A stretch of 64,000 nucleotides of DNA from contig CAXBMA010000008.1 of the NCBI GenBank assembly GCA_963976855.1, forward strand, positions 1,911-65,910, in the 5' to 3' direction. This stretch comes from an uncultured Aureibaculum sp. (lineage in GTDB: Bacteria > Bacteroidota > Bacteroidia > Flavobacteriales > Flavobacteriaceae). Positions within the stretch are counted from its first letter, which is position 1, and each line of letters starts with the position of its first letter. Under the pieces are notes generated by a model that did not search any database, was not told the origin of the DNA, and was given only the letters and a program-made list of their open reading frames with translations. This document shows, piece by piece, positions 1-64,000 of the stretch. The position numbers were made by a program, and so were the translations under genes.

Positions 1-1024
1 GGCGACGCACCCAGTCAATCAATTTGTCAATTTCTTTTCTCGTATACGAATTTCCGCCTGGCACGGCAATACCAACAACCAATTCGGCCTGATTAAAGAC
101 ATTAAATTCTTTGTGTTGGGCGACAGCATTCAACTCACCAAATTCCATCCCAAAACGGATATCTGGTTTGTCGTTGCCATATTTTTTCATGGCTTCATCA
201 TAGGTCATTCTAGGAAACGCAGGTACTTCAACGCCATTGATTTCTTTTAACAAATGTCTCGTAAGTCCTTCAAAAGCATTTAGAATATCTTCTTGTTCAA
301 CAAAAGCCATTTCACAATCTATTTGTGTAAACTCGGGCTGTCTGTCGGCACGTAAATCTTCATCTCTAAAGCATTTTACAATTTGAAAATATTTATCCAA
401 TCCACCTACCATAAGTAGTTGTTTGAAAGTTTGTGGACTCTGAGGTAAGGCATAAAATTGCCCTTCATTCATACGGCTAGGGACTACAAAATCACGAGCT
501 CCCTCTGGAGTGGACTTGATCAAATAAGGTGTTTCTACCTCTATAAAACCATCATTTGATAAATAGCTGCGTACTTCTTGAGCTACTTTCGAACGAAATA
601 TTAATTTATTTTTTACTGGATTACGACGGATGTCTAAATAGCGGTATTGCATACGAAGTTCTTCACCACCATCTGTAGTATCTTCAATGGTAAACGGAGG
701 AAGCTTTGCTTCATTAAGTACCGTCAATTTTGAAACCAAAATCTCTACATCTCCAGTTGTGATATTGGCATTTTTAGATTGGCGTTCTATGACTTCACCA
801 GTTACTTGAATTACAAATTCTCTCCCTAAGGTTTTTGCAGCTGCAAATATGGATTTATCAGTACGCTCTTCATCTAAAATTAACTGAGTAATACCATATC
901 TGTCTCGTAGGTCTATCCATATCATAAATCCTTTATCACGTACTTTTTGTACCCAACCTGATAGGGTTACTGTAGTACCTACATCTGATAATCGTAATAC
1001 TCCGTTGGTATGCGTTCTATACAT
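1..1024 (-). CDS. aspS: Aspartate--tRNA ligase, 5' part (runs off the left edge; not in the ORF track)
   Basis: Manual translation from ATG at 1024: [48 protein letters not shown], typical AspRS OB-fold N-terminus; later [64 protein letters not shown]. Confidence 0.97.
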
Positions 1025-1041
1025 TTTATTTTCTTTCTAGC

Positions 1042-1065
1042 GTCACCCTGAGCGCAGTCAAAGGG
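1042..1065 (+). repeat. REP-like palindromic element (GTCACCCTGAGCGCAGTCAAAGGG), divergent relative of the GTCATTCT family
   Basis: GTCA foot followed by imperfect hairpin CCCT..AGGG; same architecture as the repeats at 3743, 6128, 6217, 6269 and 35053. Confidence 0.55.
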
Positions 1066-1084
1066 TTTTTTTCTAATTAAGCTG

Positions 1085-1092
1085 CAAAATTA
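1085..1092 (-). promoter_or_regulatory. Bacteroidota housekeeping-sigma -7 element of aspS (TAATTTTG)
   Basis: Reverse complement of caaaatta matches TAnnTTTG, upstream of the aspS start. Confidence 0.6.
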
Positions 1093-1282
1093 GCGATTTT
1101 AACAATAATAAGAATCATTTTGTCAGTTATTTTGGCCGCTTGAATTATAGATGGTAAGTGAGTCATTATTAGAGTTCAGTTGATGTAGTTATCTGATGAA
1201 CTATCAGATGGGGTTTATATGTTGAAAAGAAAAAATGCACTAAAACAAATTCAATTAAATGGTATACATTGCAACCTATTCT

Positions 1283-1855
1283 ATGAGTACAAAACATCAA
1301 CACTACCTTCTTCACAAACCCTATGGTTATTTAAGCCAGTTGATTAATAATCAAAATAAACGGAAAAATAAGAAGTTATTAGGGGAGCTCTATAATTTTG
1401 CGATAGGCACCATGGCTATCGGGCGCCTCGATGAAAATTCAGAGGGACTTTTATTATTAACTACAGATGGCAAGGTAAGTGAGGCCATTCGAAGTCATCA
1501 AGTTGACAAAGAATATTATGTGCAAGTGGCCGGACTTATTGATATAACAGCCATTGAAAAATTGCAGTTAGGGGTCGAAATTAGTATCAATGGGGCAATG
1601 TATCTAACCAAAACCTGTGTTGTAAAACCTATTAATTCTTTGGGCGACTACCCCATTGCCCCACGTCACGTTCGCGACGAACGCCATGGACCTACCAGTT
1701 GGTTGAGTATTACGCTCAATGAGGGTAAATTTAGACAAGTGCGTAAAATGACGGCTGTTGTGGGTTTTCCTACGTTGCGATTGGTTCGCGTACGGATTGG
1801 AACAATTCACCTAAATGTCAATGTTGGAGAAGTGATTGAGATGGATGAGTTTTAA
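1283..1855 (+). CDS. rRNA pseudouridine synthase, RsuA/RluE family
   Basis: HKPYGY and GRLDENSEGLLLLT (catalytic Asp), EGKFRQVRKMTA..LRLVR; start moved to the second Met (1283). Confidence 0.9.
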   Translation: MSTKHQHYLLHKPYGYLSQLINNQNKRKNKKLLGELYNFAIGTMAIGRLDENSEGLLLLTTDGKVSEAIRSHQVDKEYYVQVAGLIDITAIEKLQLGVEISINGAMYLTKTCVVKPINSLGDYPIAPRHVRDERHGPTSWLSITLNEGKFRQVRKMTAVVGFPTLRLVRVRIGTIHLNVNVGEVIEMDEF

Positions 1856-1884
1856 AACATCTTAGCGTATTCGAAATTTCCTTT

Positions 1885-2892
1885 TTACTGATTGAGTTCT
1901 TTCATAATCTCTGCAAATGCTTGAACTGATTGAATGCGATCTTGCGGATCATACAAATTGGTGGAAACAATTAATTCATCAGCTTGGGTCCGATCTAAAA
2001 ATGCTGCGACCTCTTTTTTTACAGTTTGCTTACTGCCTACAAAAGAGTATTTTATCATGTTTTGAATGGAAGGGTGTTGCTTAATTTCTTTTAAGTCGGA
2101 CGTCATCTCTGTAGGAGCCTCTAAATAATCGCGTTTTCCGGTAAACATACCAATAATCATTTTTAAAGACGAAGTAAATAAACGTTCGGCTTCAGCGTCG
2201 GTATCAGCCACAATTACATTAATGCCTGTAATTACATAAGGTGTTTCCAAGGTTTTAGAAGGAACAAATTCGGTGTGATAAATAGCCATGGCTTCCTCTA
2301 AATGAGCACTGGCAAAATGACTGGCAAAAGCGTAAGGCAAGCCCTTTTTAGCTGCCAAATGAGCACTATCCGTACTAGAACCCAAAATATAAAACGGTAT
2401 GTGTACGCCCTCGGCAATTACTGCACGAACCTTGGCATTGCCATTCGCAGCAGAAAAATACTCTTCAATTTGTGCTACTTCTTGCGGAAATGAATGGGCG
2501 GCTTGTAAAAAATCTGATTTGATAGCAGCGGCTGTTTCTCTATCCGTTCCGGGTGCTCTACCCAATCCCAAATCAATGCGATTGGGAAATAAATTTCCTA
2601 ACGTTCCGAATTGTTCTGCAACGATCAATGGGGAGTGGTTGGGTAACATAATACCACCAGCGCCTACGCGAATGGTCTTGGTTTGTTGCGCAATATGCCC
2701 AATTAAAATAGTGGGAGATACACTGCCTACGGCCTTCATATTGTGATGTTCTGCAAACCAAATGCGCGTATAACCTAAGGTTTCTGCTCGTTGTGCTAAC
2801 GCTACCGTATGCTTAAAAGTTTGTTGTACTGTAGTTCCTTTTGAGATTACTGCTAGTTCTAAAATTGAATAGGCAATTTTTTTTGTAGACAT
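1885..2892 (-). CDS. LLM-class flavin-dependent oxidoreductase (luciferase-like monooxygenase)
   Basis: WFAEHHNM, RVGAGGIMLPNH, RIDLGLGRAPG motifs. Confidence 0.92.
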   Translation of the reverse strand: MSTKKIAYSILELAVISKGTTVQQTFKHTVALAQRAETLGYTRIWFAEHHNMKAVGSVSPTILIGHIAQQTKTIRVGAGGIMLPNHSPLIVAEQFGTLGNLFPNRIDLGLGRAPGTDRETAAAIKSDFLQAAHSFPQEVAQIEEYFSAANGNAKVRAVIAEGVHIPFYILGSSTDSAHLAAKKGLPYAFASHFASAHLEEAMAIYHTEFVPSKTLETPYVITGINVIVADTDAEAERLFTSSLKMIIGMFTGKRDYLEAPTEMTSDLKEIKQHPSIQNMIKYSFVGSKQTVKKEVAAFLDRTQADELIVSTNLYDPQDRIQSVQAFAEIMKELNQ

Positions 2893-3025
2893 CGTGTTTT
2901 CTAAGATTAATTTAGGTTTTTAAGTAGTCAAAGAATGTACCATTACTAATTTAGTAGACAAATTTGCCGTTTTTTGACAAGATGTTCTGCATTAAGAATA
3001 AAATAAACATTTAACTTTGTAGTGT

Positions 3026-3697
3026 ATGAGCAAACTATATATAGTACCTACGCCCATTGGCAATTTAGAAGACATGACGTTTAGAGCTGTTTCAGTTTTA
3101 AAAAATGCTGATGTTATTCTGGCTGAAGACACACGTACTTCGGGCAAATTATTAAAACACTTCGAAATTGACACACCGATGCAAAGTCACCATATGCACA
3201 ATGAGCATAAAATGGTGGAACGATTGGTACAACGTTTAAAAGCAGGCGAAACGATTGCTTTGATTTCTGATGCCGGAACGCCTGCCATTTCAGATCCTGG
3301 TTTTCTATTGACTAGAGCCTGTGTAGCAAATGATATTGAAGTAGATTGCTTGCCCGGTGCTACTGCTTTTGTACCTGCCTTGGTCAATAGTGGTTTGCCT
3401 AATGATAAGTTTGTGTTTGAAGGTTTCTTACCTGTGAAAAAAGGGCGACAAAGTCGCCTAATAGTATTGGCCGAAGAGCCAAGAACGATGCTGTTTTATG
3501 AATCACCACACAAAATAATTAAAACGCTTACTCAATTTGGGGAGTTTTTTGGTGCTGACAGACAAGTGTCTGTATCTAGAGAATTGACAAAACTTTATGA
3601 GGAGACGATTCGAGGTACTGTCAAAGAGCTGTTGGTGCATTTTGAAAACAAACCGCCTAAAGGGGAGTTTGTAATTGTTGTGGAAGGGAAAAAGTAA
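3026..3697 (+). CDS. rsmI: 16S rRNA (cytidine1402-2'-O)-methyltransferase
   Basis: LYIVPTPIGNLEDMTFRA, AEDTRTS, SDAGTPAISDPG, RELTKLYEE. Confidence 0.96.
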   Translation: MSKLYIVPTPIGNLEDMTFRAVSVLKNADVILAEDTRTSGKLLKHFEIDTPMQSHHMHNEHKMVERLVQRLKAGETIALISDAGTPAISDPGFLLTRACVANDIEVDCLPGATAFVPALVNSGLPNDKFVFEGFLPVKKGRQSRLIVLAEEPRTMLFYESPHKIIKTLTQFGEFFGADRQVSVSRELTKLYEETIRGTVKELLVHFENKPPKGEFVIVVEGKK

Positions 3698-3742
3698 CTA
3701 TTTCCCTGTAAATAGGTCTTGATATTTAGCGTATAATTTTAT

Positions 3743-3769
3743 AGATTCTTCACGGCGTTCAGACTTACA
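3743..3769 (-). repeat. REP-like element (degenerate copy)
   Basis: Reverse complement TGTAAGTCTGAACGCCGTGAAGAATCT resembles TGTCATTCTGAACGAAGTGAAGAATC. Confidence 0.6.
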
Positions 3770-3781
3770 AAAAAGAATACA

Positions 3782-4354
3782 ATGGAAGACCTCTTAACCG
3801 AAATAAAGAAATGTACTATCTGTGCCAAACACCTGCCTTTAGGTCCACGACCAGTGTTACGTGCCCACCGCGATTCAAAAATAATCATTATTGGTCAGGC
3901 TCCAGGGACTAAAGTACACGCCTCGGGTGTTCCTTGGGATGACCCTAGCGGTAAACAATTACGTAAATGGTTGGGTGTAAGTGATGAAGATTTTTATGAT
4001 GTTACAAAATTTGCAATTGTACCCATGGGGTTTTGTTATCCAGGAAAGGGAAAATCAGGTGACTTGCCTCCACGTCCAGAATGTGCACCACAATGGCATC
4101 AGCAATTATTTGATGCCATGCCCAATTTAGAATTGATTCTCTTAATTGGAATGTATGCTCAAAATTATTATTTGCAAAACGAAGCCAAAAAAACCTTAAC
4201 TGACACCGTGGCTAATTATGCCCACTATTTACCCACCTATTTTGTGTTGCCACACCCATCTCCAAGAAATCGGTTTTGGCTGACTAAAAACCCATGGTTT
4301 GAAACAGAAGTAGTTCCCAAACTAAAAACACAGGTGCGACAAATTATCTCTTAA
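3782..4354 (+). CDS. Uracil-DNA glycosylase superfamily protein
   Basis: IGQAPG and LPHPSPRN motifs, N-terminal CxxC. Confidence 0.88.
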   Translation: MEDLLTEIKKCTICAKHLPLGPRPVLRAHRDSKIIIIGQAPGTKVHASGVPWDDPSGKQLRKWLGVSDEDFYDVTKFAIVPMGFCYPGKGKSGDLPPRPECAPQWHQQLFDAMPNLELILLIGMYAQNYYLQNEAKKTLTDTVANYAHYLPTYFVLPHPSPRNRFWLTKNPWFETEVVPKLKTQVRQIIS

Positions 4355-4392
4355 AAAAATGTAATTTTAGCGGTCTAAAAATAAATTTAACT

Positions 4393-6126
4393 ATGCTTAA
4401 AAAAATAGGAGTTGTGCTTATGCTAACCGTGTTGGTAATGGCCTGTAAAAAAGAAAACAAGCCAAAACCTTTAAACCCTGATCAGTATGCCGAAGTGGTC
4501 AACGCTGAGTTTACAGGTGATTTAGCTTATGAAACAATTGCTTTTGTGGCGCAATATTGGCGTGTAGTTGGAAATACAGGATTTAATGCGAGTATTTATA
4601 AAGTGGCTGAACAGCTCGAAAAAATGGGCTATGTATTAGAAGATTCAGCTACAGCCGAATCAATTTTAACCTATCGAATTGAAAAAAGACCATTAGAACG
4701 TCCTACTTGGGAGTCGGTTGATGGACTCGTTAGTATAAATAATGAAACGGAACCCTTATTAGAACATGCAACCAATCGCAATATGATTGCTTTAAATTCA
4801 TACAGTACACCGAAAGAAGGGGTAACAGCTGAGGTTGTTTATATTGACGACTTAAAAAACTTAAAAGATGTTGACGTAAAAGGGAAAATAGTTTTTGTGG
4901 AAGCAAATCCGGGTAGAATTTTCAAAACCTTGGTAGTAGAAGGTGGTGCCGTAGGTATTGTTGGATATAGCAATCCGGAATATTTACAGCCGGCTAAAAA
5001 CATCACCTCAATTCAGTTCAGATCCATTCCCTTAGATGAAGAACAAAAAGGGTGGGCAATTGCGCTATCCTATGCGGCGAAAGAACGTTTAAAAGCGAAG
5101 TTAGCATTAGGAAAGGTAACACTCAATGTAAATTTAGAAACGAAAATATACCCTTCAGAAGAGTTAACTATTGTTGCAGAAGTAAAAGGGGCTGAATTAC
5201 CTGAACAACGACTGGTTTTTAGTGCACATGTACAAGAGCCTGGTGCGAATGACAATGCTTCGGGTGTGGGAGTGGCCCTAGAAATGGCTTCGGTAACCGC
5301 CAAACTCGTGAATAGTGGTCAGTTGACCCCAAAACGGACATTGACATTTTTATGGGGAGATGAAATGATATCAACAAGGCGATATGTTCAAGAGGATAGT
5401 ATTCGCGCAAAAGACATCAAATGGGGAATTAGTTTAGATATGGTTGGTGAAAACACAGAACTAACGGGTGGTACTTTTTTAATTGAAAAAATGCCAGACC
5501 CTAGTGCTATTTGGACGCGAGGAAACGACAAACACACCGAATGGGGAGGAAGAAAAATGAAGCTAGAAGACATGAAACCCCATTATTTGAATGACTTTTT
5601 AATCAAAACGTTTAAAGCACAAGGTAAACGTGCCCAATGGCAGGTTGAAACCAATCCGTTTGAAGGAGGTAGTGACCATGTTCCGTTTTTATATGCAGAC
5701 ATCCCCAGTGTATTATTTTGGCATTTTACCGATCAGTTTTATCATACTGATAATGACCGAATTGATAAGGTATCAAAGACCACACTTAAAAACGTAGGTA
5801 CGGCTGCACTCATAGGAGCATATAGTTTATTGAATGCTGATGAAGTTAGCGCCAAAATGATGATTGCAGACATAGAAATTGCGGCTGTAAATCGATTGAA
5901 CGAAGAGCTAAGGCAAAGTGAAATTGCGTTAAAAAATGGGGATTCATTAGTGGCACAACTACCCATTATCAATGCATGGAAAGAATGGTATACCAAAGCG
6001 GTGGCCACCACCAATGATATGGTAAATGATACTATCCTAATTCAACCAACAATTAAAAAGTCACAAGCAGTAATTGAAGAAACAGCGAACGAAATCTTGA
6101 ATCAATTGAATGCAGCAGAAGCCTAA
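4393..6126 (+). CDS. M28-family metallopeptidase, PA-domain lipoprotein
   Basis: Lipobox VMA-C; SAHVQEPGANDNASG, LDMVG, GSDH, YHTDND motifs. Confidence 0.82.
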   Translation: MLKKIGVVLMLTVLVMACKKENKPKPLNPDQYAEVVNAEFTGDLAYETIAFVAQYWRVVGNTGFNASIYKVAEQLEKMGYVLEDSATAESILTYRIEKRPLERPTWESVDGLVSINNETEPLLEHATNRNMIALNSYSTPKEGVTAEVVYIDDLKNLKDVDVKGKIVFVEANPGRIFKTLVVEGGAVGIVGYSNPEYLQPAKNITSIQFRSIPLDEEQKGWAIALSYAAKERLKAKLALGKVTLNVNLETKIYPSEELTIVAEVKGAELPEQRLVFSAHVQEPGANDNASGVGVALEMASVTAKLVNSGQLTPKRTLTFLWGDEMISTRRYVQEDSIRAKDIKWGISLDMVGENTELTGGTFLIEKMPDPSAIWTRGNDKHTEWGGRKMKLEDMKPHYLNDFLIKTFKAQGKRAQWQVETNPFEGGSDHVPFLYADIPSVLFWHFTDQFYHTDNDRIDKVSKTTLKNVGTAALIGAYSLLNADEVSAKMMIADIEIAAVNRLNEELRQSEIALKNGDSLVAQLPIINAWKEWYTKAVATTNDMVNDTILIQPTIKKSQAVIEETANEILNQLNAAEA

Positions 6127-6127
6127 A

Positions 6128-6154
6128 GGATTCATCACTGCGTTGAGAATGACA
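6128..6154 (-). repeat. REP-like element immediately after the peptidase stop codon
   Basis: Reverse complement TGTCATTCTCAACGCAGTGATGAATCC. Confidence 0.7.
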
Positions 6155-6216
6155 CAACACTGCGTTGCTATTTATTCCAATAATTAAAAAGGTGTTTTGA
6201 TTGTTTTAATGAAGGA

Positions 6217-6294
6217 TGTCATTCTGAGTGAAACGAAGAATCTACTATTTTTGAACTCAAATAAATCTGATTCTTCACTTCGTTCAGAATGACA
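6217..6294. repeat. Inverted pair of REP-like elements (REPIN-like doublet)
   Basis: TGTCATTCTGAGTGAAACGAAGAATCT at 6217-6243 and an inverted copy at 6269-6294 (rc TGTCATTCTGAACGAAGTGAAGAATC), between convergent genes. Confidence 0.8.
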
Positions 6295-6338
6295 CTTAAT
6301 AATTCTTGGTGGTTCTCTATATTCAGTGAATCTAAATA

Positions 6339-6929
6339 TTAAAGGTGTTTGCCTTTATTCCAACCGTGTTTTCCAAGGTATTGATCTCCACTTTCTACGG
6401 CGTCATCTTCAATAGAAGTACCCATAGAATCATTCCATCTATTCAAGTAGCCAAATAAAGAAATAACACCTAGCATTTCTACAATTTCACCCTCATTCCA
6501 GTGTTCATACAAGCGTTTTTTGATGGTTTCATCAACGGTATTGGGTACCATAGAAGCCTGTAGTGAAAAATCTAAGGCAGCGCGTTCAGCGTCATTAAAA
6601 GCAGGGTGCGTTCTATATTCCCAAATGTTATCAAGCTGTTCTTGTTCAGCTCCATAGCGCTCTGCTGCGCGAATCGCATGTGCTTGGCAATACCTACAGC
6701 CTGTAGCATTACTACTTACCCAAGCAATCATCCGCTTTAGTGCAGAAGTAACACGGCCTTCATTGGCCATTACGGCTTTATTTAAATTGATAAAGGCTTT
6801 GCTTATGGCTGGCCTGTGTTGCATAGTCAATACTGAATTTGGACAAAACCCCAGTGTTTCATTAAAAAATTCGGCTAGTTGTTTTGTTTCGGTATCGTGA
6901 TCTGGATTGAGTGGTGTTACTAATGGCAT
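6339..6929 (-). CDS. Carboxymuconolactone decarboxylase/AhpD-like (peroxidase-related) protein
   Basis: CRYCQAH motif; ERAALDF, GEIVEM. Confidence 0.85.
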   Translation of the reverse strand: MPLVTPLNPDHDTETKQLAEFFNETLGFCPNSVLTMQHRPAISKAFINLNKAVMANEGRVTSALKRMIAWVSSNATGCRYCQAHAIRAAERYGAEQEQLDNIWEYRTHPAFNDAERAALDFSLQASMVPNTVDETIKKRLYEHWNEGEIVEMLGVISLFGYLNRWNDSMGTSIEDDAVESGDQYLGKHGWNKGKHL

Positions 6930-7067
6930 AAATTGGAATTGAAAATGAATGTCAAATATATAGTTTTCTTAACTTTAATCTGGAAAATATTTATCTAAGT
7001 AGCATTGTATTTTCTGATAATTTGTTATTACTTCGTATATAGAAATCTCATATAGCATTTATATCCA

Positions 7068-8081
7068 ATGGAAGTCATATTAAAACCTTACGAGCTAAAA
7101 TTAAAGCACACATTTACTATTTCACGTGAATCACGTGATACGCAAACAACCTTAGTAGTTGAGCTAAAAGATGGTGGTTTTTCTGGTTATGGAGAGGCAA
7201 CTTCAAACCCGTATTATGGGGTGACCATTGAAAAAATGAAAGAAGATATTACTGCCGTTCAGTCACTTATTAAAAACAATGGGGATGTAACACCAGAGCA
7301 GTTTTGGGAATTAATGTATCCCTTTTTTAAAAAGAATATGTTTGCGTTGTGTGCATTAGATTTGGCATATAACGATTTATATACACGTAAAAAGGGGATG
7401 AAATTGTATGAGTATTGGAATTTGGATATTAGGAACAATCCGAAAACAGACTATACAATTGGTATTGATTCTATTGAAAAAATGGTTGCAAAGCTACAAG
7501 AAAAACCATGGCCTATTTATAAAATAAAACTAGGCACTAAAGAAGATATAAAAATCATTACTGAATTGCGGAAGCATACCGATGCTGTTTTTAGAGTAGA
7601 TGCTAATTGTGGATGGACTGTTGCAGAGACTATTGCGAATGCGATTGCGTTACAGGAATTAGGTGTTGAGTTTATTGAACAACCCCTAAAAGCAGATGAT
7701 TGGGAAGGACATAGAGAAGTATTTTTAAAATCGGTCTTGCCGATAGTTGCAGATGAAAGTTGCCAAGTGGAAAGTGATGTGCTAAAGTGTAAGGATCATT
7801 TTCATGGAGTCAATGTAAAGCTGGTAAAATGCGGTGGTGTTACAGCAGCGAAACGGATGTTAGAACAAGCAAAACAACTGGGGATGAAAACAATGGTAGG
7901 CTGTATGACAGAATCTACTGTAGGAATTTCTGCTATTGCACATCTATTGCCCCTATTAGATTATGTAGATATGGATGGACCTTTATTATTGGCAGAGGAT
8001 ATAGCGAGTGGGATTACCATTACGGATGGAATTATCAATTATAGCCAACTAAACGGAACGGGAGTTTCATTAATAGCATAG
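7068..8081 (+). CDS. Dipeptide (L-Ala-D/L-Glu) epimerase, enolase superfamily
   Basis: YKIKLG, RVDAN, FIEQP, VADES, NVKLVKCGG, GCMTES, DMDG. Confidence 0.9.
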   Translation: MEVILKPYELKLKHTFTISRESRDTQTTLVVELKDGGFSGYGEATSNPYYGVTIEKMKEDITAVQSLIKNNGDVTPEQFWELMYPFFKKNMFALCALDLAYNDLYTRKKGMKLYEYWNLDIRNNPKTDYTIGIDSIEKMVAKLQEKPWPIYKIKLGTKEDIKIITELRKHTDAVFRVDANCGWTVAETIANAIALQELGVEFIEQPLKADDWEGHREVFLKSVLPIVADESCQVESDVLKCKDHFHGVNVKLVKCGGVTAAKRMLEQAKQLGMKTMVGCMTESTVGISAIAHLLPLLDYVDMDGPLLLAEDIASGITITDGIINYSQLNGTGVSLIA

Positions 8082-8084
8082 TTA

Positions 8085-9104
8085 ATGATTATTGACGGTT
8101 TTCCTGATAGAAAAATAACAGTACAAGATAAAGAATATCTCTATTTTGGAGGCACTTCGTATTTAGGGATAGCCTCGCACCCTGAATTTCAACAACTCCT
8201 TTATGAGAATATTAAAAAATGGGGCACTTTTTATGGTAGTTCGCGCAATGCGAATGTAGCACTGCGAATTTATGAAGAAGCAGAACAACAGTTTGCAGTT
8301 ACCTTAGGAGCGGAGGCATCTTTAACCGTTTCGTCGGGTACCTTGGCAGGAAAATTGGCGTTGGCACAATTATCAAAGGAAACGACGTGTTTCTTTCACT
8401 ACCCGAAATCACACCCAGCCATTATAGCACCCGAAAGCAATCCATTATTTTTGAATGGGGCATTAAACCCACGGTTGTGTACTTCTGTAAAAGAAAAAGT
8501 GGTAATTACAGCAGATGCTATTTTAGGCTTGGAAGTAAAGCCAACTAATTTTGATTTTTTAGAATCAATTTCGCCGACCAAAACGGTTACCTTACTCGTA
8601 GATGAATCACATAGTTTGGGGGTGGTGGGAAGTAAAGGCGAAGGTGTTTTTAATACAATTAATACCAAAAATGTAGCTAGAAAAATACTGATTGCCTCTT
8701 TGGGAAAAGGCTTAGGTCTGGCAGGTGGAATCATAGCGGGAGATACTCATTTTATTGAAGCCTTGAGGCAAGAGCCTTCATTTGTTTCGGCATCAGGGAT
8801 GTCACCAGCGTATTTAGCAACTTATATAGCTGGGTCAAAAATTTATGAGGAGCAACGTGAAAAATTAAATAGCAACTTAGAATTGATAAACTCTAAATGG
8901 ATGATGCGTGCTGGATATTTATTCGATAAGGAGTATCCCGTAATTTATAGTAATGACGCGGCTATTTTTACGACTCTATTAGAGAATGGTATAGTGATTA
9001 CTAGTTTTGCCTACCCTACCTATAAAAAAACAATGAATAGGATCGTTATTACAGCCAATCACACGGAAAATGATTTGATAAAATTAATACAAAATTTAAA
9101 ATAA
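8085..9104 (+). CDS. PLP-dependent class I/II aminotransferase-fold protein (BioF/AONS-like)
   Basis: FGGTSYLG, VDESHSLG, ASLGKGLG (PLP lysine); substrate uncertain. Confidence 0.78.
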   Translation: MIIDGFPDRKITVQDKEYLYFGGTSYLGIASHPEFQQLLYENIKKWGTFYGSSRNANVALRIYEEAEQQFAVTLGAEASLTVSSGTLAGKLALAQLSKETTCFFHYPKSHPAIIAPESNPLFLNGALNPRLCTSVKEKVVITADAILGLEVKPTNFDFLESISPTKTVTLLVDESHSLGVVGSKGEGVFNTINTKNVARKILIASLGKGLGLAGGIIAGDTHFIEALRQEPSFVSASGMSPAYLATYIAGSKIYEEQREKLNSNLELINSKWMMRAGYLFDKEYPVIYSNDAAIFTTLLENGIVITSFAYPTYKKTMNRIVITANHTENDLIKLIQNLK

Positions 9105-9520
9105 TGAAGATAGATACAGTAAAAACAACATGGAAAGGCGGTATGCTTTTAGAATCAACTAATCCAGGCGGAAAATTATTAATCAATGACGGTGGACCTT
9201 CTGACGAAATAGCATACGGTCCCAAAGCACTAATGTTATCTTCTTTGGCAGGATGTTCAGGCTTAGACATCGCATCGTTATTAACCAAAATGCGTGTGGA
9301 GGTAGCTAATTTTGACATTGATGTGGTTGGGGAACAAACAGAAGAACATCCTAAACACTATCACAAAGTTGCAGTGACTTTTAATTTTTACGGGAAAGGT
9401 TTAGACGAAAAGAAACTACAAAAGATAGTTGATTTATCGGTTGAAAAATACTGTGGAGTAATGGCAATGTTTAGAAAGTTTGCCAAGGTAACAATAGATA
9501 TAAAATATCATACTACTTAA
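9104..9520 (+). CDS. OsmC/YhfA family protein
   Basis: PKALMLSSLAGCSGLD and SVEKYCGV two-Cys pattern; overlaps the upstream stop codon. Confidence 0.88.
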   Translation: MKIDTVKTTWKGGMLLESTNPGGKLLINDGGPSDEIAYGPKALMLSSLAGCSGLDIASLLTKMRVEVANFDIDVVGEQTEEHPKHYHKVAVTFNFYGKGLDEKKLQKIVDLSVEKYCGVMAMFRKFAKVTIDIKYHTT

Positions 9521-9524
9521 AATC

Positions 9525-9556
9525 AAAAGACCTCGGTTTAGTTACCGAGGTCTTTT
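9525..9556. terminator. Bidirectional intrinsic terminator
   Basis: AAAAGACCTCGGT-ttagtt-ACCGAGGTCTTTT perfect 13-bp stem between convergent genes. Confidence 0.88.
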
Positions 9557-9582
9557 AAATAATCAATTAAAAACAACATTTA

Positions 9583-11064
9583 TTAATTTGCCCACCAAAC
9601 GTTTACGGTTGGCTCTTGTTCGTAATTTGAAATATTCGGGTTCGAATTTCTTTCAGATGAAGGGTAAATAGCTCTTCTAAACCAAAGGCCATCATATTCA
9701 TCAACAGTATCATCTAGATTTAATCGAATAGCAAGTCCTTTAAACACATCCGAAGAAAAATTATATCTTCTAAAATCAGTATAGGTTTCAGGGTTCAAGA
9801 TATTGGCAATATACTTTTCCTTCATAATGTGGTTTAACATTAAACTAGCCTCACCAACGTCAACTGAACCATCCGCTAAATAATCGGTACCATCAACTCC
9901 TATTTGACTAATACTGGCAGCAATGCCCGTCATGTAAGCATTATAGGCTTCGGTGTTAGAACCCACACTAGTAGAAGTACCACTGTTTGCCAAGAAAGCC
10001 GCTTCCGCTTTAATAAACATAGCTTCGGCATATGTTACTAGGATTAACGGTGATGTATTGGTAGTATAATAACCACCATCTTTAAAATAAGTATTTAGTG
10101 GTTCACCATCCGAAGAATCTCCATCCCCACCATTCATACCACCTCTCCATGGGTCTCCAATATTTCCTTCATTGACATAGATTTCTGGTAATCTTGGGTC
10201 AATTTCAACTCCACTTTGAAATGGATATGTTGTTCCATTCATCATACTAATGAGTTGATCGTTTGGAGCAATAAAATAATTACCAGTTGCTCTTGTTAAT
10301 ACAGCACTTTGATACCAAGGGTTTAACTCGTTATCTGGATAAACCATCATAAAATTATCATCATTTGAAGTAAAGCCATTCGCAATACTCGTAAGCACTT
10401 CGTTAGGAGTTGTAATTCCTTTTTGAACCAAATGAAGTTGATATCGTGCTTTAAGTGTATAAGCTGCTCTAAGCCATTTATCAAAATCTCCGCCATAGAT
10501 TAAATCTTCATTGCCCATGGAAATGAAAGAGTTGTCTGGAGCCTCAAGAGCTTGTATCGCTTGATCTAATAGTGAGAATACAGCACTATAAATCTGTTCT
10601 TGTGATTCAAATAGAGGGTGTGGAAACTCAGTTGTGTTTCCCGCCTGAGAATAAGGGATTTCATCCCACATATCTGTAGCTAAAGCTATGTTAATTGCTT
10701 CAACAATTGACGCAACTGCACCATAATGTAATGCTCCTTTTTGATCTGCTTTATCTTTAATTATTTTAAGATTTGGCAATACTCTTAAATAAATACTACT
10801 CCAAGTAGCTGACATTTCAGATTTTCCAGCTGAGGTATACCCATAGCCCCCTAAATATTGACTATAATTACTTGCAACAGTCGAAGCATAATATTGGGCC
10901 AGCGATGTATTATACAATACCGGACCCATTAGGTCTTTCATATCTAGTTGATCTAACGGTACAGAATCAACAGGAGTATTCACATCGAAATACTCATCGC
11001 TACATCCTGTAAAGCTGATTGCAACTATTATTAATAAATATATTTTTATTATTTTTTTCATCAT
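9583..11064 (-). CDS. SusD/RagB family nutrient-binding outer membrane lipoprotein
   Basis: Lipobox FTG-C followed by acidic SDE; TDMWDEIPYSQA, HIMKEKYIA, DFRR, VWW C-terminus; directly downstream of a susC-like gene. Confidence 0.9.
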   Translation of the reverse strand: MMKKIIKIYLLIIVAISFTGCSDEYFDVNTPVDSVPLDQLDMKDLMGPVLYNTSLAQYYASTVASNYSQYLGGYGYTSAGKSEMSATWSSIYLRVLPNLKIIKDKADQKGALHYGAVASIVEAINIALATDMWDEIPYSQAGNTTEFPHPLFESQEQIYSAVFSLLDQAIQALEAPDNSFISMGNEDLIYGGDFDKWLRAAYTLKARYQLHLVQKGITTPNEVLTSIANGFTSNDDNFMMVYPDNELNPWYQSAVLTRATGNYFIAPNDQLISMMNGTTYPFQSGVEIDPRLPEIYVNEGNIGDPWRGGMNGGDGDSSDGEPLNTYFKDGGYYTTNTSPLILVTYAEAMFIKAEAAFLANSGTSTSVGSNTEAYNAYMTGIAASISQIGVDGTDYLADGSVDVGEASLMLNHIMKEKYIANILNPETYTDFRRYNFSSDVFKGLAIRLNLDDTVDEYDGLWFRRAIYPSSERNSNPNISNYEQEPTVNVWWAN

Positions 11065-11075
11065 TTCAAAAGTTT

Positions 11076-14000
11076 TTAAAATCCAAGTTGAATACCAATA
11101 CTATAATTCTGAGACAAAGGAATTCCTTGTCCAGAGAAGCCATAAATACCGCTACCAGCTGAAAAAGTACTACCTTCTGGGTCGTATCCGTCGTAAGGTG
11201 TCCATAATAAAATATTATTGGCACTTGCATTAAGTAAAAAAGTGTTAATTTTAAGTTTCTTCAACACTTTTCCTGTTAAATCATAAGATATTCCTATGTT
11301 ACGTAATTTTATCCATGAAGCATCTTGTAATATATTTTCAGCTGCTCCTGTATATCTTGACCAACTTCTATAATAACCTTCATCTAGGTTGACTTGCTGT
11401 GTGTTTGGAATATATGATCCAGGACTACTAGGGTCTTCCATTACACCATCGAATACGTAATCGCCAGTTCTGATTCTATTTACAGTTGCAATACTAGTAC
11501 CTCCTCTTAACATTTGACGTCTCGCCCAGCTATATTTATCTCCACCTTTTTTCCATTCAAATAAGAAATTGAAGCCTAAATCTTTCCACTTTAAGTTCAT
11601 GCCTAATGAAGATATGAAATCTGGAAGGGCATTACCAACAACTACATAGCCTTCATCGCGGTCTAAGGTAGGATAACCATTACTGTCGAGAAAAAGTTCA
11701 CCATCTACGTAAGTCAAATTATACCCATACATAGTTCCCATTTCATCACCTTCTTTAACACGAGCAAAAATTTCAGGACCACCGTCACCATAGTAATTAA
11801 TATTATCAATATCATCTGGTAAGTCAACAACTTTCCCTTTATTGGTAGAAAAATTATAAATTAACTCAAGCGAAGTGTTCTCAGTTTTAATAACCTTGGC
11901 ACTTATTAAGAGCTCATGTCCCCAAGTTTTATAATCACCAGCATTCGTTACAATTGTAGATAAGCTCGTTGAATACGGAACAGACGTTCTAAAAATCTGG
12001 TCATTTACATTTGAGGTATAGTATGCATAATCAATACGAAATCTATTTTTAAAGAACCTTAAATCAGCACCAAACTCTATAGACTTTGAAAGTTCAGGGA
12101 CCATATTTAAATCACCAGCTAATGATGATGTGGCATAACCACCTACACCTCCAAAAGGAAATCCACCTGCGGGATAAATAAATTGCCCAACTTCACCATA
12201 GCCAGGACCATTTCCTACTTCAGCATAAGAAGCTCTTATTTTTCCAAATGATAACACATTACTTTCACTCGCAAAATCTTGACTGAATACGTATGAAGCA
12301 CTTAATGATGGATAAAAGAATGAACGATTTTCTTTAGGTAAAGTAGAAAGCCAATCGTTTCTTCCTGTAATTGACAAGAAAAGTTTATCATCATATTCTA
12401 ATTTTAATTCGCCAAACACACCAACAGTTCTTTGATGGTTTATGCTGTTTGAATTATCCCTATCCGTTGTATTACTAATATGGTTAAAAAAGGGTAGGTT
12501 AAAATTTTGTCCATACATTCTATTGTAAATACGTTCCTTATCTAGTATTTGGTTACCAAGCATTAATGTGGATGTGAACTTTTCAGAAAAATCCCTGGTA
12601 AATGTTGCTATTAGGTTAGACTCTAAACCTGTGAAGTTAATATTTTCATTAACTATAAAACCATTGACTTGAGTTCCAGAATCCAAATCAGCCGTTACAA
12701 AACGATTTCTCTGATCAGAATAATTGTCAATTTGGGCCTTATAATTTAAATTTATCCACTCTTTAGGAGACCAATTTAAATTTACATTTCCTGTCCATCT
12801 ATTTACCTTATCATTCAAAGCACTTCTTTCTGCGTAATATCGAGGATTGTCAATAATACCATTAGAGAAATCTCTTTCAGAACCGTCGGCATTTTGATAG
12901 TCATTCACAGGGAAACTCCAAACAAAATAAGCCAATGAACTCATTACAGACTTATCGCCTCCATTGGCTCTTTTACCGCCTGAATTGGAATAAGATACCG
13001 ATGAATTCAATTTAAGATTATCTGTAATTTGATAACCCCCGCTTAATCTAGCATTTATTTTTTCGTAATTTGAATTTGGAATTATACTCGTTTCATTTTG
13101 ATTACCTAAAGATAGATAATAATCCATTTTTTCAGTAGCTCCCGCAATACTAAGATTGATATCTGTATTAACTCCAGTATTTAATAAATCCATAGGGTCA
13201 TAAAATTTATCATTTGATAAATCTACGACTGTGCCATCACCAAGGGTATAACTATCGGCAGCCAATTCTGGACCCCAATTGTAAAAAACCGTTCCACCTA
13301 ATCTGGTAAACCCAGTTTCGGTTTCTGGTGTATATAACTGTCTTGGTGCACCAGAAAACCCTTCACGATATATTTTTTGATATTCGGGAGATTTAACTAC
13401 ATTTCTAAAAGTAGTTGAAGTAGATAATTTTATTTGAGCCTCCCCTTGTTTTCCTTTTTTAGAAGTTATAAGTATAACACCATTAGCAGCTTCAACACCA
13501 TATAAAGCTGTTGCAGCTCCTCCTTTTAATACACTTACAGATTGAATATCGTTTGGGTTAATGTCTCCTGCACGACTTGTAAAACCAAATTGGTCATAGC
13601 TTCCAGGAGAATTTGATCCCGCTGAAGGTAAAATATTTCCCGAAAAAGTATCATTGTTAAGAACGATACCATCTAATACAATAAGTGGTTGATTATTTCT
13701 CCCAGGAGCAATTGAAGTAATACCCCGAATTGAAATATCAGCACCGGCACCGGCACCACCTGAGTTTTGATTTATTTGTAAACCAGCAACTTGACCTTGC
13801 AATGCATTGATACCATTCATTTGACCTGACAAATTCAAATCATCCGCATTTACCTGCGTTACAGAATATCCTAAAGACTTCTGTTTTTTCTCGACACCAA
13901 ATGCCGTAATTACCACCTCATCTAAAGCCGCCGCATCTTCTTCTAGACTTACATTTAAGGTGCTGTCTGTAACTGCAAGCTCTTTTGTCTTATATCCTAT

Positions 14001-14225
14001 AAAAGAAAATATAAGTACATCGCCTTGTGTTGCTGTGATTTGATAATTTCCATCAAAATCAGTTGAGGTTCCGTTGTTAGTTCCTTTTACTTGAATGTTT
14101 ACACTCGGTATACCAATACCTGAGATGTCACTTACTTTACCACTTACTGTGATGCTTTGTGCATGAAGTAAGCTGAAGGACAGTGTAAAGATAAGAAGAA
14201 AAGAAAACGTAATTTTTTTTCTCAT
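11076..14225 (-). CDS. SusC/RagA family TonB-linked outer membrane transporter
   Basis: Signal peptide, N-terminal extension domain, LDEVVITAFG, DINPNDIQSVSVLKGGAATALYG..AANGVILITSKKG, C-terminal Phe. Confidence 0.95.
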   Translation of the reverse strand: MRKKITFSFLLIFTLSFSLLHAQSITVSGKVSDISGIGIPSVNIQVKGTNNGTSTDFDGNYQITATQGDVLIFSFIGYKTKELAVTDSTLNVSLEEDAAALDEVVITAFGVEKKQKSLGYSVTQVNADDLNLSGQMNGINALQGQVAGLQINQNSGGAGAGADISIRGITSIAPGRNNQPLIVLDGIVLNNDTFSGNILPSAGSNSPGSYDQFGFTSRAGDINPNDIQSVSVLKGGAATALYGVEAANGVILITSKKGKQGEAQIKLSTSTTFRNVVKSPEYQKIYREGFSGAPRQLYTPETETGFTRLGGTVFYNWGPELAADSYTLGDGTVVDLSNDKFYDPMDLLNTGVNTDINLSIAGATEKMDYYLSLGNQNETSIIPNSNYEKINARLSGGYQITDNLKLNSSVSYSNSGGKRANGGDKSVMSSLAYFVWSFPVNDYQNADGSERDFSNGIIDNPRYYAERSALNDKVNRWTGNVNLNWSPKEWINLNYKAQIDNYSDQRNRFVTADLDSGTQVNGFIVNENINFTGLESNLIATFTRDFSEKFTSTLMLGNQILDKERIYNRMYGQNFNLPFFNHISNTTDRDNSNSINHQRTVGVFGELKLEYDDKLFLSITGRNDWLSTLPKENRSFFYPSLSASYVFSQDFASESNVLSFGKIRASYAEVGNGPGYGEVGQFIYPAGGFPFGGVGGYATSSLAGDLNMVPELSKSIEFGADLRFFKNRFRIDYAYYTSNVNDQIFRTSVPYSTSLSTIVTNAGDYKTWGHELLISAKVIKTENTSLELIYNFSTNKGKVVDLPDDIDNINYYGDGGPEIFARVKEGDEMGTMYGYNLTYVDGELFLDSNGYPTLDRDEGYVVVGNALPDFISSLGMNLKWKDLGFNFLFEWKKGGDKYSWARRQMLRGGTSIATVNRIRTGDYVFDGVMEDPSSPGSYIPNTQQVNLDEGYYRSWSRYTGAAENILQDASWIKLRNIGISYDLTGKVLKKLKINTFLLNASANNILLWTPYDGYDPEGSTFSAGSGIYGFSGQGIPLSQNYSIGIQLGF

Positions 14226-14269
14226 GTCTATAATAATTTAAATTAGTTAAGTAAAGTTATAGAAAAATA

Positions 14270-14345
14270 TGCGACTAAATGCATGAGTTTGCAATATTTC
14301 TATTATAAATAGGGATTTTTTTGCATTTTTGTAATTGTTTATGCA
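14270..14345. promoter_or_regulatory. Candidate operator: helically phased TGC(A) boxes between divergent susC and deoR
   Basis: TGC at 14270, 14280 and 14290 (exact 10-bp period); TGCA at 14322 and 14342. Confidence 0.4.
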
Positions 14346-14368
14346 ATTTTTCATAAAATTTATTTATC

Positions 14369-15118
14369 ATGTTAAAGCAGGAAAGGCATCAGTTTATATT
14401 GAACGAATTAAAACAGTATAGAAAAGTGCTTTCAACGGGCTTAAGTACTCAATTAAGTGTTTCTGAAGACACCATACGGAGAGATTTAAAAGAACTTGAT
14501 GTTAAAAAACTCTTGTATAAAGTACATGGAGGTGCATTGTCAATAGATAAAAAACTACTTTCTTATAATGAACGAAGTATATCCGATTTAGGTAAGAAGG
14601 AAATCATTGCCTTCAAAGCGGTAGATTTAATTCGTGATGGTCAGGTGATTATTATGAGTGGTAGTACTACAAATTTAGCTTTGGCAAAAATTATTCCAAG
14701 CTCAATAACAGCTACAGTTTTTACTTATAGTTTGCCAATTGCCATAGAACTTTCAAACCACCCCACTATTGAGGTTATTTTTATTGGTGGTAAATTGAAT
14801 AAAACAGCACAAGTAACAGTAGGGATAGATGTGGTCAATACCATCTCAAATATTAGAGCTGATTTGTGCTTTATGGGTACTGGAGGAATCAGCGTAAAAC
14901 AAGGTGTGACAGAACCCGATTGGGAGGTTGCACATATAAAAAAATGCATGGTTGACGTTTCTGACTATGTAGTTTCTATGTGCGTGAGCCCGAAATTAAT
15001 GGAAGTAAAGAAATTCTTTGTAGTCCCAATACAAGGAATAGATGCTATAATTACAGACCTTGAGCCCACTGAACCGATTTTTGATATTTACAAGGAAACG
15101 GGATTAACAGTTATTTAA
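14369..15118 (+). CDS. DeoR/GlpR family transcriptional regulator
   Basis: N-terminal HTH ERHQFIL..VSEDTIRRDL..KVHGGA; C-terminal sugar-phosphate sensor domain. Confidence 0.93.
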   Translation: MLKQERHQFILNELKQYRKVLSTGLSTQLSVSEDTIRRDLKELDVKKLLYKVHGGALSIDKKLLSYNERSISDLGKKEIIAFKAVDLIRDGQVIIMSGSTTNLALAKIIPSSITATVFTYSLPIAIELSNHPTIEVIFIGGKLNKTAQVTVGIDVVNTISNIRADLCFMGTGGISVKQGVTEPDWEVAHIKKCMVDVSDYVVSMCVSPKLMEVKKFFVVPIQGIDAIITDLEPTEPIFDIYKETGLTVI

Positions 15119-15137
15119 TTCTAATCAGAATAGGTGA

Positions 15138-16034
15138 TTATTCGTTGGTCAAACTTCGAAACAAACTTTCTAAATCTTGATTTTTTTGTTGTGACTGCAG
15201 TAGCTTGAGTCCGTTATCATGTGCAAAATCAAAAATAATTGGGCGCATGTCTTTTGCTGTATTAAAGCGGAGTTGCCACATATTGTCGTATAAATTAACA
15301 GCTGCTTTAAGTTGAGGTAGTTCTTTTAATAATCGCTCCTCAACACGAAGATCAAACTCAACTTCAACCAATTGTTCTGAACTGTTTTTTAAATCTGATA
15401 ATTTTTTATCGATTACCAGTTCACCTTTATTAATAATAATTACCCGATCACAAACAGCCTCTACTTCTTGCATAATATGTGTAGAAAACAACACTGTTTT
15501 GGTCTTGCCAATTTCTCTAATCAGACTTCTAATTTCAACTAATTGATTAGGGTCGAGTCCGGTAGTGGGCTCATCTAAAATCAGCACCTCTGGATCGTGT
15601 AATAAGGCTACTGCTAAACCAACACGTTGCCGATACCCTTTAGAAAGTTGTTCTATTTTTTTATGAACTTCTGGCGTTAAACCTACTTGTTCAATAACCT
15701 CTGATACTCTTGCGCTATGAATCTTGTGTATCGACGCGTTAAACTGAATATACTCCTTTACATACATGTCTAAATATAAAGGATTGTGTTCAGGTAAATA
15801 ACCTACAGATCGTTTTACTGACATTGGATCAATTGCAACATTATGTCCATTTATACTAACAAGACCTTCGGTTTGAGCAATGTACGATGTAATAATTTTC
15901 ATCATTGTAGACTTACCAGCCCCATTAGGACCTAAAAAACCAACTATTTCACCAGAATCTATAGTAAAGCTTATGTTATTTAAGGCCTTTTGCTCACCAT
16001 ATAATTTTGAAACATTTACAACAGAAATTGACAT
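15138..16034 (-). CDS. gldA: Gliding-motility ABC transporter ATP-binding subunit
   Basis: MSISVVNVSKLYGEQKAL, GPNGAGKST, VGYLPEHNPLY, LSKGYRQRVG; length and C-terminus typical of flavobacterial GldA. Confidence 0.88.
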   Translation of the reverse strand: MSISVVNVSKLYGEQKALNNISFTIDSGEIVGFLGPNGAGKSTMMKIITSYIAQTEGLVSINGHNVAIDPMSVKRSVGYLPEHNPLYLDMYVKEYIQFNASIHKIHSARVSEVIEQVGLTPEVHKKIEQLSKGYRQRVGLAVALLHDPEVLILDEPTTGLDPNQLVEIRSLIREIGKTKTVLFSTHIMQEVEAVCDRVIIINKGELVIDKKLSDLKNSSEQLVEVEFDLRVEERLLKELPQLKAAVNLYDNMWQLRFNTAKDMRPIIFDFAHDNGLKLLQSQQKNQDLESLFRSLTNE

Positions 16035-16123
16035 AATCTTATTTTAAACACAAAGAAATAAATCTTTAGCTAATTTAACTACATTTGAGTTAATATTTTT
16101 TGATAGAGCAATAAAACATCCAA

Positions 16124-16990
16124 ATGCGTACAAACTTAACAAGGTTACTAAGATTTATACCTATATATGTACTTCTTATTATATTTAATACTGCTTGTGT
16201 TTCCTTTAGGGAAAGTGATAGAAAGGTAATTAGAGAGTTTAAAAAAACCGCTATAAAACCGGAAATATATCGTGAAAATTTTCAAGGTAAAACAATAAGA
16301 TATATTAGTTCAAAACCTATAGATAACAGGTTGCCAACCTTACTTTTTATCCATGGAGCCCCTGGTTCAGCAGGCAACTATTTTGAGTATTTGAAAGATA
16401 AAGATTTGAGTCAAAAAGCAAACTTAATTGCGTTAGATCGGTTGGGTTATGGATATTCTGATTTTGGGAATGCAGAAACATCAATAGAAAAACAAGCTGA
16501 AAGCATATACACCATTGCAGTCAAACATAATCTCAATACCATAATTTTAATTGGATGGTCTTATGGAGTGCCTATCGCTGCAAAAATGGCTTATAAATAC
16601 CCTGAAGTTAAACATAGTGTTTTGATCGCTGGTGCCATTTCCCCCGAGGATGAAAAGTTCTTTGGAATTGCAAAATTGGCACGGTGGAAACTCACCAAAT
16701 GGATGGTGCCTAAATCATTGCGAATTGCAGATAAAGAAAAAAGAACCCATGTAGAAGAGTTAACGGATATGCTTTCTGATTGGAATAAAATTAAAACACC
16801 AATAACCTACTATCACGGTACTAAAGATAAATTGGTGCCTTATGAAAACATGGCTTTTATTACTTCAAAGGTAAATGATAGTTTATTAAAAGCTGTAACT
16901 ATAAAAGGAGCTAACCACTTTATTTTATTTAAAAATTATGATATCGTAAAAAAAGAATTGTTAGAAGTTCTAAATTCATTAAAAAATTAG
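16124..16990 (+). CDS. Alpha/beta fold hydrolase (probable lipoprotein)
   Basis: FIHGAPG, GWSYG nucleophile elbow, HGTKD, NH; lipobox NTA-C. Confidence 0.85.
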   Translation: MRTNLTRLLRFIPIYVLLIIFNTACVSFRESDRKVIREFKKTAIKPEIYRENFQGKTIRYISSKPIDNRLPTLLFIHGAPGSAGNYFEYLKDKDLSQKANLIALDRLGYGYSDFGNAETSIEKQAESIYTIAVKHNLNTIILIGWSYGVPIAAKMAYKYPEVKHSVLIAGAISPEDEKFFGIAKLARWKLTKWMVPKSLRIADKEKRTHVEELTDMLSDWNKIKTPITYYHGTKDKLVPYENMAFITSKVNDSLLKAVTIKGANHFILFKNYDIVKKELLEVLNSLKN

Positions 16991-16996
16991 ATCCTA

Positions 16997-17024
16997 TATT
17001 TTTAAGAATCTGTTCTTAAAAATA
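16997..17024 (+). terminator. AT-rich hairpin after the hydrolase, possible terminator
   Basis: TATTTTTAAGAA-tctg-TTCTTAAAAATA perfect 12-bp inverted repeat; weak because AT-rich. Confidence 0.4.
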
Positions 17025-17227
17025 GTTGGGTTTCTTTTGAAATATTTTCTACTCCTACTTATAGGTGCACGACTTATATTACAACTATTTTATGTTGAAT
17101 ACTTTAGACGTCTAACTTTCATTAGTGCTTTTTCTTTGAAATGTTAAAATTCCAATTTGTTTTCTTTCTGAGCATAAAAAAATTATATTTGTAGTAACGC
17201 TAAACATAATAATTACTTCTAAACTGC

Positions 17228-18073
17228 ATGAATATAGCCATACAAGGGATACAAGGGTCTTTTCACCACTTGGTAGCTTCTAATTATTTTGGTGATAACA
17301 ATACATTTACTGAGTGTATGTCTTTTGATGAAATACCTGAGCTATTGCGAAATGGTTCAGTAGATGCTGCTGTTATGGCCGTGGAAAATTCAAACACAGG
17401 ATCTATTTTAGCCAATTACGGATTGATAGACAAATATGACCTAAACATACAAGGTGAAGTCTATATGCCTATGTTACATAATGTTATGGCGCTTAAGGGG
17501 CAAGAAATAACTGACATAAAAGAAATCTGGTCACACCCAATTGCAATTCAACATTGCGAACGCTTTTTTAGAACCTATCCTCACATAAAAATTATGGAAG
17601 AGAAGGATACTGCCTTTGTAGCAAAACAAATCAAAGAAAAGAAATTGAAAGGAGTGGCTGCAATCGCAAGTAAAAAAGCAGCTGAAATATACAAGTTGAA
17701 GATTCTTGAAGAGCAAATCCAAACAGACACTCTTAATATGACTCGCTACTTTATTTTAACAAAGAATAGAGATTTTGAGGCAGATATACATCGCAATAAT
17801 AAGACTTCATTAAAATTTACCGCGCAGGATGAAATAGGAAGCCTGGCAAAAATTTTGACAATCTGTGCCGAGTATCATTTAAATGTATCGAAAATTCAGT
17901 CAATGCCAATTGCAAATGAACCTTGGAATTATGCTTTTTTTATTGATTTTATCTATGACGATTATTTAAACTACTGCAATGCCTTATTAATTCTAGAAAA
18001 AGAAGTGGATAGCTTGAAAATTTTGGGTGAATATTCAGAAAACAAACCCTCAGCAAAAAAATTGATTGCGTAA
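17228..18073 (+). CDS. pheA: Prephenate dehydratase, paralog 1 (PDT + ACT domain)
   Basis: IAIQGIQGSFH, VENS, WSHP, NMTRYF, GSL, IQSMP, EPWNYAFFID. Confidence 0.9.
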   Translation: MNIAIQGIQGSFHHLVASNYFGDNNTFTECMSFDEIPELLRNGSVDAAVMAVENSNTGSILANYGLIDKYDLNIQGEVYMPMLHNVMALKGQEITDIKEIWSHPIAIQHCERFFRTYPHIKIMEEKDTAFVAKQIKEKKLKGVAAIASKKAAEIYKLKILEEQIQTDTLNMTRYFILTKNRDFEADIHRNNKTSLKFTAQDEIGSLAKILTICAEYHLNVSKIQSMPIANEPWNYAFFIDFIYDDYLNYCNALLILEKEVDSLKILGEYSENKPSAKKLIA

Positions 18074-18170
18074 TAAGGATTGATTTTTAACCGAATTAAT
18101 TAGAATCTATACCAATAGAACGCTTAATTATTAGGAAAATCACAAAAAACAAGGCAAAACATTAAAAAAA

Positions 18171-18201
18171 TTTGTTTTTAAAAGTTTAATTTATAGATTT
18201 G
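18171..18201 (+). promoter_or_regulatory. Bacteroidota promoter of the aromatic operon leader
   Basis: TTTG at 18171-18174 and TAGATTTG at 18194-18201 with a 19-nt spacer, matching the -33/-7 consensus. Confidence 0.8.
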
Positions 18202-18219
18202 CTGCATAATTACACGTAG

Positions 18220-18303
18220 ATGAAATTAACAAATACTTGGCAAGCTTATTTTTACTTCTTTTATTTTTATAAGATGAGGCGAGGCTTTGTAGGTATTATG
18301 TAG
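18220..18303 (+). CDS. Attenuator leader peptide, 27 aa: MKLTNTWQAYFYFFYFYKMRRGFVGIM
   Basis: Manual translation; 8 consecutive Tyr/Phe codons (4 each) plus a Trp codon, located between the promoter and a terminator upstream of pheA-tyrA-DAHPS. Confidence 0.85.
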   Translation: MKLTNTWQAYFYFFYFYKMRRGFVGIM

Positions 18304-18330
18304 ATATAAAAATCAATAATATAATCAACT

Positions 18331-18359
18331 AAAGTCTCGATAATCGAGGCTTTTTTTTT
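18331..18359 (+). terminator. Attenuator intrinsic terminator
   Basis: AAAGTCTCGA-taa-TCGAGGCTTT (10 bp, one G-U) within a T9 run ending 10 nt before the pheA start. Confidence 0.88.
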
Positions 18360-18369
18360 GTTCGTTATT

Positions 18370-19221
18370 ATGAGTAGCATAAAAAAGAAAATAGCAATTC
18401 AAGGAATCAAAGGGTCATTTCATCATCAAGTGGCTCATCTTTACTTTGGTGATGCAATTGAATTGAATGAATGTCTGTCTTTTGTAGAAATACCAGAGTT
18501 GATTAACACCAATCAAGTTGATGCTGCGGTAATGGCTATAGAAAATTCTTTAGCGGGTGCTATTTTACCAAACTATGCACTGATTGATGAATATAATTTA
18601 AAAATTCAAGGCGAAGTTCATTTACCCATTCACCACCATTTAATGGGGTTAGAAGGACAAACCTTAGAAGATATTAAAGAGGTGTGGTCGCACCCTATGG
18701 CACTTTTACAATGTAGAACGTTTTTTAGGTTGCATCCACAGATAAAATTAGTGGAAGAGTCTGATACCGCAGAAGTTGCCCAAAGAATTCAGAACCAACA
18801 ACTTAGAGGAGTCGCAGCCATTGCAAGTAAAAAGGCCGCTGAAATTTATCGGCTCCATATTATTGAAAGTGAAATACAAACGCGCAAAGAAAACTTTACA
18901 CGTTTTTTTATTCTAAAAAAACAGAATGGGAGATTGGATCCTCCGAAAAACGTGAATAAGGCGTCCTTAAAATTTATAACCAAACATCAAACGGGAAGTT
19001 TAACAGATGTACTCAATGTTTTTGCCAGTTTAAATATGGGCTTGACTAAAATTCAATCGTTACCAATTATTGATGAACCTTGGAATTACGCATTTTTTGT
19101 GGATATTATTTTTGATGATTATCTGATATTTCAACAAGCAATAAATAAGATTCAAGAAAAGTCGAGTAGTTTAAAAATTTTAGGAGTATACCAACAAAGT
19201 AAACGCAATTATGATCTCTAA
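18370..19221 (+). CDS. pheA: Prephenate dehydratase, paralog 2 (PDT + ACT domain); first gene of the attenuated operon
   Basis: IAIQGIKGSFH, IENS, WSHP, NFTRFF, GSL, IQSLP; ATG at 18370 preferred over the TTG at 18358. Confidence 0.92.
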   Translation: MSSIKKKIAIQGIKGSFHHQVAHLYFGDAIELNECLSFVEIPELINTNQVDAAVMAIENSLAGAILPNYALIDEYNLKIQGEVHLPIHHHLMGLEGQTLEDIKEVWSHPMALLQCRTFFRLHPQIKLVEESDTAEVAQRIQNQQLRGVAAIASKKAAEIYRLHIIESEIQTRKENFTRFFILKKQNGRLDPPKNVNKASLKFITKHQTGSLTDVLNVFASLNMGLTKIQSLPIIDEPWNYAFFVDIIFDDYLIFQQAINKIQEKSSSLKILGVYQQSKRNYDL

Positions 19222-20359
19222 AGCAAACAGATTAAACCAGGTAAAAGAGTATTATTTCTCTAGTAAATTACGAGAAGTGAACCAGCTGAGGGCTGAAGGT
19301 AAACCTATCATAAATATTGGTATTGGTAGCCCTGATTTGCAACCGCCTATTCAGGTAATAGAAGCAATTCAGCAAACATTGACCTTGCCAACCATTCATG
19401 GCTATCAAAGCTATCAAGGATTACCTGAATTTAGAGCGGCTGTTGCTGCATTTTACCAGAGAAATTATAATGTTATTGTAAACCCTACTGATGAAATATT
19501 ACCATTGATGGGCTCAAAAGAAGGCATTATGCATATTTCAATGGCCTTTTTAAATAAGGGTGATCAAGTGCTGATTCCCAATCCGGGATATCCCACGTAT
19601 ACTTCGGTTACTAATTTACTAGAAGCAACTCCTGTTTATTATAATTTAACGGAAGCTACCAACTGGTTTCCAAACTTTGAAGAACTTGAAAAGCACGATT
19701 TGTCTAAAGTGAAAATAATGTGGATTAACTATCCTCATATGCCTACTGGTACAAAAGCAACAACAAAGTTGTTTGAACAATTAGTTGCCTTTGCTAAAAA
19801 ACATAAGATCCTGTTGGTGAATGACAATCCGTATAGTTTTATACTGAATGACAATCCGCAAAGTATTTTGGAAATTGATGGAGCTAAAGAAGTTGCTTTG
19901 GAGCTGAACTCGTTAAGTAAATCTTTCAACATGGCCGGTTGGCGTGTTGGGATGATTTTAGGTGCTGCCGAACATATTAAAACGGTGCTTCAGGTAAAGA
20001 GTAATATGGATTCAGGGATGTTTTACGGAATTCAACAAGGAGCTATTGCAGCTCTAAATGTTGCTAATAGTTGGTTTAAAGAAATGAATGCCATTTATGA
20101 AAAACGCCGAATGATCGCTTGGCAAATTTTTGATGAATTAAACTGTACCTATACTAAAGATAGCGCAGGACTTTTTGTGTGGGCACGCATCCCTCAAGGG
20201 AAAAAAGCAACACAATTGACAGATGAACTATTGTACCAACACGATGTGTTTTTAACACCAGGTACGGTTTTTGGAACAAATGGAGAAGGTTATATCAGAA
20301 TGTCGCTCTGCATTTCTGAAGTTAAATTAAAAGAGGTATTGACAAGAATTCAAAACTAA
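19211..20359 (+). CDS. PLP-dependent aminotransferase class I/II (probable aromatic/prephenate aminotransferase)
   Basis: GIGSPD, GSKEG, NYPHMPTG, NDNPY, NSLSKSFNMAGWRVG; operon context. Confidence 0.88.
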   Translation: MISKANRLNQVKEYYFSSKLREVNQLRAEGKPIINIGIGSPDLQPPIQVIEAIQQTLTLPTIHGYQSYQGLPEFRAAVAAFYQRNYNVIVNPTDEILPLMGSKEGIMHISMAFLNKGDQVLIPNPGYPTYTSVTNLLEATPVYYNLTEATNWFPNFEELEKHDLSKVKIMWINYPHMPTGTKATTKLFEQLVAFAKKHKILLVNDNPYSFILNDNPQSILEIDGAKEVALELNSLSKSFNMAGWRVGMILGAAEHIKTVLQVKSNMDSGMFYGIQQGAIAALNVANSWFKEMNAIYEKRRMIAWQIFDELNCTYTKDSAGLFVWARIPQGKKATQLTDELLYQHDVFLTPGTVFGTNGEGYIRMSLCISEVKLKEVLTRIQN

Positions 20360-20365
20360 ACAAAG

Positions 20366-21220
20366 ATGAATAAAATTGCAGTTATCGGTTTGGGGTTAAT
20401 AGGAGGATCATTAGCATTAGAGCTAAAGAAACTTTCATGGGCCACAATTTATGGTATTGATAACAATCCTAAACATTTACAACAGGCACTTGATTTAGGT
20501 ATCATTTTTAAAAAAGCTAGCTTGGCAATAGTAAAAGAGGTCGATGTAGTCATTATTGCCGTTCCGGTAAATAAAATACCAAAAATTGCCGTTGAGGTAC
20601 TGGATCTTATTCAAGACACTACTTTAGTTTTTGATGTAGGGTCAACGAAAGAAGCTGTTTGTAAGGCTGTTAAGGGTCATCCGAAGCGAGAAAATTTTGT
20701 TGCTGTACATCCTATTTCAGGAACCGAATTTTCCGGACCGCAAGCTGCCATTTACAACCTATTTACCGATAAGGTCAATATTATTTGCGAACAACATTTA
20801 AGTAGTAAAAAAATGGTAGACAGAACAGTTGCCTTATTTGACAAAATGCAAATGCGAACCGTTTTTATGGATTCGGCAGAACAGCACGATAAACATATTG
20901 CTTATGTATCTCATTTGTCACATATCAGTTCATTTATGTTAGGTAAAACAGTTTTAGAAATTGAAAAGGATGAGAAAAGTATTTTTAATATGGCGGGTAG
21001 TGGATTTGAATCAACAGTGCGACTAGCTAAAAGTAATCCGGCAACTTGGACTCCTATTTTTTTACAAAACAAAGAGAATATATTAAAATCATTAAACGAG
21101 TATATAAAGAATTTAGAATCATTTAAAGAACTAATTGAAGTTGAAGCATCTGATGAAGTGTTTGCTGTGATGCAAAGCACCAATCGCATTAAAAGTGTCT
21201 TGGCGGGAATTAAAAAGTAA
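20366..21220 (+). CDS. tyrA: Prephenate dehydrogenase
   Basis: GLGLIGGSLA Rossmann motif, DVGSTK, HPISGTE, HDKHIAYVSHLSH, GFESTVRLAKS. Confidence 0.93.
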   Translation: MNKIAVIGLGLIGGSLALELKKLSWATIYGIDNNPKHLQQALDLGIIFKKASLAIVKEVDVVIIAVPVNKIPKIAVEVLDLIQDTTLVFDVGSTKEAVCKAVKGHPKRENFVAVHPISGTEFSGPQAAIYNLFTDKVNIICEQHLSSKKMVDRTVALFDKMQMRTVFMDSAEQHDKHIAYVSHLSHISSFMLGKTVLEIEKDEKSIFNMAGSGFESTVRLAKSNPATWTPIFLQNKENILKSLNEYIKNLESFKELIEVEASDEVFAVMQSTNRIKSVLAGIKK

Positions 21221-21229
21221 AAACAAATT

Positions 21230-22309
21230 ATGGAATCAACAAATTTTTCAACATGGTTGCAAAACATGGAATTAGCACACCCATTAGTGATCGCAGGACC
21301 ATGTAGCGCAGAAACAGAAGAACAAGTATTGGCAATTGCACATGAACTTAAAAAAACAGATGCAACCGTCTACAGAGCAGGTATCTGGAAACCTAGAACA
21401 CGTCCTGGAAATTTTGAAGGAAATGGAGCGAAAGCATTGCCATGGATAGCAAAAGTAAAGGAAGAAACAGGAATGTTAACAACCGTAGAGGTTGCCAATG
21501 CCCAACATGCTAAACTCGCCTTGGAGTTTGATATTGATATTATTTGGATTGGAGCGCGTACAACGGTAAATCCATTTGCAGTGCAAGAAATAGCAGATGC
21601 TTTACAGGGAACGGACAAAATAGTTTTGGTGAAAAATCCAATCAACCCAGATTTAGACTTGTGGATTGGTGCTATTGAACGTTTTCATACGGCAGGAATT
21701 AAAAACTTAGGAGCGATTCACAGAGGCTTTTCTTCATTTAAGAAAACAAAATACAGAAACAATCCACAATGGCAAATACCAATTGATCTAAAAAGTAGAT
21801 TTCCAACATTGCCAATTATCTGTGATCCTTCACATATTTGTGGTGAACGCGATGGAATTTTTGATGTTTCACAAACCGCACTAGATTTGAAATTTGAAGG
21901 CCTAATGATTGAAACTCATTGTGATCCTGACAATGCATGGAGTGATGCCAAACAGCAAATCACACCAGCTAGATTGAATGAGATAACTGAGGAGTTGAAA
22001 GTCCGTAAAGGTCGTGTTGTAGAAGAAGGGTCACTTAAAAAATTAACTGAATTACGAAGTGAAATAAATATTTTAGATAACCAATTGATTGAAATGTTGG
22101 CAGATAGAATGCAGGTTGCTGAGAATATTGGGAAGGTAAAAAAGGAGTCGAATGTTGCAATTTTACAACGAAGTAGATGGCAAGAAGTGATTCAGAAAAT
22201 GGTAATTGATGGTGAAAAACAAGGATTGAGCGCTGAATTTGTAGAGAAAATATTTAAAGCAATTCATCAAGAATCAATTGAGCATCAAAAGAAAATAGTA
22301 AATAGTTAG
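21230..22309 (+). CDS. Bifunctional DAHP synthase (type I-beta) / chorismate mutase
   Basis: IAGPCSAE, WKPRTRPG, IGART, VKNP, IHRG, CDPSH, IETH; C-terminal CM domain LRSEINILD..RM..IHQESI. Confidence 0.93.
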   Translation: MESTNFSTWLQNMELAHPLVIAGPCSAETEEQVLAIAHELKKTDATVYRAGIWKPRTRPGNFEGNGAKALPWIAKVKEETGMLTTVEVANAQHAKLALEFDIDIIWIGARTTVNPFAVQEIADALQGTDKIVLVKNPINPDLDLWIGAIERFHTAGIKNLGAIHRGFSSFKKTKYRNNPQWQIPIDLKSRFPTLPIICDPSHICGERDGIFDVSQTALDLKFEGLMIETHCDPDNAWSDAKQQITPARLNEITEELKVRKGRVVEEGSLKKLTELRSEINILDNQLIEMLADRMQVAENIGKVKKESNVAILQRSRWQEVIQKMVIDGEKQGLSAEFVEKIFKAIHQESIEHQKKIVNS

Positions 22310-22351
22310 TACTCGTTTTGTTTGTGTAATTTTACACATCGATTATTTTAA

Positions 22352-23386
22352 ATGAGTTTTAAGTCAAGTCATATCTTAGTAATTCGTCTCTCAGCAATGG
22401 GAGACGTTGCTATGTGTGTTCCGGTTTTAAGAGCTTTTGTAAAGCAAAACCCAACAATAAAAATTACGGTGTTATCTAGGACATTTTTTAAACCAATGTT
22501 TGACGACATTGAAAATGTCAGCTTTTTTGCAGCGGAGGTATCGGGTAAACATAAGGGTGTTTTGGGGTTGTTTAAATTGTATTCTGAATTAAAGCCATTG
22601 AAAATTACCGCAATAGCGGATATGCACAATGTATTGCGCTCAAAAATTTTACGTTTTTATTTTTCATCTACGCGTGTACAACATGCCGTAATTGATAAGG
22701 GGAGGCTTGAAAAAAAGGCACTTACTAGAATAAAAAACAAAAAGCTTCAGCAATTAAAAAGTTCACACGAACGGTATGCCGACGTATTTAGAGCATTAGG
22801 ATTTGAACTCGATTTGTCAAACCCTATGTTTCCAATAAAAAAGACACTTAGTGAAGAAACACTTCGACTAACAGGAGCCGATCATTTAAAGTGGATTGGG
22901 ATTGCACCCTTTGCACAATACCAATCTAAAATGTACCCCTTAGATTTAATAGAAAAAGTGATTTCTAAATTAGCAGTAACCAATCAATATAAAATTTTCC
23001 TTTTTGGAGGAGGGAAAAAAGAGATACAACTATTGGATGATTTAAGTACCCATAAGAATGTTGTTAATATTGCAGGTAAATTAAAGCTGAAAGAAGAACT
23101 CAATCTAATGGCCCATTTAGACTGTATGCTTAGTATGGATTCAGCAAATTCGCATTTAGCGGCTATGCAAGGTGTAAAAATTATTACGCTTTGGGGTGTT
23201 ACGCATCCTTATGCGGGATTTGCACCGTTTAACCAGGCAGTGAATCAGATGCTTTTGCCCGATTTAGAGAAGTATCCAAAGTTACCCTGCTCAATTTATG
23301 GTAATAAGGTACTCAAAGGGTATGAGGAGGTAATGCGAAGCATACCACCCGAGCGTGTAGTTGAAAAAATTGTAGAAATAACTTAA
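22352..23386 (+). CDS. Glycosyltransferase family 9 (heptosyltransferase-like)
   Basis: LVIRLSAMGDV, DMHNVLRS, SMDSANSHLA, LWGVTHP. Confidence 0.88.
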   Translation: MSFKSSHILVIRLSAMGDVAMCVPVLRAFVKQNPTIKITVLSRTFFKPMFDDIENVSFFAAEVSGKHKGVLGLFKLYSELKPLKITAIADMHNVLRSKILRFYFSSTRVQHAVIDKGRLEKKALTRIKNKKLQQLKSSHERYADVFRALGFELDLSNPMFPIKKTLSEETLRLTGADHLKWIGIAPFAQYQSKMYPLDLIEKVISKLAVTNQYKIFLFGGGKKEIQLLDDLSTHKNVVNIAGKLKLKEELNLMAHLDCMLSMDSANSHLAAMQGVKIITLWGVTHPYAGFAPFNQAVNQMLLPDLEKYPKLPCSIYGNKVLKGYEEVMRSIPPERVVEKIVEIT

Positions 23387-23423
23387 TTAAAAAACCCAAC
23401 GAGAATCGTTGGGTTTTTTAATT
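23385..23423. terminator. Bidirectional intrinsic terminator
   Basis: AATTAAAAAACCCAACGA-gaa-TCGTTGGGTTTTTTAATT perfect 18-bp inverted repeat between convergent genes. Confidence 0.9.
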
Positions 23424-23438
23424 TTATCTATGACTAGT

Positions 23439-23906
23439 TTATGATTCTATTGCTGGTATCCGCAATACTTGTCCTGGATAAATTTTATCAGGATGGCTAA
23501 GCATTGGTTTGTTAGCCTCAAAAATCACTGGATATTTCATGGCGTTGCCATAGTATACCTTTGCAATTTTACTTAAAGAATCTCCACTTACAACAGTATG
23601 AAATTGAGCTTCAGGTTCTTGAATAGCCGTTGTCATACGGTCATCAACACTTGCAATACCTTCTGTGTTTCCTACTACCAGTACTACTTTTTCTCTTGTT
23701 GCTTGATTTTCAGCCTCTCCGTAAATAGTAGCGGTGTCTTCAGTAACTTGAACCTCTAGATTTTCTACGTTAAAGCCCATAGCCTCTACTGCATTGACTA
23801 ATTTACTGGCCTTTGCTACAGCCTCATCAGCTGCCTCTTCTGCAGTTGTTTTACCAATACCAAAAACTTTAGCCCCGGCATTTTTGATGAATGAAAATAA
23901 TCCCAT
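23439..23906 (-). CDS. lysM: BON + LysM domain protein (YgaU/Kbp-like)
   Basis: MGLFSFIKNAG N-terminus, VGNTEGIASVDD, HTVVSGDSLSKIAK..IYPGQVLRIP. Confidence 0.9.
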   Translation of the reverse strand: MGLFSFIKNAGAKVFGIGKTTAEEAADEAVAKASKLVNAVEAMGFNVENLEVQVTEDTATIYGEAENQATREKVVLVVGNTEGIASVDDRMTTAIQEPEAQFHTVVSGDSLSKIAKVYYGNAMKYPVIFEANKPMLSHPDKIYPGQVLRIPAIES

Positions 23907-24042
23907 AATTGAATATTGTTTATTGATTAATAAATAATTTTGTTGCTGTGAAGTTACAATAAATTAACAAAAAAATTAATTTCTTATAGAACTACGTCAA
24001 ATTTTAATATCATTGTTTAATTTTAAAAAAAAATAACATCCC

Positions 24043-24696
24043 GTGATTATTCATAATTTAGAAACTCAAAATTCAATTCTCAATCAATTTGTTGCCGAAA
24101 TTAGAAGCGAAACCATTCAAAAAGATTCCATGCGTTTTAGAAGGAATATCGAAAGAATCGGTGAAATTTTAGGATACGAATTGAGTAAAACATTGCACTA
24201 TATCGATGAAGTTATCCAAACGCCTTTAGGAGTTAAAAATACGCAGTTGCCCATAAATGACATTGTATTATGTTCTGTTTTACGAGCGGGCTTACCCTTG
24301 CACCAAGGACTGCTGAATTATTTTGACGCGGCAGAGAGTGCTTTTATTTCCGCCTATAGAGCGCATCAGAATGACGATAATGACTTTACTATTATCTCAA
24401 AATATTTAGCTTGCCCTTCCATAGAAAACAAAACAGTACTCTTGGCAGACCCTATGTTGGCAACGGGGAAAACACTTGAAAACACGTTTGAAGTCATAAG
24501 AAAAAATGGCACTCCAAAAGATCTTCATATTGTATCCGTAATTGGTTCAAAGGAAGGGGTTGCATATATTGAAAAGATATTTCCCGAAAACACCCATTTG
24601 TGGATTGCGACCATTGACTCAGAATTAAACGATAAAGCGTATATAGTGCCAGGCCTTGGAGATGCTGGTGATTTATCTTTTGGGATGAAATTATAG
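24043..24696 (+). CDS. upp: Uracil phosphoribosyltransferase
   Basis: FRRNIERIG, SVLRAGL, ADPMLATG, YIVPGLGDAGD; GTG start. Confidence 0.95.
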   Translation: MIIHNLETQNSILNQFVAEIRSETIQKDSMRFRRNIERIGEILGYELSKTLHYIDEVIQTPLGVKNTQLPINDIVLCSVLRAGLPLHQGLLNYFDAAESAFISAYRAHQNDDNDFTIISKYLACPSIENKTVLLADPMLATGKTLENTFEVIRKNGTPKDLHIVSVIGSKEGVAYIEKIFPENTHLWIATIDSELNDKAYIVPGLGDAGDLSFGMKL

Positions 24697-25614
24697 AAAA
24701 AACACGATAGTTACAACGGCAAGTAACGCATATAAAAACAGTTCTTTAAACCAGTTTTCCTCGACTATTTGTAAGTAATTGGTGAAAATTATAGCCATTG
24801 GAAAAAACAGAAATAAAAATTCAGATCCGTTTTTTGTCGGCCACGGAAGGACAACAAAAGTTAAAAGAAAAAAGTGAAAGACTAATAAAAGCCACGAATT
24901 TTTAAACTCATTATTGATGGCGTTAATTTTTAATGTGGTTGGAAATATTGACCATATAATTAAGGCGGTAACAATGGTAAGTGGAATTAAAAGTTTTAGT
25001 GAATTGTAGGCTTCAAAAGAAAGACTGTACTCAAAATTGAAAACGGCGAATAAGGAGTCAAAACTATTAATGGCAATCAAATAAGCACTATAAATAAAAA
25101 TGGGCACGATAAACCCAACCATTGGAATCAAGATGTTACGTACCGTAAATTTGTCGAATAAGTAGATTGCAGCGAAAGTTAAAAACAAAGTAAGGGAACT
25201 CCATGGATATATTAAAGTAGCGATCCCTATCCATAAGGAACTGTCAAATAATTTTTCCTTGGTGTCTTTTGTTGTGCGAAGGCTATATATTCTTCGGTAA
25301 GCAAATAACAATATTAAATTAACGATTGCTAAATTGAAATTTAAAATTGAAAATGGAAACATCCCCAGTAAACAAACAAATAGTAAAATGCTATATGAAT
25401 TACTTTTGGTGAGATTGTTTTTTCTAACAATAAAATTTACTGAGAAAAGAATGATGAGCAATAAAATAAAGTACAGTACACGTTTTGATATAAAATAGAA
25501 GGTTGCTGGTTGATTTGTGTTTAACAGTAATGAAATAGTGTAAATAAAAAAAAGCAATACTATTATTAATAATGTATTTATTGGTTTTGTTTTATTAAAA
25601 AAATTGGCAATCAT
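24691..25614 (-). CDS. Polytopic membrane protein of unknown function (DUF6427-like)
   Basis: Multiple hydrophobic helices; conserved flavobacterial position next to upp; family name from memory of synteny. Confidence 0.6.
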   Translation of the reverse strand: MIANFFNKTKPINTLLIIVLLFFIYTISLLLNTNQPATFYFISKRVLYFILLLIILFSVNFIVRKNNLTKSNSYSILLFVCLLGMFPFSILNFNLAIVNLILLFAYRRIYSLRTTKDTKEKLFDSSLWIGIATLIYPWSSLTLFLTFAAIYLFDKFTVRNILIPMVGFIVPIFIYSAYLIAINSFDSLFAVFNFEYSLSFEAYNSLKLLIPLTIVTALIIWSIFPTTLKINAINNEFKNSWLLLVFHFFLLTFVVLPWPTKNGSEFLFLFFPMAIIFTNYLQIVEENWFKELFLYALLAVVTIVFFL

Positions 25615-25655
25615 TACTATATTTTATACTTTTGTGGGGTAAATATAAATAAGAT

Positions 25656-25859
25656 ATGATTGCAAACAATATTTTTAGAGCGATAGGTGATTTTTGTACA
25701 AACGTTATATTTAAATTTTTGTATGATCCTTTTAGATTTATGGATGGCTGGTGGTCATCTAATATTGTCAATGTAATTATTTTTATTCTTGCTACAATTG
25801 CATTGTTTTATTGGCTTGGCGAAATGGTTAAGCACAATAAAAACTCAAAAACTATATAA
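25656..25859 (+). CDS. Small membrane protein (DUF6341-like)
   Basis: 67 aa with one TM helix and WWSSN motif; occupies the gap before trmB. Confidence 0.6.
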   Translation: MIANNIFRAIGDFCTNVIFKFLYDPFRFMDGWWSSNIVNVIIFILATIALFYWLGEMVKHNKNSKTI

Positions 25860-25877
25860 TTCTTCAAATTTTACATT

Positions 25878-26549
25878 TTGGGCAGCAAAAATAAATTGAA
25901 ACGTTTTCGTGAAAATGAAATTTTTGCCAACGTATTACAACCTACGAGAGAGGAAGTGCAAGATGGTTTTACCTTTAAAGGAAAATGGTCAACATTTTTT
26001 AAAAATGAGAACCCTATAGTATTAGAATTGGGTTGTGGTAAAGGTGAATATACGGTCGCATTGGCGAAACAGAATCCCAATTTTAACTATATTGGAGTTG
26101 ATATTAAAGGGGCGCGATTTTGGAGAGGTGCTAAAACAGCCATCGAAGAAAATTTAACAAATGTTGCTTTTTTAAGAACGCAAATAGAATTGATTGATTA
26201 TTGTTTTTCTGAAGACGAAATCAGTCAAATATGGATTACGTTTCCAGACCCTCAAATAAAATTTAAGAGGATGAAACACCGATTAACAAACCCTGAATTT
26301 TTAATGAAATACCAGCGCTTGTTAAAGAATAATGGCGTTGTTCATCTAAAAACCGATAGTGAGTTTTTACATGGATATACGTTGGGTCTTTTGCAAGAGG
26401 GAAGTCATGATATTTTATATGCACATCATGATATTTATAAAAATTTGCACGCTCCAGAAGAAGCCATTTTAACGCAAACTTTTTACGAAAAACAATTTCT
26501 AGACCAAGATAAAGCAATAACTTACATTAAATTTAGGACTACTTACTAA
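25878..26549 (+). CDS. trmB: tRNA (guanine46-N7)-methyltransferase
   Basis: LELGCGKGEY, GVDIKG, ITFPDPQ, HLKTD, TFYE. Confidence 0.95.
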   Translation: MGSKNKLKRFRENEIFANVLQPTREEVQDGFTFKGKWSTFFKNENPIVLELGCGKGEYTVALAKQNPNFNYIGVDIKGARFWRGAKTAIEENLTNVAFLRTQIELIDYCFSEDEISQIWITFPDPQIKFKRMKHRLTNPEFLMKYQRLLKNNGVVHLKTDSEFLHGYTLGLLQEGSHDILYAHHDIYKNLHAPEEAILTQTFYEKQFLDQDKAITYIKFRTTY

Positions 26550-26659
26550 GTTATGAGCTTCGCTATTAATTTAGCACGTAGTATTGTTGACTAAAATTTA
26601 AATTCCATACTTGGGTTATTAACAGTGATGAGGGTGTTAATAATCTTTATAAAATTGAT

Positions 26660-26995
26660 ATGACAAAAAAGGCAGATAATTTTTTTGAAAAAGTATACGA
26701 AGTGGCGAGGCAGATTCCCTATGGAAAGGTAACTTCCTATGGAGCAATTGCTACCTATTTAGGGGCGGCAAGATCTGCAAGAATGGTAGGTTGGGCGATG
26801 AACTCATCAGGGAAAGATGATACGATACCGGCTCATAGAGTTGTCAACAAACAAGGACTCTTAACAGGAAAACACCATTTTCAAGGAACGAATTTAATGC
26901 AGCAGTTATTAGAAAATGAAGGGGTTAAGATTGTAGACAATAAAATAATGGATTTTGATGAAATATTTTGGACTCCAACTCTGTCAAAGAATTAA
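26660..26995 (+). CDS. MGMT family alkyltransferase-like DNA-binding protein (ATL)
   Basis: QIPYGKVTSYG, ARMVG, PAHRVV (Ala in place of the catalytic Cys of PCHR). Confidence 0.88.
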   Translation: MTKKADNFFEKVYEVARQIPYGKVTSYGAIATYLGAARSARMVGWAMNSSGKDDTIPAHRVVNKQGLLTGKHHFQGTNLMQQLLENEGVKIVDNKIMDFDEIFWTPTLSKN

Positions 26996-27102
26996 TATTT
27001 CAAAGAACACAATATTTTTATATATTTAAAGTTTTAATTTACGCCTGTTTGAACGGGCTTTGTGTTTTTTTTCATAAATTGCGCAACAAAAAAAGGGTTT
27101 AC

Positions 27103-27888
27103 ATGAAATTATATTACAAAGTAATAGTATTAATATTTCTTTTAGCTGCCACAAAGGGATACACACAGTTAGAGGTAAGTCACGAGTTTGGTATTTTTAC
27201 AGGTCCGATATCGATGCAAACTGACTATGGAGAAAGACATCATTTACCAAGTAGTATGGAAACTAGCTTTGGTGTTGCTGCTGTACACTATTTAAGTTTT
27301 TACGGTAACAATTATAATTGGAGAAATGGCGCAAGTTATTTTTCAGATCACTTTAAGCTACGTACAGAGATATCCTATTACTTTAATAATAAGTTAGAGA
27401 ATGAAGGGCGCTATACGGATCCAGGAAGTACCAATGCAGAAGCAGCTGCCTTGAGAGCAATGCAAGGTGCAACCAAAATTTTTAATATTGGTACCCAACT
27501 TGAATTTTACTTTAAAAATTTAGAAGATTACGGTTTGTTATTTAATACTGCAGATAAATTTGCGCCGTATGTTAGCTTAGGGCTTCAATACAATAGTTTT
27601 GATGCTGAATTGACCAATAATGGTAATAACCTAGATATAAGCTCATTACCTCAAAAATATCAAAATGATGCTGTTTTTTTAGAGCCAGAATCTACCTTTT
27701 CATTAGTTATGGGCTTAGGAACCCGCTATAAAATGGATACTTTTGATTTGGTTTTAGATGGGAGATGGCAGTACTTTTTCTCAGATAAAGTAGATGGTCT
27801 AGATACTTCAGGAAATGTAGGTAGTAAGTTTAATGATACCTTGTTGTTTCTTAGTGTAGGTATCGTATTTAATTTAGAAGGAAATTAA
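27103..27888 (+). CDS. Outer membrane beta-barrel protein (PorT-like / THC0290_0291-like family)
   Basis: Signal peptide from ATG 27103, alternating amphipathic strands, SHEFGIFTGP..QTDYGER, DKVDGL; family assignment from memory. Confidence 0.6.
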   Translation: MKLYYKVIVLIFLLAATKGYTQLEVSHEFGIFTGPISMQTDYGERHHLPSSMETSFGVAAVHYLSFYGNNYNWRNGASYFSDHFKLRTEISYYFNNKLENEGRYTDPGSTNAEAAALRAMQGATKIFNIGTQLEFYFKNLEDYGLLFNTADKFAPYVSLGLQYNSFDAELTNNGNNLDISSLPQKYQNDAVFLEPESTFSLVMGLGTRYKMDTFDLVLDGRWQYFFSDKVDGLDTSGNVGSKFNDTLLFLSVGIVFNLEGN

Positions 27889-27936
27889 TATTTTTATTCT
27901 TTATTTAGACTTTCGTTAAAATCAAATTCATTTGTA

Positions 27937-29049
27937 TTGCAACGTATTGTAGTTTCTGTTACCAACGATTTAGTTACGGATCAGCGTGTTCACAAAATTT
28001 GTTCAACTTTGGTTGCTATGAATTTTAAGGTATTGCTTATCGGACGAAGGTTACGATCAAGTCTACCACTAAAACGTGACTATGCTACTAATAGAATGAA
28101 ACTTTTGTTCAATAAAGGATTTTTATTCTATGCAGAATACAATACACGCTTATTTTTTAAGCTACTTTTTTTAAAAAAGGATATTCTCCTTTCAAACGAC
28201 TTAGATACGCTATTGCCAAATTTCTTAATAGGAAAATTAATGCGGAAGCAACTCGTATATGATAGTCATGAACTATTTACAGAAATTCCTGAATTAATTC
28301 ACCGACCCAAAACTCAAAAGATATGGTTAGCGATTGAAAAACAGATCTTCCCAAAATTAAAAAACGTGTATACCGTAAATGCGAGTATTGCTACTATCTA
28401 CAAAAAAAAATACGGTGTAGCTGTTCATGTAGTTAGAAATATAGCTCCTAAATTGACAAATGACAACGTTGATCTAGATTTATCAAATAGAATAAAGGGA
28501 ACTGGAAGGATGCTTATTTTACAAGGCGCAGGAATCAATGTAGATAGAGGGGCCGAAGAGGCTGTTGAAATGATGCAATACCTAAAGGATGTTGTACTTT
28601 ATATTATAGGGAATGGTGATGCAATTGAGGGTTTAAAAAAGATGACTAAAGCTTTGAATCTAGAAACTAAAGTTATTTTCATTGACAGATTGCCCTATGA
28701 AGAATTAATGGAATATACTAAAATTGCCGACCTAGGACTTTCCTTAGACAAAGGAACTAATTTGAACTATGAGTATGCTTTGCCAAATAAAATCTTTGAT
28801 TATATCCAGGCGAAAACACCGCTCTTGGTTTCTAATCGGAAACTAGTTTCTGAACTTGTAAAAAAATATGATGTTGGGCTCGTTGTAACTAAATTAGACC
28901 CTCAACACTTGGCAGAACACATCCAGGCAATTTTTTTAAATACGATGCAACTGAAAAAATGGTCAGTAAATTTAGAGAGAGCAGCAAAAGAATTTAATTG
29001 GGAAACAGAAGCGACAAAATTGAAAATGATTTTTAATAACCTTAAATAG
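27937..29049 (+). CDS. Glycosyltransferase family 4
   Basis: DQRVHK, YDSHE, PNKIFDY; TTG start. Confidence 0.85.
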   Translation: MQRIVVSVTNDLVTDQRVHKICSTLVAMNFKVLLIGRRLRSSLPLKRDYATNRMKLLFNKGFLFYAEYNTRLFFKLLFLKKDILLSNDLDTLLPNFLIGKLMRKQLVYDSHELFTEIPELIHRPKTQKIWLAIEKQIFPKLKNVYTVNASIATIYKKKYGVAVHVVRNIAPKLTNDNVDLDLSNRIKGTGRMLILQGAGINVDRGAEEAVEMMQYLKDVVLYIIGNGDAIEGLKKMTKALNLETKVIFIDRLPYEELMEYTKIADLGLSLDKGTNLNYEYALPNKIFDYIQAKTPLLVSNRKLVSELVKKYDVGLVVTKLDPQHLAEHIQAIFLNTMQLKKWSVNLERAAKEFNWETEATKLKMIFNNLK

Positions 29050-29077
29050 TGCTGTTGTTAATGCTGGGTTTCAAAAT

Positions 29078-29917
29078 TTAATTATTCTTGTATTTATGGG
29101 GATTTTCTCTTATTCCTTTTTTAAATATTTTACGCAATCCCATTCGCATACTATTGTCAATTTTTAATATAATATCTTTTAGTCTTTCTTTAGGTCTACC
29201 TCTAAACGAAGTAACATGAAATTTATCTGTTTCAAGCAAAGGAGTTTCTGAAAAATAATAATTAGAAATACAACACCTAATTTTATCATGATTGATTTTA
29301 CTTACGGAATGCCATGAGCTCTGATGCGTTGCCATAACAACCAATCTATTAAATTTACTGGTAATGATAATAGGATCTTTTTCCAAGCCATTAGACCACA
29401 GTTCTAAATTCCCCCCATAGGAACTTTCCCAATTTGGAGTAACGTAGTATAATAAATTGAGCACTCTCCACAACTTTCTATCTTTATCGTGCGAATTGTC
29501 CAAATGTGGATTTAAGAAATGGTGTTTTTGCATTAAAGAAAGTCCTCCTGCATATAGATTTTCGTCTGGTAGAATCGGTTCTAATTCACATATTTCTTGA
29601 ATTAGGCTTACAACTCTTTCGTCTTGAAAAGCGTAAATAGCTTCTTCAAGTATGGCGTTATACTGATCCATTTTATAGGCAATATGCTTATATTCCTTTA
29701 ATGTTTTCTTTAAAACCGTATTTTCTGGTTTTGGAAAATGATTGTATAAAATGTTCGCTAATTTTTCCGGAAGAGCATTGTCTAAATAGAAAAAACCAAT
29801 TTCCATTTTAGATTCAGAAAATTGACTTTTTAACCTGTCTTTTTGTTTTTGTAAATTTTTTACAATGAATGATGCTATTATTGCTCTTGTATACTCCAAT
29901 GAAGGTCGTTTGTCCAT
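29078..29917 (-). CDS. 2-oxoglutarate/Fe(II)-dependent oxygenase
   Basis: PHLDNSH (HxD), GGNLELW, FNRLV, SWHSV, R-x5-NYY. Confidence 0.85.
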   Translation of the reverse strand: MDKRPSLEYTRAIIASFIVKNLQKQKDRLKSQFSESKMEIGFFYLDNALPEKLANILYNHFPKPENTVLKKTLKEYKHIAYKMDQYNAILEEAIYAFQDERVVSLIQEICELEPILPDENLYAGGLSLMQKHHFLNPHLDNSHDKDRKLWRVLNLLYYVTPNWESSYGGNLELWSNGLEKDPIIITSKFNRLVVMATHQSSWHSVSKINHDKIRCCISNYYFSETPLLETDKFHVTSFRGRPKERLKDIILKIDNSMRMGLRKIFKKGIRENPHKYKNN

Positions 29918-29991
29918 AAAAACTAAAAATATAAATAATTTATTTAAAATACTATCTTCGCGTAAACTCGATTTTAAAAGAATGAATAGTT

Positions 29992-31104
29992 ATGAGTAAG
30001 TTTTTGCATATAGTTTCTTTTGATATCCCATACCCACCGAATTACGGTGGTATAATAGATGTTTTTTATAAATTGAAAAGTTTGTCTGAATTAAACATTG
30101 ATATTTATTTGCATGTTTTTGAATACAATCGAGAAAGGTCAAAGGAACTAGAGAAGTATTGTAAACATATTTTTTACTATAAACGCAAGGCTCTCTTAAC
30201 AAGCTTAATGTCAACAACTCCTTTTCGAGTTAAATCCAGATCAAATAAGAACCTTATTGATAATTTAAAAATGAATAATGCTCCAATTTTGTTTGAAGGG
30301 CTACACACAACATTTCCTTTATTGAAAGAGCTCTTTAGCAATCGGTCAGTAATTGTTAGAACTCACAATATTGAACATTTATATTTTGATGGCCTCTCAA
30401 AGAGTGAACAAAGAATTGATAAAAAACTATTTTTTAAGTTAGAAGCCAAGAAATTTTTTGCCTACGAAAGCATTTTAAATAAAGCAAATCATATTTTAAC
30501 TATTTCACCGTCAGAACAAGTATACTTTAATGCTAAATTTAATAATAAAGCAACCTATGTTCCTGTTTTTCATCAGAACACCAAGGTAGCGAAATTATCT
30601 GCGAAAGGAGATTATGCGTTGTACCATGGAGATTTAAGAGTGTCTGATAATGTCAAATCGGTGCTATTTTTAATTGCTGTTTTTAAAAGTATTGATTACC
30701 CCTTGTTAATAGCGAGTAGTTTTGAAAATGAGTTAGTATTAAGGGAAATAGAAAAGCATAAACACATTTCATTTATAACAATTAAAAGCCAAGAACAGGT
30801 GTTGCAATTACTTCATGAAGCACATATTAATGTGCTACCAACATTTCAAAAAACGGGAATTAAATTGAAATTAATAAATACTCTTTTTAACAGTCGATTT
30901 TGTGTAGTAACTAATGATATGGTAGAAGACACGGGTTTAGAGAGTTTATGTAGTATAGGAACTACAAAAGACGAATTTAAAGTAAAATTTCTTGAATTGA
31001 TTGATGCAGAATATACAATAGAGGAAGCTAAAAAGCGCGAAAAAAAATTGATTCTATTTGATGTAACAGAAAGTGCTAAAAAGATAATTGATTTACTGTA
31101 CTAA
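29992..31104 (+). CDS. Glycosyltransferase (GT-B, family 4-like)
   Basis: SFDIPYPPNYGGIIDVFYK, FEGLHT, RTHNIEH, TGIKLKL. Confidence 0.78.
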   Translation: MSKFLHIVSFDIPYPPNYGGIIDVFYKLKSLSELNIDIYLHVFEYNRERSKELEKYCKHIFYYKRKALLTSLMSTTPFRVKSRSNKNLIDNLKMNNAPILFEGLHTTFPLLKELFSNRSVIVRTHNIEHLYFDGLSKSEQRIDKKLFFKLEAKKFFAYESILNKANHILTISPSEQVYFNAKFNNKATYVPVFHQNTKVAKLSAKGDYALYHGDLRVSDNVKSVLFLIAVFKSIDYPLLIASSFENELVLREIEKHKHISFITIKSQEQVLQLLHEAHINVLPTFQKTGIKLKLINTLFNSRFCVVTNDMVEDTGLESLCSIGTTKDEFKVKFLELIDAEYTIEEAKKREKKLILFDVTESAKKIIDLLY

Positions 31105-31772
31105 ACTACCTCAAATACCTTTTCACCATCACATTTAATGGTTTTATGAGGGTATTTTAAGATTAAGGCATAATCATGAGTTGCCATTAAAATAGTTTTA
31201 CCACTCTTATTAATTTCTTCTAAAACACTCATTACTTCAATAGAAGTTTTAGGGTCTAAGTTACCTGTAGGCTCATCGGCCAATATCAGTTCAGGGTCAT
31301 TCAATAGCGCACGTGCTATAGCAATTCGCTGTTGTTCACCTCCTGAAAGCTGAAATGGCATTTTAAATCCTTTGGTAGCCATATCAACTTTTTCTAATAC
31401 TTCCTTGATTTTAGCACTAATTTTGGTGTTGTCTTTCCAACCAGTTGCTTTCAATACAAATAATAAATTATCATGTACGTTTCTATCATTTAATAATCTA
31501 AAATCCTGAAATACTATACCTAATTTCCTTCTCAAAAAAGGGATCTCTTTTTCCTTGAGTTGAATCAAGTTAAAGTCTACTATATTCCCTTCTCCTTTTA
31601 ACAAGGGTAGGTCTCCATAAAGCGTTTTCATTAAGCTACTTTTTCCACTTCCAGTTTTACCAATTAAATACATAAAATCGCCCTCAAAAATATCCAAACT
31701 GATATCAGATAAAACAAGGTTTTCTTGTTGAAAAATGGAAGCGTTTTTTAAATGTAATATTGGGTTCGACAT
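31101..31772 (-). CDS. ftsE: FtsE-like ABC ATP-binding protein
   Basis: GKTGSGKSS, LRRKLGIVFQDFRLL, LSGGEQQR, ADEPTGNLDP, ATHD. Confidence 0.82.
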   Translation of the reverse strand: MSNPILHLKNASIFQQENLVLSDISLDIFEGDFMYLIGKTGSGKSSLMKTLYGDLPLLKGEGNIVDFNLIQLKEKEIPFLRRKLGIVFQDFRLLNDRNVHDNLLFVLKATGWKDNTKISAKIKEVLEKVDMATKGFKMPFQLSGGEQQRIAIARALLNDPELILADEPTGNLDPKTSIEVMSVLEEINKSGKTILMATHDYALILKYPHKTIKCDGEKVFEVV

Positions 31773-32017
31773 GCGTTTGAGTATTGAGTTTACAAACTTA
31801 CATTTTAAATTTTAAATTAAAAAAGTGTTTGTTTACATTCGCTTAAAATTCACCGAGACTCGTTAATTTTGGCTCGATAAATGCTATTATATTTCAAATG
31901 TTAATTTTTTTCTTAACAAAATGTTATATTAATTAACAATTATACAATTTCAATTTAATTAGACGTTGTTTAGTTTAAGTATGTTTATTTTTAACCTATC
32001 GTAAAATCATCTCTAAA

Positions 32018-35000
32018 ATGAAGCATAACAAGAATTTGTTTGTAGCCCTTTTCTTATTCGTATCGGTTACTAGCTTTGCCCAAATGTCGGATATTTATAC
32101 AAATACGCTAAAGGAATATAACCATGCCGTAGATTTATACAATAACAGAGATTTTGTAGCGTCAAAACACCTATTCAATAAGCTAAAAAGTACTTTTGAG
32201 AAGAGTTCTGAATTAAAGGCGAATTGTGAATATTATGAGGCCTTTTGTGCCATTCAACTGGGGGATCAAAGAGGCGATCAGATGATGCGAGATTTTGTAG
32301 AAAGAAACCCAACAAGTACAAAACAAAATACCGCCTTTATAGAGGTAGGTGATTATTATTTTAAAAATGCTAATTATCCGTATGCCCTAAAGTGGTATAA
32401 CCGTGTGGAAACTAGAAATCTTTCGATATCCCAAGAAGAAGATTTTAATTTTAAATACGCTTATGGCTTATTTGCTGTTCGTAGTTATAAGAGAGCAAAG
32501 GAATACTTTCAAAAGCTATTAACTTCACAAGAATACGGTTCACAGGCAAAGTATTATTACGGATTTATTGCCTATCAAGATGACGACTATGATAATGCCG
32601 ATAGGTATTTAAGTCAGGTATCAGACGATAAAGAACTGGGAAGTGATGTTCCGTATTATATGGCAAATATCAAATTTAAAACTGGTAATTTTCAAGAAGC
32701 AATTGACATTGCTAAACCTTTTCTCGCGAAAGCGGATAGAAACCAACAGTCAGAAATATCTAAAATCATAGGTGAGAGTTATTTTAATTTAGAAAAATAT
32801 AAAGAGGCCATACCGTATCTTCAAGATTACAAAGGGAAACGGAATCGTTGGAACAATACGGATTATTATCTATTGGGTTATGCTTATTATAAGCAAAAAG
32901 ATTATGAAAACGCCATTTCTAATTTCAATAAAATTATAGGAGGTGATAATGCCGTATCTCAAAATGCCTATTATCATTTGGCGGAGTGTTACTTGAAAAC
33001 GGAACTCAAAACAGAGGCACTTAATGCTTTTAGAAATGCATCTCAAATGGAATATGATAATGAGATTAAAAAGGATGCGTGGTTAAATTATGCAAAGCTA
33101 AGTTATGAAATAGGAAACCCATATAAAAGTGTCCCAGATGTATTACAGGAATATCTAGATTTGTATCCGAAATCGGCTGCAAAGGAAGAAATAAATGAGC
33201 TACTAATCAGTGCCTATATTACTTCTAAAGATTATGAAGGAGCACTGAAAGCTTTAGAAAATAAAAAGGATGCTACTACGAAAGAAGTTTATCAAAAAGT
33301 AGCGCTTTATAGAGGGATACAATTGTATAATGAAGGCTCCTTAGCAAGCGCAAAAAATCATTTCGAAACTGCAATTACCGAAGCGAGAGACCCGTCGATT
33401 ACCGCAAGAGGGATTTTTTGGAATGCAGAAACGGATTATGCACTGAATAATTTCAAGGATGCCTTGGTAGGTTTTCAACAATACGAGACAATGAACAAGT
33501 CGGATACTCTAGTTGAAAATACTATTTTAGACTATAATTTGGCGTACACCCATTTTAAATTAAAGGATTATACCAATGCGGGAACAAAGTTTCAAGCCTA
33601 TCTTAATACGCAACCCAATGACGTTAATAGAGTGAATGACTCTTATTTGCGACTCGGCGATTCCTACTTCGTGTCGAGCGATTATAATAAAGCCATCACT
33701 ACTTATAACAAGGTGATTTCCGCAAAGGGAATAGATACAGATTATGCACATTTTCAACGAGCGATGAGCTATGGTCTTACCGGAAAAAACAACGATAAGA
33801 TTGTTGATCTAACCAAGTTTTTGGGTGCTTACCCTAAATCTACATTACGAGACGACGTCTACTATGAACTTGGAAACTCGTATGTGAAAGCGAACAAAAA
33901 CAATGAGGCTATTGACGCCTATGACAACTTATTAAAGTATCACAAGCGGAGTTCCTACGTGCCGAAGGCCTTGTTAAAAGAAGGTTTGGTATACTATAAT
34001 ACCGACAGAGGCAATGAGGCATTGGCCAAATACAAAACTGTTGTTCGTGATTTTCCTAATACAGATGAAGCGAAGCAGGCGGTTGCAAGTGCCCGTCAAG
34101 TGTATGTTGATTTAGGGCGTGTTGATGAGTATGCAGATTGGGTTCGCGGTGTTGATTTTGTAAACGTTACTGATGCCGATTTAGACAATGACATGTATGA
34201 ATCTGCTGAGAAACAATACCTTCAAAACAATCGAAAAAAAGCAATTTCAGCGTTTGAAAAATACATAGAAAGATTCCCAAAAGGGGCGCATGCTTTACGA
34301 GCAAATTTTTATTTGGCAGAGTCTTTGTACGCCGAAAGTCAGTTGGCAAATTCAGCAAGCTATTATGCATATGTAACCAATCAAGAGCGCAATGAATTTA
34401 CCGAACAAGCCTTGTCAAGATTGGCACAAGTCTATTTAGAAGCGAATGATTGGAAACGAGCAATGCCCGTTTTAGAGCGGTTAGAAGAGCAAGCTGATTT
34501 CCCTCAAAATATCACATTTGCACAGAGTAATTTAATGAAAGGTCATTATGAGTTAGAACACTATGAAGATGCGGTAATCTATGCAGAGAAAGTGCTAGCA
34601 AGACCTAAAATTGAAACTAGGGTAAAATCAGATGCCCATGTAATTATTGCACGTTCTGCGATAAAAACAACTGATGAAGTAAAAGCAGAAGAGGCTTACC
34701 AAGAGGTTGGTAAAATTGCAACGGGAGAACTGAAGGCAGAGTCGTTATACTATGATGCCTACTTTAAACATAAAGAAGGGAATTATAAAATTTCAAACAC
34801 CGTTGTGCAAAAATTAGTTTCAGATTTTGCAGCTTACAAGTATTATGGGGCAAAAGGATTGATCATAATGGCTAAAAACTTTTATGAACTAAAAGATGCT
34901 TATCAAGCGACCTACATTTTAGAAAGTGTTACTAAAAACTTCAAAGAATACAAAGATGTAGTTGATGAAGCTAAGGCCGAACTGAAAAGAATTAAAACAG

Positions 35001-35044
35001 AAGAGGCTAAAACCAATGAATCAGTAAACCCTGATGAAAATTAA
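32018..35044 (+). CDS. Large exported tetratricopeptide repeat protein
   Basis: Signal peptide (SFA-Q), about 1000 aa of repeated helical Y/G/A TPR patterns. Confidence 0.88.
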   Translation: MKHNKNLFVALFLFVSVTSFAQMSDIYTNTLKEYNHAVDLYNNRDFVASKHLFNKLKSTFEKSSELKANCEYYEAFCAIQLGDQRGDQMMRDFVERNPTSTKQNTAFIEVGDYYFKNANYPYALKWYNRVETRNLSISQEEDFNFKYAYGLFAVRSYKRAKEYFQKLLTSQEYGSQAKYYYGFIAYQDDDYDNADRYLSQVSDDKELGSDVPYYMANIKFKTGNFQEAIDIAKPFLAKADRNQQSEISKIIGESYFNLEKYKEAIPYLQDYKGKRNRWNNTDYYLLGYAYYKQKDYENAISNFNKIIGGDNAVSQNAYYHLAECYLKTELKTEALNAFRNASQMEYDNEIKKDAWLNYAKLSYEIGNPYKSVPDVLQEYLDLYPKSAAKEEINELLISAYITSKDYEGALKALENKKDATTKEVYQKVALYRGIQLYNEGSLASAKNHFETAITEARDPSITARGIFWNAETDYALNNFKDALVGFQQYETMNKSDTLVENTILDYNLAYTHFKLKDYTNAGTKFQAYLNTQPNDVNRVNDSYLRLGDSYFVSSDYNKAITTYNKVISAKGIDTDYAHFQRAMSYGLTGKNNDKIVDLTKFLGAYPKSTLRDDVYYELGNSYVKANKNNEAIDAYDNLLKYHKRSSYVPKALLKEGLVYYNTDRGNEALAKYKTVVRDFPNTDEAKQAVASARQVYVDLGRVDEYADWVRGVDFVNVTDADLDNDMYESAEKQYLQNNRKKAISAFEKYIERFPKGAHALRANFYLAESLYAESQLANSASYYAYVTNQERNEFTEQALSRLAQVYLEANDWKRAMPVLERLEEQADFPQNITFAQSNLMKGHYELEHYEDAVIYAEKVLARPKIETRVKSDAHVIIARSAIKTTDEVKAEEAYQEVGKIATGELKAESLYYDAYFKHKEGNYKISNTVVQKLVSDFAAYKYYGAKGLIIMAKNFYELKDAYQATYILESVTKNFKEYKDVVDEAKAELKRIKTEEAKTNESVNPDEN

Positions 35045-35052
35045 TATCGAGT

Positions 35053-35079
35053 TGTCATTCTTAGCGAAACGAAGAATCT
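35053..35079 (+). repeat. REP-like element in the 42-bp gap between the TPR and barrel genes
   Basis: TGTCATTCTTAGCGAAACGAAGAATCT differs at 2 of 27 positions from 6217-6243. Confidence 0.85.
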
Positions 35080-35086
35080 AAAAAAC

Positions 35087-36826
35087 ATGAAAAAACAAAT
35101 TTCCATACTTATATTGCTCTTTAGTACATTTATTCTTTTTTCACAAGAAAAGAGTAAAGATACTATTGGAACAGAGGTTATAAATGTAGTTAAACCTTAT
35201 TCACCAACCGTTTCTGATGCGTTTAAAATTAAAACCGCACCCGAAATAAACGATCAAGAGATTAGTAAAAAAAGGAAAATAGAATACGCTATTTTTTCAA
35301 TTCCTGTGGCGTCAACCTTTACTCCAAATAAAGGAAAAGCAAAAGTGTTGCGTGTAGACCCTAGTGCCCCTATTTATGATAATTATATTTCTGCTGGTTT
35401 TGGTAATTTTAATACACCCCAAGTGGAGGTCTTTGCACATGGCAGCAGTACCCGCTATAACGAATTTGGTGGTTTTTTTAACTACCATTCATCTAAGGGA
35501 GGTATTGATGGAGTTCAGTTGGATGATAATTTTTTAGATACGCGTTTGGATTTATTCTACAAACAAGACGAGCAAGATTTTGATTGGCAATTAAATGCGG
35601 GTGTAATTTATCAAAAATACAATTGGTATGGTTTACCAGAGCGTAATTTTAATCAAAGTACTATTGAAAGCATCGACGAAAGTCAAAATTACACGGAGGT
35701 TTATCTCGGTGGAAAAATTGCCTATGACGCGTCTTTTTTTCAAGGAGGAACAGCTGAATTAAAACGTTTTACTGACAACGAAGGGAGTACAGAAATACAC
35801 TTTTTGGCCCTGCCGAAAATAGAATTTCCTATTGCTACCGAACTGATTAATGCAGAGGCGAGACTTGAATTTTTAAAAGGAGAGTTTTTTATGAATTATG
35901 AGGGAACAGATAATATTAAATATTCCTTTACAAACCTTGGGTTTAATCCAAATTTTGAAGTCCTACGTGATAACTTGACTTTAAATCTTGGTGTTGATAT
36001 GCTATATAGTTTTGCTTCTGGTTCTAATAATGAAAGTAAGGCCTATTTTTACCCAAAAATAACCGCATCTTATATTTTAATTGATCAAGTTTTAACGGCC
36101 TATGGCGCTGCGCTTGGTGGCTTAAAACAACATTCATATAATAGTTTTGTCGATGAAAACCCATTTGTTTCACCAACTTTAGATATGAGAAGAACAGACC
36201 AACAATACAATGCGTATTTAGGGTTTAAAGGGAAATTAGCATCCAATGTAGCCTATAACTTTAAAGGAGGTTATATCAGCGAAAGAGATAAGCCATTGTT
36301 TAAATTAAATCCGACAAAAACAGAGGGGACTACAACTGTTTCAAAGGGATATGAAGCAGGAAACTCATTCCAGGTAGTTTACGACAATATAAAAACGATC
36401 AACGCTTTTGCCGAAGTGAGTGTTGATTTTTCGAAAGAGCTAAAGTTTGGTGGAAATGTTGAGTTTAATAGTTATAGTACAACTAATGAAACGGAAGCAT
36501 GGGGTTTGCCAAATTTAAAGGCAACAGCTTTTGCGAACTATACAGTAAATAAATGGTTTGCTGGGGCTAATTTATATTTTGTAGGTGAGCGTAAAGACGA
36601 ATTGGTTTTTGCAGTTCCAAATACCATTGATCAGTTAGAATCAACCCCTATAGATGTTGGCAATTATGTAGATTTAAATTTAAATGCAGGATATAAATTT
36701 ACTGATAAACTTACGGCATTTGCAAAAGTGAATAATGTGTTTAACAGTAATTATCAAAAATATACAAATTTCAAAGTACAAGGACTACAGTTCTTCGCCG
36801 GACTCACCTATAAATTTGATTTGTAA
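35087..36826 (+). CDS. Outer membrane beta-barrel protein (usually annotated as TonB-dependent receptor)
   Basis: Signal peptide, EVINVVKPYSPTVSDAFKI, C-terminal NVFNSNYQKY..GLTYKF barrel end; no obvious canonical plug. Confidence 0.7.
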   Translation: MKKQISILILLFSTFILFSQEKSKDTIGTEVINVVKPYSPTVSDAFKIKTAPEINDQEISKKRKIEYAIFSIPVASTFTPNKGKAKVLRVDPSAPIYDNYISAGFGNFNTPQVEVFAHGSSTRYNEFGGFFNYHSSKGGIDGVQLDDNFLDTRLDLFYKQDEQDFDWQLNAGVIYQKYNWYGLPERNFNQSTIESIDESQNYTEVYLGGKIAYDASFFQGGTAELKRFTDNEGSTEIHFLALPKIEFPIATELINAEARLEFLKGEFFMNYEGTDNIKYSFTNLGFNPNFEVLRDNLTLNLGVDMLYSFASGSNNESKAYFYPKITASYILIDQVLTAYGAALGGLKQHSYNSFVDENPFVSPTLDMRRTDQQYNAYLGFKGKLASNVAYNFKGGYISERDKPLFKLNPTKTEGTTTVSKGYEAGNSFQVVYDNIKTINAFAEVSVDFSKELKFGGNVEFNSYSTTNETEAWGLPNLKATAFANYTVNKWFAGANLYFVGERKDELVFAVPNTIDQLESTPIDVGNYVDLNLNAGYKFTDKLTAFAKVNNVFNSNYQKYTNFKVQGLQFFAGLTYKFDL

Positions 36827-36841
36827 TTAATTATTATTTCG

Positions 36842-36890
36842 AGTGGCGTTATGTGTTTTATCCCTTTTCCCTTTTTAACATAACGCTGCT
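36842..36890. terminator. Stem-loop between convergent genes, possible terminator
   Basis: GCGTTATGT/ACATAACGC 9-bp perfect stem extendable by G-U pairs, 23-nt pyrimidine loop. Confidence 0.45.
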
Positions 36891-36894
36891 TGAT

Positions 36895-37941
36895 TTAACC
36901 ATACATTTTTTCATAGTACTCTTTGTAAGAGCCAGAAGTAATGTTATTTAACCAATCTTCATTTGCCAAATACCAGTCGATCGTTTTTGACAAGCCTTCT
37001 TCAAAAGTTACAGACGGTTTCCAACCCAATTCTTTGTTTAGTTTAGAAGCGTCTATGGCATAACGCTTGTCGTGACCAGCTCTGTCTTTTACAAAAGTTA
37101 TTAGCTTTGTCGCAGTACCTTGTGATTGCTTTAATTTTTCATCCATCTGTGTACACAGCAAATGAATTAAATTCAGGTTTGTCCATTCGTTAAAACCACC
37201 AATATTATAGGTTTCATTGTGCTTTCCTTTATGGAAAATTAAATCAATTGCTCTGGCATGATCTTCCACAAACAACCAATCGCGGGTATAATTACCATCT
37301 CCGTAAACGGGTAAGCTCTTACCTGTTTTTATATTATTGATAAAAAGTGGAATTAATTTTTCTGGAAACTGATTGGCTCCATAATTGTTCGAACAATTAC
37401 TAATTATAAATGGCATTTTGTACGTATTTCCGAAAGCCCTAACAACATGATCAGAGGCGGCTTTTGACGCTGCATAAGGCGATTGAGGGTCGTAAGGAGT
37501 TGTTTCGGTAAATAGCCCTGTATGACCTAATGAACCATAAACTTCGTCAGTTGACACATGATAAAATAATTTAGTGTCATAATTGCCATTGCAAGTGTCT
37601 CTAAACGCATTTAATAAATTTGCAGTACCCAACATGTTGGTTTCAATAAATTCATTGGGATTAGCAATAGAGCGATCTACATGACTTTCTGCAGCCAGGT
37701 GTATCACAGCATCAAACTTATGGTCTTCAAATAATGAATTTATAAAAGGAATATCGTTTATATCCCCCTTTATAAAAGTATAATTAGGAGCGTTGGAAAT
37801 ATCTTGGATGTTTTCGAGGTTACCAGCATACGTCAGCGCATCTAAATTGAATATTTGATAATTTGAATATTTTGTAACAAATAGGCGGACTACATGTGAA
37901 CCTATAAAACCTGCTCCTCCAGTAATTAATATATTTTTCAT
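36895..37941 (-). CDS. rfbB: dTDP-glucose 4,6-dehydratase
   Basis: TGGAGFIGS, LTYAGN, HLAAESHVDRSI, STDEVYG, YAASK, SNNYG. Confidence 0.96.
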   Translation of the reverse strand: MKNILITGGAGFIGSHVVRLFVTKYSNYQIFNLDALTYAGNLENIQDISNAPNYTFIKGDINDIPFINSLFEDHKFDAVIHLAAESHVDRSIANPNEFIETNMLGTANLLNAFRDTCNGNYDTKLFYHVSTDEVYGSLGHTGLFTETTPYDPQSPYAASKAASDHVVRAFGNTYKMPFIISNCSNNYGANQFPEKLIPLFINNIKTGKSLPVYGDGNYTRDWLFVEDHARAIDLIFHKGKHNETYNIGGFNEWTNLNLIHLLCTQMDEKLKQSQGTATKLITFVKDRAGHDKRYAIDASKLNKELGWKPSVTFEEGLSKTIDWYLANEDWLNNITSGSYKEYYEKMYG

Positions 37942-38013
37942 GCCTGTTTCATGTAAACGGTTAATTTAAAATAAAGCTTAATCTATAAGATTATAGTGGT
38001 AATAAAGTACTAA

Positions 38014-39027
38014 TTACTTCAATGTTTGCTGCCATTTCCACGCGTCTAACAATGCATCTTCCAGGCCTAATTCAGTCTTCCAATTTAATTCGTTGTTGGC
38101 GAAAGAGGTATCTGCGTATGCTTCAATAATATCGCCTTCTCTACGATCCACAATTTTATAATTTAATTTTATAGCATTCACCTTTTCAAAGGCTTTGATT
38201 ACCTCTAAGACAGAACTGCCTTTGCCAGTACCTATATTAAAAACCTCAAAGGGTGTTTTGTTATTATTTTCTAATAATCTTTTTAAAGCAACAGTGTGTG
38301 CCTTGGCCAAATCAACCACATGGATATAATCTCTAACTGCAGTTCCATCTAAGGTAGGATAATCACCACCGAAAACAGAAAGTTGTTCTCGAATACCAGC
38401 TGCAGTTTGCGTCACATATGGAATTAAATTTTGTGGAACACCAATAGGTAGTTCTCCAATTTTAGCACTTTTATGTGCGCCAATAGGATTGAAATAGCGC
38501 AGAGCGATTGCTTGTAAATTGGATGCTTTGGTAGTGTCAGAAATAATTTCTTCACCTATCTGCTTGGTGTTTCCGTAAGGTGATTCAGCTGCCTTAAAAG
38601 GCGCAGTTTCAGTAATAGGCATTCTGTCTGCTTGCCCATAAACTGTGCACGAAGAACTAAAAATAAAGTTTGCAATACTATTGCTATCCATCGCTTCCAA
38701 TAAATAAATTAATGAAGAAATATTATTGTGATAATATTCTAAGGGCTTATCAACACTTTCACCAACGGCTTTTGATGCTGCAAAATGAATTACACCTTCG
38801 ATATTTTTGTGTTTTGAGAAAAATGTAGCGATTGCATTTTGGTTTTTTAAATCTACATTTTCATAGGTCGGTTTTTGGCCGGTTATTGAACTAATTTTGT
38901 CTAGAACCTCAATCGAAGAGTTCATTAAATTATCAATAATCACAACCTCATAACCTTCATTCTGTAATTCAACAACAGTATGTGACCCAATAAATCCTAG
39001 TCCTCCTGTAACTAATACCTTTTTCAT
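38014..39027 (-). CDS. galE: UDP-glucose 4-epimerase
   Basis: TGGLGFIGSH, HFAASKAVGES, SSSCTVYG, YGNTK, LRYFNP, RDYIHVVDLA. Confidence 0.95.
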   Translation of the reverse strand: MKKVLVTGGLGFIGSHTVVELQNEGYEVVIIDNLMNSSIEVLDKISSITGQKPTYENVDLKNQNAIATFFSKHKNIEGVIHFAASKAVGESVDKPLEYYHNNISSLIYLLEAMDSNSIANFIFSSSCTVYGQADRMPITETAPFKAAESPYGNTKQIGEEIISDTTKASNLQAIALRYFNPIGAHKSAKIGELPIGVPQNLIPYVTQTAAGIREQLSVFGGDYPTLDGTAVRDYIHVVDLAKAHTVALKRLLENNNKTPFEVFNIGTGKGSSVLEVIKAFEKVNAIKLNYKIVDRREGDIIEAYADTSFANNELNWKTELGLEDALLDAWKWQQTLK

Positions 39028-39029
39028 AA

Positions 39030-40343
39030 TTAATTTGTAACTATTTTCCTGCCTACAGATTCATAATAAAAACCGTTGTTTTCCATCACCTCTAAATCGA
39101 AAATATTACGTCCATCAAAAATGGCAGGATTGTTCATTAACAATTTCATTTTCTCGAAATTTGGCGAAATAAACTCACTCCATTCAGTACAGATTAATAA
39201 ACAGTCGGCCTCTTTTAAGGCCTCATAAGCATTCGAAGCAAAGTTGATTTTATTACCATAAAGCTTCTCTGTGTTAGACATAGCTTCAGGATCGTATGAT
39301 GAAATTTGCACATCTTGTAATAACAATTCATTAATTACATCAATAGCAGGTGCTTCTCTTATGTCATCAGTATTTGGTTTAAAGGCGAGGCCCCAAACAG
39401 CAATTTTTTTATTTTTTAATTTATCATCAAAGTATTTTGACACTTTAGGAATTAATGATTTTTTTTGTTTGACATTAATATCTAATACAGATTTTAAAAT
39501 CTTAAAATCGTAACCGGTTTCATCACTAGATTTTACTAGGGCATTTACATCTTTAGGAAAACAAGAACCACCATATCCGATACCTGGATATAAAAAGCGA
39601 TTGCCAATTCTAGCATCTGAGCCCATTCCTTTTCTCACCATATCTACATCGGCGCCAATTATTTCACAAAGATTGGCAACCTCATTCATAAAGGTAATTT
39701 TAGTAGCTAAAAAAGTATTTGCCGCATATTTAGTAAGTTCTGCCGAACGCTCATCCATATAAATAATGGGTCTATTTACCGTTATAAACGGTTTGTACAA
39801 TTTAGCTAAAACTCCTTTTGCTTTTTCACTTTTTGTGCCTATAATAATCCGCTGAGGTTCCATAAAATCTTTAACAGCATAGCCTTCTCGTAAAAATTCA
39901 GGGTTTGAAACAACATCGAATGGAATGGTTGTATGACTGGAAATAATATTCTCTACAATGTCTGAAGTACCAACAGGAACGGTACTTTTATTTATTATAA
40001 TTTTATAATCTGTAATTATTTTCCCCAAACTGTGCGCTACCTCTTCTACATACGATAAATCAGCTGAGCCGTCTTCATCTTGAGGTGTTGGTAAGGCTAA
40101 AAAAATAACAGTAGACTCTTTAATAGCTGCTTTTAGATTTGTTGTAAAATACAATCGCTCACCCGAAATATTTTTATTAAAAAGCTCTTCTAAGTTAGGT
40201 TCGTAAATAGGCACTTTTCCTTGTTGCATTTGTCTAACCTTCTCTTCATTAATGTCAACGCAGGTCACGGTATTACCCATGTCAGCAAGACAAGTTCCAG
40301 TTACAAGACCAACATACCCCGTTCCTATTACGGTTAAATTCAT
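39030..40343 (-). CDS. ugd: UDP-glucose/GDP-mannose 6-dehydrogenase family protein
   Basis: GTGYVGL, KSTVP, NPEFLREG, TKYAAN, GYGGSCFPKD, AFKPNTDDIRE. Confidence 0.92.
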   Translation of the reverse strand: MNLTVIGTGYVGLVTGTCLADMGNTVTCVDINEEKVRQMQQGKVPIYEPNLEELFNKNISGERLYFTTNLKAAIKESTVIFLALPTPQDEDGSADLSYVEEVAHSLGKIITDYKIIINKSTVPVGTSDIVENIISSHTTIPFDVVSNPEFLREGYAVKDFMEPQRIIIGTKSEKAKGVLAKLYKPFITVNRPIIYMDERSAELTKYAANTFLATKITFMNEVANLCEIIGADVDMVRKGMGSDARIGNRFLYPGIGYGGSCFPKDVNALVKSSDETGYDFKILKSVLDINVKQKKSLIPKVSKYFDDKLKNKKIAVWGLAFKPNTDDIREAPAIDVINELLLQDVQISSYDPEAMSNTEKLYGNKINFASNAYEALKEADCLLICTEWSEFISPNFEKMKLLMNNPAIFDGRNIFDLEVMENNGFYYESVGRKIVTN

Positions 40344-40346
40344 AAT

Positions 40347-41477
40347 TTACTTTTTGATAAAATTTAATACTGTTTCTGTTATAAACTCAATTTGTTCATC
40401 TTCAAGTTCAGTATGCATTGGTAAAGAAATAACAGATTTTACTAATTCGTTTGTGACAGTAAAATTGGTTTCTTTATAACGAGGATCTTGATACGCTTTT
40501 TGGCTGTGAAGTGGTATGGGATAGTAAACTCCACACGGAATATCATTCTCATTTAGATGCTGCACCAAGGCATCTCTATCTACATCTTTTAACTTTAAGG
40601 TGTATTGGTGAAAAACATGTGTCGTGAAGTCGCTTATAACAGGTGTGGTAATTTTATTAGAATTAGCAAAAGCACTGTTGTACTTTTCTGCCGCTTTTTT
40701 TCTTGCAGCACAGTAACTATCTAAATGAGGAAGTTTTATATCTAAAACAGCAGCTTGAATACTGTCTAATCTAGAATTCACACCCACCACATCATGATGA
40801 TAACGAATATACATCCCATGATTTACAATGCCTCTTAACGTGTGGGCTAAATCATCATCATTAGTGAAAATGGCACCACCATCTCCATAACAACCTAAAT
40901 TTTTTGAAGGGAAAAATGACGTGGTTCCTACAATTCCCATAGTACCTGCTTTTTTCTTTGTTCCATTACTAAAGGTAAAATCAGCACCAATAGCTTGAGC
41001 AGTATCCTCAATTACATATAAGTTGTGTTCTTTTGCAATTTGCATAACAGCTTCCATGTTTGCACATTGTCCAAATAAATGAACAGGAATAATGGCTTTC
41101 GTTTTGGGAGTGATGGCTTTTTTCAAGGCATCAATATCTATATTAAAAGTATCTGGTTCAACATCAACAAGAACCGGCGTTAATTTTAATAACGCGATCA
41201 CTTCTACTGTTGCTGCAAAGGTAAAGTCGGCGGTAATTACCTCATCTCCTTGCTCTAAACCTAAGCCCATCATTGCAATTTGCAATGCGTCAGTTCCATT
41301 CGCACAGGGTATTACATGTTTTACATCGAGATAGGTTTCTAGATTTTTTTGAAACGATTTTACTTGAGGTCCATTGATAAAAGCGGTTGTCTCTATCACA
41401 GTTGAAATAGCAGTATCTACTTCACCTTTTATTTTTTTATATTGACCATTGAGGTCAACCATTTGAATTTTTTTCAT
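40347..41477 (-). CDS. DegT/DnrJ/EryC1/StrS family sugar aminotransferase
   Basis: NGTDAL, VHLFG, EDTAQA, SFFPSKNLG, GVNSRLD. Confidence 0.92.
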   Translation of the reverse strand: MKKIQMVDLNGQYKKIKGEVDTAISTVIETTAFINGPQVKSFQKNLETYLDVKHVIPCANGTDALQIAMMGLGLEQGDEVITADFTFAATVEVIALLKLTPVLVDVEPDTFNIDIDALKKAITPKTKAIIPVHLFGQCANMEAVMQIAKEHNLYVIEDTAQAIGADFTFSNGTKKKAGTMGIVGTTSFFPSKNLGCYGDGGAIFTNDDDLAHTLRGIVNHGMYIRYHHDVVGVNSRLDSIQAAVLDIKLPHLDSYCAARKKAAEKYNSAFANSNKITTPVISDFTTHVFHQYTLKLKDVDRDALVQHLNENDIPCGVYYPIPLHSQKAYQDPRYKETNFTVTNELVKSVISLPMHTELEDEQIEFITETVLNFIKK

Positions 41478-41562
41478 TTAGCTAAATTTCTAATCCATAA
41501 ACGAACAAAAATACGAATTATTTAAGTGCTGTAAAGCTAAATTTCTATTTTAGCATTTACTT

Positions 41563-42804
41563 ATGCTTTTTTTATATAACATCATTGTTAACCTTATTGG
41601 ATTTTTGTTGAAAATCATCGCTTTTTTCAATAAAAAAATCAAACTTTTTGTGAGCGGTAGAACTGCGGTTTTTAAAACCTTAAATACCGCTCTTTTCGAC
41701 GATTCACCGGTTATATGGTTTCACTGTGCTTCTTTAGGGGAATTTGAACAAGGAAGACCTATTATAGAAAACTTTAAAAGCCAATATGCAAACTATAAAA
41801 TAGTCGTCACTTTTTTTTCACCTTCTGGCTATGAAGTGAGAAAAGAATATACAAATGCTGATGTGGTTACCTATTTACCGTTAGACACAAAGCGAAATGC
41901 ACGAAAATTCATTAGAATAGTAAAACCAAAAATAGCTGTTTTTGTAAAATATGAATTTTGGCCAAATTTTTTAAACGAGCTAAAAAAGGAGCAGATTCCC
42001 ACCATTTTAGTTTCTGGTATTTTTAGAGAAAGCCAATCTTTTTTTAAATGGTATGGGTCTTGGATGCGTACTTCATTAGCAGCATTCAATCATTTTTTTG
42101 TACAAAACGAAAACTCTAAAAAGCTTTTAAACGGAATTGGTTTTGACAATATCACAATTAGTGGAGATACGCGTTTCGACAGGGTTTTTGAAATTACAAG
42201 ACAAGATAATTCTTTAGATTTTATTGAACGGTTTATAGGAGATAAACTTGTGCTAGTTGCTGGTAGCACTTGGGAAAAAGATGAAGCGCTTTTAGTAAGC
42301 TACATCAATAATCACGCTGGAGAAAATGAAAAGTTTATTATTGCACCACATACGATAGACCCGAATCAAATTAACAAACTACAGGAGCGCATTTTTACAA
42401 AATCATTATTATATTCTGATAAATTAAATGCGGAATACGCTGATGTCCAAGTATTGATAGTTGACTCTATAGGCATTTTAACAAAGGTTTATAGCTATGC
42501 AAATATTGCCTATGTAGGAGGTGGCTTTGGTGTGGGCATACACAATATCTTAGAGCCTGCAACTTTCGGTGTACCAATATTAATCGGTCCCAATTATAAA
42601 AAATTTAAAGAAGCTGTTGATCTAATTGAAGAAGGTGCCTGTATTGTTGTTAGGGACAACGTGCAATTACAGGGTGAGTTATCGCCCTTAGTTAGGGATC
42701 GAAAATTTAGAGAAGGGAAGGGCCATAAAGCTGAGAATTATATTAAGAAAAATGTAGGAGCAACCCCAATTATAATAGACTATCTTCATAAAATATTAGG
42801 ATAA
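41563..42804 (+). CDS. waaA: 3-deoxy-D-manno-octulosonic acid transferase
   Basis: WFHCASLGE, GDTRFD, AGSTW, AYVGGGF, HNILEPA. Confidence 0.94.
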   Translation: MLFLYNIIVNLIGFLLKIIAFFNKKIKLFVSGRTAVFKTLNTALFDDSPVIWFHCASLGEFEQGRPIIENFKSQYANYKIVVTFFSPSGYEVRKEYTNADVVTYLPLDTKRNARKFIRIVKPKIAVFVKYEFWPNFLNELKKEQIPTILVSGIFRESQSFFKWYGSWMRTSLAAFNHFFVQNENSKKLLNGIGFDNITISGDTRFDRVFEITRQDNSLDFIERFIGDKLVLVAGSTWEKDEALLVSYINNHAGENEKFIIAPHTIDPNQINKLQERIFTKSLLYSDKLNAEYADVQVLIVDSIGILTKVYSYANIAYVGGGFGVGIHNILEPATFGVPILIGPNYKKFKEAVDLIEEGACIVVRDNVQLQGELSPLVRDRKFREGKGHKAENYIKKNVGATPIIIDYLHKILG

Positions 42805-42807
42805 CGA

Positions 42808-43443
42808 ATGTTACAAGAAAAGTTAAACACCTATTTTAAAACGATTTTCGAGGATGATTTGATACAAGAAATTGGTCAATTCGGAACGTATCAAAAGGTA
42901 ACTAAAAATGATTTGTTGATAGATATCGGCGAAAAGTTTGATAAAATTCCATTGGTGTTAAAAGGGGCTATAAAAATAAGTAGAGAAGACGAAAATGGTG
43001 ATGAAATTATATTGTATTTCTTAGAAGAGGGCGATACTTGCACTGTTACTTTTGGCAGTGGATTGGGTGATACTAAAAGTATGATACGAGGCACCGCAGA
43101 AAAAGACTCAGAGATTATTTTTATTCCAGTTGAAAAGCTAGAGGAATGGTTAGTTAGCTATAAATCTTGGCGAAAATTTGTGATTGATAGTTATAATTTT
43201 CGATTGTCTGAAATGCTCGAAACCATCGATACTTTGGCATTTATGAAAATGGATCAGCGCCTGTTTAAGTACCTTTCCGACAAGGTGAAAATAATGAACA
43301 GTCCCTCATTAACGACTACACATCAAGAAATTGCTCAAGATTTGAATACTTCTAGAGTTGTGATCAGTAGACTGCTAAAACAACTTGAAAATGAAAAGAA
43401 GATTCAACTATATAGAAATAGAATAGAAGTTCTTGCTGAGTAA
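42808..43443 (+). CDS. Crp/Fnr family transcriptional regulator
   Basis: cNMP-like N-domain; C-terminal HTH THQEIAQDLNTSRVVISRLLKQLE. Confidence 0.92.
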   Translation: MLQEKLNTYFKTIFEDDLIQEIGQFGTYQKVTKNDLLIDIGEKFDKIPLVLKGAIKISREDENGDEIILYFLEEGDTCTVTFGSGLGDTKSMIRGTAEKDSEIIFIPVEKLEEWLVSYKSWRKFVIDSYNFRLSEMLETIDTLAFMKMDQRLFKYLSDKVKIMNSPSLTTTHQEIAQDLNTSRVVISRLLKQLENEKKIQLYRNRIEVLAE

Positions 43444-43482
43444 CAATTGTTGCACTGGAACTTTAAGATTTAACTAATTTCG
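43440..43482 (+). promoter_or_regulatory. Candidate Crp/Fnr box (GTAACAATTGTTGC) plus -7 promoter element (TAATTTCG) of the yeeE operon
   Basis: Near-palindrome at 43440-43453 centred 28.5 nt before the -7 element at 43475; same geometry as at 55615. Confidence 0.62.
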
Positions 43483-43502
43483 CAACCAAATACTTATAAA
43501 AT

Positions 43503-44063
43503 ATGGACTTTATTTCACAACCATGGCCGTGGTATGTTGCCGGCCCAATGATATCACTAGTGTTATTTTTACTTTATTATTTAGGGAAATCATTTGGGGT
43601 ATCTTCAAATTTAGAAACACTATGTGCCTTAGGTGGTGCGGGTAATTTTTCAGACTATTTTAAATCGCTTGACTGGCGAAAGAACAGTTGGAATTTACTA
43701 TTTATTATAGGCGCTATTTTGGGTGGTTTTATTACCTATCAATGGCTAACACCAACAGAGCAAATTGCTTTAAATCCTCAAACAATTGAGGACTTGAGAG
43801 AAATCGGATTTCAGAATGCGGGTGCTCAATACTTGCCCGATGAAATTTTTGGTATGGATGCCTTGTTTTCTATAAAAGGATTGATCCTGCTACTTGTTGG
43901 AGGAGCACTCGTGGGATTTGGTGCACGATACGCCGGTGGTTGTACTTCTGGACACGCCATTGTTGGCTTGAGTAATCTAGAATTACCATCTTTAATATCC
44001 GTAATAGGATTTTTTATAGGAGGCTTACTAATGACATGGATAATTTTACCCTTACTATTTTAG
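43503..44063 (+). CDS. YeeE/YedE family sulfur-compound transporter subunit
   Basis: WPWYVAG, FGVSS, GFGARYAGGCTSGH. Confidence 0.88.
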   Translation: MDFISQPWPWYVAGPMISLVLFLLYYLGKSFGVSSNLETLCALGGAGNFSDYFKSLDWRKNSWNLLFIIGAILGGFITYQWLTPTEQIALNPQTIEDLREIGFQNAGAQYLPDEIFGMDALFSIKGLILLLVGGALVGFGARYAGGCTSGHAIVGLSNLELPSLISVIGFFIGGLLMTWIILPLLF

Positions 44064-44066
44064 ACG

Positions 44067-44480
44067 ATGAAAAAACTTAAATTTTTAGCAGTAGGAATAC
44101 TTTTTGGAATAATATTAAGCAAGGCTGAAGTTATTTCATGGTATCGAATTTATGAAATGTTCAAATTTCAATCATTTCATATGTATGGCGTTATTGGTTC
44201 GGCCGTTTTTTTCGGAATCATTTTAATGTATTTGTTTAAAAAAGGAGCCATTAAAACGTATACAGGAGAACAAATTAGAATAGCCCCTAAAAGAAAAGGT
44301 TTTACACGTAACATCCTTGGAGGAACCATTTTTGGTTTGGGTTGGGCTTTGGCAGGCGCATGTCCAGGGCCGATGTTTATTTTATTGGGCCGAGGTGCTT
44401 TTGCCATTAGCGTTGTTATTTTAGGAGCTTTACTAGGTGCGTTTTTCTATCATGCAGTTAAAAACAAAATCCCACATTAA
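44067..44480 (+). CDS. YeeE/YedE family sulfur-compound transporter, second half-size subunit
   Basis: SWYRIYEMF, FHMYGVIG, GLGWALAGACPGP. Confidence 0.85.
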   Translation: MKKLKFLAVGILFGIILSKAEVISWYRIYEMFKFQSFHMYGVIGSAVFFGIILMYLFKKGAIKTYTGEQIRIAPKRKGFTRNILGGTIFGLGWALAGACPGPMFILLGRGAFAISVVILGALLGAFFYHAVKNKIPH

Positions 44481-44528
44481 TTCCGTCGTTTTTCTTTTGT
44501 AACTTGCAGCTTATTCTAAGAAAATTCA

Positions 44529-45524
44529 ATGCAAGGTTTAACAGATCAATTTGGACGACAAATTACTTATTTAAGGTTGGCGGTTACTGACCGTTGTAAC
44601 TTGCGTTGTCAGTATTGTATGCCGGCGCATGGTATTGATATCGTCGATAGAAAAGAACTGTTGACCTTTAAAGAAATGTACCGAATCACACGTGTTTTAA
44701 GTGAGTTGGGTGTGGATAAAGTCCGTTTAACGGGAGGTGAACCTTTTGTGCGGAAAGATTTCATAAAGTTTTTAGAGATGTTATCATTCAATGATCAACT
44801 AGAAGAAATAAACATTACTACAAACGGCGCATTAATCGTTAATCACATTCCCAAATTAGAGGCATTAAAAATAAAAACCATCAATTTAAGTATTGATAGT
44901 TTAAATAAAGACAATTTTTCAGCCATTACCCGTCGAGATGTATTTGATGAGGTTTATAAAACCTTGGAAGCTTTAGAACAAAGCACTTTAAAACTAAAAT
45001 TGAATTGTGTAGTTCAGTCAGGGGTAAATACCCATGAATTGATTGACTTTATTGAACTCACAAAAAATAAGGATTTGGCAGTTCGTTTTATTGAGGAAAT
45101 GCCGTTTAACGGTACGGGTCAAAGAAACACAAAAGAGGTGTGGAATTACACTAAAATTTTAGACACCATTCAATCACACTATAAAGAAATTGTGCCTTTA
45201 AAGAGTGATAAGTCATCTACTTCACATAATTTTAAAATTGACGGTTATAAAGGGGCTTTCGGAATTATCCCGGCATTTACACGTACTATTTGTGGTGACT
45301 GCAATCGGATAAGGATTACTTCAACAGGCCTTTTTAAGAATTGCTTGTTTGACGAAGGTGTTTTTAATGTACGCGACTTTATGCGTAATGGGGCAAGTAA
45401 TGACGATTTGAAACAATTATTTTTGTCTATAGTAAAGGAAAAACCTGAAAATGGTTTTATCGCAGAAGCGAATCGAAAAAAGAACAAAAAGGTTTCTGAA
45501 AGCATGTCTACTATTGGAGGTTAA
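44529..45524 (+). CDS. moaA: GTP 3',8-cyclase
   Basis: Radical SAM CNLRCQYC, LTGGEP, CGDCNRIR, C-terminal IGG. Confidence 0.96.
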   Translation: MQGLTDQFGRQITYLRLAVTDRCNLRCQYCMPAHGIDIVDRKELLTFKEMYRITRVLSELGVDKVRLTGGEPFVRKDFIKFLEMLSFNDQLEEINITTNGALIVNHIPKLEALKIKTINLSIDSLNKDNFSAITRRDVFDEVYKTLEALEQSTLKLKLNCVVQSGVNTHELIDFIELTKNKDLAVRFIEEMPFNGTGQRNTKEVWNYTKILDTIQSHYKEIVPLKSDKSSTSHNFKIDGYKGAFGIIPAFTRTICGDCNRIRITSTGLFKNCLFDEGVFNVRDFMRNGASNDDLKQLFLSIVKEKPENGFIAEANRKKNKKVSESMSTIGG

Positions 45525-45529
45525 ATGAT

Positions 45530-46759
45530 ATGATTACATCACAACAAGCATTAGATATTATATTAAGTAACGCTCAAGATTTTGGTAGTGAAGAAATTTC
45601 TTTTACCAAATCACAGGGTCGCACCTTAAAAGAGGATATCAAAGCCGATAGAGATTTTCCTCCTTTTAATAGAGTGAGTATGGACGGAATAGCGATTTCT
45701 TATAAGGCTTTCACGGAAGGAAGAAGAGATTTTAGAATCGAAAATATTCAAGCCGCAGGTAGTGAACAGTTAGCATTAAAAAATGAAGCAAACTGTATCG
45801 AAGTGATGACAGGGGCTGTAGTTCCAAAAAATACAAATGCAGTCATCAGATATGAGGATTTAATTATTGAAAATGAAGTTGCCACCATTGGTGTTGAGAC
45901 AATTAGCAACCATCAAAATATCCATGAACAGGGGAAGGATCGAAAAGAAGGCGATGTGTTGATTAAAAAAAACAAAATTATTTCTGCTGCTGAAATAGGC
46001 GTGTTGGCAACGGTAGGGAAATCTATGGTTACTGTAGCAAAACAACCAAAAGTACTTATTATTTCTACTGGAGATGAGTTGGTTGAAGTTGCTGAAAAAC
46101 CATTGTCATATCAAATTAGAAGAAGTAATGTACATACGTTGGTTTCATTATTAGAACGATTGCAGCTAAAAGCAGATTCCGTTCATTTACCAGATGATAA
46201 ACCGTTGTTAAAAGAAAAAATAGCGCAGCAATTAATTACCTATGACGTGCTTCTTTTTAGTGGTGCTGTTAGTAAAGGGAAATTCGATTTTTTACCTGAA
46301 GTATTGGAAGAGTTAGGGGTAAAGAAACAATTCCATAAGGTAAAACAACGCCCAGGAAAACCATTCTGGTTCGGGACCTTTGAGCCATTGACTGAAAGTG
46401 AACGTACTGAAAAAAAGGAGATGAAAACAGTGGTTTTTGCTTTCCCAGGAAATCCGGTTTCAACTTTTGTTGGCTGCCTTAACTATTTTTACCCTTGGTA
46501 CAAGAAATCGATTGGTGTGGTTTATAAAAATTATGACAAGGCCATTTTAGCAAAGGATGTGAGTTTTAAACCAGACTTGACCTACTTTTTACAGGTCCAA
46601 TTAGAAAATAGAAAAGGTTTGTTGGTTGCGGTACCAGTAACAGGAAATGGCTCTGGAGATTTGGCTAATTTAGTCAATGTAGATGCTTTTTTAGTGCTAC
46701 CAAACAACCAAACAGATTTTAAAACGGGAGGGGCATATCCTATAATTAAATATAGATAA
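45530..46759 (+). CDS. moeA: Molybdopterin molybdotransferase
   Basis: PPFNRVSMDG, VMTGA, STGDEL, GAVSKG, QRPGKP, FPGNPVS, GSGD. Confidence 0.94.
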   Translation: MITSQQALDIILSNAQDFGSEEISFTKSQGRTLKEDIKADRDFPPFNRVSMDGIAISYKAFTEGRRDFRIENIQAAGSEQLALKNEANCIEVMTGAVVPKNTNAVIRYEDLIIENEVATIGVETISNHQNIHEQGKDRKEGDVLIKKNKIISAAEIGVLATVGKSMVTVAKQPKVLIISTGDELVEVAEKPLSYQIRRSNVHTLVSLLERLQLKADSVHLPDDKPLLKEKIAQQLITYDVLLFSGAVSKGKFDFLPEVLEELGVKKQFHKVKQRPGKPFWFGTFEPLTESERTEKKEMKTVVFAFPGNPVSTFVGCLNYFYPWYKKSIGVVYKNYDKAILAKDVSFKPDLTYFLQVQLENRKGLLVAVPVTGNGSGDLANLVNVDAFLVLPNNQTDFKTGGAYPIIKYR

Positions 46760-47248
46760 ATGAGTAATTTTTCACATATAAACAAAGACAATCAACCAAA
46801 AATGGTACATGTTGGTGATAAGGAAGTAACCAAAAGAATGGCAACAGCAAGTGCGGAGCTATTTTTAGGAAAGGAAATTGTCTTACATTTTACCAATAAT
46901 GAAATTGTGACCAAAAAGGGGCCCGTTTTTCAAACTGCTATTATTGCCGGAATTCAAGCAGTAAAAAAGACAGCCGACTTAATTCCGATGTGCCACCCTT
47001 TACTCATAAACGGTGTAGATATTACAATTGATGTAATAGATGCTACCCAGGTAAAAATTATATGCACAGTAGAAGTTGACGGCAAAACTGGGGTTGAAAT
47101 GGAAGCGCTTACAGGTGCTTCAGTTGCAGCATTAACTATTTACGATATGTGTAAAGCCTTGTCTAAAGAAATAATAATCAAAGCCGTGAAGCTGGTAGAA
47201 AAAACGGGCGGAAAATCGGATTATAAAATCGATGACAATGGAAATTAA
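46760..47248 (+). CDS. moaC: Cyclic pyranopterin monophosphate synthase
   Basis: MVHVGDK, AGIQAVKKT, LIPMCHP, TGVEMEAL, YDMCKA, KTGGKS. Confidence 0.96.
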   Translation: MSNFSHINKDNQPKMVHVGDKEVTKRMATASAELFLGKEIVLHFTNNEIVTKKGPVFQTAIIAGIQAVKKTADLIPMCHPLLINGVDITIDVIDATQVKIICTVEVDGKTGVEMEALTGASVAALTIYDMCKALSKEIIIKAVKLVEKTGGKSDYKIDDNGN

Positions 47249-48359
47249 AAAACATCAAAAACACACTCAATTAATTCGTAGAGAAAATGATCATTTCGCT
47301 CCAAACGAAATTTCCATTTTAGGTGTAAAATGTTCGATAATTAGTGATTTAGTTCAAAAAATAGGTAAAAAACTTCAAAAAACGTCAAATTTAGCATATT
47401 TAGATGCTTCGCATTCCGAAGCGCTTCAAGCGCCAATTGTAGATGTGTTTACAACGCACCATTCAGGCATTTTAAACACCAATAGTACTACAGAGTTGAA
47501 TGCCTATAATGAACGCATTCGTTTTGCTGCTTATGACCTCTTGTTAATTAATGGAAATCATTTTAAAGGGGACAAACAAATCTTAATTCTAGATAATGAA
47601 AAAGAAGCTTCGGTTAAGAAACGTTTAGATCAATTAGATAGAATACAGTTTGTTATTAAGTTGCATGAAGATGCAAAATATTTTGACTTTTTAGTTGAAA
47701 AACACCCAACCATTAAAAACTTGAGATGCTATCATATTGATGAAATTGATAAAATAGCAAGGCATATTGAAAATTTAATTCAAGAAAAAATCGCTCCCGT
47801 TAAGGGCTTGGTTTTAGCCGGAGGTAAAAGCACCAGAATGGGTGCTAATAAAACGATGCTTAATTATCATGGAACATCGCAGTTGAACTATGCCACTGAA
47901 CTATTGGAACACAATTTATTGGAAACCTATATTTCTGTTGGTCTCGATCAAGATACTGAATCAAAGGCATTTATAAAAGACAGCTTTTTTAATTTAGGGC
48001 CTTTTGGTGCAATATGCTCTGCATTTCGGTTTGACCCCAATAAAGCATGGTGTGTTTTGGCAACTGATTTACCATTTGTAACTGATGATTTGATTAAATT
48101 ACTGTTGCAAAAACGAAACCCAAAAAAAATAGCAACGGCTATAAAAGGGAAATCTAAAGAATTTGTAGAGCCATTAATTACTATTTACGAGCCAAAAGCT
48201 TATCCTGTTTTATTAAGTTATTTGGCACAAGGATATGCGTGCCCTAGAAAAGTATTGATCAATTCAGATGTAGAAATTGTAGAAGTTGACGATGTTTTGA
48301 TTCAGAATATAAACACGCCCGAAGAATTTGAAGAAGCCATCAAAAAAATTAATAAGTAA
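47232..48359 (+). CDS. MobA-like NTP transferase (Moco guanylyltransferase) with a ~185-aa N-terminal extra domain
   Basis: C-terminal half: GLVLAGGKSTRMG, GPFGAI, ATDLP, EPL, NINTPEE. Confidence 0.82.
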   Translation: MTMEIKKHQKHTQLIRRENDHFAPNEISILGVKCSIISDLVQKIGKKLQKTSNLAYLDASHSEALQAPIVDVFTTHHSGILNTNSTTELNAYNERIRFAAYDLLLINGNHFKGDKQILILDNEKEASVKKRLDQLDRIQFVIKLHEDAKYFDFLVEKHPTIKNLRCYHIDEIDKIARHIENLIQEKIAPVKGLVLAGGKSTRMGANKTMLNYHGTSQLNYATELLEHNLLETYISVGLDQDTESKAFIKDSFFNLGPFGAICSAFRFDPNKAWCVLATDLPFVTDDLIKLLLQKRNPKKIATAIKGKSKEFVEPLITIYEPKAYPVLLSYLAQGYACPRKVLINSDVEIVEVDDVLIQNINTPEEFEEAIKKINK

Positions 48360-49199
48360 TTGCAAAATACACTTCACATCTTAAATGGTGATAGCACCAC
48401 TAACGGCATTGAAAAAGGCGGGATTGGCGGCGATACTATTATTTGGCGAGAAATGCTTGTTGAAGGACCGTTACATCAAGATATTGGTAGTGATGCATTT
48501 TGGTTGCAACGATATTCATTTTTTGAGAATGAATTCGGTGTTTCTAAAATAGATTATTATGATAAAACCATCAAAGAATTAGTTCGAATAGAAGATTTAT
48601 CCGACTATAATGAGGTGGTTTTGTGGTTTGAATTCGATTTGTTCTGTCAGATAAACTTAATAGCGCTTTGCACTTATTTATTACAATCGTATAGAAAGGA
48701 TATTAATTATTATTTAGTGTGTACCGGTAAGGTGAAAGGAGAAAAGCAACTACGATCATTGGCCGATTATGCATCAAATGAATATCCTGAATTATTCGAA
48801 AATAGAATTAAACTTTCAAGACACAATTTGTTGTATGCGCAGCAATGTTGGAATGTATATGTTGCAAATAACCAGGAAGAATTGGCGCAATTTAATTTTA
48901 ATAAAAGCGCAAAATTTAAGTACTTAAAACCAGCGATAGATCAGCATCTAAAACGATTTGCTCAAAAAAATGAGCTCAACCAAATAGACACTAAAATAGT
49001 AGAAATAATTCATGATGGAATTGGAGAAGAAAGGGCGATTGTAAAAGAATTACTGCGGTGGCAACAAGAAGAAACGGTATATGGTTTTGGGGATTTACAA
49101 TATTTTAAATATCTCGAAAATATGAAAACGTACTATACCATTAAAAATGAGAACTATAGCTTGAATGCTTTAGGAAGAACGATCATAAACAACATATGA
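48360..49199 (+). CDS. DUF1835 domain protein
   Basis: LHILNGD, WREML.EGP, LWFEFDLFCQ, GFGDLQY; TTG start abutting the upstream stop. Confidence 0.72.
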   Translation: MQNTLHILNGDSTTNGIEKGGIGGDTIIWREMLVEGPLHQDIGSDAFWLQRYSFFENEFGVSKIDYYDKTIKELVRIEDLSDYNEVVLWFEFDLFCQINLIALCTYLLQSYRKDINYYLVCTGKVKGEKQLRSLADYASNEYPELFENRIKLSRHNLLYAQQCWNVYVANNQEELAQFNFNKSAKFKYLKPAIDQHLKRFAQKNELNQIDTKIVEIIHDGIGEERAIVKELLRWQQEETVYGFGDLQYFKYLENMKTYYTIKNENYSLNALGRTIINNI

Positions 49200-50308
49200 A
49201 AATAACGAAGAAAGAACTATATAAACGTCAAACTACCTTAGCCGAAATAGGAGATCTCGGTCAAAAAAAATTGGTACAATCCAACGTTGTTATTGTTGGT
49301 TGTGGTGGTTTAGGAGGTGTAGCGGCTGTTTATTTGGCAGCTAGCGGGGTTGGTGTAATTCATTTGGTAGATTATGATGTGGTAGACGTTTCTAATTTAC
49401 ACCGGCAGGTATTTTATACACCGGCCGATGTTGGCAAACCAAAAGTGGAGGTGTTGGCGAATCATATTCGATCAATGACTCCTTTTGTTGCCGTACCTGT
49501 TTCCAATATGATGGTTAAAAAAAACAATGTAATCAAGATGCTTTCAAAAGCAGATTACGTGCTCGATTGTACCGATAGTTTACCCGTTAAATACCTGTTA
49601 AATGACGCTTGTATCTTACTAGACAAGCCGTTGATTTACGGATCACTCTATAAATATGACGGTTATGTAGCTAGTTTTAACATAAAAGATAAAAAGGGTG
49701 CGTTCAGCAGTAACTTGCGTGACGCATTTCCTGAAATATCTAAAGAAGCCATACCCAATTGTTCTGAAATAGGCACTTTAAATACAATCGTGGGTATTAT
49801 AGGTTTATTACAAGCGAATGAAGTGTTGAAATTGATAACAGGTATTGGAAAACCACTGATAAACGAATTGTTAATTTATAATAGTTTGGAGAATTCTCAG
49901 TACAAAATGAAATTGAAACCGCGAGACACATCTTATACTGAGCGTAAGCAACGAATTGCGAAACTTTTTGAAAGGGAAACTTATTTTGATGCTACTAATG
50001 AAGTACAAGATGAAGCCTTATTGATTTCGGCGGAAGTGTTACGGAAAAAATTATCATTTGGTGAAGCTACTTTGGGATTAAACATTATTTCGGTTATTGA
50101 AGATATGAAGATTCAGGTACCGTTTCACGTTCATAAAAAAATACCCTTATCACAGTTGAATGTTGAAGCGCTTAATTTTAATGAAGCGAATGAATATGTG
50201 ATTGTTTGTAACAAAGGGGTTTCAAGTTATATTGCAATGCAAAAAATTAAAGAAGTACATCCAGACCTGAAAGTGTTAAGTTTAAAAAACGGAATAACAA
50301 ATTACTAA
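49196..50308 (+). CDS. moeB: MoeB/ThiF family adenylyltransferase with C-terminal rhodanese-like domain
   Basis: VGCGGLG, DYDVVDVSNLHRQ, DCTDS, PNCSEIG; C-terminal IVCNKGVSS. Confidence 0.85.
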   Translation: MKITKKELYKRQTTLAEIGDLGQKKLVQSNVVIVGCGGLGGVAAVYLAASGVGVIHLVDYDVVDVSNLHRQVFYTPADVGKPKVEVLANHIRSMTPFVAVPVSNMMVKKNNVIKMLSKADYVLDCTDSLPVKYLLNDACILLDKPLIYGSLYKYDGYVASFNIKDKKGAFSSNLRDAFPEISKEAIPNCSEIGTLNTIVGIIGLLQANEVLKLITGIGKPLINELLIYNSLENSQYKMKLKPRDTSYTERKQRIAKLFERETYFDATNEVQDEALLISAEVLRKKLSFGEATLGLNIISVIEDMKIQVPFHVHKKIPLSQLNVEALNFNEANEYVIVCNKGVSSYIAMQKIKEVHPDLKVLSLKNGITNY

Positions 50309-52081
50309 ATGCAGCAAAATCCATTAGAATTTTATTTAGCAGAAAAAGTAAGGTTCGAGCAAACATCGGCAAAATTAAAAAAACAACTAACACTGTCTAG
50401 CACGATTAGATTACTTGCTTTTTTGGCAATTTGTTTCGGCTTGTACTTAACTTTCGGAAATATAAAAGCAATGATCGCTATAGGCGTATTTGGCTTTTTA
50501 GGCTTTTTATATTTAGTTTCTCGGCATTCAGATTTACAGTATAAGAAAGATGTGATTAGTAAATTAGTTGAGATTAATACAACAGAAATTAATGTCTTAA
50601 ATGGTGATTATTTATCTTTAGATACGGGTAGCGAATTTATAGACCCAACGCATTTTTATAGTTATGATATTGATTTGTTTGGCAGAGGCTCTTTTTTTCA
50701 ATATATCAATAGAACAGCTACAAAGGAGGGTAAAAAAGAGTTGGCTAATACCTTAACGGAAAACGAAATTTCTGAGATTAAATTGAAGCAAGAAGCCATC
50801 GATGAGTTGGCAAACAAACGCGTTTGGAGCCAACACTTCACGGCAATTGCTAGTTTGGTCAATGTGCAACATCCTGCCAAAGACATTATCAATTGGATAC
50901 ACCATTATAAACCTGTTTTTTCAAGTATTTTAACTGTTTTGCCGACCTTGTTTTCAGTCCTTTCATTAGTATTAATTGCACTGGTTGGTTTCGATTTGTT
51001 GCCTTTTAATATCGTGTTAGTTTGGTTTTTTATAGGTCTTGGAATTTCTATGTATTACGTTAAAAGAGTGAATGCTATTTATCAAAACGCAGATAATGCC
51101 AAAGATACTTTTAAGCAATATCACAAACTGTTGAATGAAATAGAAACCACTACATTTTCTTCAGAACTACTTAAAGAGAAGCAGACGTCAATTCAGTTAG
51201 AAACGAAAAAGGCATCAGTTATTTTCAGTTCATTTTCTAAAATATTAGACGCCCTAGATCAGCGTAATAATTTACTTATTGCCTTATTTGGAAATGCCTT
51301 TTTTTTACGAGATACACAGCAAGCTTATAAAGTAGAACAGTGGATTAAAACCTATGCTGCCAACGTGGAAAATTGGTTTGCCGTAATTGCTTTTTTTGAT
51401 GCACAAAATTCACTGGGAAATGTAAGATTCAATCATCCAAGTTATACTTTTCCCAAAATAAAACAAAATGAACAGGTTATCGCTGCAAAAAACTTGGGGC
51501 ATTGTTTGTTGAAAGAAAAACAACGGATTTGCAATGATTACACCATAGATAATCAGCAGTTTTTAATTATTACTGGAGCTAATATGGCAGGGAAGAGTAC
51601 TTTTTTGCGTACGGTTTCTTTATCGATTGTCATGGCCAATATTGGTTTGCCTGTTTGTGCTACTTCCTTTGAATATTCGCCTATTAAATTGATTACAAGT
51701 ATGCGAACTTCAGACTCGTTAGCGGATGATGAATCGTATTTCTTTTCTGAGCTGAAACGCTTAAAATTTATTGTAGAAGAAATTAAAACGGAAAACTACT
51801 TTATTATTTTGGATGAAATTTTAAAAGGTACAAATAGCACTGATAAAGCCATTGGGTCTAAAAAGTTCGTACAAAAATTAGTAGCTTCAAATTCAACAGG
51901 AATTATTGCCACCCACGATTTAAGTTTGTGTGAAATAGAAAAAGAGCTAACACAAATACAGAATTATTATTTTGATGCCGAAATCATCAATGATGAACTC
52001 CATTTTGATTATAAACTGAAAGATGGTGTGTGTAAAAATATGAATGCTTCGTTTTTATTAAAGAAAATGGAAATAGTCTAA
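50309..52081 (+). CDS. Membrane-anchored MutS-related ATPase (MutS domain V only)
   Basis: N-terminal and central TM segments; ITGANMAGKSTFLR, ESYFFSEL, LDEILKGTNS, IATHD; no mismatch-binding domain. Confidence 0.85.
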   Translation: MQQNPLEFYLAEKVRFEQTSAKLKKQLTLSSTIRLLAFLAICFGLYLTFGNIKAMIAIGVFGFLGFLYLVSRHSDLQYKKDVISKLVEINTTEINVLNGDYLSLDTGSEFIDPTHFYSYDIDLFGRGSFFQYINRTATKEGKKELANTLTENEISEIKLKQEAIDELANKRVWSQHFTAIASLVNVQHPAKDIINWIHHYKPVFSSILTVLPTLFSVLSLVLIALVGFDLLPFNIVLVWFFIGLGISMYYVKRVNAIYQNADNAKDTFKQYHKLLNEIETTTFSSELLKEKQTSIQLETKKASVIFSSFSKILDALDQRNNLLIALFGNAFFLRDTQQAYKVEQWIKTYAANVENWFAVIAFFDAQNSLGNVRFNHPSYTFPKIKQNEQVIAAKNLGHCLLKEKQRICNDYTIDNQQFLIITGANMAGKSTFLRTVSLSIVMANIGLPVCATSFEYSPIKLITSMRTSDSLADDESYFFSELKRLKFIVEEIKTENYFIILDEILKGTNSTDKAIGSKKFVQKLVASNSTGIIATHDLSLCEIEKELTQIQNYYFDAEIINDELHFDYKLKDGVCKNMNASFLLKKMEIV

Positions 52082-52130
52082 TAGAGCCATTAAAAATAAA
52101 ATTCACTATTTTCGCCAACAAAGGGGGGAA

Positions 52131-52784
52131 ATGGATAAAAGACTTAAGCAGAAACCGATGAACATCGTTAAGGTGGTATTATTCGGGCCTGAATCTACAG
52201 GTAAAACGACATTGGCAAATCAACTGGCATATCATTATCAAACAGTTTGGGCGCCTGAATATGCACGCGAATATTTACAGGAAAAATGGAATAATAAACG
52301 CCAGGTGTGTGAGCATGAAGATCTGTTACCCATCGCAATTGGTCAAATAAAACTGGAAAATAGATTGGCACAACGTGCAGATAAGGTGCTGATTTGTGAT
52401 ACTGATTTGTTAGAAACAAAAGTGTATTCAGAAGAGTATTATGATGGTTTAGTAGATTCTGAAATAGAAATTGCTGCTGAAAAAAATCAATATGATATTT
52501 ATTTATTGACGTCTATTGATATTCCTTGGAGATTTGACAGTATTCGTGATAAGCCCGGACAACGAGAAGAAATGTTTAAGGCCTTTGAAAATGCATTAAA
52601 AAAGTATAAAAAGCCATACGTTACGCTAAAAGGCAATGAAGAAACACGATTTAATAAGGCTGTAGCAGTTATAGACGATTTAATAGCAAAAAAAGAAAAT
52701 TTATTTAATTATTCGGAATCAGAAGATATCGTTATTACCAAAAGGAAAAGTTTGTTTAGTAAATTTTTTAGCGCTAGAGAGTAG
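52131..52784 (+). CDS. NadR-type kinase-like P-loop ATPase (AAA_28), paralog B
   Basis: LFGPESTGKTTL, EYAREY, CDTD, IPWRFDSIRD. Confidence 0.82.
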   Translation: MDKRLKQKPMNIVKVVLFGPESTGKTTLANQLAYHYQTVWAPEYAREYLQEKWNNKRQVCEHEDLLPIAIGQIKLENRLAQRADKVLICDTDLLETKVYSEEYYDGLVDSEIEIAAEKNQYDIYLLTSIDIPWRFDSIRDKPGQREEMFKAFENALKKYKKPYVTLKGNEETRFNKAVAVIDDLIAKKENLFNYSESEDIVITKRKSLFSKFFSARE

Positions 52785-52798
52785 CTCAATGCCTATTG

Positions 52799-53224
52799 TT
52801 ATGGTGTAGCATTCACCCAAACTTCACCATCTATAAAATGTTCTTTTTTCCAGATAGGCACTGTTTCTTTTAAGGTGTCAATGGCAAATTGACATGCCGC
52901 AAAAGCAGCTTTTCTGTGTGGAGAAGAAACGGCAATAATTACTGGAATATCACTAATTTGTAATGCCCCTGCAGCATGATGAATGGCAATATTTAAAATG
53001 TCAAAATCGGCCAAAGCCATTGTTGCAATTTTTTGCATTTCTTTAAGTGCCATCGCTTCATAGGTAGAAAAGTCGAGCAGCGTTACTTCCTTACCTTGGG
53101 TTTGGTTTCTAACGGTGCCAACAAACAAGGCAACCCCACCACAAGAAGCATCTTGAACAAAATCATAACAGTCTTGTAAATTCAACTTTTCAGCGGTTAT
53201 TTTTATAGAGCTATTTTCTGACAT
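52799..53224 (-). CDS. moaE: Molybdopterin synthase catalytic subunit
   Basis: GGVALFVGTVR, AVSSPHRKAAF, IDTLKETVPIWKKE. Confidence 0.95.
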   Translation of the reverse strand: MSENSSIKITAEKLNLQDCYDFVQDASCGGVALFVGTVRNQTQGKEVTLLDFSTYEAMALKEMQKIATMALADFDILNIAIHHAAGALQISDIPVIIAVSSPHRKAAFAACQFAIDTLKETVPIWKKEHFIDGEVWVNATP

Positions 53225-53291
53225 TTTTTAACTAAATTATATACAAAGTTAAGGAATCAGGTTGTACTTTTGCAGACGAAAATTTAAACGT

Positions 53292-53567
53292 ATGAAAAAC
53301 ACATTTAGAGTAGTAAGTGTATTAGAAGGACTGTCATATATTGTCTTACTTTTTATAGCAGTACCCATTAAATATTTAGGTGATGACGAATCGTATGTAA
53401 AAATGTTTGGGATGCCACATGGCTTGTTGTTTGTAGCCTACATCGTATTGGCATTTTTATTAAAAAGTGAACTGAACTGGAAGGCAAAAACCTTTTGGAT
53501 AATCTTGGCAGCCTCTATCATCCCTTTTGGGACATTTTATGTAGAAAAGAAATATTTAAGAAGCTAA
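53292..53567 (+). CDS. DUF3817 membrane protein
   Basis: FRVVSVLEGLSY, G.PHG.LF.AY, ASIIPFGTF; start at the second Met (53292). Confidence 0.78.
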   Translation: MKNTFRVVSVLEGLSYIVLLFIAVPIKYLGDDESYVKMFGMPHGLLFVAYIVLAFLLKSELNWKAKTFWIILAASIIPFGTFYVEKKYLRS

Positions 53568-53599
53568 ATTCTATTCATTGATTTTGTTCGTGTTGCTGG

Positions 53600-53842
53600 T
53601 TAACCCCCACTAACAGGTGGAATCAAAGCGATGACATCATTTTCTTTAACAATACAATTACCGTCGGCATACACTTCATTTACAGCAATTGAATAATTTT
53701 TAAAGGCATTTAATTTAGGGTGTAACTGTGCTAATTGTTGTCTCAAATTTGCTAGTGTAGTGCCCTCAGAAACAGCAAGGCTTATTGTACTACAATTCGC
53801 AACATCTCGAAGTATTCCAAAAAATAAAATATTTATTTGCAT
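53600..53842 (-). CDS. moaD: Molybdopterin synthase sulfur carrier subunit
   Basis: ILFFG, AVNE, IPPVSGG C-terminal Gly-Gly. Confidence 0.94.
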   Translation of the reverse strand: MQINILFFGILRDVANCSTISLAVSEGTTLANLRQQLAQLHPKLNAFKNYSIAVNEVYADGNCIVKENDVIALIPPVSGG

Positions 53843-53895
53843 AAAATCAAAGTTATTAAAATCTCTTACATTTGTGAGACCAAATAGTTAATTCT

Positions 53896-55611
53896 TTGAA
53901 AAAAATATTTCCAATACTAGATTGGTTACCTAATTACAAACTTTCTTATTTAAAAGGTGATTTATTTGCTGGGCTAACCGTTGGTGTTATTTTAATACCA
54001 CAAGGTATTGCTTATGCAATTATTGCTGGGTTACCACCAATATACGGGCTCTATACAGCATTGGTGCCGCAGTTAATGTATGCTATTTTTGGCACATCGC
54101 GTAAGCTCGCTACAGGTCCAATAGCCATAGATTCGTTAATTATAGCCGCAGGGGTATCAACACTAGCAACTGTTGAAAGTGAAAATTATATTGCCATGGT
54201 GTTAGCACTCACCTTAATGGTTGGTTGTATACAATTAATCCTGGGCCTTTTTAGGTTGGGATTTATAGTAAATTTTTTATCAAAACCAGTACTTACTGGT
54301 TTTGTGACTGCAGCCGCATTAATTATTAGTTTTAATCAGTTTAGAGGTTTGTTGCGTATTGATGCAGAACGCAGTAACCAAATTCAACATGTAGTACAAA
54401 ATGTGATTGCTAAGTTAAGTACCATTCATTGGAAAAGCTTTCTAATTGGGGGTGTTGCCATCATAATTATTTACGGACTTAAAAAAATCAACAGAAAAAT
54501 TCCTGGCCCTTTAGTTGTTGTTGTTTTGGGGATCTTGATTATGAAATGGTTTACAAACTATTTTGAAGGCGTTGAAATTGTAAAGACCATTCCCAAAGGC
54601 TTGCCTTCATTTGAGATTCCAGTACTAGATTATGCCTTATTTTTAAAACTATTGCCCTTTGCTTTAACCTTGGCTTTTACGGGTTTTTTACAAGGAATAT
54701 CTATAGCAAAGGCTCTAGATGAAGATAGTGAGGAACATAAATTAATTCCCAATAAAGAACTAATAGCCTTAGGCTTGGGAAATATGGTGGGGTCTTTATT
54801 TAGTTCATATACATCAACAGGCAGCTTTGCGAGGTCTGCGATTAATAAAGAAGTAGGCGCGCAAACAGCCATGTCAAATGTTTTTTCGGCATTGTTTATC
54901 TTATTAACCCTATTGTTTTTTACACCAATATTTTACTTTTTACCTAAAACGGTGTTGGCGGCTATTATTATAGCAGCTGTATTCGGACTGATCAATATAA
55001 AAGACATTCAGTTTTTGTGGAAAAGTAATAAAATGGATTTTGTGATGATGCTTGTTACTTTTATAATCACTTTGACGGTTGGGATTAAAGAGGGAATATT
55101 AGTAGGCGTATTAGTGTCAATTTTTGTCGTGATTTTTGAGACGTCTAGACCACATATCGCCATTTTGGGCAAAGTACCCGATACTACACACTTTTATAGA
55201 AATGTAAACCGATTTGATGATGTAGAAGTAATAGATGAAATATTAATTGTTCGTTTTGATGCGCGATTGTACTTTGCCAATGCCAGTTATTTTAAAGATA
55301 AAATAGCTGAATATGCTAAAACGAAACCGAAATTAAAACTAATAATTATTGATGCTGAGGTAATTAATAACATTGATAGTAGTGGTGTTTTGGTTTTAAA
55401 AGAAGTTATTGAAACCTATAATAAAAGAGGAGTAAAAATTTATTTCACAGGTATTAAGGGCCCTGTAAGGGATGCATTCGCTAGAAGTGAATTGATTGGT
55501 GAAATTGGATTGGAAAATTGCTTTATGAGTATTCAAGAAGGTGTCGATAACTATAAAAAAGGAAATATAGATTTTAAATATTCAAAATACATAAATCAGG
55601 CAAATAAGTAA
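53896..55611 (+). CDS. SulP family anion permease with STAS domain
   Basis: GDLFAGLTVG..IPQGIAYA..GLPPIYGLY, TGSFARSA, C-terminal STAS (FANASYF, DSSG); TTG start. Confidence 0.93.
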   Translation: MKKIFPILDWLPNYKLSYLKGDLFAGLTVGVILIPQGIAYAIIAGLPPIYGLYTALVPQLMYAIFGTSRKLATGPIAIDSLIIAAGVSTLATVESENYIAMVLALTLMVGCIQLILGLFRLGFIVNFLSKPVLTGFVTAAALIISFNQFRGLLRIDAERSNQIQHVVQNVIAKLSTIHWKSFLIGGVAIIIIYGLKKINRKIPGPLVVVVLGILIMKWFTNYFEGVEIVKTIPKGLPSFEIPVLDYALFLKLLPFALTLAFTGFLQGISIAKALDEDSEEHKLIPNKELIALGLGNMVGSLFSSYTSTGSFARSAINKEVGAQTAMSNVFSALFILLTLLFFTPIFYFLPKTVLAAIIIAAVFGLINIKDIQFLWKSNKMDFVMMLVTFIITLTVGIKEGILVGVLVSIFVVIFETSRPHIAILGKVPDTTHFYRNVNRFDDVEVIDEILIVRFDARLYFANASYFKDKIAEYAKTKPKLKLIIIDAEVINNIDSSGVLVLKEVIETYNKRGVKIYFTGIKGPVRDAFARSELIGEIGLENCFMSIQEGVDNYKKGNIDFKYSKYINQANK

Positions 55612-55614
55612 TTT

Positions 55615-55657
55615 GTGATAAATGTTACATTACATTGTCAATTACTGATTAACTTTG
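55615..55657 (+). promoter_or_regulatory. Candidate Crp/Fnr box (GTGATAAATGTTAC) plus -7 element (TAACTTTG) of the MBL-rhodanese operon
   Basis: TGTGA-N6-TTACA, one mismatch from the CRP consensus; centre 28.5 nt before the -7 element at 55650. Confidence 0.65.
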
Positions 55658-55675
55658 CCTAAAAATGTTGAAGAT

Positions 55676-57082
55676 ATGAATGTAGAACAGATTTATACAG
55701 GTTGTTTATCTCAAGGAGCTTATTATATTGAGAGTGACGGAGAAGTTGCAATTATTGACCCTTTGCGGGAGGTGGATCCTTATATCGAGAGAGTCGTAAA
55801 AGATAAAGCCAAGATTAACTATATTTTTGAAACCCATTTTCATGCCGATTTTGTGAGTGGACATGTGACTTTAGCTGAGAAAACCGGAGCTACTATTGTT
55901 TACGGACCCAATGCGGAAACCACTTATGATTCGTATGTGGCTAAAGATGGTGAAGTGTTTCAAATAGGAAAGATTACCATTACGGCATTGCACACACCTG
56001 GTCACACCATGGAAAGCACCACTTATTTATTAAAAGATGAAAACGGGAAAGATCACGCTATTTTTAGTGGAGACACCTTGTTTTTAGGAGATGTAGGCAG
56101 ACCTGATTTGGCACAGAAAGGAGCGATGACTCAAGACGACCTAGCAGGAATGCTCTATGATAGTTTGAGAACAAAAATAATGACCTTGGCCGATGATGTT
56201 ATAGTATATCCAGCACATGGAGCAGGTTCAGCTTGTGGTAAAAACTTGAGTAAAGAAACCGTGGGAACTATTGGTGAGCAAAAAAGAACCAATTATGCTT
56301 TACGGGCCGATATGTCTAAGAAAGAGTTTGTAAAAGAAGTGACAGATGGTTTATTGCCACCACCACACTATTTTCCTCTAAATGTGAAACTGAATAAGGA
56401 AGGTTATGAAAGTATAGATACGATTATAGATAAAGGTACAAAGGCGTTAAAGCCGGATGATTTCGAAAAAATAGCAAATGAGACTGACGCCTTGATTTTA
56501 GACGTACGTCATCAATCTGATTTTATTAAAGGCTTTATTCCACGTTCCATATTTATAGGTATTGATGGTGGGTTTGCCCCTTGGGTTGGTGCGTTAATTA
56601 AAGACATTACACAGCCTATTTTATTAGTAACTCCTGAAGGTAGAGAAGAAGAAACGGTTACACGTTTGTCGCGTGTTGGGTTTGATCATACCTTAGGATA
56701 CCTTGACGGAAGTTTTGAGTCTTGGAAAGAAGCTGGAAAAGAAATTGACACCTTAGAATCGATTGCACCAGCTAGTTTAGAAGCAAAGTTAAAGGAAGGA
56801 GCTATTTCGATATTCGATGTTCGTAAACCCGGTGAATATTCAAGTGAACATATTGTTGATGTACCTAACACGCCCTTAGATTATTTAAACAGTCATTTAT
56901 CGGAATTCCCTAAGAATAAACCGTTTTATGTACATTGTGCTGGCGGTTATCGTTCCGTGATAGCCTCGTCTATATTAAAAGCGAGAGGGTTTCACAATGT
57001 AGTTGATATTGCCGGAGGGTATGGAGCTATAAAAAATACTGGGATTAAGCGTACAGATTACGTTTGCCCTACAACACTCTAA
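55676..57082 (+). CDS. MBL-fold persulfide dioxygenase-like protein fused to rhodanese domains (CstB-like architecture)
   Basis: THFHADF, HTPGHT, GDVGRPDL, PAHGAGSACGK; C-terminal HCAGGYRS rhodanese loop; ATG at 55676. Confidence 0.85.
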   Translation: MNVEQIYTGCLSQGAYYIESDGEVAIIDPLREVDPYIERVVKDKAKINYIFETHFHADFVSGHVTLAEKTGATIVYGPNAETTYDSYVAKDGEVFQIGKITITALHTPGHTMESTTYLLKDENGKDHAIFSGDTLFLGDVGRPDLAQKGAMTQDDLAGMLYDSLRTKIMTLADDVIVYPAHGAGSACGKNLSKETVGTIGEQKRTNYALRADMSKKEFVKEVTDGLLPPPHYFPLNVKLNKEGYESIDTIIDKGTKALKPDDFEKIANETDALILDVRHQSDFIKGFIPRSIFIGIDGGFAPWVGALIKDITQPILLVTPEGREEETVTRLSRVGFDHTLGYLDGSFESWKEAGKEIDTLESIAPASLEAKLKEGAISIFDVRKPGEYSSEHIVDVPNTPLDYLNSHLSEFPKNKPFYVHCAGGYRSVIASSILKARGFHNVVDIAGGYGAIKNTGIKRTDYVCPTTL

Positions 57083-57087
57083 ATTAC

Positions 57088-57597
57088 ATGAAAACAATTT
57101 TCAGTTTTATTTTTATTGTAGGTCTAAATTTTAGTTGTTTTTCACAAACAAAAGTAGCGGAGCATATTTTGTCTCTTGACAGTCTTACTGATGCGCCAAC
57201 AGCAACAATTAATGATGTTGCATGGATAGCTGGTTTGTGGAAAGGCGAGGCCTTTGGAGGCGTCACGGAAGAAAATTGGAGCGCACCTTCAAATGGTTCT
57301 ATGATGGCGGCTTTCAAGGTATCTGCTGAAGGCAAGGTGCTATTCTATGAGTTAGAGATAATAAGAGAACTGGAAGGGTCTTTAATTTTACAGCTAAAAC
57401 ATTTTAATGGCGACTTAAAAGGTTGGGAAACGAAAGATGAAACAGTTGATTTTCCGTTGGTAAAAATTACGGAAAATACCGTTTATTTTGATGGAATGAC
57501 CTTTGATAAAATTTCTGAGAACGAAATGAATGTGTATGTGTTAATGCATGCAAAGGACGGAACAACCAGTGAAATGAAGTTCAATTATAAAAAATAA
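57088..57597 (+). CDS. Exported protein of unknown function (DUF6265-like)
   Basis: Signal peptide; WIAGLWKG, EENWSAP, LKHF; family from memory. Confidence 0.65.
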   Translation: MKTIFSFIFIVGLNFSCFSQTKVAEHILSLDSLTDAPTATINDVAWIAGLWKGEAFGGVTEENWSAPSNGSMMAAFKVSAEGKVLFYELEIIRELEGSLILQLKHFNGDLKGWETKDETVDFPLVKITENTVYFDGMTFDKISENEMNVYVLMHAKDGTTSEMKFNYKK

Positions 57598-57648
57598 AAG
57601 CTCCTCAAAAATGAGTCAATATTAAACACTTTAACTTATTTCAAACAG

Positions 57649-58074
57649 ATGAAAAAAACTAAATTAATTTTGTTAGTATCTATGGTGATACTGACTCTTT
57701 CATGTAAAAAGAATGAGGCACAAGTAACCAAAACTAAGTCGCAACAAGTGATTAGCGAAAAAGTTACAGCCGATGCTTTTAAAACAAAAGTAGAACAACA
57801 AGAAGTTCAATTGATAGATGTTAGAACACCAGAGGAATATTCGGAAGGCTATATTCAAAACGCTTTGAATATCAATATTTATGACAATGATTTTATAACC
57901 CAAATAAATAAACTAGATAAAAACAAACCAGTTTATTTGTATTGTAAGATGGGTGGTCGTAGTGCTAAAGCAGCTGAAAGATTAGAAATGGCGGGTTTTA
58001 CAAAAATATATGATCTTCAAGGAGGCTTTTCAAGTTGGCAACAAAAAGAATACCCAATAAGCACAAAAGAATAA
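57649..58074 (+). CDS. Rhodanese-like lipoprotein
   Basis: Lipobox TLS-C; IDVRTPEEY..GYI..A, YCKMGGRS active-site loop, DLQGGF..W. Confidence 0.88.
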   Translation: MKKTKLILLVSMVILTLSCKKNEAQVTKTKSQQVISEKVTADAFKTKVEQQEVQLIDVRTPEEYSEGYIQNALNINIYDNDFITQINKLDKNKPVYLYCKMGGRSAKAAERLEMAGFTKIYDLQGGFSSWQQKEYPISTKE

Positions 58075-58107
58075 AAAAAAGCCGATGATTTTCATCGGCT
58101 TTTTTTT
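58073..58107. terminator. Bidirectional intrinsic terminator
   Basis: A8-GCCGATGA-ttt-TCATCGGC-T8 between convergent genes. Confidence 0.92.
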
Positions 58108-58109
58108 GC

Positions 58110-60293
58110 TTAAAACTTTAAGGTTGCACCAATTAAAAAGTTGGTGGTGGCTTGTGGATAATAACCAGTACCTTCAATGGTTGTTGTTTGGTTCGGCGCT
58201 GACCATGTATCATCATAGGTATAATAGTAACCATTTGAACTATATTTTTTTCCAAAAATATTATTTACCAAGCCTGTTAAAACAATCGATTTAAAAATAC
58301 GAGATGTTTTTAGCTCGTAACTTATATTAAAATCATTTACAAAATAACTATCTAGTTTTGAAGCTTTGCTATCGGTATTTCCCATATACTGTTCTCCAAC
58401 ATATTTACTTAAGAAAGCAACTTGTAAGCTTGGTGTAGGTTGAAAAGTAAATGCATTTGAAACAATCAGTTCTGGAGAAAAGGAAATATTCGTTTTTCCA
58501 AGATTTTCTAAATCCCCATCTAATGAAACAATTGTCTCCTTGTTTTTATTTGTACTTAGCGTAATGGCAGGTTGCATCGAAAACCAATTTATGGGCTGTA
58601 TTAGTGCATCAACTTCTAATCCTAGTCTGTAACTATCTCCGCTATTGGTTCTAATTGGGTTTCCAACATTATCAATATTTCCGGTTAGCACTAGTTGCTC
58701 GTTATAATGCATATAATAAAAGTTGGTATTGACACTAACTATTTTTGCACGATGTCTCCACCCTAACTCAAAATCATTCAATTGTTCTGGCTTTACTGTA
58801 GCGTTGTTTTCAAAGTCATCTCTGTTGGGTTCTCTATTGGCTCTAGCGTAAGAAAAGTAGATATTGTTATTGGTATTCAATGTATAGGTAATACCAGCTT
58901 TTGGATTGAAAAAACGATAGTTTTCATCAACATTAAAGGGTGACCTGTCTGAATTTAACCCGGTAACAGTATAGTCAACAAACCGCATTTGTAAATCGCC
59001 AAAAAGGCTTATTTTTTTGTTTATTTTATAAGTTGCCTTCGTAAAAAAACTAAGATCATTTTTTTGTCCGTTTCCATCATAATAATGGTCATTTATTTCA
59101 CTATTACTCGCGTAATTAGCCCATATTATTTCGCCAAAATGGTCGCCATCATAGGTGCTAAATGAACCGCCAGCGGTCATATTTAGTTCATTATTTTTAT
59201 AGTTTAAATTGGCATTGATTACATAAAAATCATTGTCAAGCCAGCGACGTCGAATTAAATCGGTGGTATTAATGGTTTCAGTACCAATTTCAATTTCATC
59301 TAAATCGTAATCTGCAAAATCTTCATCTTCTTTATATTGCTCAAAATAACCTTCACCATGCGTGTAATTTAATCCAATATTGGTAGACCAGCTATTGTCA
59401 AAGCGTTCATTCCAGTGTAACTGATAATGGTTTTGCTTGTAGTTGTCTACTTCATTTTCATAAAACTGTGTAGCGCCTTGGTCGTCTGTATATGCTCCTG
59501 CCGAATTGTATGTTCTATCGTTTTCTAATTTGTCTAAATCCTCCAAACCATTCCAAGATTGATAGGTGATTTCATGACCTCCAAATGTTATGGCTTTAAT
59601 CAAAGTATTATCATCTACATAGGCGCCTTGTAAATAATACGACTTTAAATTTGAGGAAGCTCGATCGATGTAACCATCAGATTTAATTTGAGACAGTCTA
59701 CCTGCAATTTCAATATGATCATTTAGTTTTCCAGTACTGAATTTTACGGTGTTTTTTTGAGTGTTATAGCTCCCAAAAGCAGTTGATATTTCTCCGCTAG
59801 CTTCGTCTGAAATGGCATCGGTAAGTACATTGATGCTTGCACCAAAGGCTCCAGATCCATTCGTTGAGGTTCCTACTCCGCGTTGGAGCTGTAAACTTTC
59901 AACTGATGAAGCAAAATCGCCTAAATTAACCCAAAAAGTACCTAAAGATTCGGCGTCATTATAAGGAATTCCGTTAATCGTAATATTGGTAGATTGTGCA
60001 CTAACACCTCGTACGCGAATACCCGTGTAACCAACTCCCGCACCAGCATCACTTGTGGTTACAACAGAAGGTAAAAAATTCAATAAAATTGGAATGTCCT
60101 GCCCTAGGTTCCGTTTTTGTAATTGTTCTTTTGTCACGTTACTATGTGTAATTGGAGATGTGGCGTTTACACGAACGGCCCGTACAAGTACTTCTTCTAA
60201 GGTTTCAACTTTTGTAGTGTCTTGTTTTTTTTCTTGAGCAAGTACATTGACCGAAAGGACAAATAATGTCAAGAACAGAAATAAATTTTTCAT
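58110..60293 (-). CDS. TonB-dependent receptor, probably for thiamine
   Basis: Signal peptide, LEEVLV, plug VTTSDAG..GIRVRG, QRGVGTS.NG..AFGASIN, C-terminal Phe; lies downstream of a TPP riboswitch. Confidence 0.88.
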   Translation of the reverse strand: MKNLFLFLTLFVLSVNVLAQEKKQDTTKVETLEEVLVRAVRVNATSPITHSNVTKEQLQKRNLGQDIPILLNFLPSVVTTSDAGAGVGYTGIRVRGVSAQSTNITINGIPYNDAESLGTFWVNLGDFASSVESLQLQRGVGTSTNGSGAFGASINVLTDAISDEASGEISTAFGSYNTQKNTVKFSTGKLNDHIEIAGRLSQIKSDGYIDRASSNLKSYYLQGAYVDDNTLIKAITFGGHEITYQSWNGLEDLDKLENDRTYNSAGAYTDDQGATQFYENEVDNYKQNHYQLHWNERFDNSWSTNIGLNYTHGEGYFEQYKEDEDFADYDLDEIEIGTETINTTDLIRRRWLDNDFYVINANLNYKNNELNMTAGGSFSTYDGDHFGEIIWANYASNSEINDHYYDGNGQKNDLSFFTKATYKINKKISLFGDLQMRFVDYTVTGLNSDRSPFNVDENYRFFNPKAGITYTLNTNNNIYFSYARANREPNRDDFENNATVKPEQLNDFELGWRHRAKIVSVNTNFYYMHYNEQLVLTGNIDNVGNPIRTNSGDSYRLGLEVDALIQPINWFSMQPAITLSTNKNKETIVSLDGDLENLGKTNISFSPELIVSNAFTFQPTPSLQVAFLSKYVGEQYMGNTDSKASKLDSYFVNDFNISYELKTSRIFKSIVLTGLVNNIFGKKYSSNGYYYTYDDTWSAPNQTTTIEGTGYYPQATTNFLIGATLKF

Positions 60294-60312
60294 CGATTAA
60301 AATTTTAATCGA
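60293..60312. promoter_or_regulatory. Perfect 20-bp palindrome overlapping the TBDR start codon (possible riboswitch expression platform)
   Basis: TCGATTAAAATTTTAATCGA equals its own reverse complement; includes the A of ATG. Confidence 0.5.
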
Positions 60313-60373
60313 ATAAAAAGAGGTAATTATTCTTTTGTATTAATAATTATGTGTTTCGCCGACTATCGGCTTA

Positions 60374-60456
60374 ATTTTCCTAAACAGCATTACCTGTTCT
60401 AGGTTCAATGGGTATGATCTCAGCCTGTCGATATATCGAGTGGGCACCCCTTTCGA
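60374..60456 (-). ncRNA. TPP riboswitch (THI element)
   Basis: Minus strand GGGGTGCCC...GGCTGAGATCATACCCATTGAACCTAGAACAGGTAATGCTGTTTAGGAA matches the GGGG..CTGAGA..ACCC..GAACCT..CAG.TAAT.CTG..AGG consensus. Confidence 0.93.
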
Positions 60457-60464
60457 GAACGAGG

Positions 60465-60472
60465 CAAATATA
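60465..60472 (-). promoter_or_regulatory. -7 promoter element for the riboswitch-TBDR transcript (TATATTTG)
   Basis: Reverse complement of caaatata, a few nt upstream of the aptamer. Confidence 0.68.
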
Positions 60473-60542
60473 ATTATGAATTATGAGTTTTGAACTATAA
60501 GAATTAAGTTTTTTTGAAAAGGTTGTAAACTACAAATTCACG

Positions 60543-60947
60543 CTACTCTAAATCAGGTTTTTTTCGTGTGTTTTTCTTTTCGGAAAGTTTCTTTTTCGAC
60601 TTTAGACGTTTTTTAATGGCTGTTTTGGTGGGTTTTGTAGCCTTTCTTTTTTTAGGAACATGTAGACCTGCTTTTATGACTTCTAAAAACCTGCTGATTG
60701 CAATTTCTTTATTCTTGTGTTGACTCCTACTTTCGTCACATTGTAATAACAGCACGTTTTCTTTGCTGAGTTTTGTAGCTAATTTTTTAGTGAGTAGTTG
60801 TTTTTGTTCCTCAGTTAATTCGTTAGAAATTTCGAGGTCAAAAGTCAATTCTATTTTTGAAGATACTTTATTAACGTGTTGCCCGCCGGCACCAGAGCTT
60901 CGAATCGCTTTAAAAGAAAGCTCTTTAATAAGGTTTTCTGTATTCAC
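60543..60947 (-). CDS. arfB: Alternative ribosome rescue factor (peptidyl-tRNA hydrolase)
   Basis: RSSGAGGQHVNKVSSK (GGQ), RSQHKNK, basic C-terminal tail; GTG start. Confidence 0.93.
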   Translation of the reverse strand: MNTENLIKELSFKAIRSSGAGGQHVNKVSSKIELTFDLEISNELTEEQKQLLTKKLATKLSKENVLLLQCDESRSQHKNKEIAISRFLEVIKAGLHVPKKRKATKPTKTAIKKRLKSKKKLSEKKNTRKKPDLE

Positions 60948-60949
60948 AA

Positions 60950-61600
60950 TTAATAATTCAAATTAGGATCTGTAGTATGATGTAAAAAATGCAAATCTAA
61001 ATCAACTAATGTGTCAGAAAAACGATCAAGGTTGTTGTGGTCTTTTAATAATTTGTCGATGGCTGCGGTTGCTTCTTTAAGTCTTTTTTGTTTGTCGCCT
61101 TTTAAAACAATATAGGGACGTTTGTGTTTCTTTAGGGCATTTTCAAAAGCATGGAACATTTCTTTACGCTCTTCGGGCTTGTCGCGTAAATCATCTGCTT
61201 CCCAAGGGGTGTCTACATAAGTTAATAGGTATAAATCGTAGGTGTTTTTCTTGGCTGCTTTATCTAATTTAGGGTCCACAAAGCCGCCGTAATATTCTTC
61301 TGAATAAACTTTTGTTTCTAATAAATCGGTATCGCAAATCAATATTTTGTCTGCTTTTTTCGCCAAGGCATTTTCTAATTTCATTTGTCCGATGGCAATC
61401 GGAATCAAATCGGCATTTTCACATGTTTTGCGCTCATTATTCCATTTGTTTTGCAAATATTCCCTAGCGTATTCTGGCGCCCAAACAGTATGATAATGTC
61501 TTGCTAACTGACTGGAAAGTGTTGTTTTACCCGTTGATTCTGGTCCGAACAGTACAACTCTTACGATGTTTGCAGGTTTTTGTCTAAGCTTTTTTTCCAT
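60950..61600 (-). CDS. NadR-type kinase-like P-loop ATPase (AAA_28), paralog A
   Basis: True start probably ATG 61600 (MEKKLRQKP); LFGPESTGKTTL, EYAREY, CDTD, TPWEADDLRD. Confidence 0.85.
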   Translation of the reverse strand: MEKKLRQKPANIVRVVLFGPESTGKTTLSSQLARHYHTVWAPEYAREYLQNKWNNERKTCENADLIPIAIGQMKLENALAKKADKILICDTDLLETKVYSEEYYGGFVDPKLDKAAKKNTYDLYLLTYVDTPWEADDLRDKPEERKEMFHAFENALKKHKRPYIVLKGDKQKRLKEATAAIDKLLKDHNNLDRFSDTLVDLDLHFLHHTTDPNLNY

Positions 61601-62271
61601 GCTATATATCCTTGAAAGGCTAAAATTAAGAAAATTGAGTATTGAATTCCGGTAAAACCGTATCCTTTTATAAAATAAAGCGGAATAGAAACAATATTCC
61701 CCACAATCCACAGTGTCCAGTTTTCTATTTTTTTGTTGGCCATTAACCACATAGCAGCAAAAAAGATGCCCGTTGTAAACGTGTCTAGATAGGGTGTGAT
61801 TTTTCTAAAATTTTCTAAACTCCCTGAGGTCATATTTGTAAAAGCATAATTAATACTTTCTTCAAAATTTAATTGATTGGGCATTACATTGTAATAGCGA
61901 TATACTATAATTACAAATACAGATGTAAATAGAAAGATGCCGAACGTTTTTAATTTATCACTTACCGTTGTTCGCGTTATAGCGATATGTTGTTTGTTAT
62001 TGTCAACCAGTCTACTCCACATGTACCAACCGTATATACTCATTAAGGTATAATACACATTGATAATTAGATCTCCATATAGGTTCCATTGCGACAATAG
62101 ATATACATAGAGAGCGGTACTTATAATCCCTGTTGGAAAAACCAGGATATTCTCTTTTTTTGCATAAAAAACACTGATTACACCAAACAGTGCAGCAGTA
62201 ATCTCCAATAGGATATATAATAACGGAGCATTTCTATAAGGCTCTATAAAAAATTCGAGTAGTTCGTTCAT
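61561..62271 (-). CDS. pnuC: PnuC-family vitamin transporter
   Basis: K.NILVFPTGII, YG.L..N.YY..MS.YGW..W, DTFTT, KKIENWTLWIVGN. Confidence 0.88.
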   Translation of the reverse strand: MNELLEFFIEPYRNAPLLYILLEITAALFGVISVFYAKKENILVFPTGIISTALYVYLLSQWNLYGDLIINVYYTLMSIYGWYMWSRLVDNNKQHIAITRTTVSDKLKTFGIFLFTSVFVIIVYRYYNVMPNQLNFEESINYAFTNMTSGSLENFRKITPYLDTFTTGIFFAAMWLMANKKIENWTLWIVGNIVSIPLYFIKGYGFTGIQYSIFLILAFQGYIAWKKSLDKNLQTS

Positions 62272-62993
62272 TTTTTTAGTTCGTTAAAAAATGAGAGGTC
62301 CTTTTCAAAAGCTGTGCCTATCACCACTAAATCGGCTCCAGCTTTGTAGGCCAGTTCGAGCTGTTCCTTGGTTCGAATACCGCCGCCAACGATAAGCGGA
62401 ATGCTCAATTCTTTTTTTACGGATTCTATAATGGTGGAATTGACGGGGATTTTAGCGCCAGAACCGGCCTCTAAATAAATTAATTTTTTACCTGAATATT
62501 CTCCGGCTAGCGCCGTATGAACTACTAAATCAGTATTGGTTTGATATAGAGGTTGGGTGTTACTAACGCGTTGAACAGCTGTTTCACTACCACCATCAAC
62601 TAAAATATAACCCGTAGGAATAATTTCTAAATCCATTTTTTTTAATAACGGAATGGCTTGCACATGCTGTTCTATTAAATACTCAGGGTTCCTTCCCGAA
62701 ATAAGGGATAAAAAAAGCACACCGTCAGCCTCTGGTGCCAATTGTGTATAATCTCCAGGAAACAATACTATGGGTAGTTTTGTAAATTGTTTTACGCGCT
62801 TAACAATAGCTTTCGTACGATTATTTTTATCAGTACTACCACCTATAAAAATATGTGTAATCACAGAGTTGTTAACCTTGTTGATAAAGGAAGGTAAATT
62901 TTCAATAACAACTTTCTCCGGATCAATTAATAACGCTAACAGTTTATGATTTTCACTGACAGCACTTAAAATGTTTTGATAGATTACTTTCAT
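62268..62993 (-). CDS. Geranylgeranylglyceryl phosphate synthase family protein (group II-like)
   Basis: LIDPEK, FIGGST, LFPG, SLISGRNPEYL, GYILVDGG, YLEAGSG, VGGGIR, VIGTAFE; start moved to ATG 62993. Confidence 0.9.
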   Translation of the reverse strand: MKVIYQNILSAVSENHKLLALLIDPEKVVIENLPSFINKVNNSVITHIFIGGSTDKNNRTKAIVKRVKQFTKLPIVLFPGDYTQLAPEADGVLFLSLISGRNPEYLIEQHVQAIPLLKKMDLEIIPTGYILVDGGSETAVQRVSNTQPLYQTNTDLVVHTALAGEYSGKKLIYLEAGSGAKIPVNSTIIESVKKELSIPLIVGGGIRTKEQLELAYKAGADLVVIGTAFEKDLSFFNELKK

Positions 62994-62994
62994 T

Positions 62995-63624
62995 TTATTG
63001 TAATGCATAGACACAGGTAAACCCTTCAAACTCCAAAAAGTGGATGTTATAAGTAGAATAATTTCCTTTAAAAGTTATTTCACCACTTGTCTGAGCATCG
63101 TCAAAATAGAAATCTTGAATATTAATGTCTTTAATAAAGCTCAAGCCTTCAACTTCATAAATTTTATATAGCGATTCTTTTGCGCCCCAAACAATTGTTA
63201 GTTTTCGCACCAATGCTTCATGATTTGCCAGTGTACGGTATTCTTCAATTGGCGTAAACTTATTGGCAATTTTCGTTATTTTATCACGCTGTTTTTCGAT
63301 ATCGATACCCACGTGCGTACCATCACTGATAATAATTCCCGAAAAATTAAAAGAATGTGTGATTGAAATGTGCTTCCCGTCTTTTAAATGTGGTTTCCCC
63401 AAATTATCGTAATATAAATCATGGTCAACATATCCGGCTTCCGCCAATAAATGGCGTACACTCATAAAACCTCGTTGGTGTAATTCAGACTTCATTTTAT
63501 CAACTCTACTTTGACAATGTGCCGTTAATTTAATTCCTTCTGATAAATCTTCTAGAGGCTCTTCAATCTTCCAAATGAACACCTTAGTGGTTTTATTAAC
63601 TGTTATAGTTTTGTAAAGAGGCAT
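62995..63624 (-). CDS. 4'-phosphopantetheinyl transferase (Sfp-type)
   Basis: GKPHL, ISITHS, VGIDIE, WGAKESLYK. Confidence 0.9.
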   Translation of the reverse strand: MPLYKTITVNKTTKVFIWKIEEPLEDLSEGIKLTAHCQSRVDKMKSELHQRGFMSVRHLLAEAGYVDHDLYYDNLGKPHLKDGKHISITHSFNFSGIIISDGTHVGIDIEKQRDKITKIANKFTPIEEYRTLANHEALVRKLTIVWGAKESLYKIYEVEGLSFIKDINIQDFYFDDAQTSGEITFKGNYSTYNIHFLEFEGFTCVYALQ

Positions 63625-63647
63625 GAGTTTATAAACTTATTATGTAA

Positions 63648-64000
<353 letters not shown>

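Follow-up and report, generated by a model that had tools for sequence, protein, structure and literature searches.

The closest described relative of the element reported here is the leader-peptide attenuation element of the pheA-aspC3 mRNA in Flavobacterium psychrophilum, annotated as the 5' region THC0290_N_0195 by Guerin et al. 2021 (ISME Commun, PMC9723704, Table S7, SI D9). For that element the transcription start was mapped, the 5' segment was quantified separately and read-through was reported in nutrient-poor/minimal medium (PMC9723704). The same authors found the pheA element to be conserved in other Flavobacteriaceae genera, with no Rfam hit (PMC9723704). Beyond that paper, a literature search for earlier Bacteroidota pheA leaders returned just a one-line remark in Gurvich et al. 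2011 (PMC3082878), according to which Bacteroides may use a pheL gene.

The element at positions 18171-18359 of the 64,000-nucleotide stretch of Aureibaculum sp. DNA analysed here (the window) is the orthologue of the published F. psychrophilum element. Its mechanism is a textbook one, already known, and the pheA element opens no new mechanism or question. The architecture that characterizes THC0290_N_0195 (an aromatic-rich leader, a region 2 that forms the 5' arm of the antiterminator, and a terminator, all 5' of pheA-aminotransferase) was found in full, and it occupies the same place, with pheA and then an aminotransferase gene behind it. As here, the F. psychrophilum leader has 27 codons with tandem aromatics (MNTNNTFYSNNSFYFYWNIGRDCYMVI) and is followed by a terminator with a U-tract. 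The F. psychrophilum region 2 (GGGATTG) lies 10 nt past the run of aromatic codons and complements the terminator 5' arm (-11 kcal/mol), which is the same geometry as here. The two elements come from different genera and differ in the run, which in F. psychrophilum is shorter and interrupted (FY..FYFYW versus YFYFFYFY here). They differ also in their surroundings, since here tyrA and a gene for a bifunctional DAHP synthase/chorismate mutase (DAHPS/CM) stand directly downstream in the operon and a second prephenate dehydratase gene stands upstream of the attenuator. What is added to the published account (PMC9723704) is a covariation analysis and the distribution of the element outside the family. 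Here we describe its anatomy, conservation and reading frame, together with the fixed spacing and the covariation of its competing helices.

In Escherichia coli, attenuation acts on pheA only, tyrA being controlled by TyrR. Multivalent attenuators precede thr (Thr and Ile codons) and ilvGMEDA (Leu, Val and Ile codons) in the same organism, and shortage of any of these amino acids relieves termination. The present element resembles those of thr and ilvGMEDA in that several amino acids would be read by one leader; it differs in the amino acids, the pathway and the phylum, and there is no sequence relationship. The operon described here, by contrast, serves the synthesis of both Phe and Tyr and has a DAHP synthase gene among its members. 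With enterobacterial pheL-pheA (RF01859 Phe_leader; Gurvich et al. 2011, PMC3082878) the element shares a Phe-codon leader, alternative hairpins and an intrinsic terminator, whereas it differs in mixing Tyr with Phe and in having 27 codons against 15 in pheL.

Leader-peptide attenuation of like design is known within the phylum from the Bacteroidetes tryptophan peptide leader RNA (Rfam Bacteroid-trp; Weinberg et al. 2010, cited in the SI of PMC9723704), and in the genome analysed here a leader of this kind (MNTILNNTWWWYSRNANFVK) precedes trpE. Bacteroid-trp reads Trp codons, controls the trp operon and is catalogued in Rfam, in contrast to the pheA element. A search of the region with Rfam 15 gave no family at threshold, and the only match was a sub-threshold one to RF01859 Phe_leader (18232-18359, 28.9 bits, E = 0.064 over 4 kb). 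This alignment rests on the U-rich codons and the terminator, and membership of Phe_leader was rejected, the score being below the gathering score of 55. The original prediction, made from the sequence of this DNA, had asked whether the leader was already catalogued: Rfam 15 does not hold it at threshold, but it has been published for F. psychrophilum (PMC9723704).

Materials and methods

Relatives were collected by a PheA scan of species-representative genomes, which gave 80 loci at 53-81% identity. An alignment was built from 68 non-identical sequences, and slid helices or shuffles served as controls for pairing. A covariance model (R1) was grown from this alignment. Short ORFs were counted over both strands of the 3.28 Mb genome, taking those with an ATG start and 8-60 codons. 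The genome has a G+C content of 34%, and T-rich ORFs are consequently common in it.

Locus, promoter and operon

The features of the locus are collected in Table 1.

Table 1. Features of the pheA leader and the operon behind it (positions are those of the window).
Feature	Position	Strand	Basis	Remark
Spacer of 296 nt			 	Between two prephenate dehydratase genes (17228-18073 and 18370-19221)
-33-like element TTTG	18171-18174	+	Sequence reading	Bacteroidota-type promoter
-7 box TAGATTTG	18194-18201	+		Consensus TAnnTTTG; ends 18 nt 5' of leader ATG
Leader peptide ORF, MKLTNTWQAYFYFFYFYKMRRGFVGIM	18220-18303	+	Translation	27 codons and TAG
Region 1, predicted anti-antiterminator	18229-18264	+	MFE fold	Leader-ORF segment pairing with region 2 (18269-18301)
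Single Trp codon	18238-18240	+	Translation	Three codons 5' of Tyr/Phe run
Eight consecutive Tyr/Phe codons, YFYFFYFY	18247-18270	+	Translation	Codons 10-17; proposed stalling site
Region 2, antiterminator 5' arm, CGAGGCTTT	18280-18288	+		Copy of terminator 3' arm; complementary to 18331-18339
Span around inner antiterminator stem	18295-18325	+		18295-18301 with 18319-18325; present, not conserved
Region 3, terminator 5' arm, AAAGTCTCGA	18331-18340	+		Common to terminator and antiterminator
Region 4, terminator 3' arm, TCGAGGCTTT	18344-18353	+	Terminator scan	
T9 tract of intrinsic terminator	18351-18359	+		End 10 nt 5' of pheA ATG
pheA, prephenate dehydratase	18370-19221	+	Pfam PF00800, E = 8.5e-57	First gene behind attenuator
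Class I/II aminotransferase	19211-20359	+	Pfam PF00155, E = 7e-67	
tyrA, prephenate dehydrogenase	20366-21220	+	PF02153 and PF20463; NF006307, 350 bits (cut-off 295)	
Bifunctional DAHP synthase/chorismate mutase	21230-22309	+	PF00793 and PF01817	

The promoter claimed in the original prediction, TTTG-N19-TAGATTTG, was found at 18171-18201. It is the single match to TTTG-N19-TAnnTTTG in the whole 64 kb window; about 0.9 chance matches are expected per window of this size, so a single match proves nothing by count alone. Among the relatives, 60 of 69 have a TAnnTTTG box that ends 16-20 nt 5' of the leader ATG. Transcription probably starts a few bases past the -7 box. The gene names given to the operon, pheA-aminotransferase-tyrA-DAHPS/CM, are borne out by the Pfam and NCBIfam matches; the matches of the NCBIfam prephenate dehydratase models to pheA (18370-19221) fall under their cut-offs.

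The leader reading frame

The 27-codon ORF that had been predicted in the spacer, with eight straight Tyr/Phe codons and a Trp codon upstream of them, is present, and it is beyond chance. Among the 55,705 short ATG ORFs of the genome, that at 18220-18303 is the sole one in which all eight residues of an 8-residue window are F, Y or W, while windows with seven such residues occur in ten ORFs and windows with six in 102. The leader ATG was said to lack an A at -3, and a T indeed stands there; an A occupies this position in just 33 of 70 relatives. The leader RNA folds more stably than its dinucleotide shuffles (z = -2.46).

A Phe/Tyr-rich leader ORF stands 5' of the pheA homologue in 74 of the 76 testable relatives, so that the run of aromatic codons, whose conservation across Flavobacteriaceae had been proposed as a check on the original prediction, is kept nearly throughout. 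In 71 relatives this is an ATG ORF of 18-29 codons, with 6-8 F/Y/W per 8-residue window, 130-300 nt 5' of pheA. The apparent exceptions comprise two leaders with a GTG start, one intact element that lies farther upstream, a gene having been inserted before pheA, and one leader with a 1-nt frameshift; at two loci with sufficient upstream DNA no leader was seen. Residues that flank the run vary by subgroup (NTWQAYFYFFYFY..., NWFYFYFFTK, AYFSFFFYFYF...) and the run itself is kept. At least four Phe and at least two Tyr codons lie in or near the run in all 71 leaders, and a Trp codon lies near it in 39 of them.

An ATG ORF extends across the run in the F/Y frame at 71 of 71 loci, against one and two of 71 in the other two frames, a bias that speaks for reading of the run as codons. 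Changes inside the run are TTT/TTC and TAT/TAC swaps or exchanges between Phe and Tyr. The distance from the ATG to the end of the terminator is 121-141 nt in all 68 aligned non-identical sequences.

Terminator and antiterminator

The terminator predicted at 18331-18359 was recovered by the terminator scan as AAAGTCTCGA-TAA-TCGAGGCTTT at 18331-18353, with 10 pairs (4 G-C), and is followed by T9 to 18359. The repeat through which the leader was proposed to capture the terminator 5' arm, CGAGGCTTT, occurs at both 18280-18288 and 18345-18353, and its complement is AAAGTCTCG at 18331-18339. The duplex between region 2 and the terminator 5' arm has a predicted energy of -12.2 kcal/mol, compared with -4.9 in shuffles (z = -4.1). 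At equilibrium the terminator wins in the full-length leader even when the codon run is masked, and the switch therefore has to be kinetic, like trp attenuation in E. coli. Only 9 nt lie between the last Tyr codon of the run and region 2, and a stall at the final codon or the one before it would leave region 2 partly under the ribosome.

The inner stem ATTATGT/ATATAAT (18295-18301/18319-18325), which had been proposed to extend the antiterminator over the leader stop codon, is present and forms in the fold when the terminator 3' arm is blocked, but it is peculiar to the present sequence and not conserved in relatives. On the alignment 41.5% of its cells are paired, compared with 43.7% for shuffles, and it was rejected as a conserved feature.

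Conservation and distribution of the switch

All 71 loci analysed in detail have a strong hairpin and a T-run 3' of the leader ORF. Over the 68 aligned sequences the terminator helix is 95.7% paired, compared with 22-58% for slid controls, and 6 of its 10 pairs show compensatory changes; RNAalifold recovers it unaided, and a U-tract is kept after the hairpin in 68 of 68. The antiterminator helix is 83.7% paired in the same sequences, compared with 23-48% when slid. Its alignment pairs 68/125 and 70/123 switch between A-U, G-C and G-U with zero unpaired cells. Region 2 and the terminator arm change together, as in CGAGGC/GCCTCG, GGGAC/GTCCC, ATCAGGA/TCCTGAT and CGGAAC/GTTCCG. The covarying stems that were to be looked for thus occur in the form of compensatory changes in both helices, terminator and antiterminator.

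A complement of the terminator 5' arm with z < -2 against shuffles was found at 67 of 71 loci. Region 2 begins 8-18 nt past the run at 70 of 71 loci; the leader stop codon, by comparison, follows the run at distances that range from 6 to 36 nt.

Upstream pairing of region 2 is predicted in nascent-RNA folds at 65 of 69 loci, with partners that differ by subgroup: the run itself in 37 and codons 5' of the run in 28. The particular helix between regions 1 and 2 of the present sequence, laid on the alignment, is 63.5% paired against 47-56% for slid controls, which is weak support. Folding under ribosome masking, the other check that had been proposed, gave the helix between regions 2 and 3 in the nascent-RNA MFE at 68 of 69 loci with the run masked by a ribosome footprint and at 40 of 69 with the run left bare, and the terminator in the full-length MFE at 68 of 69. 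The search for region 2 takes the best complement by construction, and these folding-state tallies thus lean toward the model; independent support comes from the covariation counts and the fixed spacing.

Of 150 genera sampled within the family, 131 gave a match to covariance model R1, nearly always with one copy per genome. At the level of the class, matches occur in many other families, and at all 11 loci fetched from other families an F/Y-rich leader ORF stands about 180 nt 5' of a pheA homologue of 39-46% identity. A second weak match of the model, at C12:54937-55089 (E = 0.005), consists of the 3' end of a gene and a terminator with no leader, and was rejected.

Mechanism and alternative explanations

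We regard the element, with high confidence, as a classical ribosome-mediated transcription attenuator that would be bivalent for Phe and Tyr and would control the pheA-aminotransferase-tyrA-DAHPS/CM operon. The PheL/TrpL-type reading of the original prediction is backed by the conserved in-frame leader, the fixed spacing between run and region 2, and the compensatory changes in both helices. From the sequences we infer translation of the leader, ribosome stalling on it and a dependence of read-through on the supply of Phe and Tyr; the mapped start and conditional read-through of the F. psychrophilum orthologue lend this indirect support (PMC9723704).

Transcription would proceed from just past the -7 box, and a ribosome would translate the 27-codon leader. 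When charged tRNA-Phe and tRNA-Tyr are ample, the ribosome would pass YFYFFYFY toward the stop at 18301, and its passage would disrupt or cover region 2 or leave it paired with region 1. With region 2 unavailable, the terminator (18331-18353 and U9) would form and transcription would end 10 nt before pheA. When Phe or Tyr is scarce, the ribosome would stall within the run and mask region 1, leaving region 2 free. Free region 2 would then pair with the newly made terminator 5' arm, no terminator would form, and the polymerase would read into the operon, which encodes enzymes for both amino acids together with the first enzyme of the common pathway.

An extended form of this model is conceivable, in which the sensor is trivalent, stalling at the Trp codon freeing region 2 as well, and in which the hairpin 10 nt before the pheA AUG also gates translation initiation; we consider it unlikely. 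If the sensor were trivalent, one attenuator would report a shortage of any aromatic amino acid to an operon that contains the DAHP synthase of the common pathway. As to its first component, the leader may sense Trp.

A mainly translational control, by alternative folds or re-initiation that set pheA translation, or an action of the hydrophobic peptide in trans, is very improbable. The hairpin does end 10 nt from the pheA ATG in a phylum without Shine-Dalgarno pairing, and a role in re-initiation has been suggested for leader genes near structural genes, Bacteroidetes included (PMC4833913). Against this, the stem is a canonical G+C-rich one followed by U9, the U-tract persists throughout the alignment (68/68), and the leader stop lies 66 nt 5' of the pheA ATG, too distant for coupling. 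In F. psychrophilum, moreover, the 5' segment and the coding genes have transcript levels of their own, and read-through is conditional (PMC9723704). Sinorhizobium has a leader peptide that acts in trans (PMC7298713), whereas residues outside the run are not conserved between groups of the present leaders.

Less credible still is an RNA switch that is real but not read by ribosomes, in which a protein or an uncharged tRNA (TRAP-, PyrR- or T-box-like) binds the U-rich segment and the ORF is a by-product. Covariation of terminator and antiterminator fits any antitermination mechanism, and the codon run is a low-complexity U/A-rich stretch, yet mere binding of that stretch does not agree with an in-frame ATG (GTG in two) before the run at 74 loci when the other frames have one at 1/71 and 2/71, nor with changes in the run that are confined to TTT/TTC and TAT/TAC swaps or Phe/Tyr exchanges. 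Rfam T-box and other riboswitch families had no match in the region, and His, Trp and Ile/Val leaders of like design in the same genome also speak for reading by ribosomes.

The least credible explanation is that the hairpin at 18331-18359 serves to terminate or insulate the prephenate dehydratase paralogue that lies upstream (17228-18073), with the ORF a chance product of an AT-rich spacer: the terminator scan found no further terminator between the end of that gene at 18073 and 18331, so that read-through from the paralogue would end at the same hairpin, but the hairpin lies 258 nt past the paralogue and behind a conserved promoter box, an upstream prephenate dehydratase copy was detected at only 7 of 80 loci against the presence of the element in 74 of 76 testable relatives and 131 of 150 genera, the leader ORF is unique in the genome, and a covarying region 2 would have no role.

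Annotation and related leaders

The main use of these findings is in annotation. Neither Rfam 15 nor the gene calls contain the element, yet it occurs in most of the sampled Flavobacteriaceae genera and extends to further families of Bacteroidia. With a curated model, made for example from the 68-sequence alignment, annotation pipelines would be able to mark it. The attenuator reading also provides further evidence that Bacteroidota, in which initiation is largely not led by Shine-Dalgarno sequences, may use translation-coupled attenuation for Phe/Tyr, His, Trp and branched-chain operons. In the same genome, hisG, trpE and ilvD are preceded by leader ORFs rich in His, Trp and Ile/Val, respectively, together with terminators.

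Tandem prephenate dehydratase genes

The Phe/Tyr attenuator sits between two tandem prephenate dehydratase genes, which share 55.5% identity. The upstream copy carries a Pfam ACT match and its own TAnnTTTG box (the -7 box consensus of Bacteroidota-type promoters), with neither a leader ORF nor a terminator of its own, and therefore one prephenate dehydratase copy lies outside the leader promoter. Read-through transcripts from this copy would still run into the attenuator. An upstream copy was likewise found in six loci of relatives (L002, L004, L008, L009, L010 and L049), of which L008 may hold a third copy; L001 gave a partial match. At the other end of the aromatic operon, a family 9 glycosyltransferase (heptosyltransferase-like) gene may be co-transcribed with it, since this gene ends at a strong bidirectional terminator.

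Features of the window, the source genome (G000) and locus L086
Feature	Location	Strand	Remarks
TAnnTTTG box of upstream copy	window 17184-17191		
Prephenate dehydratase, upstream copy	window 17228-18073	+	tandem with downstream copy
Prephenate dehydratase, downstream copy (pheA)	window 18370-19221	+	tandem with upstream copy
Family 9 glycosyltransferase gene	window 22352-23423		terminator included; 42 nt after DAHPS/CM gene
Bidirectional terminator	window 23385-23423		end of glycosyltransferase gene
His leader candidate before hisG	G000 C3 211290	-	MNFIQLHHHHFHNCTQAK; terminator follows
Leader candidate before trpE	G000 C4 40821	+	MNTILNNTWWWYSRNANFVK; terminator follows
Leader candidate before ilvD	G000 C7 87916	-	MQNAIIIIILVIIISVLI; terminator follows
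Tandem Phe/Tyr leaders	G293:C2:274225-274510		MNNTFTNNSFYFFYFFSKG and MTLTITYFNFYFFYFFSKSRLGM

Leader variants and further candidates

Among the leaders L019:1357-1491, L043:1356-1485 and L046:1377-1502, two start with GTG in place of ATG. In L046, which comes from a metagenome-assembled genome, a single nucleotide is missing directly 3' of the leader's ATG. The loss puts the run of Phe/Tyr codons out of frame and reflects either an assembly error or leader decay. In L072 (region L072:451-1500), a 197-aa ORF is inserted between the intact attenuator and pheA; it begins MKTIPFEPSKYYHFFNRG and contains an HFHLVFR motif reminiscent of IS200/REP-associated tyrosine transposases. Outside the family, in a genome of the same class, pheA of L086 is preceded by two complete leader-terminator units in tandem.

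The source organism's own genome holds three further leader-peptide attenuator candidates, the His leader being closely similar to the published F. psychrophilum His leader.

Follow-up and report, generated by a model that had tools for sequence, protein, structure and literature searches.

We propose that two short palindromic boxes in a 64,000-nucleotide stretch of DNA from an uncultured Aureibaculum sp. (hereafter the window) are very probably genuine operators of the Crp/Fnr-type activator encoded next to them, a conclusion reached without binding data. The explanation that we judge likely as a whole is that both boxes are operators of the protein encoded at 42808-43443, with activation in the class II mode and a sulfur signal received at Cys78; DNA binding, activation rather than repression, the kind of signal and the part played by Cys78 are all inferred. 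In this model the recognition helix R-V-V-I/V-S-R would read TGTAAC-N4-GTTACA, placing the centre of the dimer at about -40.5 relative to the predicted transcription start here, and at -41.5 in most relatives. The right arm of the dimer would take the place of a would-be -33 element, and direct contact with the sigma-A RNA polymerase would bring about activation. The first target would be the yeeE-yeeE genes, with the Moco genes that follow probably reached by read-through, and the second the persulfide-dioxygenase/rhodanese-DUF6265-rhodanese operon. The signal would most likely be a sulfide-derived reactive sulfur species acting at the invariant pocket residue Cys78, the only cysteine in the subclade. 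A sequence-only reading had already suggested control of both promoters, as a sulfur regulon, by the neighbouring Crp/Fnr protein, and comparative conservation, co-occurrence and geometry, all observed, support this.

The two boxes and their promoters

Box 1 (43439 to 43454, AGTAAC-AATT-GTTGCA) and box 2 (55614 to 55629, TGTGAT-AAAT-GTTACA) each match 10 of 12 consensus positions. Their cores, GTAACAATTGTTGC at 43440-43453 and GTGATAAATGTTAC at 55615-55628, lie exactly where the sequence-only reading had placed them, both with their centre 28.5 nt ahead of the first T of a -7 element and with a spacer of 21 nt between core and element. The regulator gene does end in box 1, as that reading had it, with the TAA stop codon (43441-43443) inside the left arm; box 2 begins 3 nt past the stop codon of sulP. 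Both -7 elements that it had called are present on the plus strand, that of box 2 (TAACTTTG, 55650 to 55657) matching the consensus at 6 of 6 positions, but that of box 1 (TAATTTCG, 43475 to 43482) at only 5 of 6. Transcription is predicted to start near 43487 and 55662, neither of which has been mapped; in the transcription start map of F. psychrophilum the -7 box reaches from -12 to -5 (PMC9723704). The imperfection of both boxes, the minority spacer of 21 nt and the imperfect -7 element of box 1 count against our main reading. A weak box-like sequence, ATAACGAATGTTAC at 42801 to 42814, spans the kdtA stop codon and the ATG of the regulator gene; it scores 9.4 bits, is doubtful, has no -7 element at the right distance and is not conserved in G035 or G058.

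Conservation of the proposed operator in relatives

The full motif is TGTAAC-N4-GTTACA, which is a Crp-like dyad as proposed earlier, but one of the GTAAC-N4-GTTAC type of NtcA and HcpR2 rather than of the TGTGA-N6-TCACA type. It is conserved in relatives that carry the regulator, as a regulon of this kind had been expected to be: of 29 other genera, at least 17 have a palindrome directly behind the stop codon of the regulator gene, and perfect palindromes are enriched only together with the regulator, numbering 120 against 40 for the reversed control in 98 regulator-bearing genomes and 7 against 8 in 23 genomes without a regulator match. Most of the palindromes fetched (64 of 75) lie outside any open frame of at least 150 aa. 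Boxes occupy the place of box 1 in G035 and G058. Box 1 is absent from G342, the sole genome of the same genus examined, where a small ORF is inserted, and from G005, which has a box upstream of kdtA instead; both absences weigh against the main reading.

The spacer to the -7 element, at 143 sites in relatives, is 22 nt at 90, 21 nt at 9 and 23 nt at 5, over a background of about 3, and this sharp peak corresponds to a centre at -41.5, the class II position. The modal spacer of the relatives is 22 nt, and the 21 nt of the window is a minority spacing. The same operators and regulator could in principle serve repression, with the protein occupying the -41 region, blocking sigma-A and being released when reactive sulfur modifies it, in the manner of CstR, SqrR and BigR. 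Since the box overlaps the position of a -33 element, occlusion is geometrically possible, and the dedicated reactive-sulfur sensors described so far, FisR excepted, are repressors released by sulfane sulfur (PMC13467558). A repressor, however, would not need a spacer fixed to within 1 nt, yet of the 104 sites whose -7-like element lies at 21-23 nt, 90 have a spacer of exactly 22 nt, and this is the canonical -41.5 activator position of NtcA (PMC3898017). The rarity of TTG at -33-like spacing in box promoters (5 of 109) also speaks against repression, although the baseline of this genome is low too. We regard a repressor as unlikely and retain class II activation.

Genome-wide scan

The degenerate consensus GTRAY-N4-GTTRC put forward by the sequence-only reading is, on its own, not enriched: the window holds 2 matches against 0.87 expected, with two or more in 22 of 100 shuffles, and the genome 39 against 95 for the reversed control. 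The genome-wide scan that it had called for was run with a weight matrix built from 37 sites in 29 other genera, without this genome, and bears out the two boxes, box 1 being the best site in the 3.28-Mb genome (17.7 bits) and box 2 the ninth (14.0 bits); the rest of the window has no other site above 12.3 bits. The boxes come first and second when the scan is restricted to non-coding sites that have a -7-like element at 20-23 nt, not counting a repeat unit present in three identical copies on another contig, which ties with box 2.

One or both boxes might still be chance look-alikes without function in this genome, as the degenerate pattern occurs at chance level, neither box is perfect, the same-genus genome has no box 1, and about 39 sites genome-wide, mostly in coding DNA, reach 12 bits. 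Only nine distinct sequences reach 14 bits, however, one of them repeated three times, and two of the nine are non-coding, lie 21 nt from a -7 element and precede orthologues of genes that have a box in many further genera, one of them abutting the regulator, at a probability of ~1e-5 per fixed position. Box 2, moreover, is kept at the orthologous place, upstream of MBL-rhodanese genes, in four relatives (G342, G058, G035 and G022). We consider coincidence a very poor explanation and continue to treat both boxes as operators.

The regulator and its recognition helix

The regulator (42808 to 43443, plus strand; 211 aa; Pfam cNMP_binding and HTH_Crp_2) is encoded 3 nt past the kdtA stop codon and scores under the NCBIfam cut-offs of both the CRP model (56.6 vs 266 bits) and the NtcA model (52.6 vs 245 bits). 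It is a member of an uncharacterised Bacteroidota-wide subfamily, with homologues in 98 of the 121 Flavobacteriaceae genera sampled, as well as in further orders and classes of the phylum; in the literature searched we found neither a paper describing this regulator/operator system nor a sulfide sensor of the Crp/Fnr protein family. Its recognition helix is R-V-V-I-S-R, NtcA-like and R-V-V-I/V-S-R in the subfamily, and R183, V184, V185, S187 and R188 are invariant or nearly so among 65 homologues.

Among relatives with a solved structure the best characterised is NtcA, the global nitrogen regulator of cyanobacteria (E 1.6e-12 by protein, 1.1e-15 by profile), which shares a helix R-V-x-x-x-R that has Val in place of Glu at the CRP-181 position and binds GTA-N8-TAC centred at -41.5 on activator-dependent promoters (PMC3898017), a pattern that the operator described here fits. 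The present operator differs in fixing two more bases per arm (GTAAC), the Phe of the NtcA FGVL stretch is replaced by the invariant Cys in the pocket, and the regulon deals with sulfur rather than nitrogen and belongs to Bacteroidota, with promoters of the sigma-A -7 type. With E. coli CRP and FNR the protein shares its domain architecture and a 2-fold symmetric operator over the upstream promoter element at about -41.5; as class II activators, CRP and FNR occupy position -41.5. The half-site is GTAAC, not GTGA or TTGAT, because Glu181 is replaced by Val. The best profile match among solved structures is PDB 3DV8 (E 2e-21), an uncharacterised Crp/Fnr-family protein of unknown function from structural genomics; its helix is the CRP-like R-E-V-I-T-R, and its operator is therefore probably different.

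The consensus is identical to that of the HcpR2 branch, GTAACnnnnGTTAC, predicted by Rodionov et al. (2005) for Bacteroides, Clostridia and others (PMC1274295), and the boxes might be read by another Crp/Fnr paralogue such as this nitrosative-stress regulator, which also occurs in Bacteroidota; our genome search gave 12 first-look candidates, which may include other Crp-like genes. Only one protein of the subfamily is found in this genome at E of 1e-30 or better, however, the box abuts its gene in many genera, and palindrome enrichment tracks its presence. HcpR2 co-occurs with hcp and is predicted to control it, whereas the genes behind the boxes are those of sulfide and sulfite oxidation, not hcp, and the CRP-181 residue, given as Pro for HcpR2 (PMC1274295), is Val in this subfamily. 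HcpR of P. gingivalis was not among the structure-database sequence matches at E <=0.01. That a paralogue reads the boxes seems to us highly improbable, and the adjacent regulator remains our candidate.

Cys78 and the proposed signal

Cys78 is the only cysteine of the protein, which has no N-terminal cluster of the FNR type, as had been remarked from the sequence alone. It is invariant in all 65 homologues and aligns to Ile70 of CRP; 45 of the 65 carry C78-x5-C84-C85, of which the window protein keeps only Cys78. In PDB 3DV8 one cysteine aligns with Cys78 and another with Cys84, the second of which is lacking here. The AlphaFold model is unreliable in the region around Cys78 (pLDDT <50 at residues 65-90), a point against our main reading.

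The operators may be real and the signal something other than persulfidation of Cys78, either because the pocket binds thiosulfate or sulfite non-covalently or because Cys78 ligates haem or a metal in a redox or gas sensor. Lys90-Ser91 align with the cAMP phosphate site of CRP (Arg82-Ser83), Ser91 being nearly invariant; a single Cys has no partner for a polysulfide bridge; and the YeeE and SulP transporters of the regulon carry sulfur oxyanions. In CooA a Cys/His pair holds haem in the same general region, but no conserved His partner stands next to Cys78 here. The conservation of Cys78 and of the C78-x5-C84-C85 pattern suits thiol chemistry, and the regulon (SQR, PDO, TauE, YeeE) matches that of the known persulfide sensors (PMC13467558). 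We hold such other signals to be possible but doubtful and prefer reactive sulfur at Cys78.

The known sensors CstR (CsoR family), SqrR, BigR and YgaV (ArsR family) and FisR (a sigma-54 activator) govern the same kind of regulon, namely SQR, persulfide dioxygenase, rhodaneses, TauE and YeeE/YedE (PMC13467558), and are likewise cysteine-bearing sensors encoded beside their targets. They differ in fold and family, and the window protein is probably a class II activator, not a repressor. Most of them are repressors in which two cysteines become linked by a di- or polysulfide bridge, whereas this protein has one Cys (PMC13467558), a difference that counts against our main reading.

Genes behind the boxes

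Pfam and NCBIfam confirm the gene content given earlier for both loci. Box 1 precedes a split YeeE/YedE-type sulfur transporter pair of 186 aa and 137 aa (43503 to 44480, plus strand; Pfam Sulf_transp and DUF6691, weak TsuA/YedE NCBIfam matches), and YeeE genes lie downstream of boxes in many genera. The Moco (bis-MGD) genes moaA, moeA, moaC, a mobA fusion, DUF1835 and moeB (44529 to 50308, plus strand; Pfam, NCBIfam) follow in the same direction after a gap of 48 nt that holds no strong terminator; they have no box of their own, and the gene order is kept in G035, G058, G005 and G022. Farther along, moaE (52799-53224; Pfam MoaE) and a moaD-like ORF with a Gly-Gly end (53600-53842), with 40% identity to the ORF ahead of moaE in G035, lie on the minus strand with a plus-strand DUF3817 gene between them. 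The SulP/STAS anion permease (53896 to 55611, plus strand; Pfam, TIGR00815) is box-controlled in other genera; upstream of sulP in this genome there is no site of 7 bits or more.

Box 2 precedes an MBL-fold persulfide-dioxygenase-like protein with rhodanese domains (Pfam, NCBIfam), the first gene of a plus-strand operon (55676 to 58074) that continues with DUF6265 (57064-57597) and a rhodanese (57649-58074) and is closed by a strong two-way terminator hairpin (58073 to 58107) with a 16-pair stem flanked on both sides by T and A runs. Judged by sequence, translation probably begins at ATG 55676 rather than TTG 55655, since the TTG lies inside the -7 element and orthologues start MK/NVEQ. Besides this genome, at least 9 have a box upstream of an MBL-rhodanese gene.

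In the various genomes, the genes found behind boxes are type III SQR (13), MBL-rhodanese or rhodanese (11), FadL-like outer-membrane protein (7), YeeE (5), TauE (5) and SorA-like sulfite dehydrogenase genes (3), together with cytochrome bd, YgaP, SulP and a SoeABC-like molybdoenzyme, and the association of box and sulfur genes recurs in other orders and classes. In relatives, a box-controlled operon for a PsrB-NrfD fusion and a molybdoenzyme (963 aa, no TAT signal) lies between moaD/E and sulP in G035 and G058 and after yeeE in G109 and G082. The link to Moco follows from the SorA-like and SoeABC-like enzymes, which are Moco-dependent and belong to the regulon of the relatives; control of the Moco genes here is inferred only from operon structure, synteny and that regulon with its Moco-dependent sulfite-oxidising enzymes.

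The regulon in this genome is reduced to two promoters. SQR, SorA-type and SoeA-like enzymes and a regulon-type TauE are missing from the genome, and the genus appears to have lost the molybdoenzyme of the cluster; the system here may therefore serve a purpose that differs from that in its relatives, which also counts against our main reading. More broadly, members of this Crp/Fnr family stand in front of sulfide- and sulfite-oxidising genes across the Bacteroidota.

Probable operators of the adjacent regulator

We consider it very likely, in the absence of binding data, that the two dyads described here are operators of the Crp/Fnr-family regulator (211 aa, 42808-43443, + strand) whose gene adjoins the first of them. 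Box 1, GTAACAATTGTTGC at 43440-43453, contains the TAA stop of the regulator (43441-43443) within its left arm, and box 2, GTGATAAATGTTAC at 55615-55628, starts 3 nt past the stop of a SulP permease gene; both stand where the sequence-only reading had placed them. A spacer of exactly 21 nt separates each box from a downstream Bacteroidota -7 element, TAATTTCG at 43475 for box 1 (5/6 match to the consensus) and TAACTTTG at 55650 for box 2, and the shared distance of 28.5 nt from box centre to first T that this reading had pointed out is borne out, as is the gene content it had named. Behind box 1 run, in the same direction, a split yeeE-yeeE pair, moaA, moeA, moaC, a mobA fusion, a DUF1835 gene, moeB, a MutS2-like gene and an AAA_28 gene. 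Box 2 is followed by genes for an MBL-fold, persulfide dioxygenase (PDO)-like protein with rhodanese domains (MBL-rhodanese), a DUF6265 protein and a rhodanese, and a strong hairpin at 58073-58107 closes this operon. The longest MBL-rhodanese reading frame begins at TTG 55655, but the start is most likely ATG 55676 (MNVEQIYTGC), which leaves a leader of ~14 nt, because TTG 55655 falls inside the -7 element and the orthologues begin at the matching Met. Within the molybdenum cofactor (Moco) operon, mobA (47232-49199 region) carries an N-terminal extension of ~190 aa that is partly matched by a MobA/MobB fusion model and is followed by the DUF1835-like gene (279 aa), and at 50309-52784 the MutS2-like gene, which has the MutS_V domain only, and the AAA_28 gene extend the operon gaplessly. 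The MutS2-like gene occupies the same position in three relatives (G035, G058 and G022).

The degenerate consensus proposed from the sequence alone does not hold up as a statistic, having no enrichment in the window (2 matches against 0.87 expected, with 22 of 100 shuffles reaching 2) and being under-represented in the genome (39 matches against 95 for the reversed control). It was replaced by a symmetrised weight matrix built from 37 post-regulator sites of other genera, the window's own genome being left out. On this matrix box 1, at 17.7 bits, is the top site of the 3.28-Mb genome and box 2, at 14.0 bits, is ninth; when the genome-wide list is restricted to non-coding sites with a -7-like element 20-23 nt away, box 1 comes first and box 2 second, the latter tied with three identical copies of a repeat unit on another contig. 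These copies, box-like 22-mers of 14.0 bits at 25711, 26167 and 26626 of G000:C13 (outside the window) that lie 456-459 nt apart, evidently belong to a tandem repeat and are not associated with sulfur genes. Scanning the whole window with the matrix gave no other site above 12.3 bits. A box-like sequence of 9.4 bits at 42801-42814 spans the kdtA stop and the start codon of the regulator; being weak, without promoter geometry and not conserved, it is doubtful as an operator and could reflect autoregulation or chance. Strong boxes are found 70-130 nt upstream of the regulator gene in several other genera.

Conservation and promoter geometry

Of 121 genera sampled in the same family, 98 have homologues of the regulator (E <= 1e-30). 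The palindrome TGTAAC-N4-GTTACA lies no more than about 100 nt after the regulator stop in 17 or more of 29 other genera, overlapping that stop in two other genera as it does in the window. Absence of the motif from relatives carrying the regulator had been set as grounds for refutation, and the motif survives this test: perfect 16-mers TGTAACNNNNGTTACA number 120 in the 98 regulator-bearing genomes, against 40 for the reversed control, and 7 against 8 in the 23 genomes without a regulator match, so that an excess is seen only where the regulator is found. The matrix columns, at 91-97% for G, T, A, A and C, define a GTAAC-N4-GTTAC operator. Most of the palindromes fetched (64 of 75) lie outside any open frame of at least 150 aa, and the majority of the remainder touch only first or last codons, only two being deep in coding sequence. 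The genomes were sampled and not exhaustive, and related genomes are non-independent observations.

Among 143 distinct sites of at least 16 bits in other genomes, the spacer to a -7-like element is 22 nt at 90, 21 nt at 9 and 23 nt at 5, over a background of ~3 per position; the distance from box centre to the first T of the -7 element is 29.5 nt at those 90 sites and 28.5 nt in the window. In Flavobacterium psychrophilum, genome-wide TSS mapping put the sigma-A box TAnnTTTG at -12 to -5 (PMC9723704), from which a 22-nt spacer gives an operator centre of -41.5, while the 21-nt spacer of both window boxes predicts a centre at -40.5, with no TSS mapped for them. A test for a missing -33 TTG (5/109 box promoters against 74/544 candidate ordinary promoters in the window's genome) was not discriminating, and a sigma-70-type promoter scan is uninformative for Bacteroidota.

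Footprinting upstream of orthologous MBL-rhodanese and yeeE genes had been proposed as a check. The MBL-rhodanese promoters carry a box at a spacer of 21 or 22 nt in the same-genus genome G342 and in G058, G035 and G022, directly after sulP in three of these four loci. For box 1 the expectation failed in G342, where no site of at least 8 bits is present at the locus (L109). A small lipoprotein-like ORF (start MKCKIIVLL) is inserted there between the regulator and yeeE1, and with this insertion and no box the architecture of the yeeE promoter differs within the genus. In another relative, G005, a box stands upstream of kdtA instead of at the box 1 position.

CRP and FNR class II promoters share the -41.5 arrangement with NtcA. 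We favour direct activation because the spacing of the boxes is fixed and one-turn-precise, as at the class II promoters of these three regulators, and from our analysis we judge it clearly likelier than repression, without expression or TSS data. On this reading the regulator would directly activate sigma-A RNA polymerase from around the canonical -41.5 position; NtcA reads GTA-N8-TAC at that position (PMC3898017). Against activation stands the precedent that most known sulfur sensors are repressors (PMC13467558).

The regulon and its link to molybdenum cofactor synthesis

When the genes downstream of the 75 fetched palindromes were clustered, boxes were found to precede a flavoprotein cluster at 13 sites, its representative passing the cut-off of the NCBIfam type III SQR model with 646 bits, and MBL-rhodanese proteins or rhodaneses at 11. 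A further 7 sites belong to a FadL/TodX-like protein of the outer membrane, encoded divergently from SQR, 5 each to YeeE and TauE/SafE and 3 to a SorA/SorT-like molybdenum sulfite dehydrogenase; cytochrome bd subunit I, a YgaP-like membrane protein, SulP, a PLP enzyme and others occur once each. The subfamily, with boxes at SQR, PDO, rhodanese, TauE and YeeE genes across genomes, thus matches the regulon of reactive-sulfur sensors, the same gene set being controlled by known persulfide sensors (PMC13467558). The association of regulator and box with YeeE, SQR, MBL-rhodanese, SulP or YgaP recurs in other orders and classes of the phylum, where the regulator homologues are 40-49% identical. No hcp gene was identified in the downstream clusters examined, a scope that does not cover its presence in the window's genome.

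In the window's genome the regulon is, as far as sequence can tell, reduced to two promoters, as only PDO-rhodanese and YeeE genes are both present and box-linked. SQR, SorA-type, SoeA-like, PsrB-NrfD fusion, FadL-like, cydA, YgaP and regulon-type TauE genes were not found in this 98.7%-complete assembly, and no box of at least 8 bits lies upstream of its five TauE paralogues, its one DMSO-reductase-family and two xanthine-dehydrogenase-family genes, or its PALP and DUF983 orthologues.

The visible reason for the Moco link would be that, in relatives, putative Moco-dependent sulfite-oxidising enzymes lie behind the same box. In G035 and G058 a box of 20.1 and 20.7 bits, respectively, with a spacer of 21, lies between moaD/moaE and sulP and controls an operon (L146:2914-8700 in G035, L147:3908-8560 in G058) whose products are a PsrB-NrfD fusion of 538 aa, a molybdopterin oxidoreductase of 963 aa, a redoxin lipoprotein and a second SulP; at the syntenic position the window has no such operon. 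The oxidoreductase contains an Fe4S4 domain, lacks a twin-arginine signal and stays below the cut-off of every NCBIfam model; its gene also lies after yeeE, behind a box, in two more genomes, G109 and G082. In size, subunit set, cytoplasmic orientation and context it resembles, in our view, the sulfite-oxidising enzyme SoeABC. Neither the window's genome nor G342, G005 or G022 yielded it, and since the two nearest outgroups on the regulator tree have it, loss in this genus is the simplest reading of the gene distribution. The Moco genes are still downstream of the yeeE promoter in the window, and the 48-nt yeeE2-moaA gap contains no strong terminator. A lone GTAAC half-site lies in this gap (44499-44503); at the matching place G058 carries a full 15.7-bit box, suggesting that moaA was formerly under a regulated promoter of its own. 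An 80-aa ORF on the minus strand (53600-53842), with a Gly-Gly end and 40% identity to the G035 ORF preceding moaE, is by this resemblance a probable moaD; a DUF3817 gene on the opposite strand separates it from moaE (52799-53224).

The regulator and its cysteine

The regulator consists of cNMP_binding and HTH_Crp_2 domains and meets the criterion for the Crp/Fnr superfamily (PF00027, 37.4 bits against a cut-off of 27.5; PF13545, 35 bits against 27), its closest named homologues, at 74-78% identity, being Aureibaculum proteins with no annotation beyond Crp/Fnr family regulator. Of the proteins with solved structures, NtcA is the best match to the single sequence (E 1.6e-12) and the uncharacterised 3DV8, which has cysteines at the Cys78 and Cys84 positions, the best match to the profile (E 2e-21), with CRP next; neither HcpR nor CooA was among these matches at the thresholds used. 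The regulator falls short of both the NtcA equivalog TIGR03697 (52.6 bits against 244.95) and the CRP equivalog NF008732 (56.6 against 266). The NtcA operator GTA-N8-TAC is contained in its TGTAAC-N4-GTTACA, and the NtcA helix, T-R-V-T-V-T-R, differs from its T-S-R-V-V-I-S-R, with Val at the CRP Glu181 position common to both. Sixty-five homologues spread over the phylum show almost no variation in this recognition helix, R183-V184-V185-(I/V)186-S187-R188, and 63 of them have Val at position 184. An identical motif raised the alternative of HcpR membership, as GTAACnnnnGTTAC is the operator that a 2005 study predicted for the HcpR2 branch, the regulators of hcp described with Pro at CRP position 181 (PMC1274295), and both operators read GTAAC-N4-GTTAC. 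With Val in place of Pro, and with sulfur genes and no identified hcp gene in the downstream clusters examined, we reject HcpR membership on the recognition-helix residue and the regulon content.

In FNR, three N-terminal cysteines and one central cysteine hold a 4Fe-4S centre. The regulator has no such cluster, as the sequence-only reading had recognised, and its single cysteine is Cys78. All 65 homologues have this residue, 52 have Cys84 and 58 have Cys85, and 45 carry the full C78-x5-C84-C85. In profile alignments Cys78 falls on CRP Ile70, adjoining Gly71 and Glu72, and Lys90-Ser91 on Arg82-Ser83, which places Cys78 in the former cAMP phosphate-binding cassette, where, of the CRP contacts to cAMP, Arg82 has become Lys, Glu72 Val and Ser83 is kept. 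A sulfur oxyanion bound non-covalently at the Lys90/Ser91 site is not excluded as the signal, nor is a haem or metal ligated by Cys78. An AlphaFold2 model from 28 close homologues, of good overall confidence (mean pLDDT 75.9), has a long central helix (119-163) and a C-terminal HTH, with pLDDT below 50 over residues 65-90 around Cys78, and we therefore draw no distances or geometry from it. The window regulator lies in a small sister clade with fewer cysteines, and it and six others (in G342, G035, G005, G022 and G021, one counted from two overlapping loci) keep only Cys78. Two regulators occur in each of G035 and G058, one of the window type (65-71% identical), set in a conserved kdtA-regulator-yeeE-yeeE-Moco cluster, and a second paralogue (~52% identical, C78 and C85) beside SQR and rhodanese genes with its own boxes; the window's genome has the window-type regulator only.

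A model for the signal and its significance

Our leading idea is that the signal is a sulfide-derived reactive sulfur species acting on Cys78, which we infer from the regulon content and the invariant pocket cysteine. The dedicated reactive-sulfur sensors listed in a 2026 review belong to the CsoR, ArsR and Fis families (PMC13467558). Such sensors use a cysteine pair that forms a di- or polysulfide bridge, whereas the window regulator has Cys78 alone, so the usual bridge is impossible and, if the regulator still responds to sulfur, its chemistry must differ from theirs. As a speculative proposal, in which we place only low confidence, sulfane sulfur would be sensed by mono-persulfidation of the single Cys78 in the former cAMP pocket. 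The Cys78-SSH adduct would act as a ligand, switching the dimer to a DNA-binding, RNA-polymerase-recruiting form, and the regulator so switched would bring under joint control the transport of sulfur compounds, the oxidation of persulfide and the Moco supply for sulfite oxidation. If true, this would be reactive-sulfur sensing that needs no cysteine pair, in a family so far unconnected with sulfide.

Our full-text literature searches, which leave out subscription journals, brought up no account of Bacteroidota sulfide-oxidation genes under a Crp/Fnr-type regulator; what is new is the regulon of a putative class II Crp/Fnr activator and, probably, its signal. Bacteroidota, and especially marine Flavobacteriaceae, play a major part in breaking down organic matter in habitats exposed to sulfide, and we know of no switch for sulfide detoxification in this phylum. 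As the operator is precisely defined, regulons could become predictable from sequence alone. The window offers a natural experiment, a paralogue with only the invariant pocket cysteine, by which Cys78 is singled out as the residue of interest; it also ties the regulon to Moco synthesis, and relatives put Moco-dependent enzymes, presumed to oxidise sulfite, behind the same box. A Crp/Fnr-type activator would be a fourth, phylum-wide class of reactive-sulfur sensor.

Follow-up and report, generated by a model that had tools for sequence, protein, structure and literature searches.

A persulfide module beside a molybdenum cofactor block in an uncultured Aureibaculum sp.: a probable leftover of a locus that encoded a molybdoenzyme

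Why are genes for reactive-sulfur handling interleaved with genes for molybdenum cofactor (Moco) biosynthesis at a locus that encodes no molybdoenzyme? The question is raised by about 15 kb (positions 42808-58074) of a 64,000-nucleotide stretch of DNA from an uncultured Aureibaculum sp., the whole of which is hereafter called the window. An earlier note on this DNA had proposed that the two gene sets are functionally coupled, either as a sulfur module feeding an unlinked Mo enzyme or as a sulfur supply line for MoaD thiocarboxylation, with SulP possibly doubling as the molybdate importer.

Gene content of the cluster and of the genome

Open reading frame calls together with Pfam and NCBIfam profiles located every sulfur and Moco gene that the earlier note had listed (the YeeE pair, SulP, the CstB-like fusion, the rhodanese lipoprotein, and moaA, moeA, moaC, mobA, moeB, moaD and moaE). 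From left to right, the features are as follows (strand in brackets where one applies).

42808-43443 (+): Crp/Fnr-family transcription regulator, predicted to control the sulfur module (cNMP_binding and HTH_Crp_2)
43439-43454: weak operator-like palindrome AGTAACAATTGTTGCA 5' of yeeA, overlapping the crp stop codon (2 mismatches to TGTrAy-N4-rTyACA)
43503-44063 (+): YeeE/YedE-family half A, 186 aa, GGCTSGH motif (PF04143; weak TsuA match)
44067-44480 (+): YeeE/YedE-family half B, DUF6691, 137 aa, GACPGP motif (PF20398 and PF04143)
44529-45524 (+): MoaA, GTP 3',8-cyclase (TIGR02666, 342 bits, above cut-off)
45530-46759 (+): MoeA molybdopterin molybdotransferase (MoeA_N, MoCF_biosynth, MoeA_C)
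46760-47248 (+): MoaC (PF01967; TIGR00581 above cut-off)
47232-48359 (+): unassigned N-terminal domain of about 190 aa fused to a MobA-type guanylyltransferase, residues 192-341 (NTP_transf_3)
48360-49199 (+): DUF1835-like protein (weak PF08874; synteny)
49196-50308 (+): MoeB adenylyltransferase with C-terminal rhodanese-like domain, Cys338 in CNKGVSS (ThiF; MoeZ model below cut-off)
50309-52081 (+): MutS domain-V-only ATPase, 590 aa (PF00488)
52131-52784 (+): AAA_28/NadR-kinase-like protein, in closest congeners only (PF13521; synteny)
52799-53224 (-): MoaE (PF02391)
53262-53567 (+): DUF3817 small membrane protein between moaE and moaD (PF12823)
53600-53842 (-): MoaD sulfur carrier, C-terminal GG (TIGR01682 at cut-off)
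53843-53895: 53-nt moaD/sulP junction, the site of three extra genes in relatives (synteny)
53896-55611 (+): SulP/STAS anion permease, predicted sulfur-oxyanion exporter (TIGR00815, 512 bits; dioxygenase adjacency)
55614-55629: operator-like palindrome TGTGATAAATGTTACA, followed after 20 nt by TAACTTTG at 55650-55657, a Bacteroidota-type -7 box
55676-57082 (+; open reading frame from 55655): CstB-like persulfide dioxygenase with MBL, Cys-less rhodanese and catalytic rhodanese (CAGGYRS) domains (Lactamase_B and 2 Rhodanese)
57064-57597 (+): DUF6265 protein, hydrophobic N-terminus, in closest congeners only (PF19780; synteny)
57649-58074 (+): single-domain rhodanese lipoprotein, lipobox LTLSC, loop CKMGGRS (PF00581)
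58073-58107: strong bidirectional terminator hairpin at the cluster end (16-pair stem with T tracts)

The Crp/Fnr-family regulator and the DUF1835-like, MutS-domain-V, AAA_28 kinase-like, DUF3817 and DUF6265 genes had not been named before. The MutS-domain-V ATPase gene lies inside this type of moa block and is present in 23 related loci, the DUF1835-like gene is kept in the block across the genus and Lutibacter-type loci, and the DUF3817 gene holds the same position in congeners and Lutibacter-type loci.

Moco biosynthesis had been described as complete, which slightly overstates the case: a genome search found no stand-alone MogA/MoaB, and the sole other PF00994 match is a 423-aa open reading frame on contig 1. 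The PRK14490 model (MobA/MobB type) aligns to residues 79-374 of the mobA fusion below its cut-off, and the N-terminal part alone has no Pfam match. MoeB resembles MoeZ and MOCS3-type proteins in that a rhodanese-like domain bearing a Cys loop comes after ThiF, but its loop CNKGVSS lacks the usual Arg, its Pfam Rhodanese match is not significant, and the MoeZ model, which aligns to residues 8-353, scores 222 bits against a cut-off of 647.

Neither a molybdoenzyme nor modABC lies in the window, as had been noted, and in the whole-genome search PF00384 and PF02738 matches occurred exclusively on other contigs. Three Mo enzymes are encoded elsewhere in the genome: a YdeP/FdhF-family protein (alongside FdhD), XdhAB (alongside XdhC) and an Ior-like enzyme (alongside a MocA-like gene). 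No match to the sulfite oxidase family (PF00174) was found in the whole 98.7%-complete assembly. The survey of Mo enzymes that the earlier note had called for thus returned YdeP-type, xanthine dehydrogenase and Ior-like enzymes, none of which has a known sulfur substrate or a recognised sulfur link.

A family-wide persulfide module and its predicted regulon

The sulfur genes had been read as a possible sulfide/thiosulfate detoxification module, and comparison with relatives supports a real module for handling persulfide and thiosulfate. The dioxygenase gives full-length matches to PDB 3TP9 (1e-64) and 3R2U (2.5e-52), the latter presumably CstB, and also matches ETHE1 and BpPRF. The cst operon of Staphylococcus aureus consists of CstR, TauE, CstA, CstB and SQR; the window shares with it a persulfide dioxygenase-rhodanese of several domains, in which the middle rhodanese domain is Cys-less and the C-terminal one catalytic, an anion exporter gene adjoining the dioxygenase, and a dedicated regulator. 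In contrast to cst, the regulator is of the Crp/Fnr type and not CsoR-like, SulP takes the place of TauE as exporter, the window has a split YeeE pair in addition, and the genome search for sqr suggested by the earlier note found no confident sulfide:quinone oxidoreductase. The YeeE pair shares PF04143 and Cys-containing motifs in both halves with the YeeE/TsuA thiosulfate uptake channel, but this putative sulfur-anion channel is encoded by two separate genes (for 186 and 137 aa), scores 36 against the 400-bit TsuA equivalog cut-off and has no YeeD/TusA-like partner in the cluster.

Among relatives, the canonical units in 20 fetched contexts were crp-yeeAB-TauE-dioxygenase or crp-sulP-dioxygenase, and in none of the 20 did TauE and SulP occur together in the slot 5' of the dioxygenase. 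In other genera, orthologues of the Crp/Fnr regulator (48-57% identity) stand 5' of YeeE/TauE/SulP-dioxygenase units; YeeE half B invariably lies 3' of half A in relatives' loci, and the rhodanese lipoprotein follows the dioxygenase in many relatives. Across 61 genera of the family, the dioxygenase is present in all 61 and YeeE half A in 53, where it mostly adjoins the dioxygenase, against just 38 genera with moaA; the sulfur genes are thus independent of Moco.

Within the 64-kb window, TGTGATAAATGTTACA is the sole match to TGTrAy-N4-rTyACA with at most one mismatch, and it lies 41 nt 5' of the dioxygenase start. This start is probably ATG 55676, since the alternative TTG 55655 falls within the -7 box TAACTTTG. 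Across relatives, the motif was found 5' of the dioxygenase (50/87 loci), yeeA (19/33, counting equivalent sites with at most one mismatch), sulP (25/75) and the molybdoenzyme operon described below (20/75), and 5' of none of 32 moaA, 30 moeA and 43 moeB genes, a distribution that suggests a shared regulon with these palindromes as predicted operators. Judging solely from the 48-nt gap between yeeB and moaA and from a terminator scan that predicted no terminator between them, yeeAB and moaA would be co-transcribed, and the Moco block probably receives read-through transcription from the yeeA promoter, which the regulator would control.

A molybdoenzyme at the moaD/sulP junction in relatives

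Exactly between moaD and sulP, relatives carry a FeS-NrfD fusion gene, a gene for a 963-aa Mo catalytic subunit, and a second sulP. The same synteny with these three extra genes occurs in at least 11 congeners and other genera (loci L015, L016, L056-L059 and many of L061-L091); in G058, G035 and the congeners G069, G077, G080, G061 and G076, the genes run in the order moaE, (DUF3817), moaD, FeS-NrfD fusion, Mo subunit, sulP2, sulP, dioxygenase and rhodanese, which is the window order save for the three added genes. In the SulP tree, the clade of the window's protein and the SulPs encoded directly 3' of the enzyme are sister groups (support 99). No homologue of the catalytic subunit was found anywhere in the genome studied here.

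Fe4S4, Molybdopterin and Molydop_binding domains were recognised in the catalytic subunit, which lacks a twin-arginine motif at its N-terminus and is closest among solved structures to PsrA (2VPW) and ArrA; it matched no NCBIfam equivalog model above cut-off, and its entries in public databases carry generic names. The sulfite:quinone oxidoreductase SoeABC faces the cytoplasm (PMC8076601), and PSRLC3 has been described as an alternative system for sulfite oxidation in green sulfur bacteria (PMC6338057). Both SoeABC and the two-gene PSRLC3 resemble the relatives' enzyme in three respects: the catalytic subunit is of the bis-MGD type, with Fe4S4 at the N-terminus and without a Tat signal; a four-cluster ferredoxin goes with an NrfD anchor (the two being fused in the relatives); and the genes stand among sulfur-oxidation genes. 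This likeness is one of build and gene context, and the enzyme is missing from the window. By that likeness the relatives' enzyme is Psr/Soe-like and most likely of the sulfite-oxidising type.

Across the phylum, 58 of 80 loci encoding the enzyme also have, beside it, a homologue of the dioxygenase, SulP, YeeE or rhodanese of the window, and Moco genes stand at 20 of 33 Flavobacteriaceae-like enzyme loci versus 4 of 47 others. It was found in 11 of 24 congeners and in 2 of 60 other genera sampled, making it rare at the family level. Its catalytic subunit is 81-87% identical between genera, against 50-70% for neighbouring genes; as 70-78% identity is retained in other orders, slow evolution would explain this high identity.

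Loss of the enzyme and alternative explanations

The sulfur-Moco arrangement is not due to chance, since the moaD-sulP-dioxygenase junction recurs, with protein identities of 64-88%, in nine congeners fetched around their SulP (G062, G064, G065, G068, G070, G071, G072, G075 and G082); G067 also carries the window's SulP type, so that 10 congeners share the enzyme-less arrangement. In the MutS-like plus MoaE tree, species without the enzyme are nested among species that carry it, and every outgroup has it, so that loss appears favoured over gain, within the limits of small, midpoint-rooted trees in which one node uniting the window's group with an enzyme-bearing species has a support of only 0.55. 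The right-hand segment differs in type between the two groups of congeners (50-55% identity for SulP and 56-58% for the dioxygenase, versus 66-84% for the moa genes), so that a segment may have been replaced instead of genes being cleanly deleted. Given the rarity of the enzyme in the family, the whole cluster may also have spread laterally.

That rarity, together with the monophyletic, different sequence type of the sulP-dioxygenase segment in enzyme-less congeners and the high identity of the catalytic subunit relative to its neighbours, would also fit an accident, in which a moa block landed beside an enzyme-less sulfur module and other lineages gained the Psr/Soe-like enzyme by a later insertion. 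We consider this unlikely, as it needs repeated insertion at one moaD/sulP junction in several genera and is at odds with the nesting of enzyme-less species, the slow evolution of the subunit, and the enzyme's linkage to both moa and sulfur genes. Even less probable is a dedicated sulfur supply for MoaD. Rhodanese domains and sulfur-anion channels do flank moaD, moaE and moeB in the 15-kb cluster, but the module is universal in the family and Moco synthesis is confined to some of its genera; a candidate catalytic Cys is already present in MoeB's own rhodanese-like domain; one of the rhodaneses is exported as a lipoprotein; the moa genes lack the operator motif; and the dioxygenase, as it destroys persulfide sulfur, would be a poor donor. 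The earlier proposal to this effect is not supported.

Recruitment of SulP or the YeeE pair as a molybdate importer, and hence their retention beside Moco genes, is also improbable. The separate modABC that the earlier note had counted against its own reading was not found: neither modA (TIGR01256) nor a PF13531 protein was detected in the whole assembly, and modA occurs in 1 of 25 species of the genus. Moreover, sulP is divergent from moaD over 53 nt, yeeB lies 48 nt from moaA, and the window's moa block type is without the TauE permease present in all other moa cluster types examined. Against this, in 19 of the 21 genera having it, including G009, where the pair is present and moaA absent, sulP lies directly 5' of the dioxygenase gene and in the same orientation, and it fills the slot held elsewhere by the TauE sulfite-exporter homologue; SulP belongs with the dioxygenase. 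All six modA-positive genera retain this SulP, 18 moaA-positive genera have neither, and the YeeE pair is linked to the dioxygenase in most genera and also found in genera without moaA. A role of SulP in molybdate import, as once suggested, is therefore unlikely.

The reading we favour, and consider probable, is that the cluster is a leftover of two units whose joining Mo enzyme was lost in this genome's lineage. One would be a persulfide module of Crp/Fnr-type regulator, split YeeE-type sulfur-anion channel, anion exporter (SulP here, TauE in other genera), CstB-like dioxygenase-rhodanese and exported rhodanese. By family membership, the dioxygenase would convert persulfide sulfur to sulfite, its rhodanese domain could combine sulfite and persulfide into thiosulfate, and SulP, possibly with YeeE, would carry the oxyanion across the membrane. 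The other would be the Moco/bis-MGD biosynthesis block directly 3' of yeeB. In the ancestor, the genes for a second SulP and for a Psr/SoeABC-like (PSRLC3-type) bis-MGD enzyme facing the cytoplasm would have lain between moaD and sulP, the enzyme most likely oxidising dioxygenase-made sulfite to sulfate, with its cofactor genes recruited beside it; deletion or replacement of the enzyme pair and second SulP would then have left sulfur and Moco genes adjacent and the molybdoenzyme gone.

The earlier note was thus partly borne out, in that a Mo enzyme ties the sulfur module to the Moco genes, although it is the relatives' enzyme at the junction and not an unlinked one of this genome. By the refuting condition that the note itself had set, functional coupling of the two gene sets fails for this genome, because they are unlinked in most relatives, with the dioxygenase within 20 kb of moaA in just 4 of 38 moaA-positive genera. 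Overall, the cluster is most likely an ordinary leftover and no new pathway, whose Moco block would have been kept because three unlinked Mo enzymes still need the cofactor.

Gene content of the cluster and molybdoenzymes of the genome

All parts of the cluster belong to known families, and every gene that the earlier note had named there was recovered by ORF listing and profile searches of the window. The sulfur-Moco gene neighborhood without a molybdoenzyme that it had described is real and conserved.

Genes of the cluster (42808-58074) in their order along the window
42808-43443, +, Crp/Fnr-family regulator
43503-44063 and 44067-44480, +, split YeeE pair (yeeA, yeeB)
+, moaA, moeA and moaC, in that order after the YeeE pair
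+, 3' of moaC, MobA fused to an N-terminal domain of ~190 aa
+, between the MobA fusion and moeB, DUF1835-like gene
+, moeB with a C-terminal rhodanese-like domain (Cys338)
+, 3' of moeB, MutS-domain-V ATPase (50309-52081), then an AAA_28 gene
3' of the AAA_28 gene, moaE (-), DUF3817 gene (53262-53567, +) and moaD (53600-53842, -)
+, 3' of moaD, SulP (53896-55611), metallo-beta-lactamase (MBL) protein with two rhodanese domains (55676-57082, hereafter the dioxygenase), DUF6265 gene and lipobox rhodanese

The plus-strand genes are separated by minute gaps, and the cluster has one convincing terminator only, a hairpin at 58073-58107. This terminator result alone was used from the promoter and terminator scan, as sigma-70 sites were no more frequent than in shuffled sequences and the model is unsuited to Bacteroidota promoters. 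After the rhodanese gene come a TonB-dependent receptor (58110-60293, -) and arfB (60543-60947, -), an order shared with several other genera (50-70% identity), so the conserved neighborhood extends beyond 42808-58074.

Several less familiar proteins accompany the Moco genes. The N-terminal half of the MobA fusion (47232-47810) matched no Pfam family; its sole alignment was with the N-terminal part of a 'MobA/MobB' model, and it has no obvious P-loop. The 590-aa MutS-domain-V protein has this domain only and is weakly similar to the KamC reactivase ATPase. In 23 related moa blocks its gene is kept in place, 3' of moeB and before moaE, and a cofactor-handling role is conceivable. The gene of the DUF3817 small membrane protein separates moaE from moaD, which are divergent, and its place is the same in congeners and in Lutibacter-type loci.

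Profile searches of the window found MoaA, MoaC, MoaD, MoaE, MoeB, MoeA and MobA all present, with curated cut-offs reached by MoaA, MoaC and MoaD. As to the MPT adenylyltransferase MogA/MoaB, PF00994 had, besides MoeA, one other match in the genome (3.28 Mb, 24 contigs, 98.7% complete), in a 423-aa ORF on contig 1. Whole-genome searches recovered three molybdoenzymes, none on the window contig.

Molybdoenzymes of the source genome
contig 1, YdeP/FdhF-family oxidoreductase with FdhD, the sole PF00384 protein of the genome
contig 11, XdhA/XdhB with XdhC
contig other than that of the window, 2Fe-2S and MoCoBD enzyme with a MocA-like nucleotidyltransferase

Given these three unlinked enzymes, the Moco block is needed by the genome, though by no enzyme with a recognised sulfur substrate; the whole-genome profile search found no member of the sulfite-oxidase/YedY family.

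A sulfur module of the family and its predicted regulator

The dioxygenase aligns full-length to PDB 3TP9 and 3R2U, and consists of a Pfam Lactamase_B domain (20-188), which matches ETHE1-type persulfide dioxygenases, and two Rhodanese stretches. Its metal-binding H-x-H-x-D motif reads HFHADF (residues 61-66), the middle rhodanese domain has no Cys loop, and the catalytic Cys occurs in the last domain only, in the loop CAGGYRS. With these features, the protein is CstB-like in architecture, and persulfide dioxygenase and thiosulfate-forming activities are predicted from its sequence. None of the genome's PF07992 candidates convincingly matched a model of sulfide:quinone oxidoreductase (SQR), and a confident one was not found among these proteins. 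Both YeeE halves carry PF04143 (Sulf_transp fold) and share this fold and the Cys motifs (GGCTSGH and GACPGP) with YeeE/TsuA thiosulfate transporters, but they differ in score against the TsuA equivalog (36.5 and 28.2 bits, short of the cut-off of 400) and in partner, as profile searches found no TusA-like (YeeD-type) gene within 42808-58074. SulP matches Sulfate_transp (PF00916, 382 bits) with a C-terminal STAS domain (PF01740), and exceeds the TIGR00815 cut-off.

Occurrence across 61 genera (one genome each from 60 other Flavobacteriaceae genera, plus the source genome)
dioxygenase-rhodanese, 61/61
YeeE half A, 53/61
moaA, 38/61
SulP of the window type, 22/61

In this sample, the dioxygenase lies less than 20 kb from moaA in only 4 of the 38 moaA-positive genera, and yeeA is next to moaA in only 4; the sulfur genes are a Moco-independent module. 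Of the 21 relatives with this SulP, 19 have it directly upstream of the dioxygenase and in the same orientation, among them one genome (G009) without moaA. Among 20 fetched dioxygenase neighborhoods, the canonical units were crp-yeeA-yeeB-TauE-dioxygenase or crp-sulP-dioxygenase, and the position immediately before the dioxygenase held a TauE orthologue in eight contexts, SulP in nine and both in none. Because of this linkage and exchange within one slot, SulP is best read as an oxyanion exporter of the sulfur module, not a Moco gene. That the module might be a sulfur supply line for MoaD, as had been suggested, is unlikely, since the module is universal and Moco is not, MoeB has a rhodanese-like domain of its own, and one rhodanese is exported.

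The regulatory sites divide along the same line. The classical CRP consensus TGTGA-N6-TCACA was not enriched in the whole window (24 sites against 30 expected), and counting was done with a motif redrawn from relatives, the 16-bp palindrome TGTrAy-N4-rTyACA.

Loci with the palindrome (at most one mismatch) within 120 nt upstream of the gene, all fetched loci
dioxygenase, 50/87
yeeA, 19/33
enzyme operon of relatives (next section), 20/75
sulP, 25/75
moaA, 0/32; moeA, 0/30; moaC, 0/40; moeB, 0/43; moaE, 0/43

Its presence on sulfur genes and not on moa genes points to the cluster's Crp-type regulator as the predicted regulator of the sulfur module. The single good match in the window (55614-55629) is followed after 20 nt by a TAACTTTG -7 box, the position of which likely moves the dioxygenase start to 55676; a copy with two mismatches (43439-43454) lies before yeeA and overlaps the stop codon of crp. 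With a 48-nt gap and no terminator after yeeAB, co-expression of the moa genes would depend entirely on read-through from this pair. More widely, a Crp/Fnr-family regulator and this palindrome seem to mark out a regulon for persulfide handling across Bacteroidota, which includes the dioxygenase, the YeeE pair, SulP and the relatives' Psr/Soe-like enzyme.

A Psr/Soe-like enzyme at the moaD-sulP junction of relatives

Two other genera of the 61-genus sample (genomes G058 and G035) have the window architecture, but with two additional large genes and a second SulP gene (sulP2) placed, in each of them, exactly between moaD and sulP. The first extra gene encodes a 538-aa four-cluster ferredoxin (Fer4_11) fused to an NrfD anchor, and the second a 963-aa catalytic subunit of the DMSO-reductase family (domains Fe4S4, Molybdopterin and Molydop_binding); among solved structures, PsrA (2VPW) and ArrA are closest to it. 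We found no twin-arginine motif in the N-termini of the relatives' catalytic subunits. SoeABC, a sulfite:quinone oxidoreductase that faces the cytoplasm, is distinguished by a catalytic subunit that lacks a Tat signal and sits on an NrfD anchor (PMC8076601). The relatives' enzyme thus resembles SoeABC and PSRLC3 in its Tat-less catalytic subunit, ferredoxin and NrfD anchor, its sulfite:quinone activity being putative, whereas the source genome has no such catalytic subunit gene in the cluster or elsewhere (no tblastn match). The enzyme reached no NCBIfam equivalog cut-off, and a search for a specific name in NCBIfam, a large protein database and the Lutibacter literature gave generic names only.

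Within the source genus (25 species), the enzyme is present in 11 of 24 relatives. Fetched loci of enzyme-bearing congeners have the order kdtA-crp-yeeAB-moa...-moaE-DUF3817-moaD, FeS-NrfD, Mo subunit, sulP2, sulP, dioxygenase, rhodanese, which is the window order plus three genes. Ten other congeners have the window SulP type without the enzyme, and all nine of these that were fetched have the window's enzyme-less moaD-sulP junction. A phylum-wide scan gave at least 597 enzyme loci, and 80 were kept for counts: homologues of the window dioxygenase, SulP, YeeE or rhodanese stood beside the enzyme in 58 of the 80, and Moco genes accompanied it in 20 of 33 Flavobacteriaceae-like loci versus 4 of 47 others. 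By these counts, the enzyme-sulfur link is old and broad, and the enzyme-Moco link is a flavobacterial addition. The relatives' enzyme is what joins the sulfur and Moco gene sets. The proposal of a detoxification module feeding a molybdoenzyme is right for the evolution of the cluster; as a mechanism it does not hold for the source genome, which lacks the enzyme.

Two of the loci are unusual. In a congener (L060, G078:C75), crp is directly upstream of the enzyme operon with no moa genes nearby, and the operon is followed by a tandem pair of dioxygenase paralogues (identity to the window dioxygenase, 58% and 71%). In L058 (G069:C1:1030583-1050582), the Mo subunit, sulP2 and moeB each have 3-5 in-frame stops within ~25 residues; a decaying pseudogene copy was rejected, as the stops are clustered and affect moeB too, and they look like a local assembly or frameshift error rather than gene decay; this locus was left out of the argument for loss.

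Probable enzyme loss or replacement, molybdate import and implications

The best explanation of the cluster is that it is a remnant of a PSRLC3/SoeABC-like supercluster, and the enzyme was fairly probably lost or replaced in the window's lineage. In small, midpoint-rooted trees, the enzyme-less species fall into two groups, each beside an enzyme-bearing congener (MutS-like and MoaE tree; support for the two placements, 0.999 and 0.55), and every outgroup has the enzyme. In the SulP tree, the window SulP clade has as its sister (support 99) the SulPs whose genes directly follow those of the enzyme, not the crp-sulP-dioxygenase type of other genera. The sulP-dioxygenase segment of enzyme-less species is a distinct, monophyletic sequence type, which weakens a clean-deletion model; the event may instead have been a segment replacement with later spread within the genus.

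Another reading is that the cluster's SulP or split YeeE also imports molybdate, and was kept beside moaD and moaA after the sulfite-type enzyme was lost; if true, this would be a SulP- or YeeE-family prokaryotic molybdate transporter under a Crp-type sulfur regulator. It draws on the lack of ModABC in the source genus (ModA in 1 of 25 species; no TIGR01256 or PF13531 match in the 98.7%-complete source genome) and on the window-type moa block, which is without the TauE-type permease that the family's other examined types of moa cluster have. We regard it as improbable. The suggestion that SulP doubles as molybdate importer is opposed by its dioxygenase linkage, even in moaA-less G009, by its retention in all six modA-positive genera, and by 18 moaA-positive genera with neither modA nor SulP. 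Enzyme loss or replacement beside an independent sulfur module remains our preferred reading.

Molybdate import has other candidates. All 15 fetched moa clusters of non-window type (L020, L022, L024, L026-L034, also L021, L023, L025) have a TauE/SafE-family permease inside the operon (example, L036:5168-5914, -), and its neighbor in the 12 'type C' clusters is a 109-aa protein carrying a LysR-type helix-turn-helix (HTH_1). ModA occurs in only 6 of 61 genera. Mo transport by a TauE-annotated protein of rice has recently been shown (PMC12227400), and the permease of the moa operons is a candidate bacterial molybdate transporter. One of five TauE paralogues of the source genome (L005:5803-6519, +, contig 11) lies ~500 bp away from the xanthine dehydrogenase operon, on its xdhC side, and could be the organism's molybdate route or there by chance.

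These results raise the question of molybdate import without ModABC in most marine Flavobacteriaceae. Overall, the apparent paradox of cofactor genes beside sulfur genes without an enzyme is solved by an enzyme visible in relatives, with no new pathway. They also point to a Crp/Fnr-type regulator and a predicted operator for persulfide handling in Bacteroidota, hitherto uncharacterised. Congeners with and without the Psr/Soe-like enzyme, in otherwise identical clusters, form a natural experiment usable for the putative sulfite-oxidising role of two-gene PSRLC3-type enzymes.
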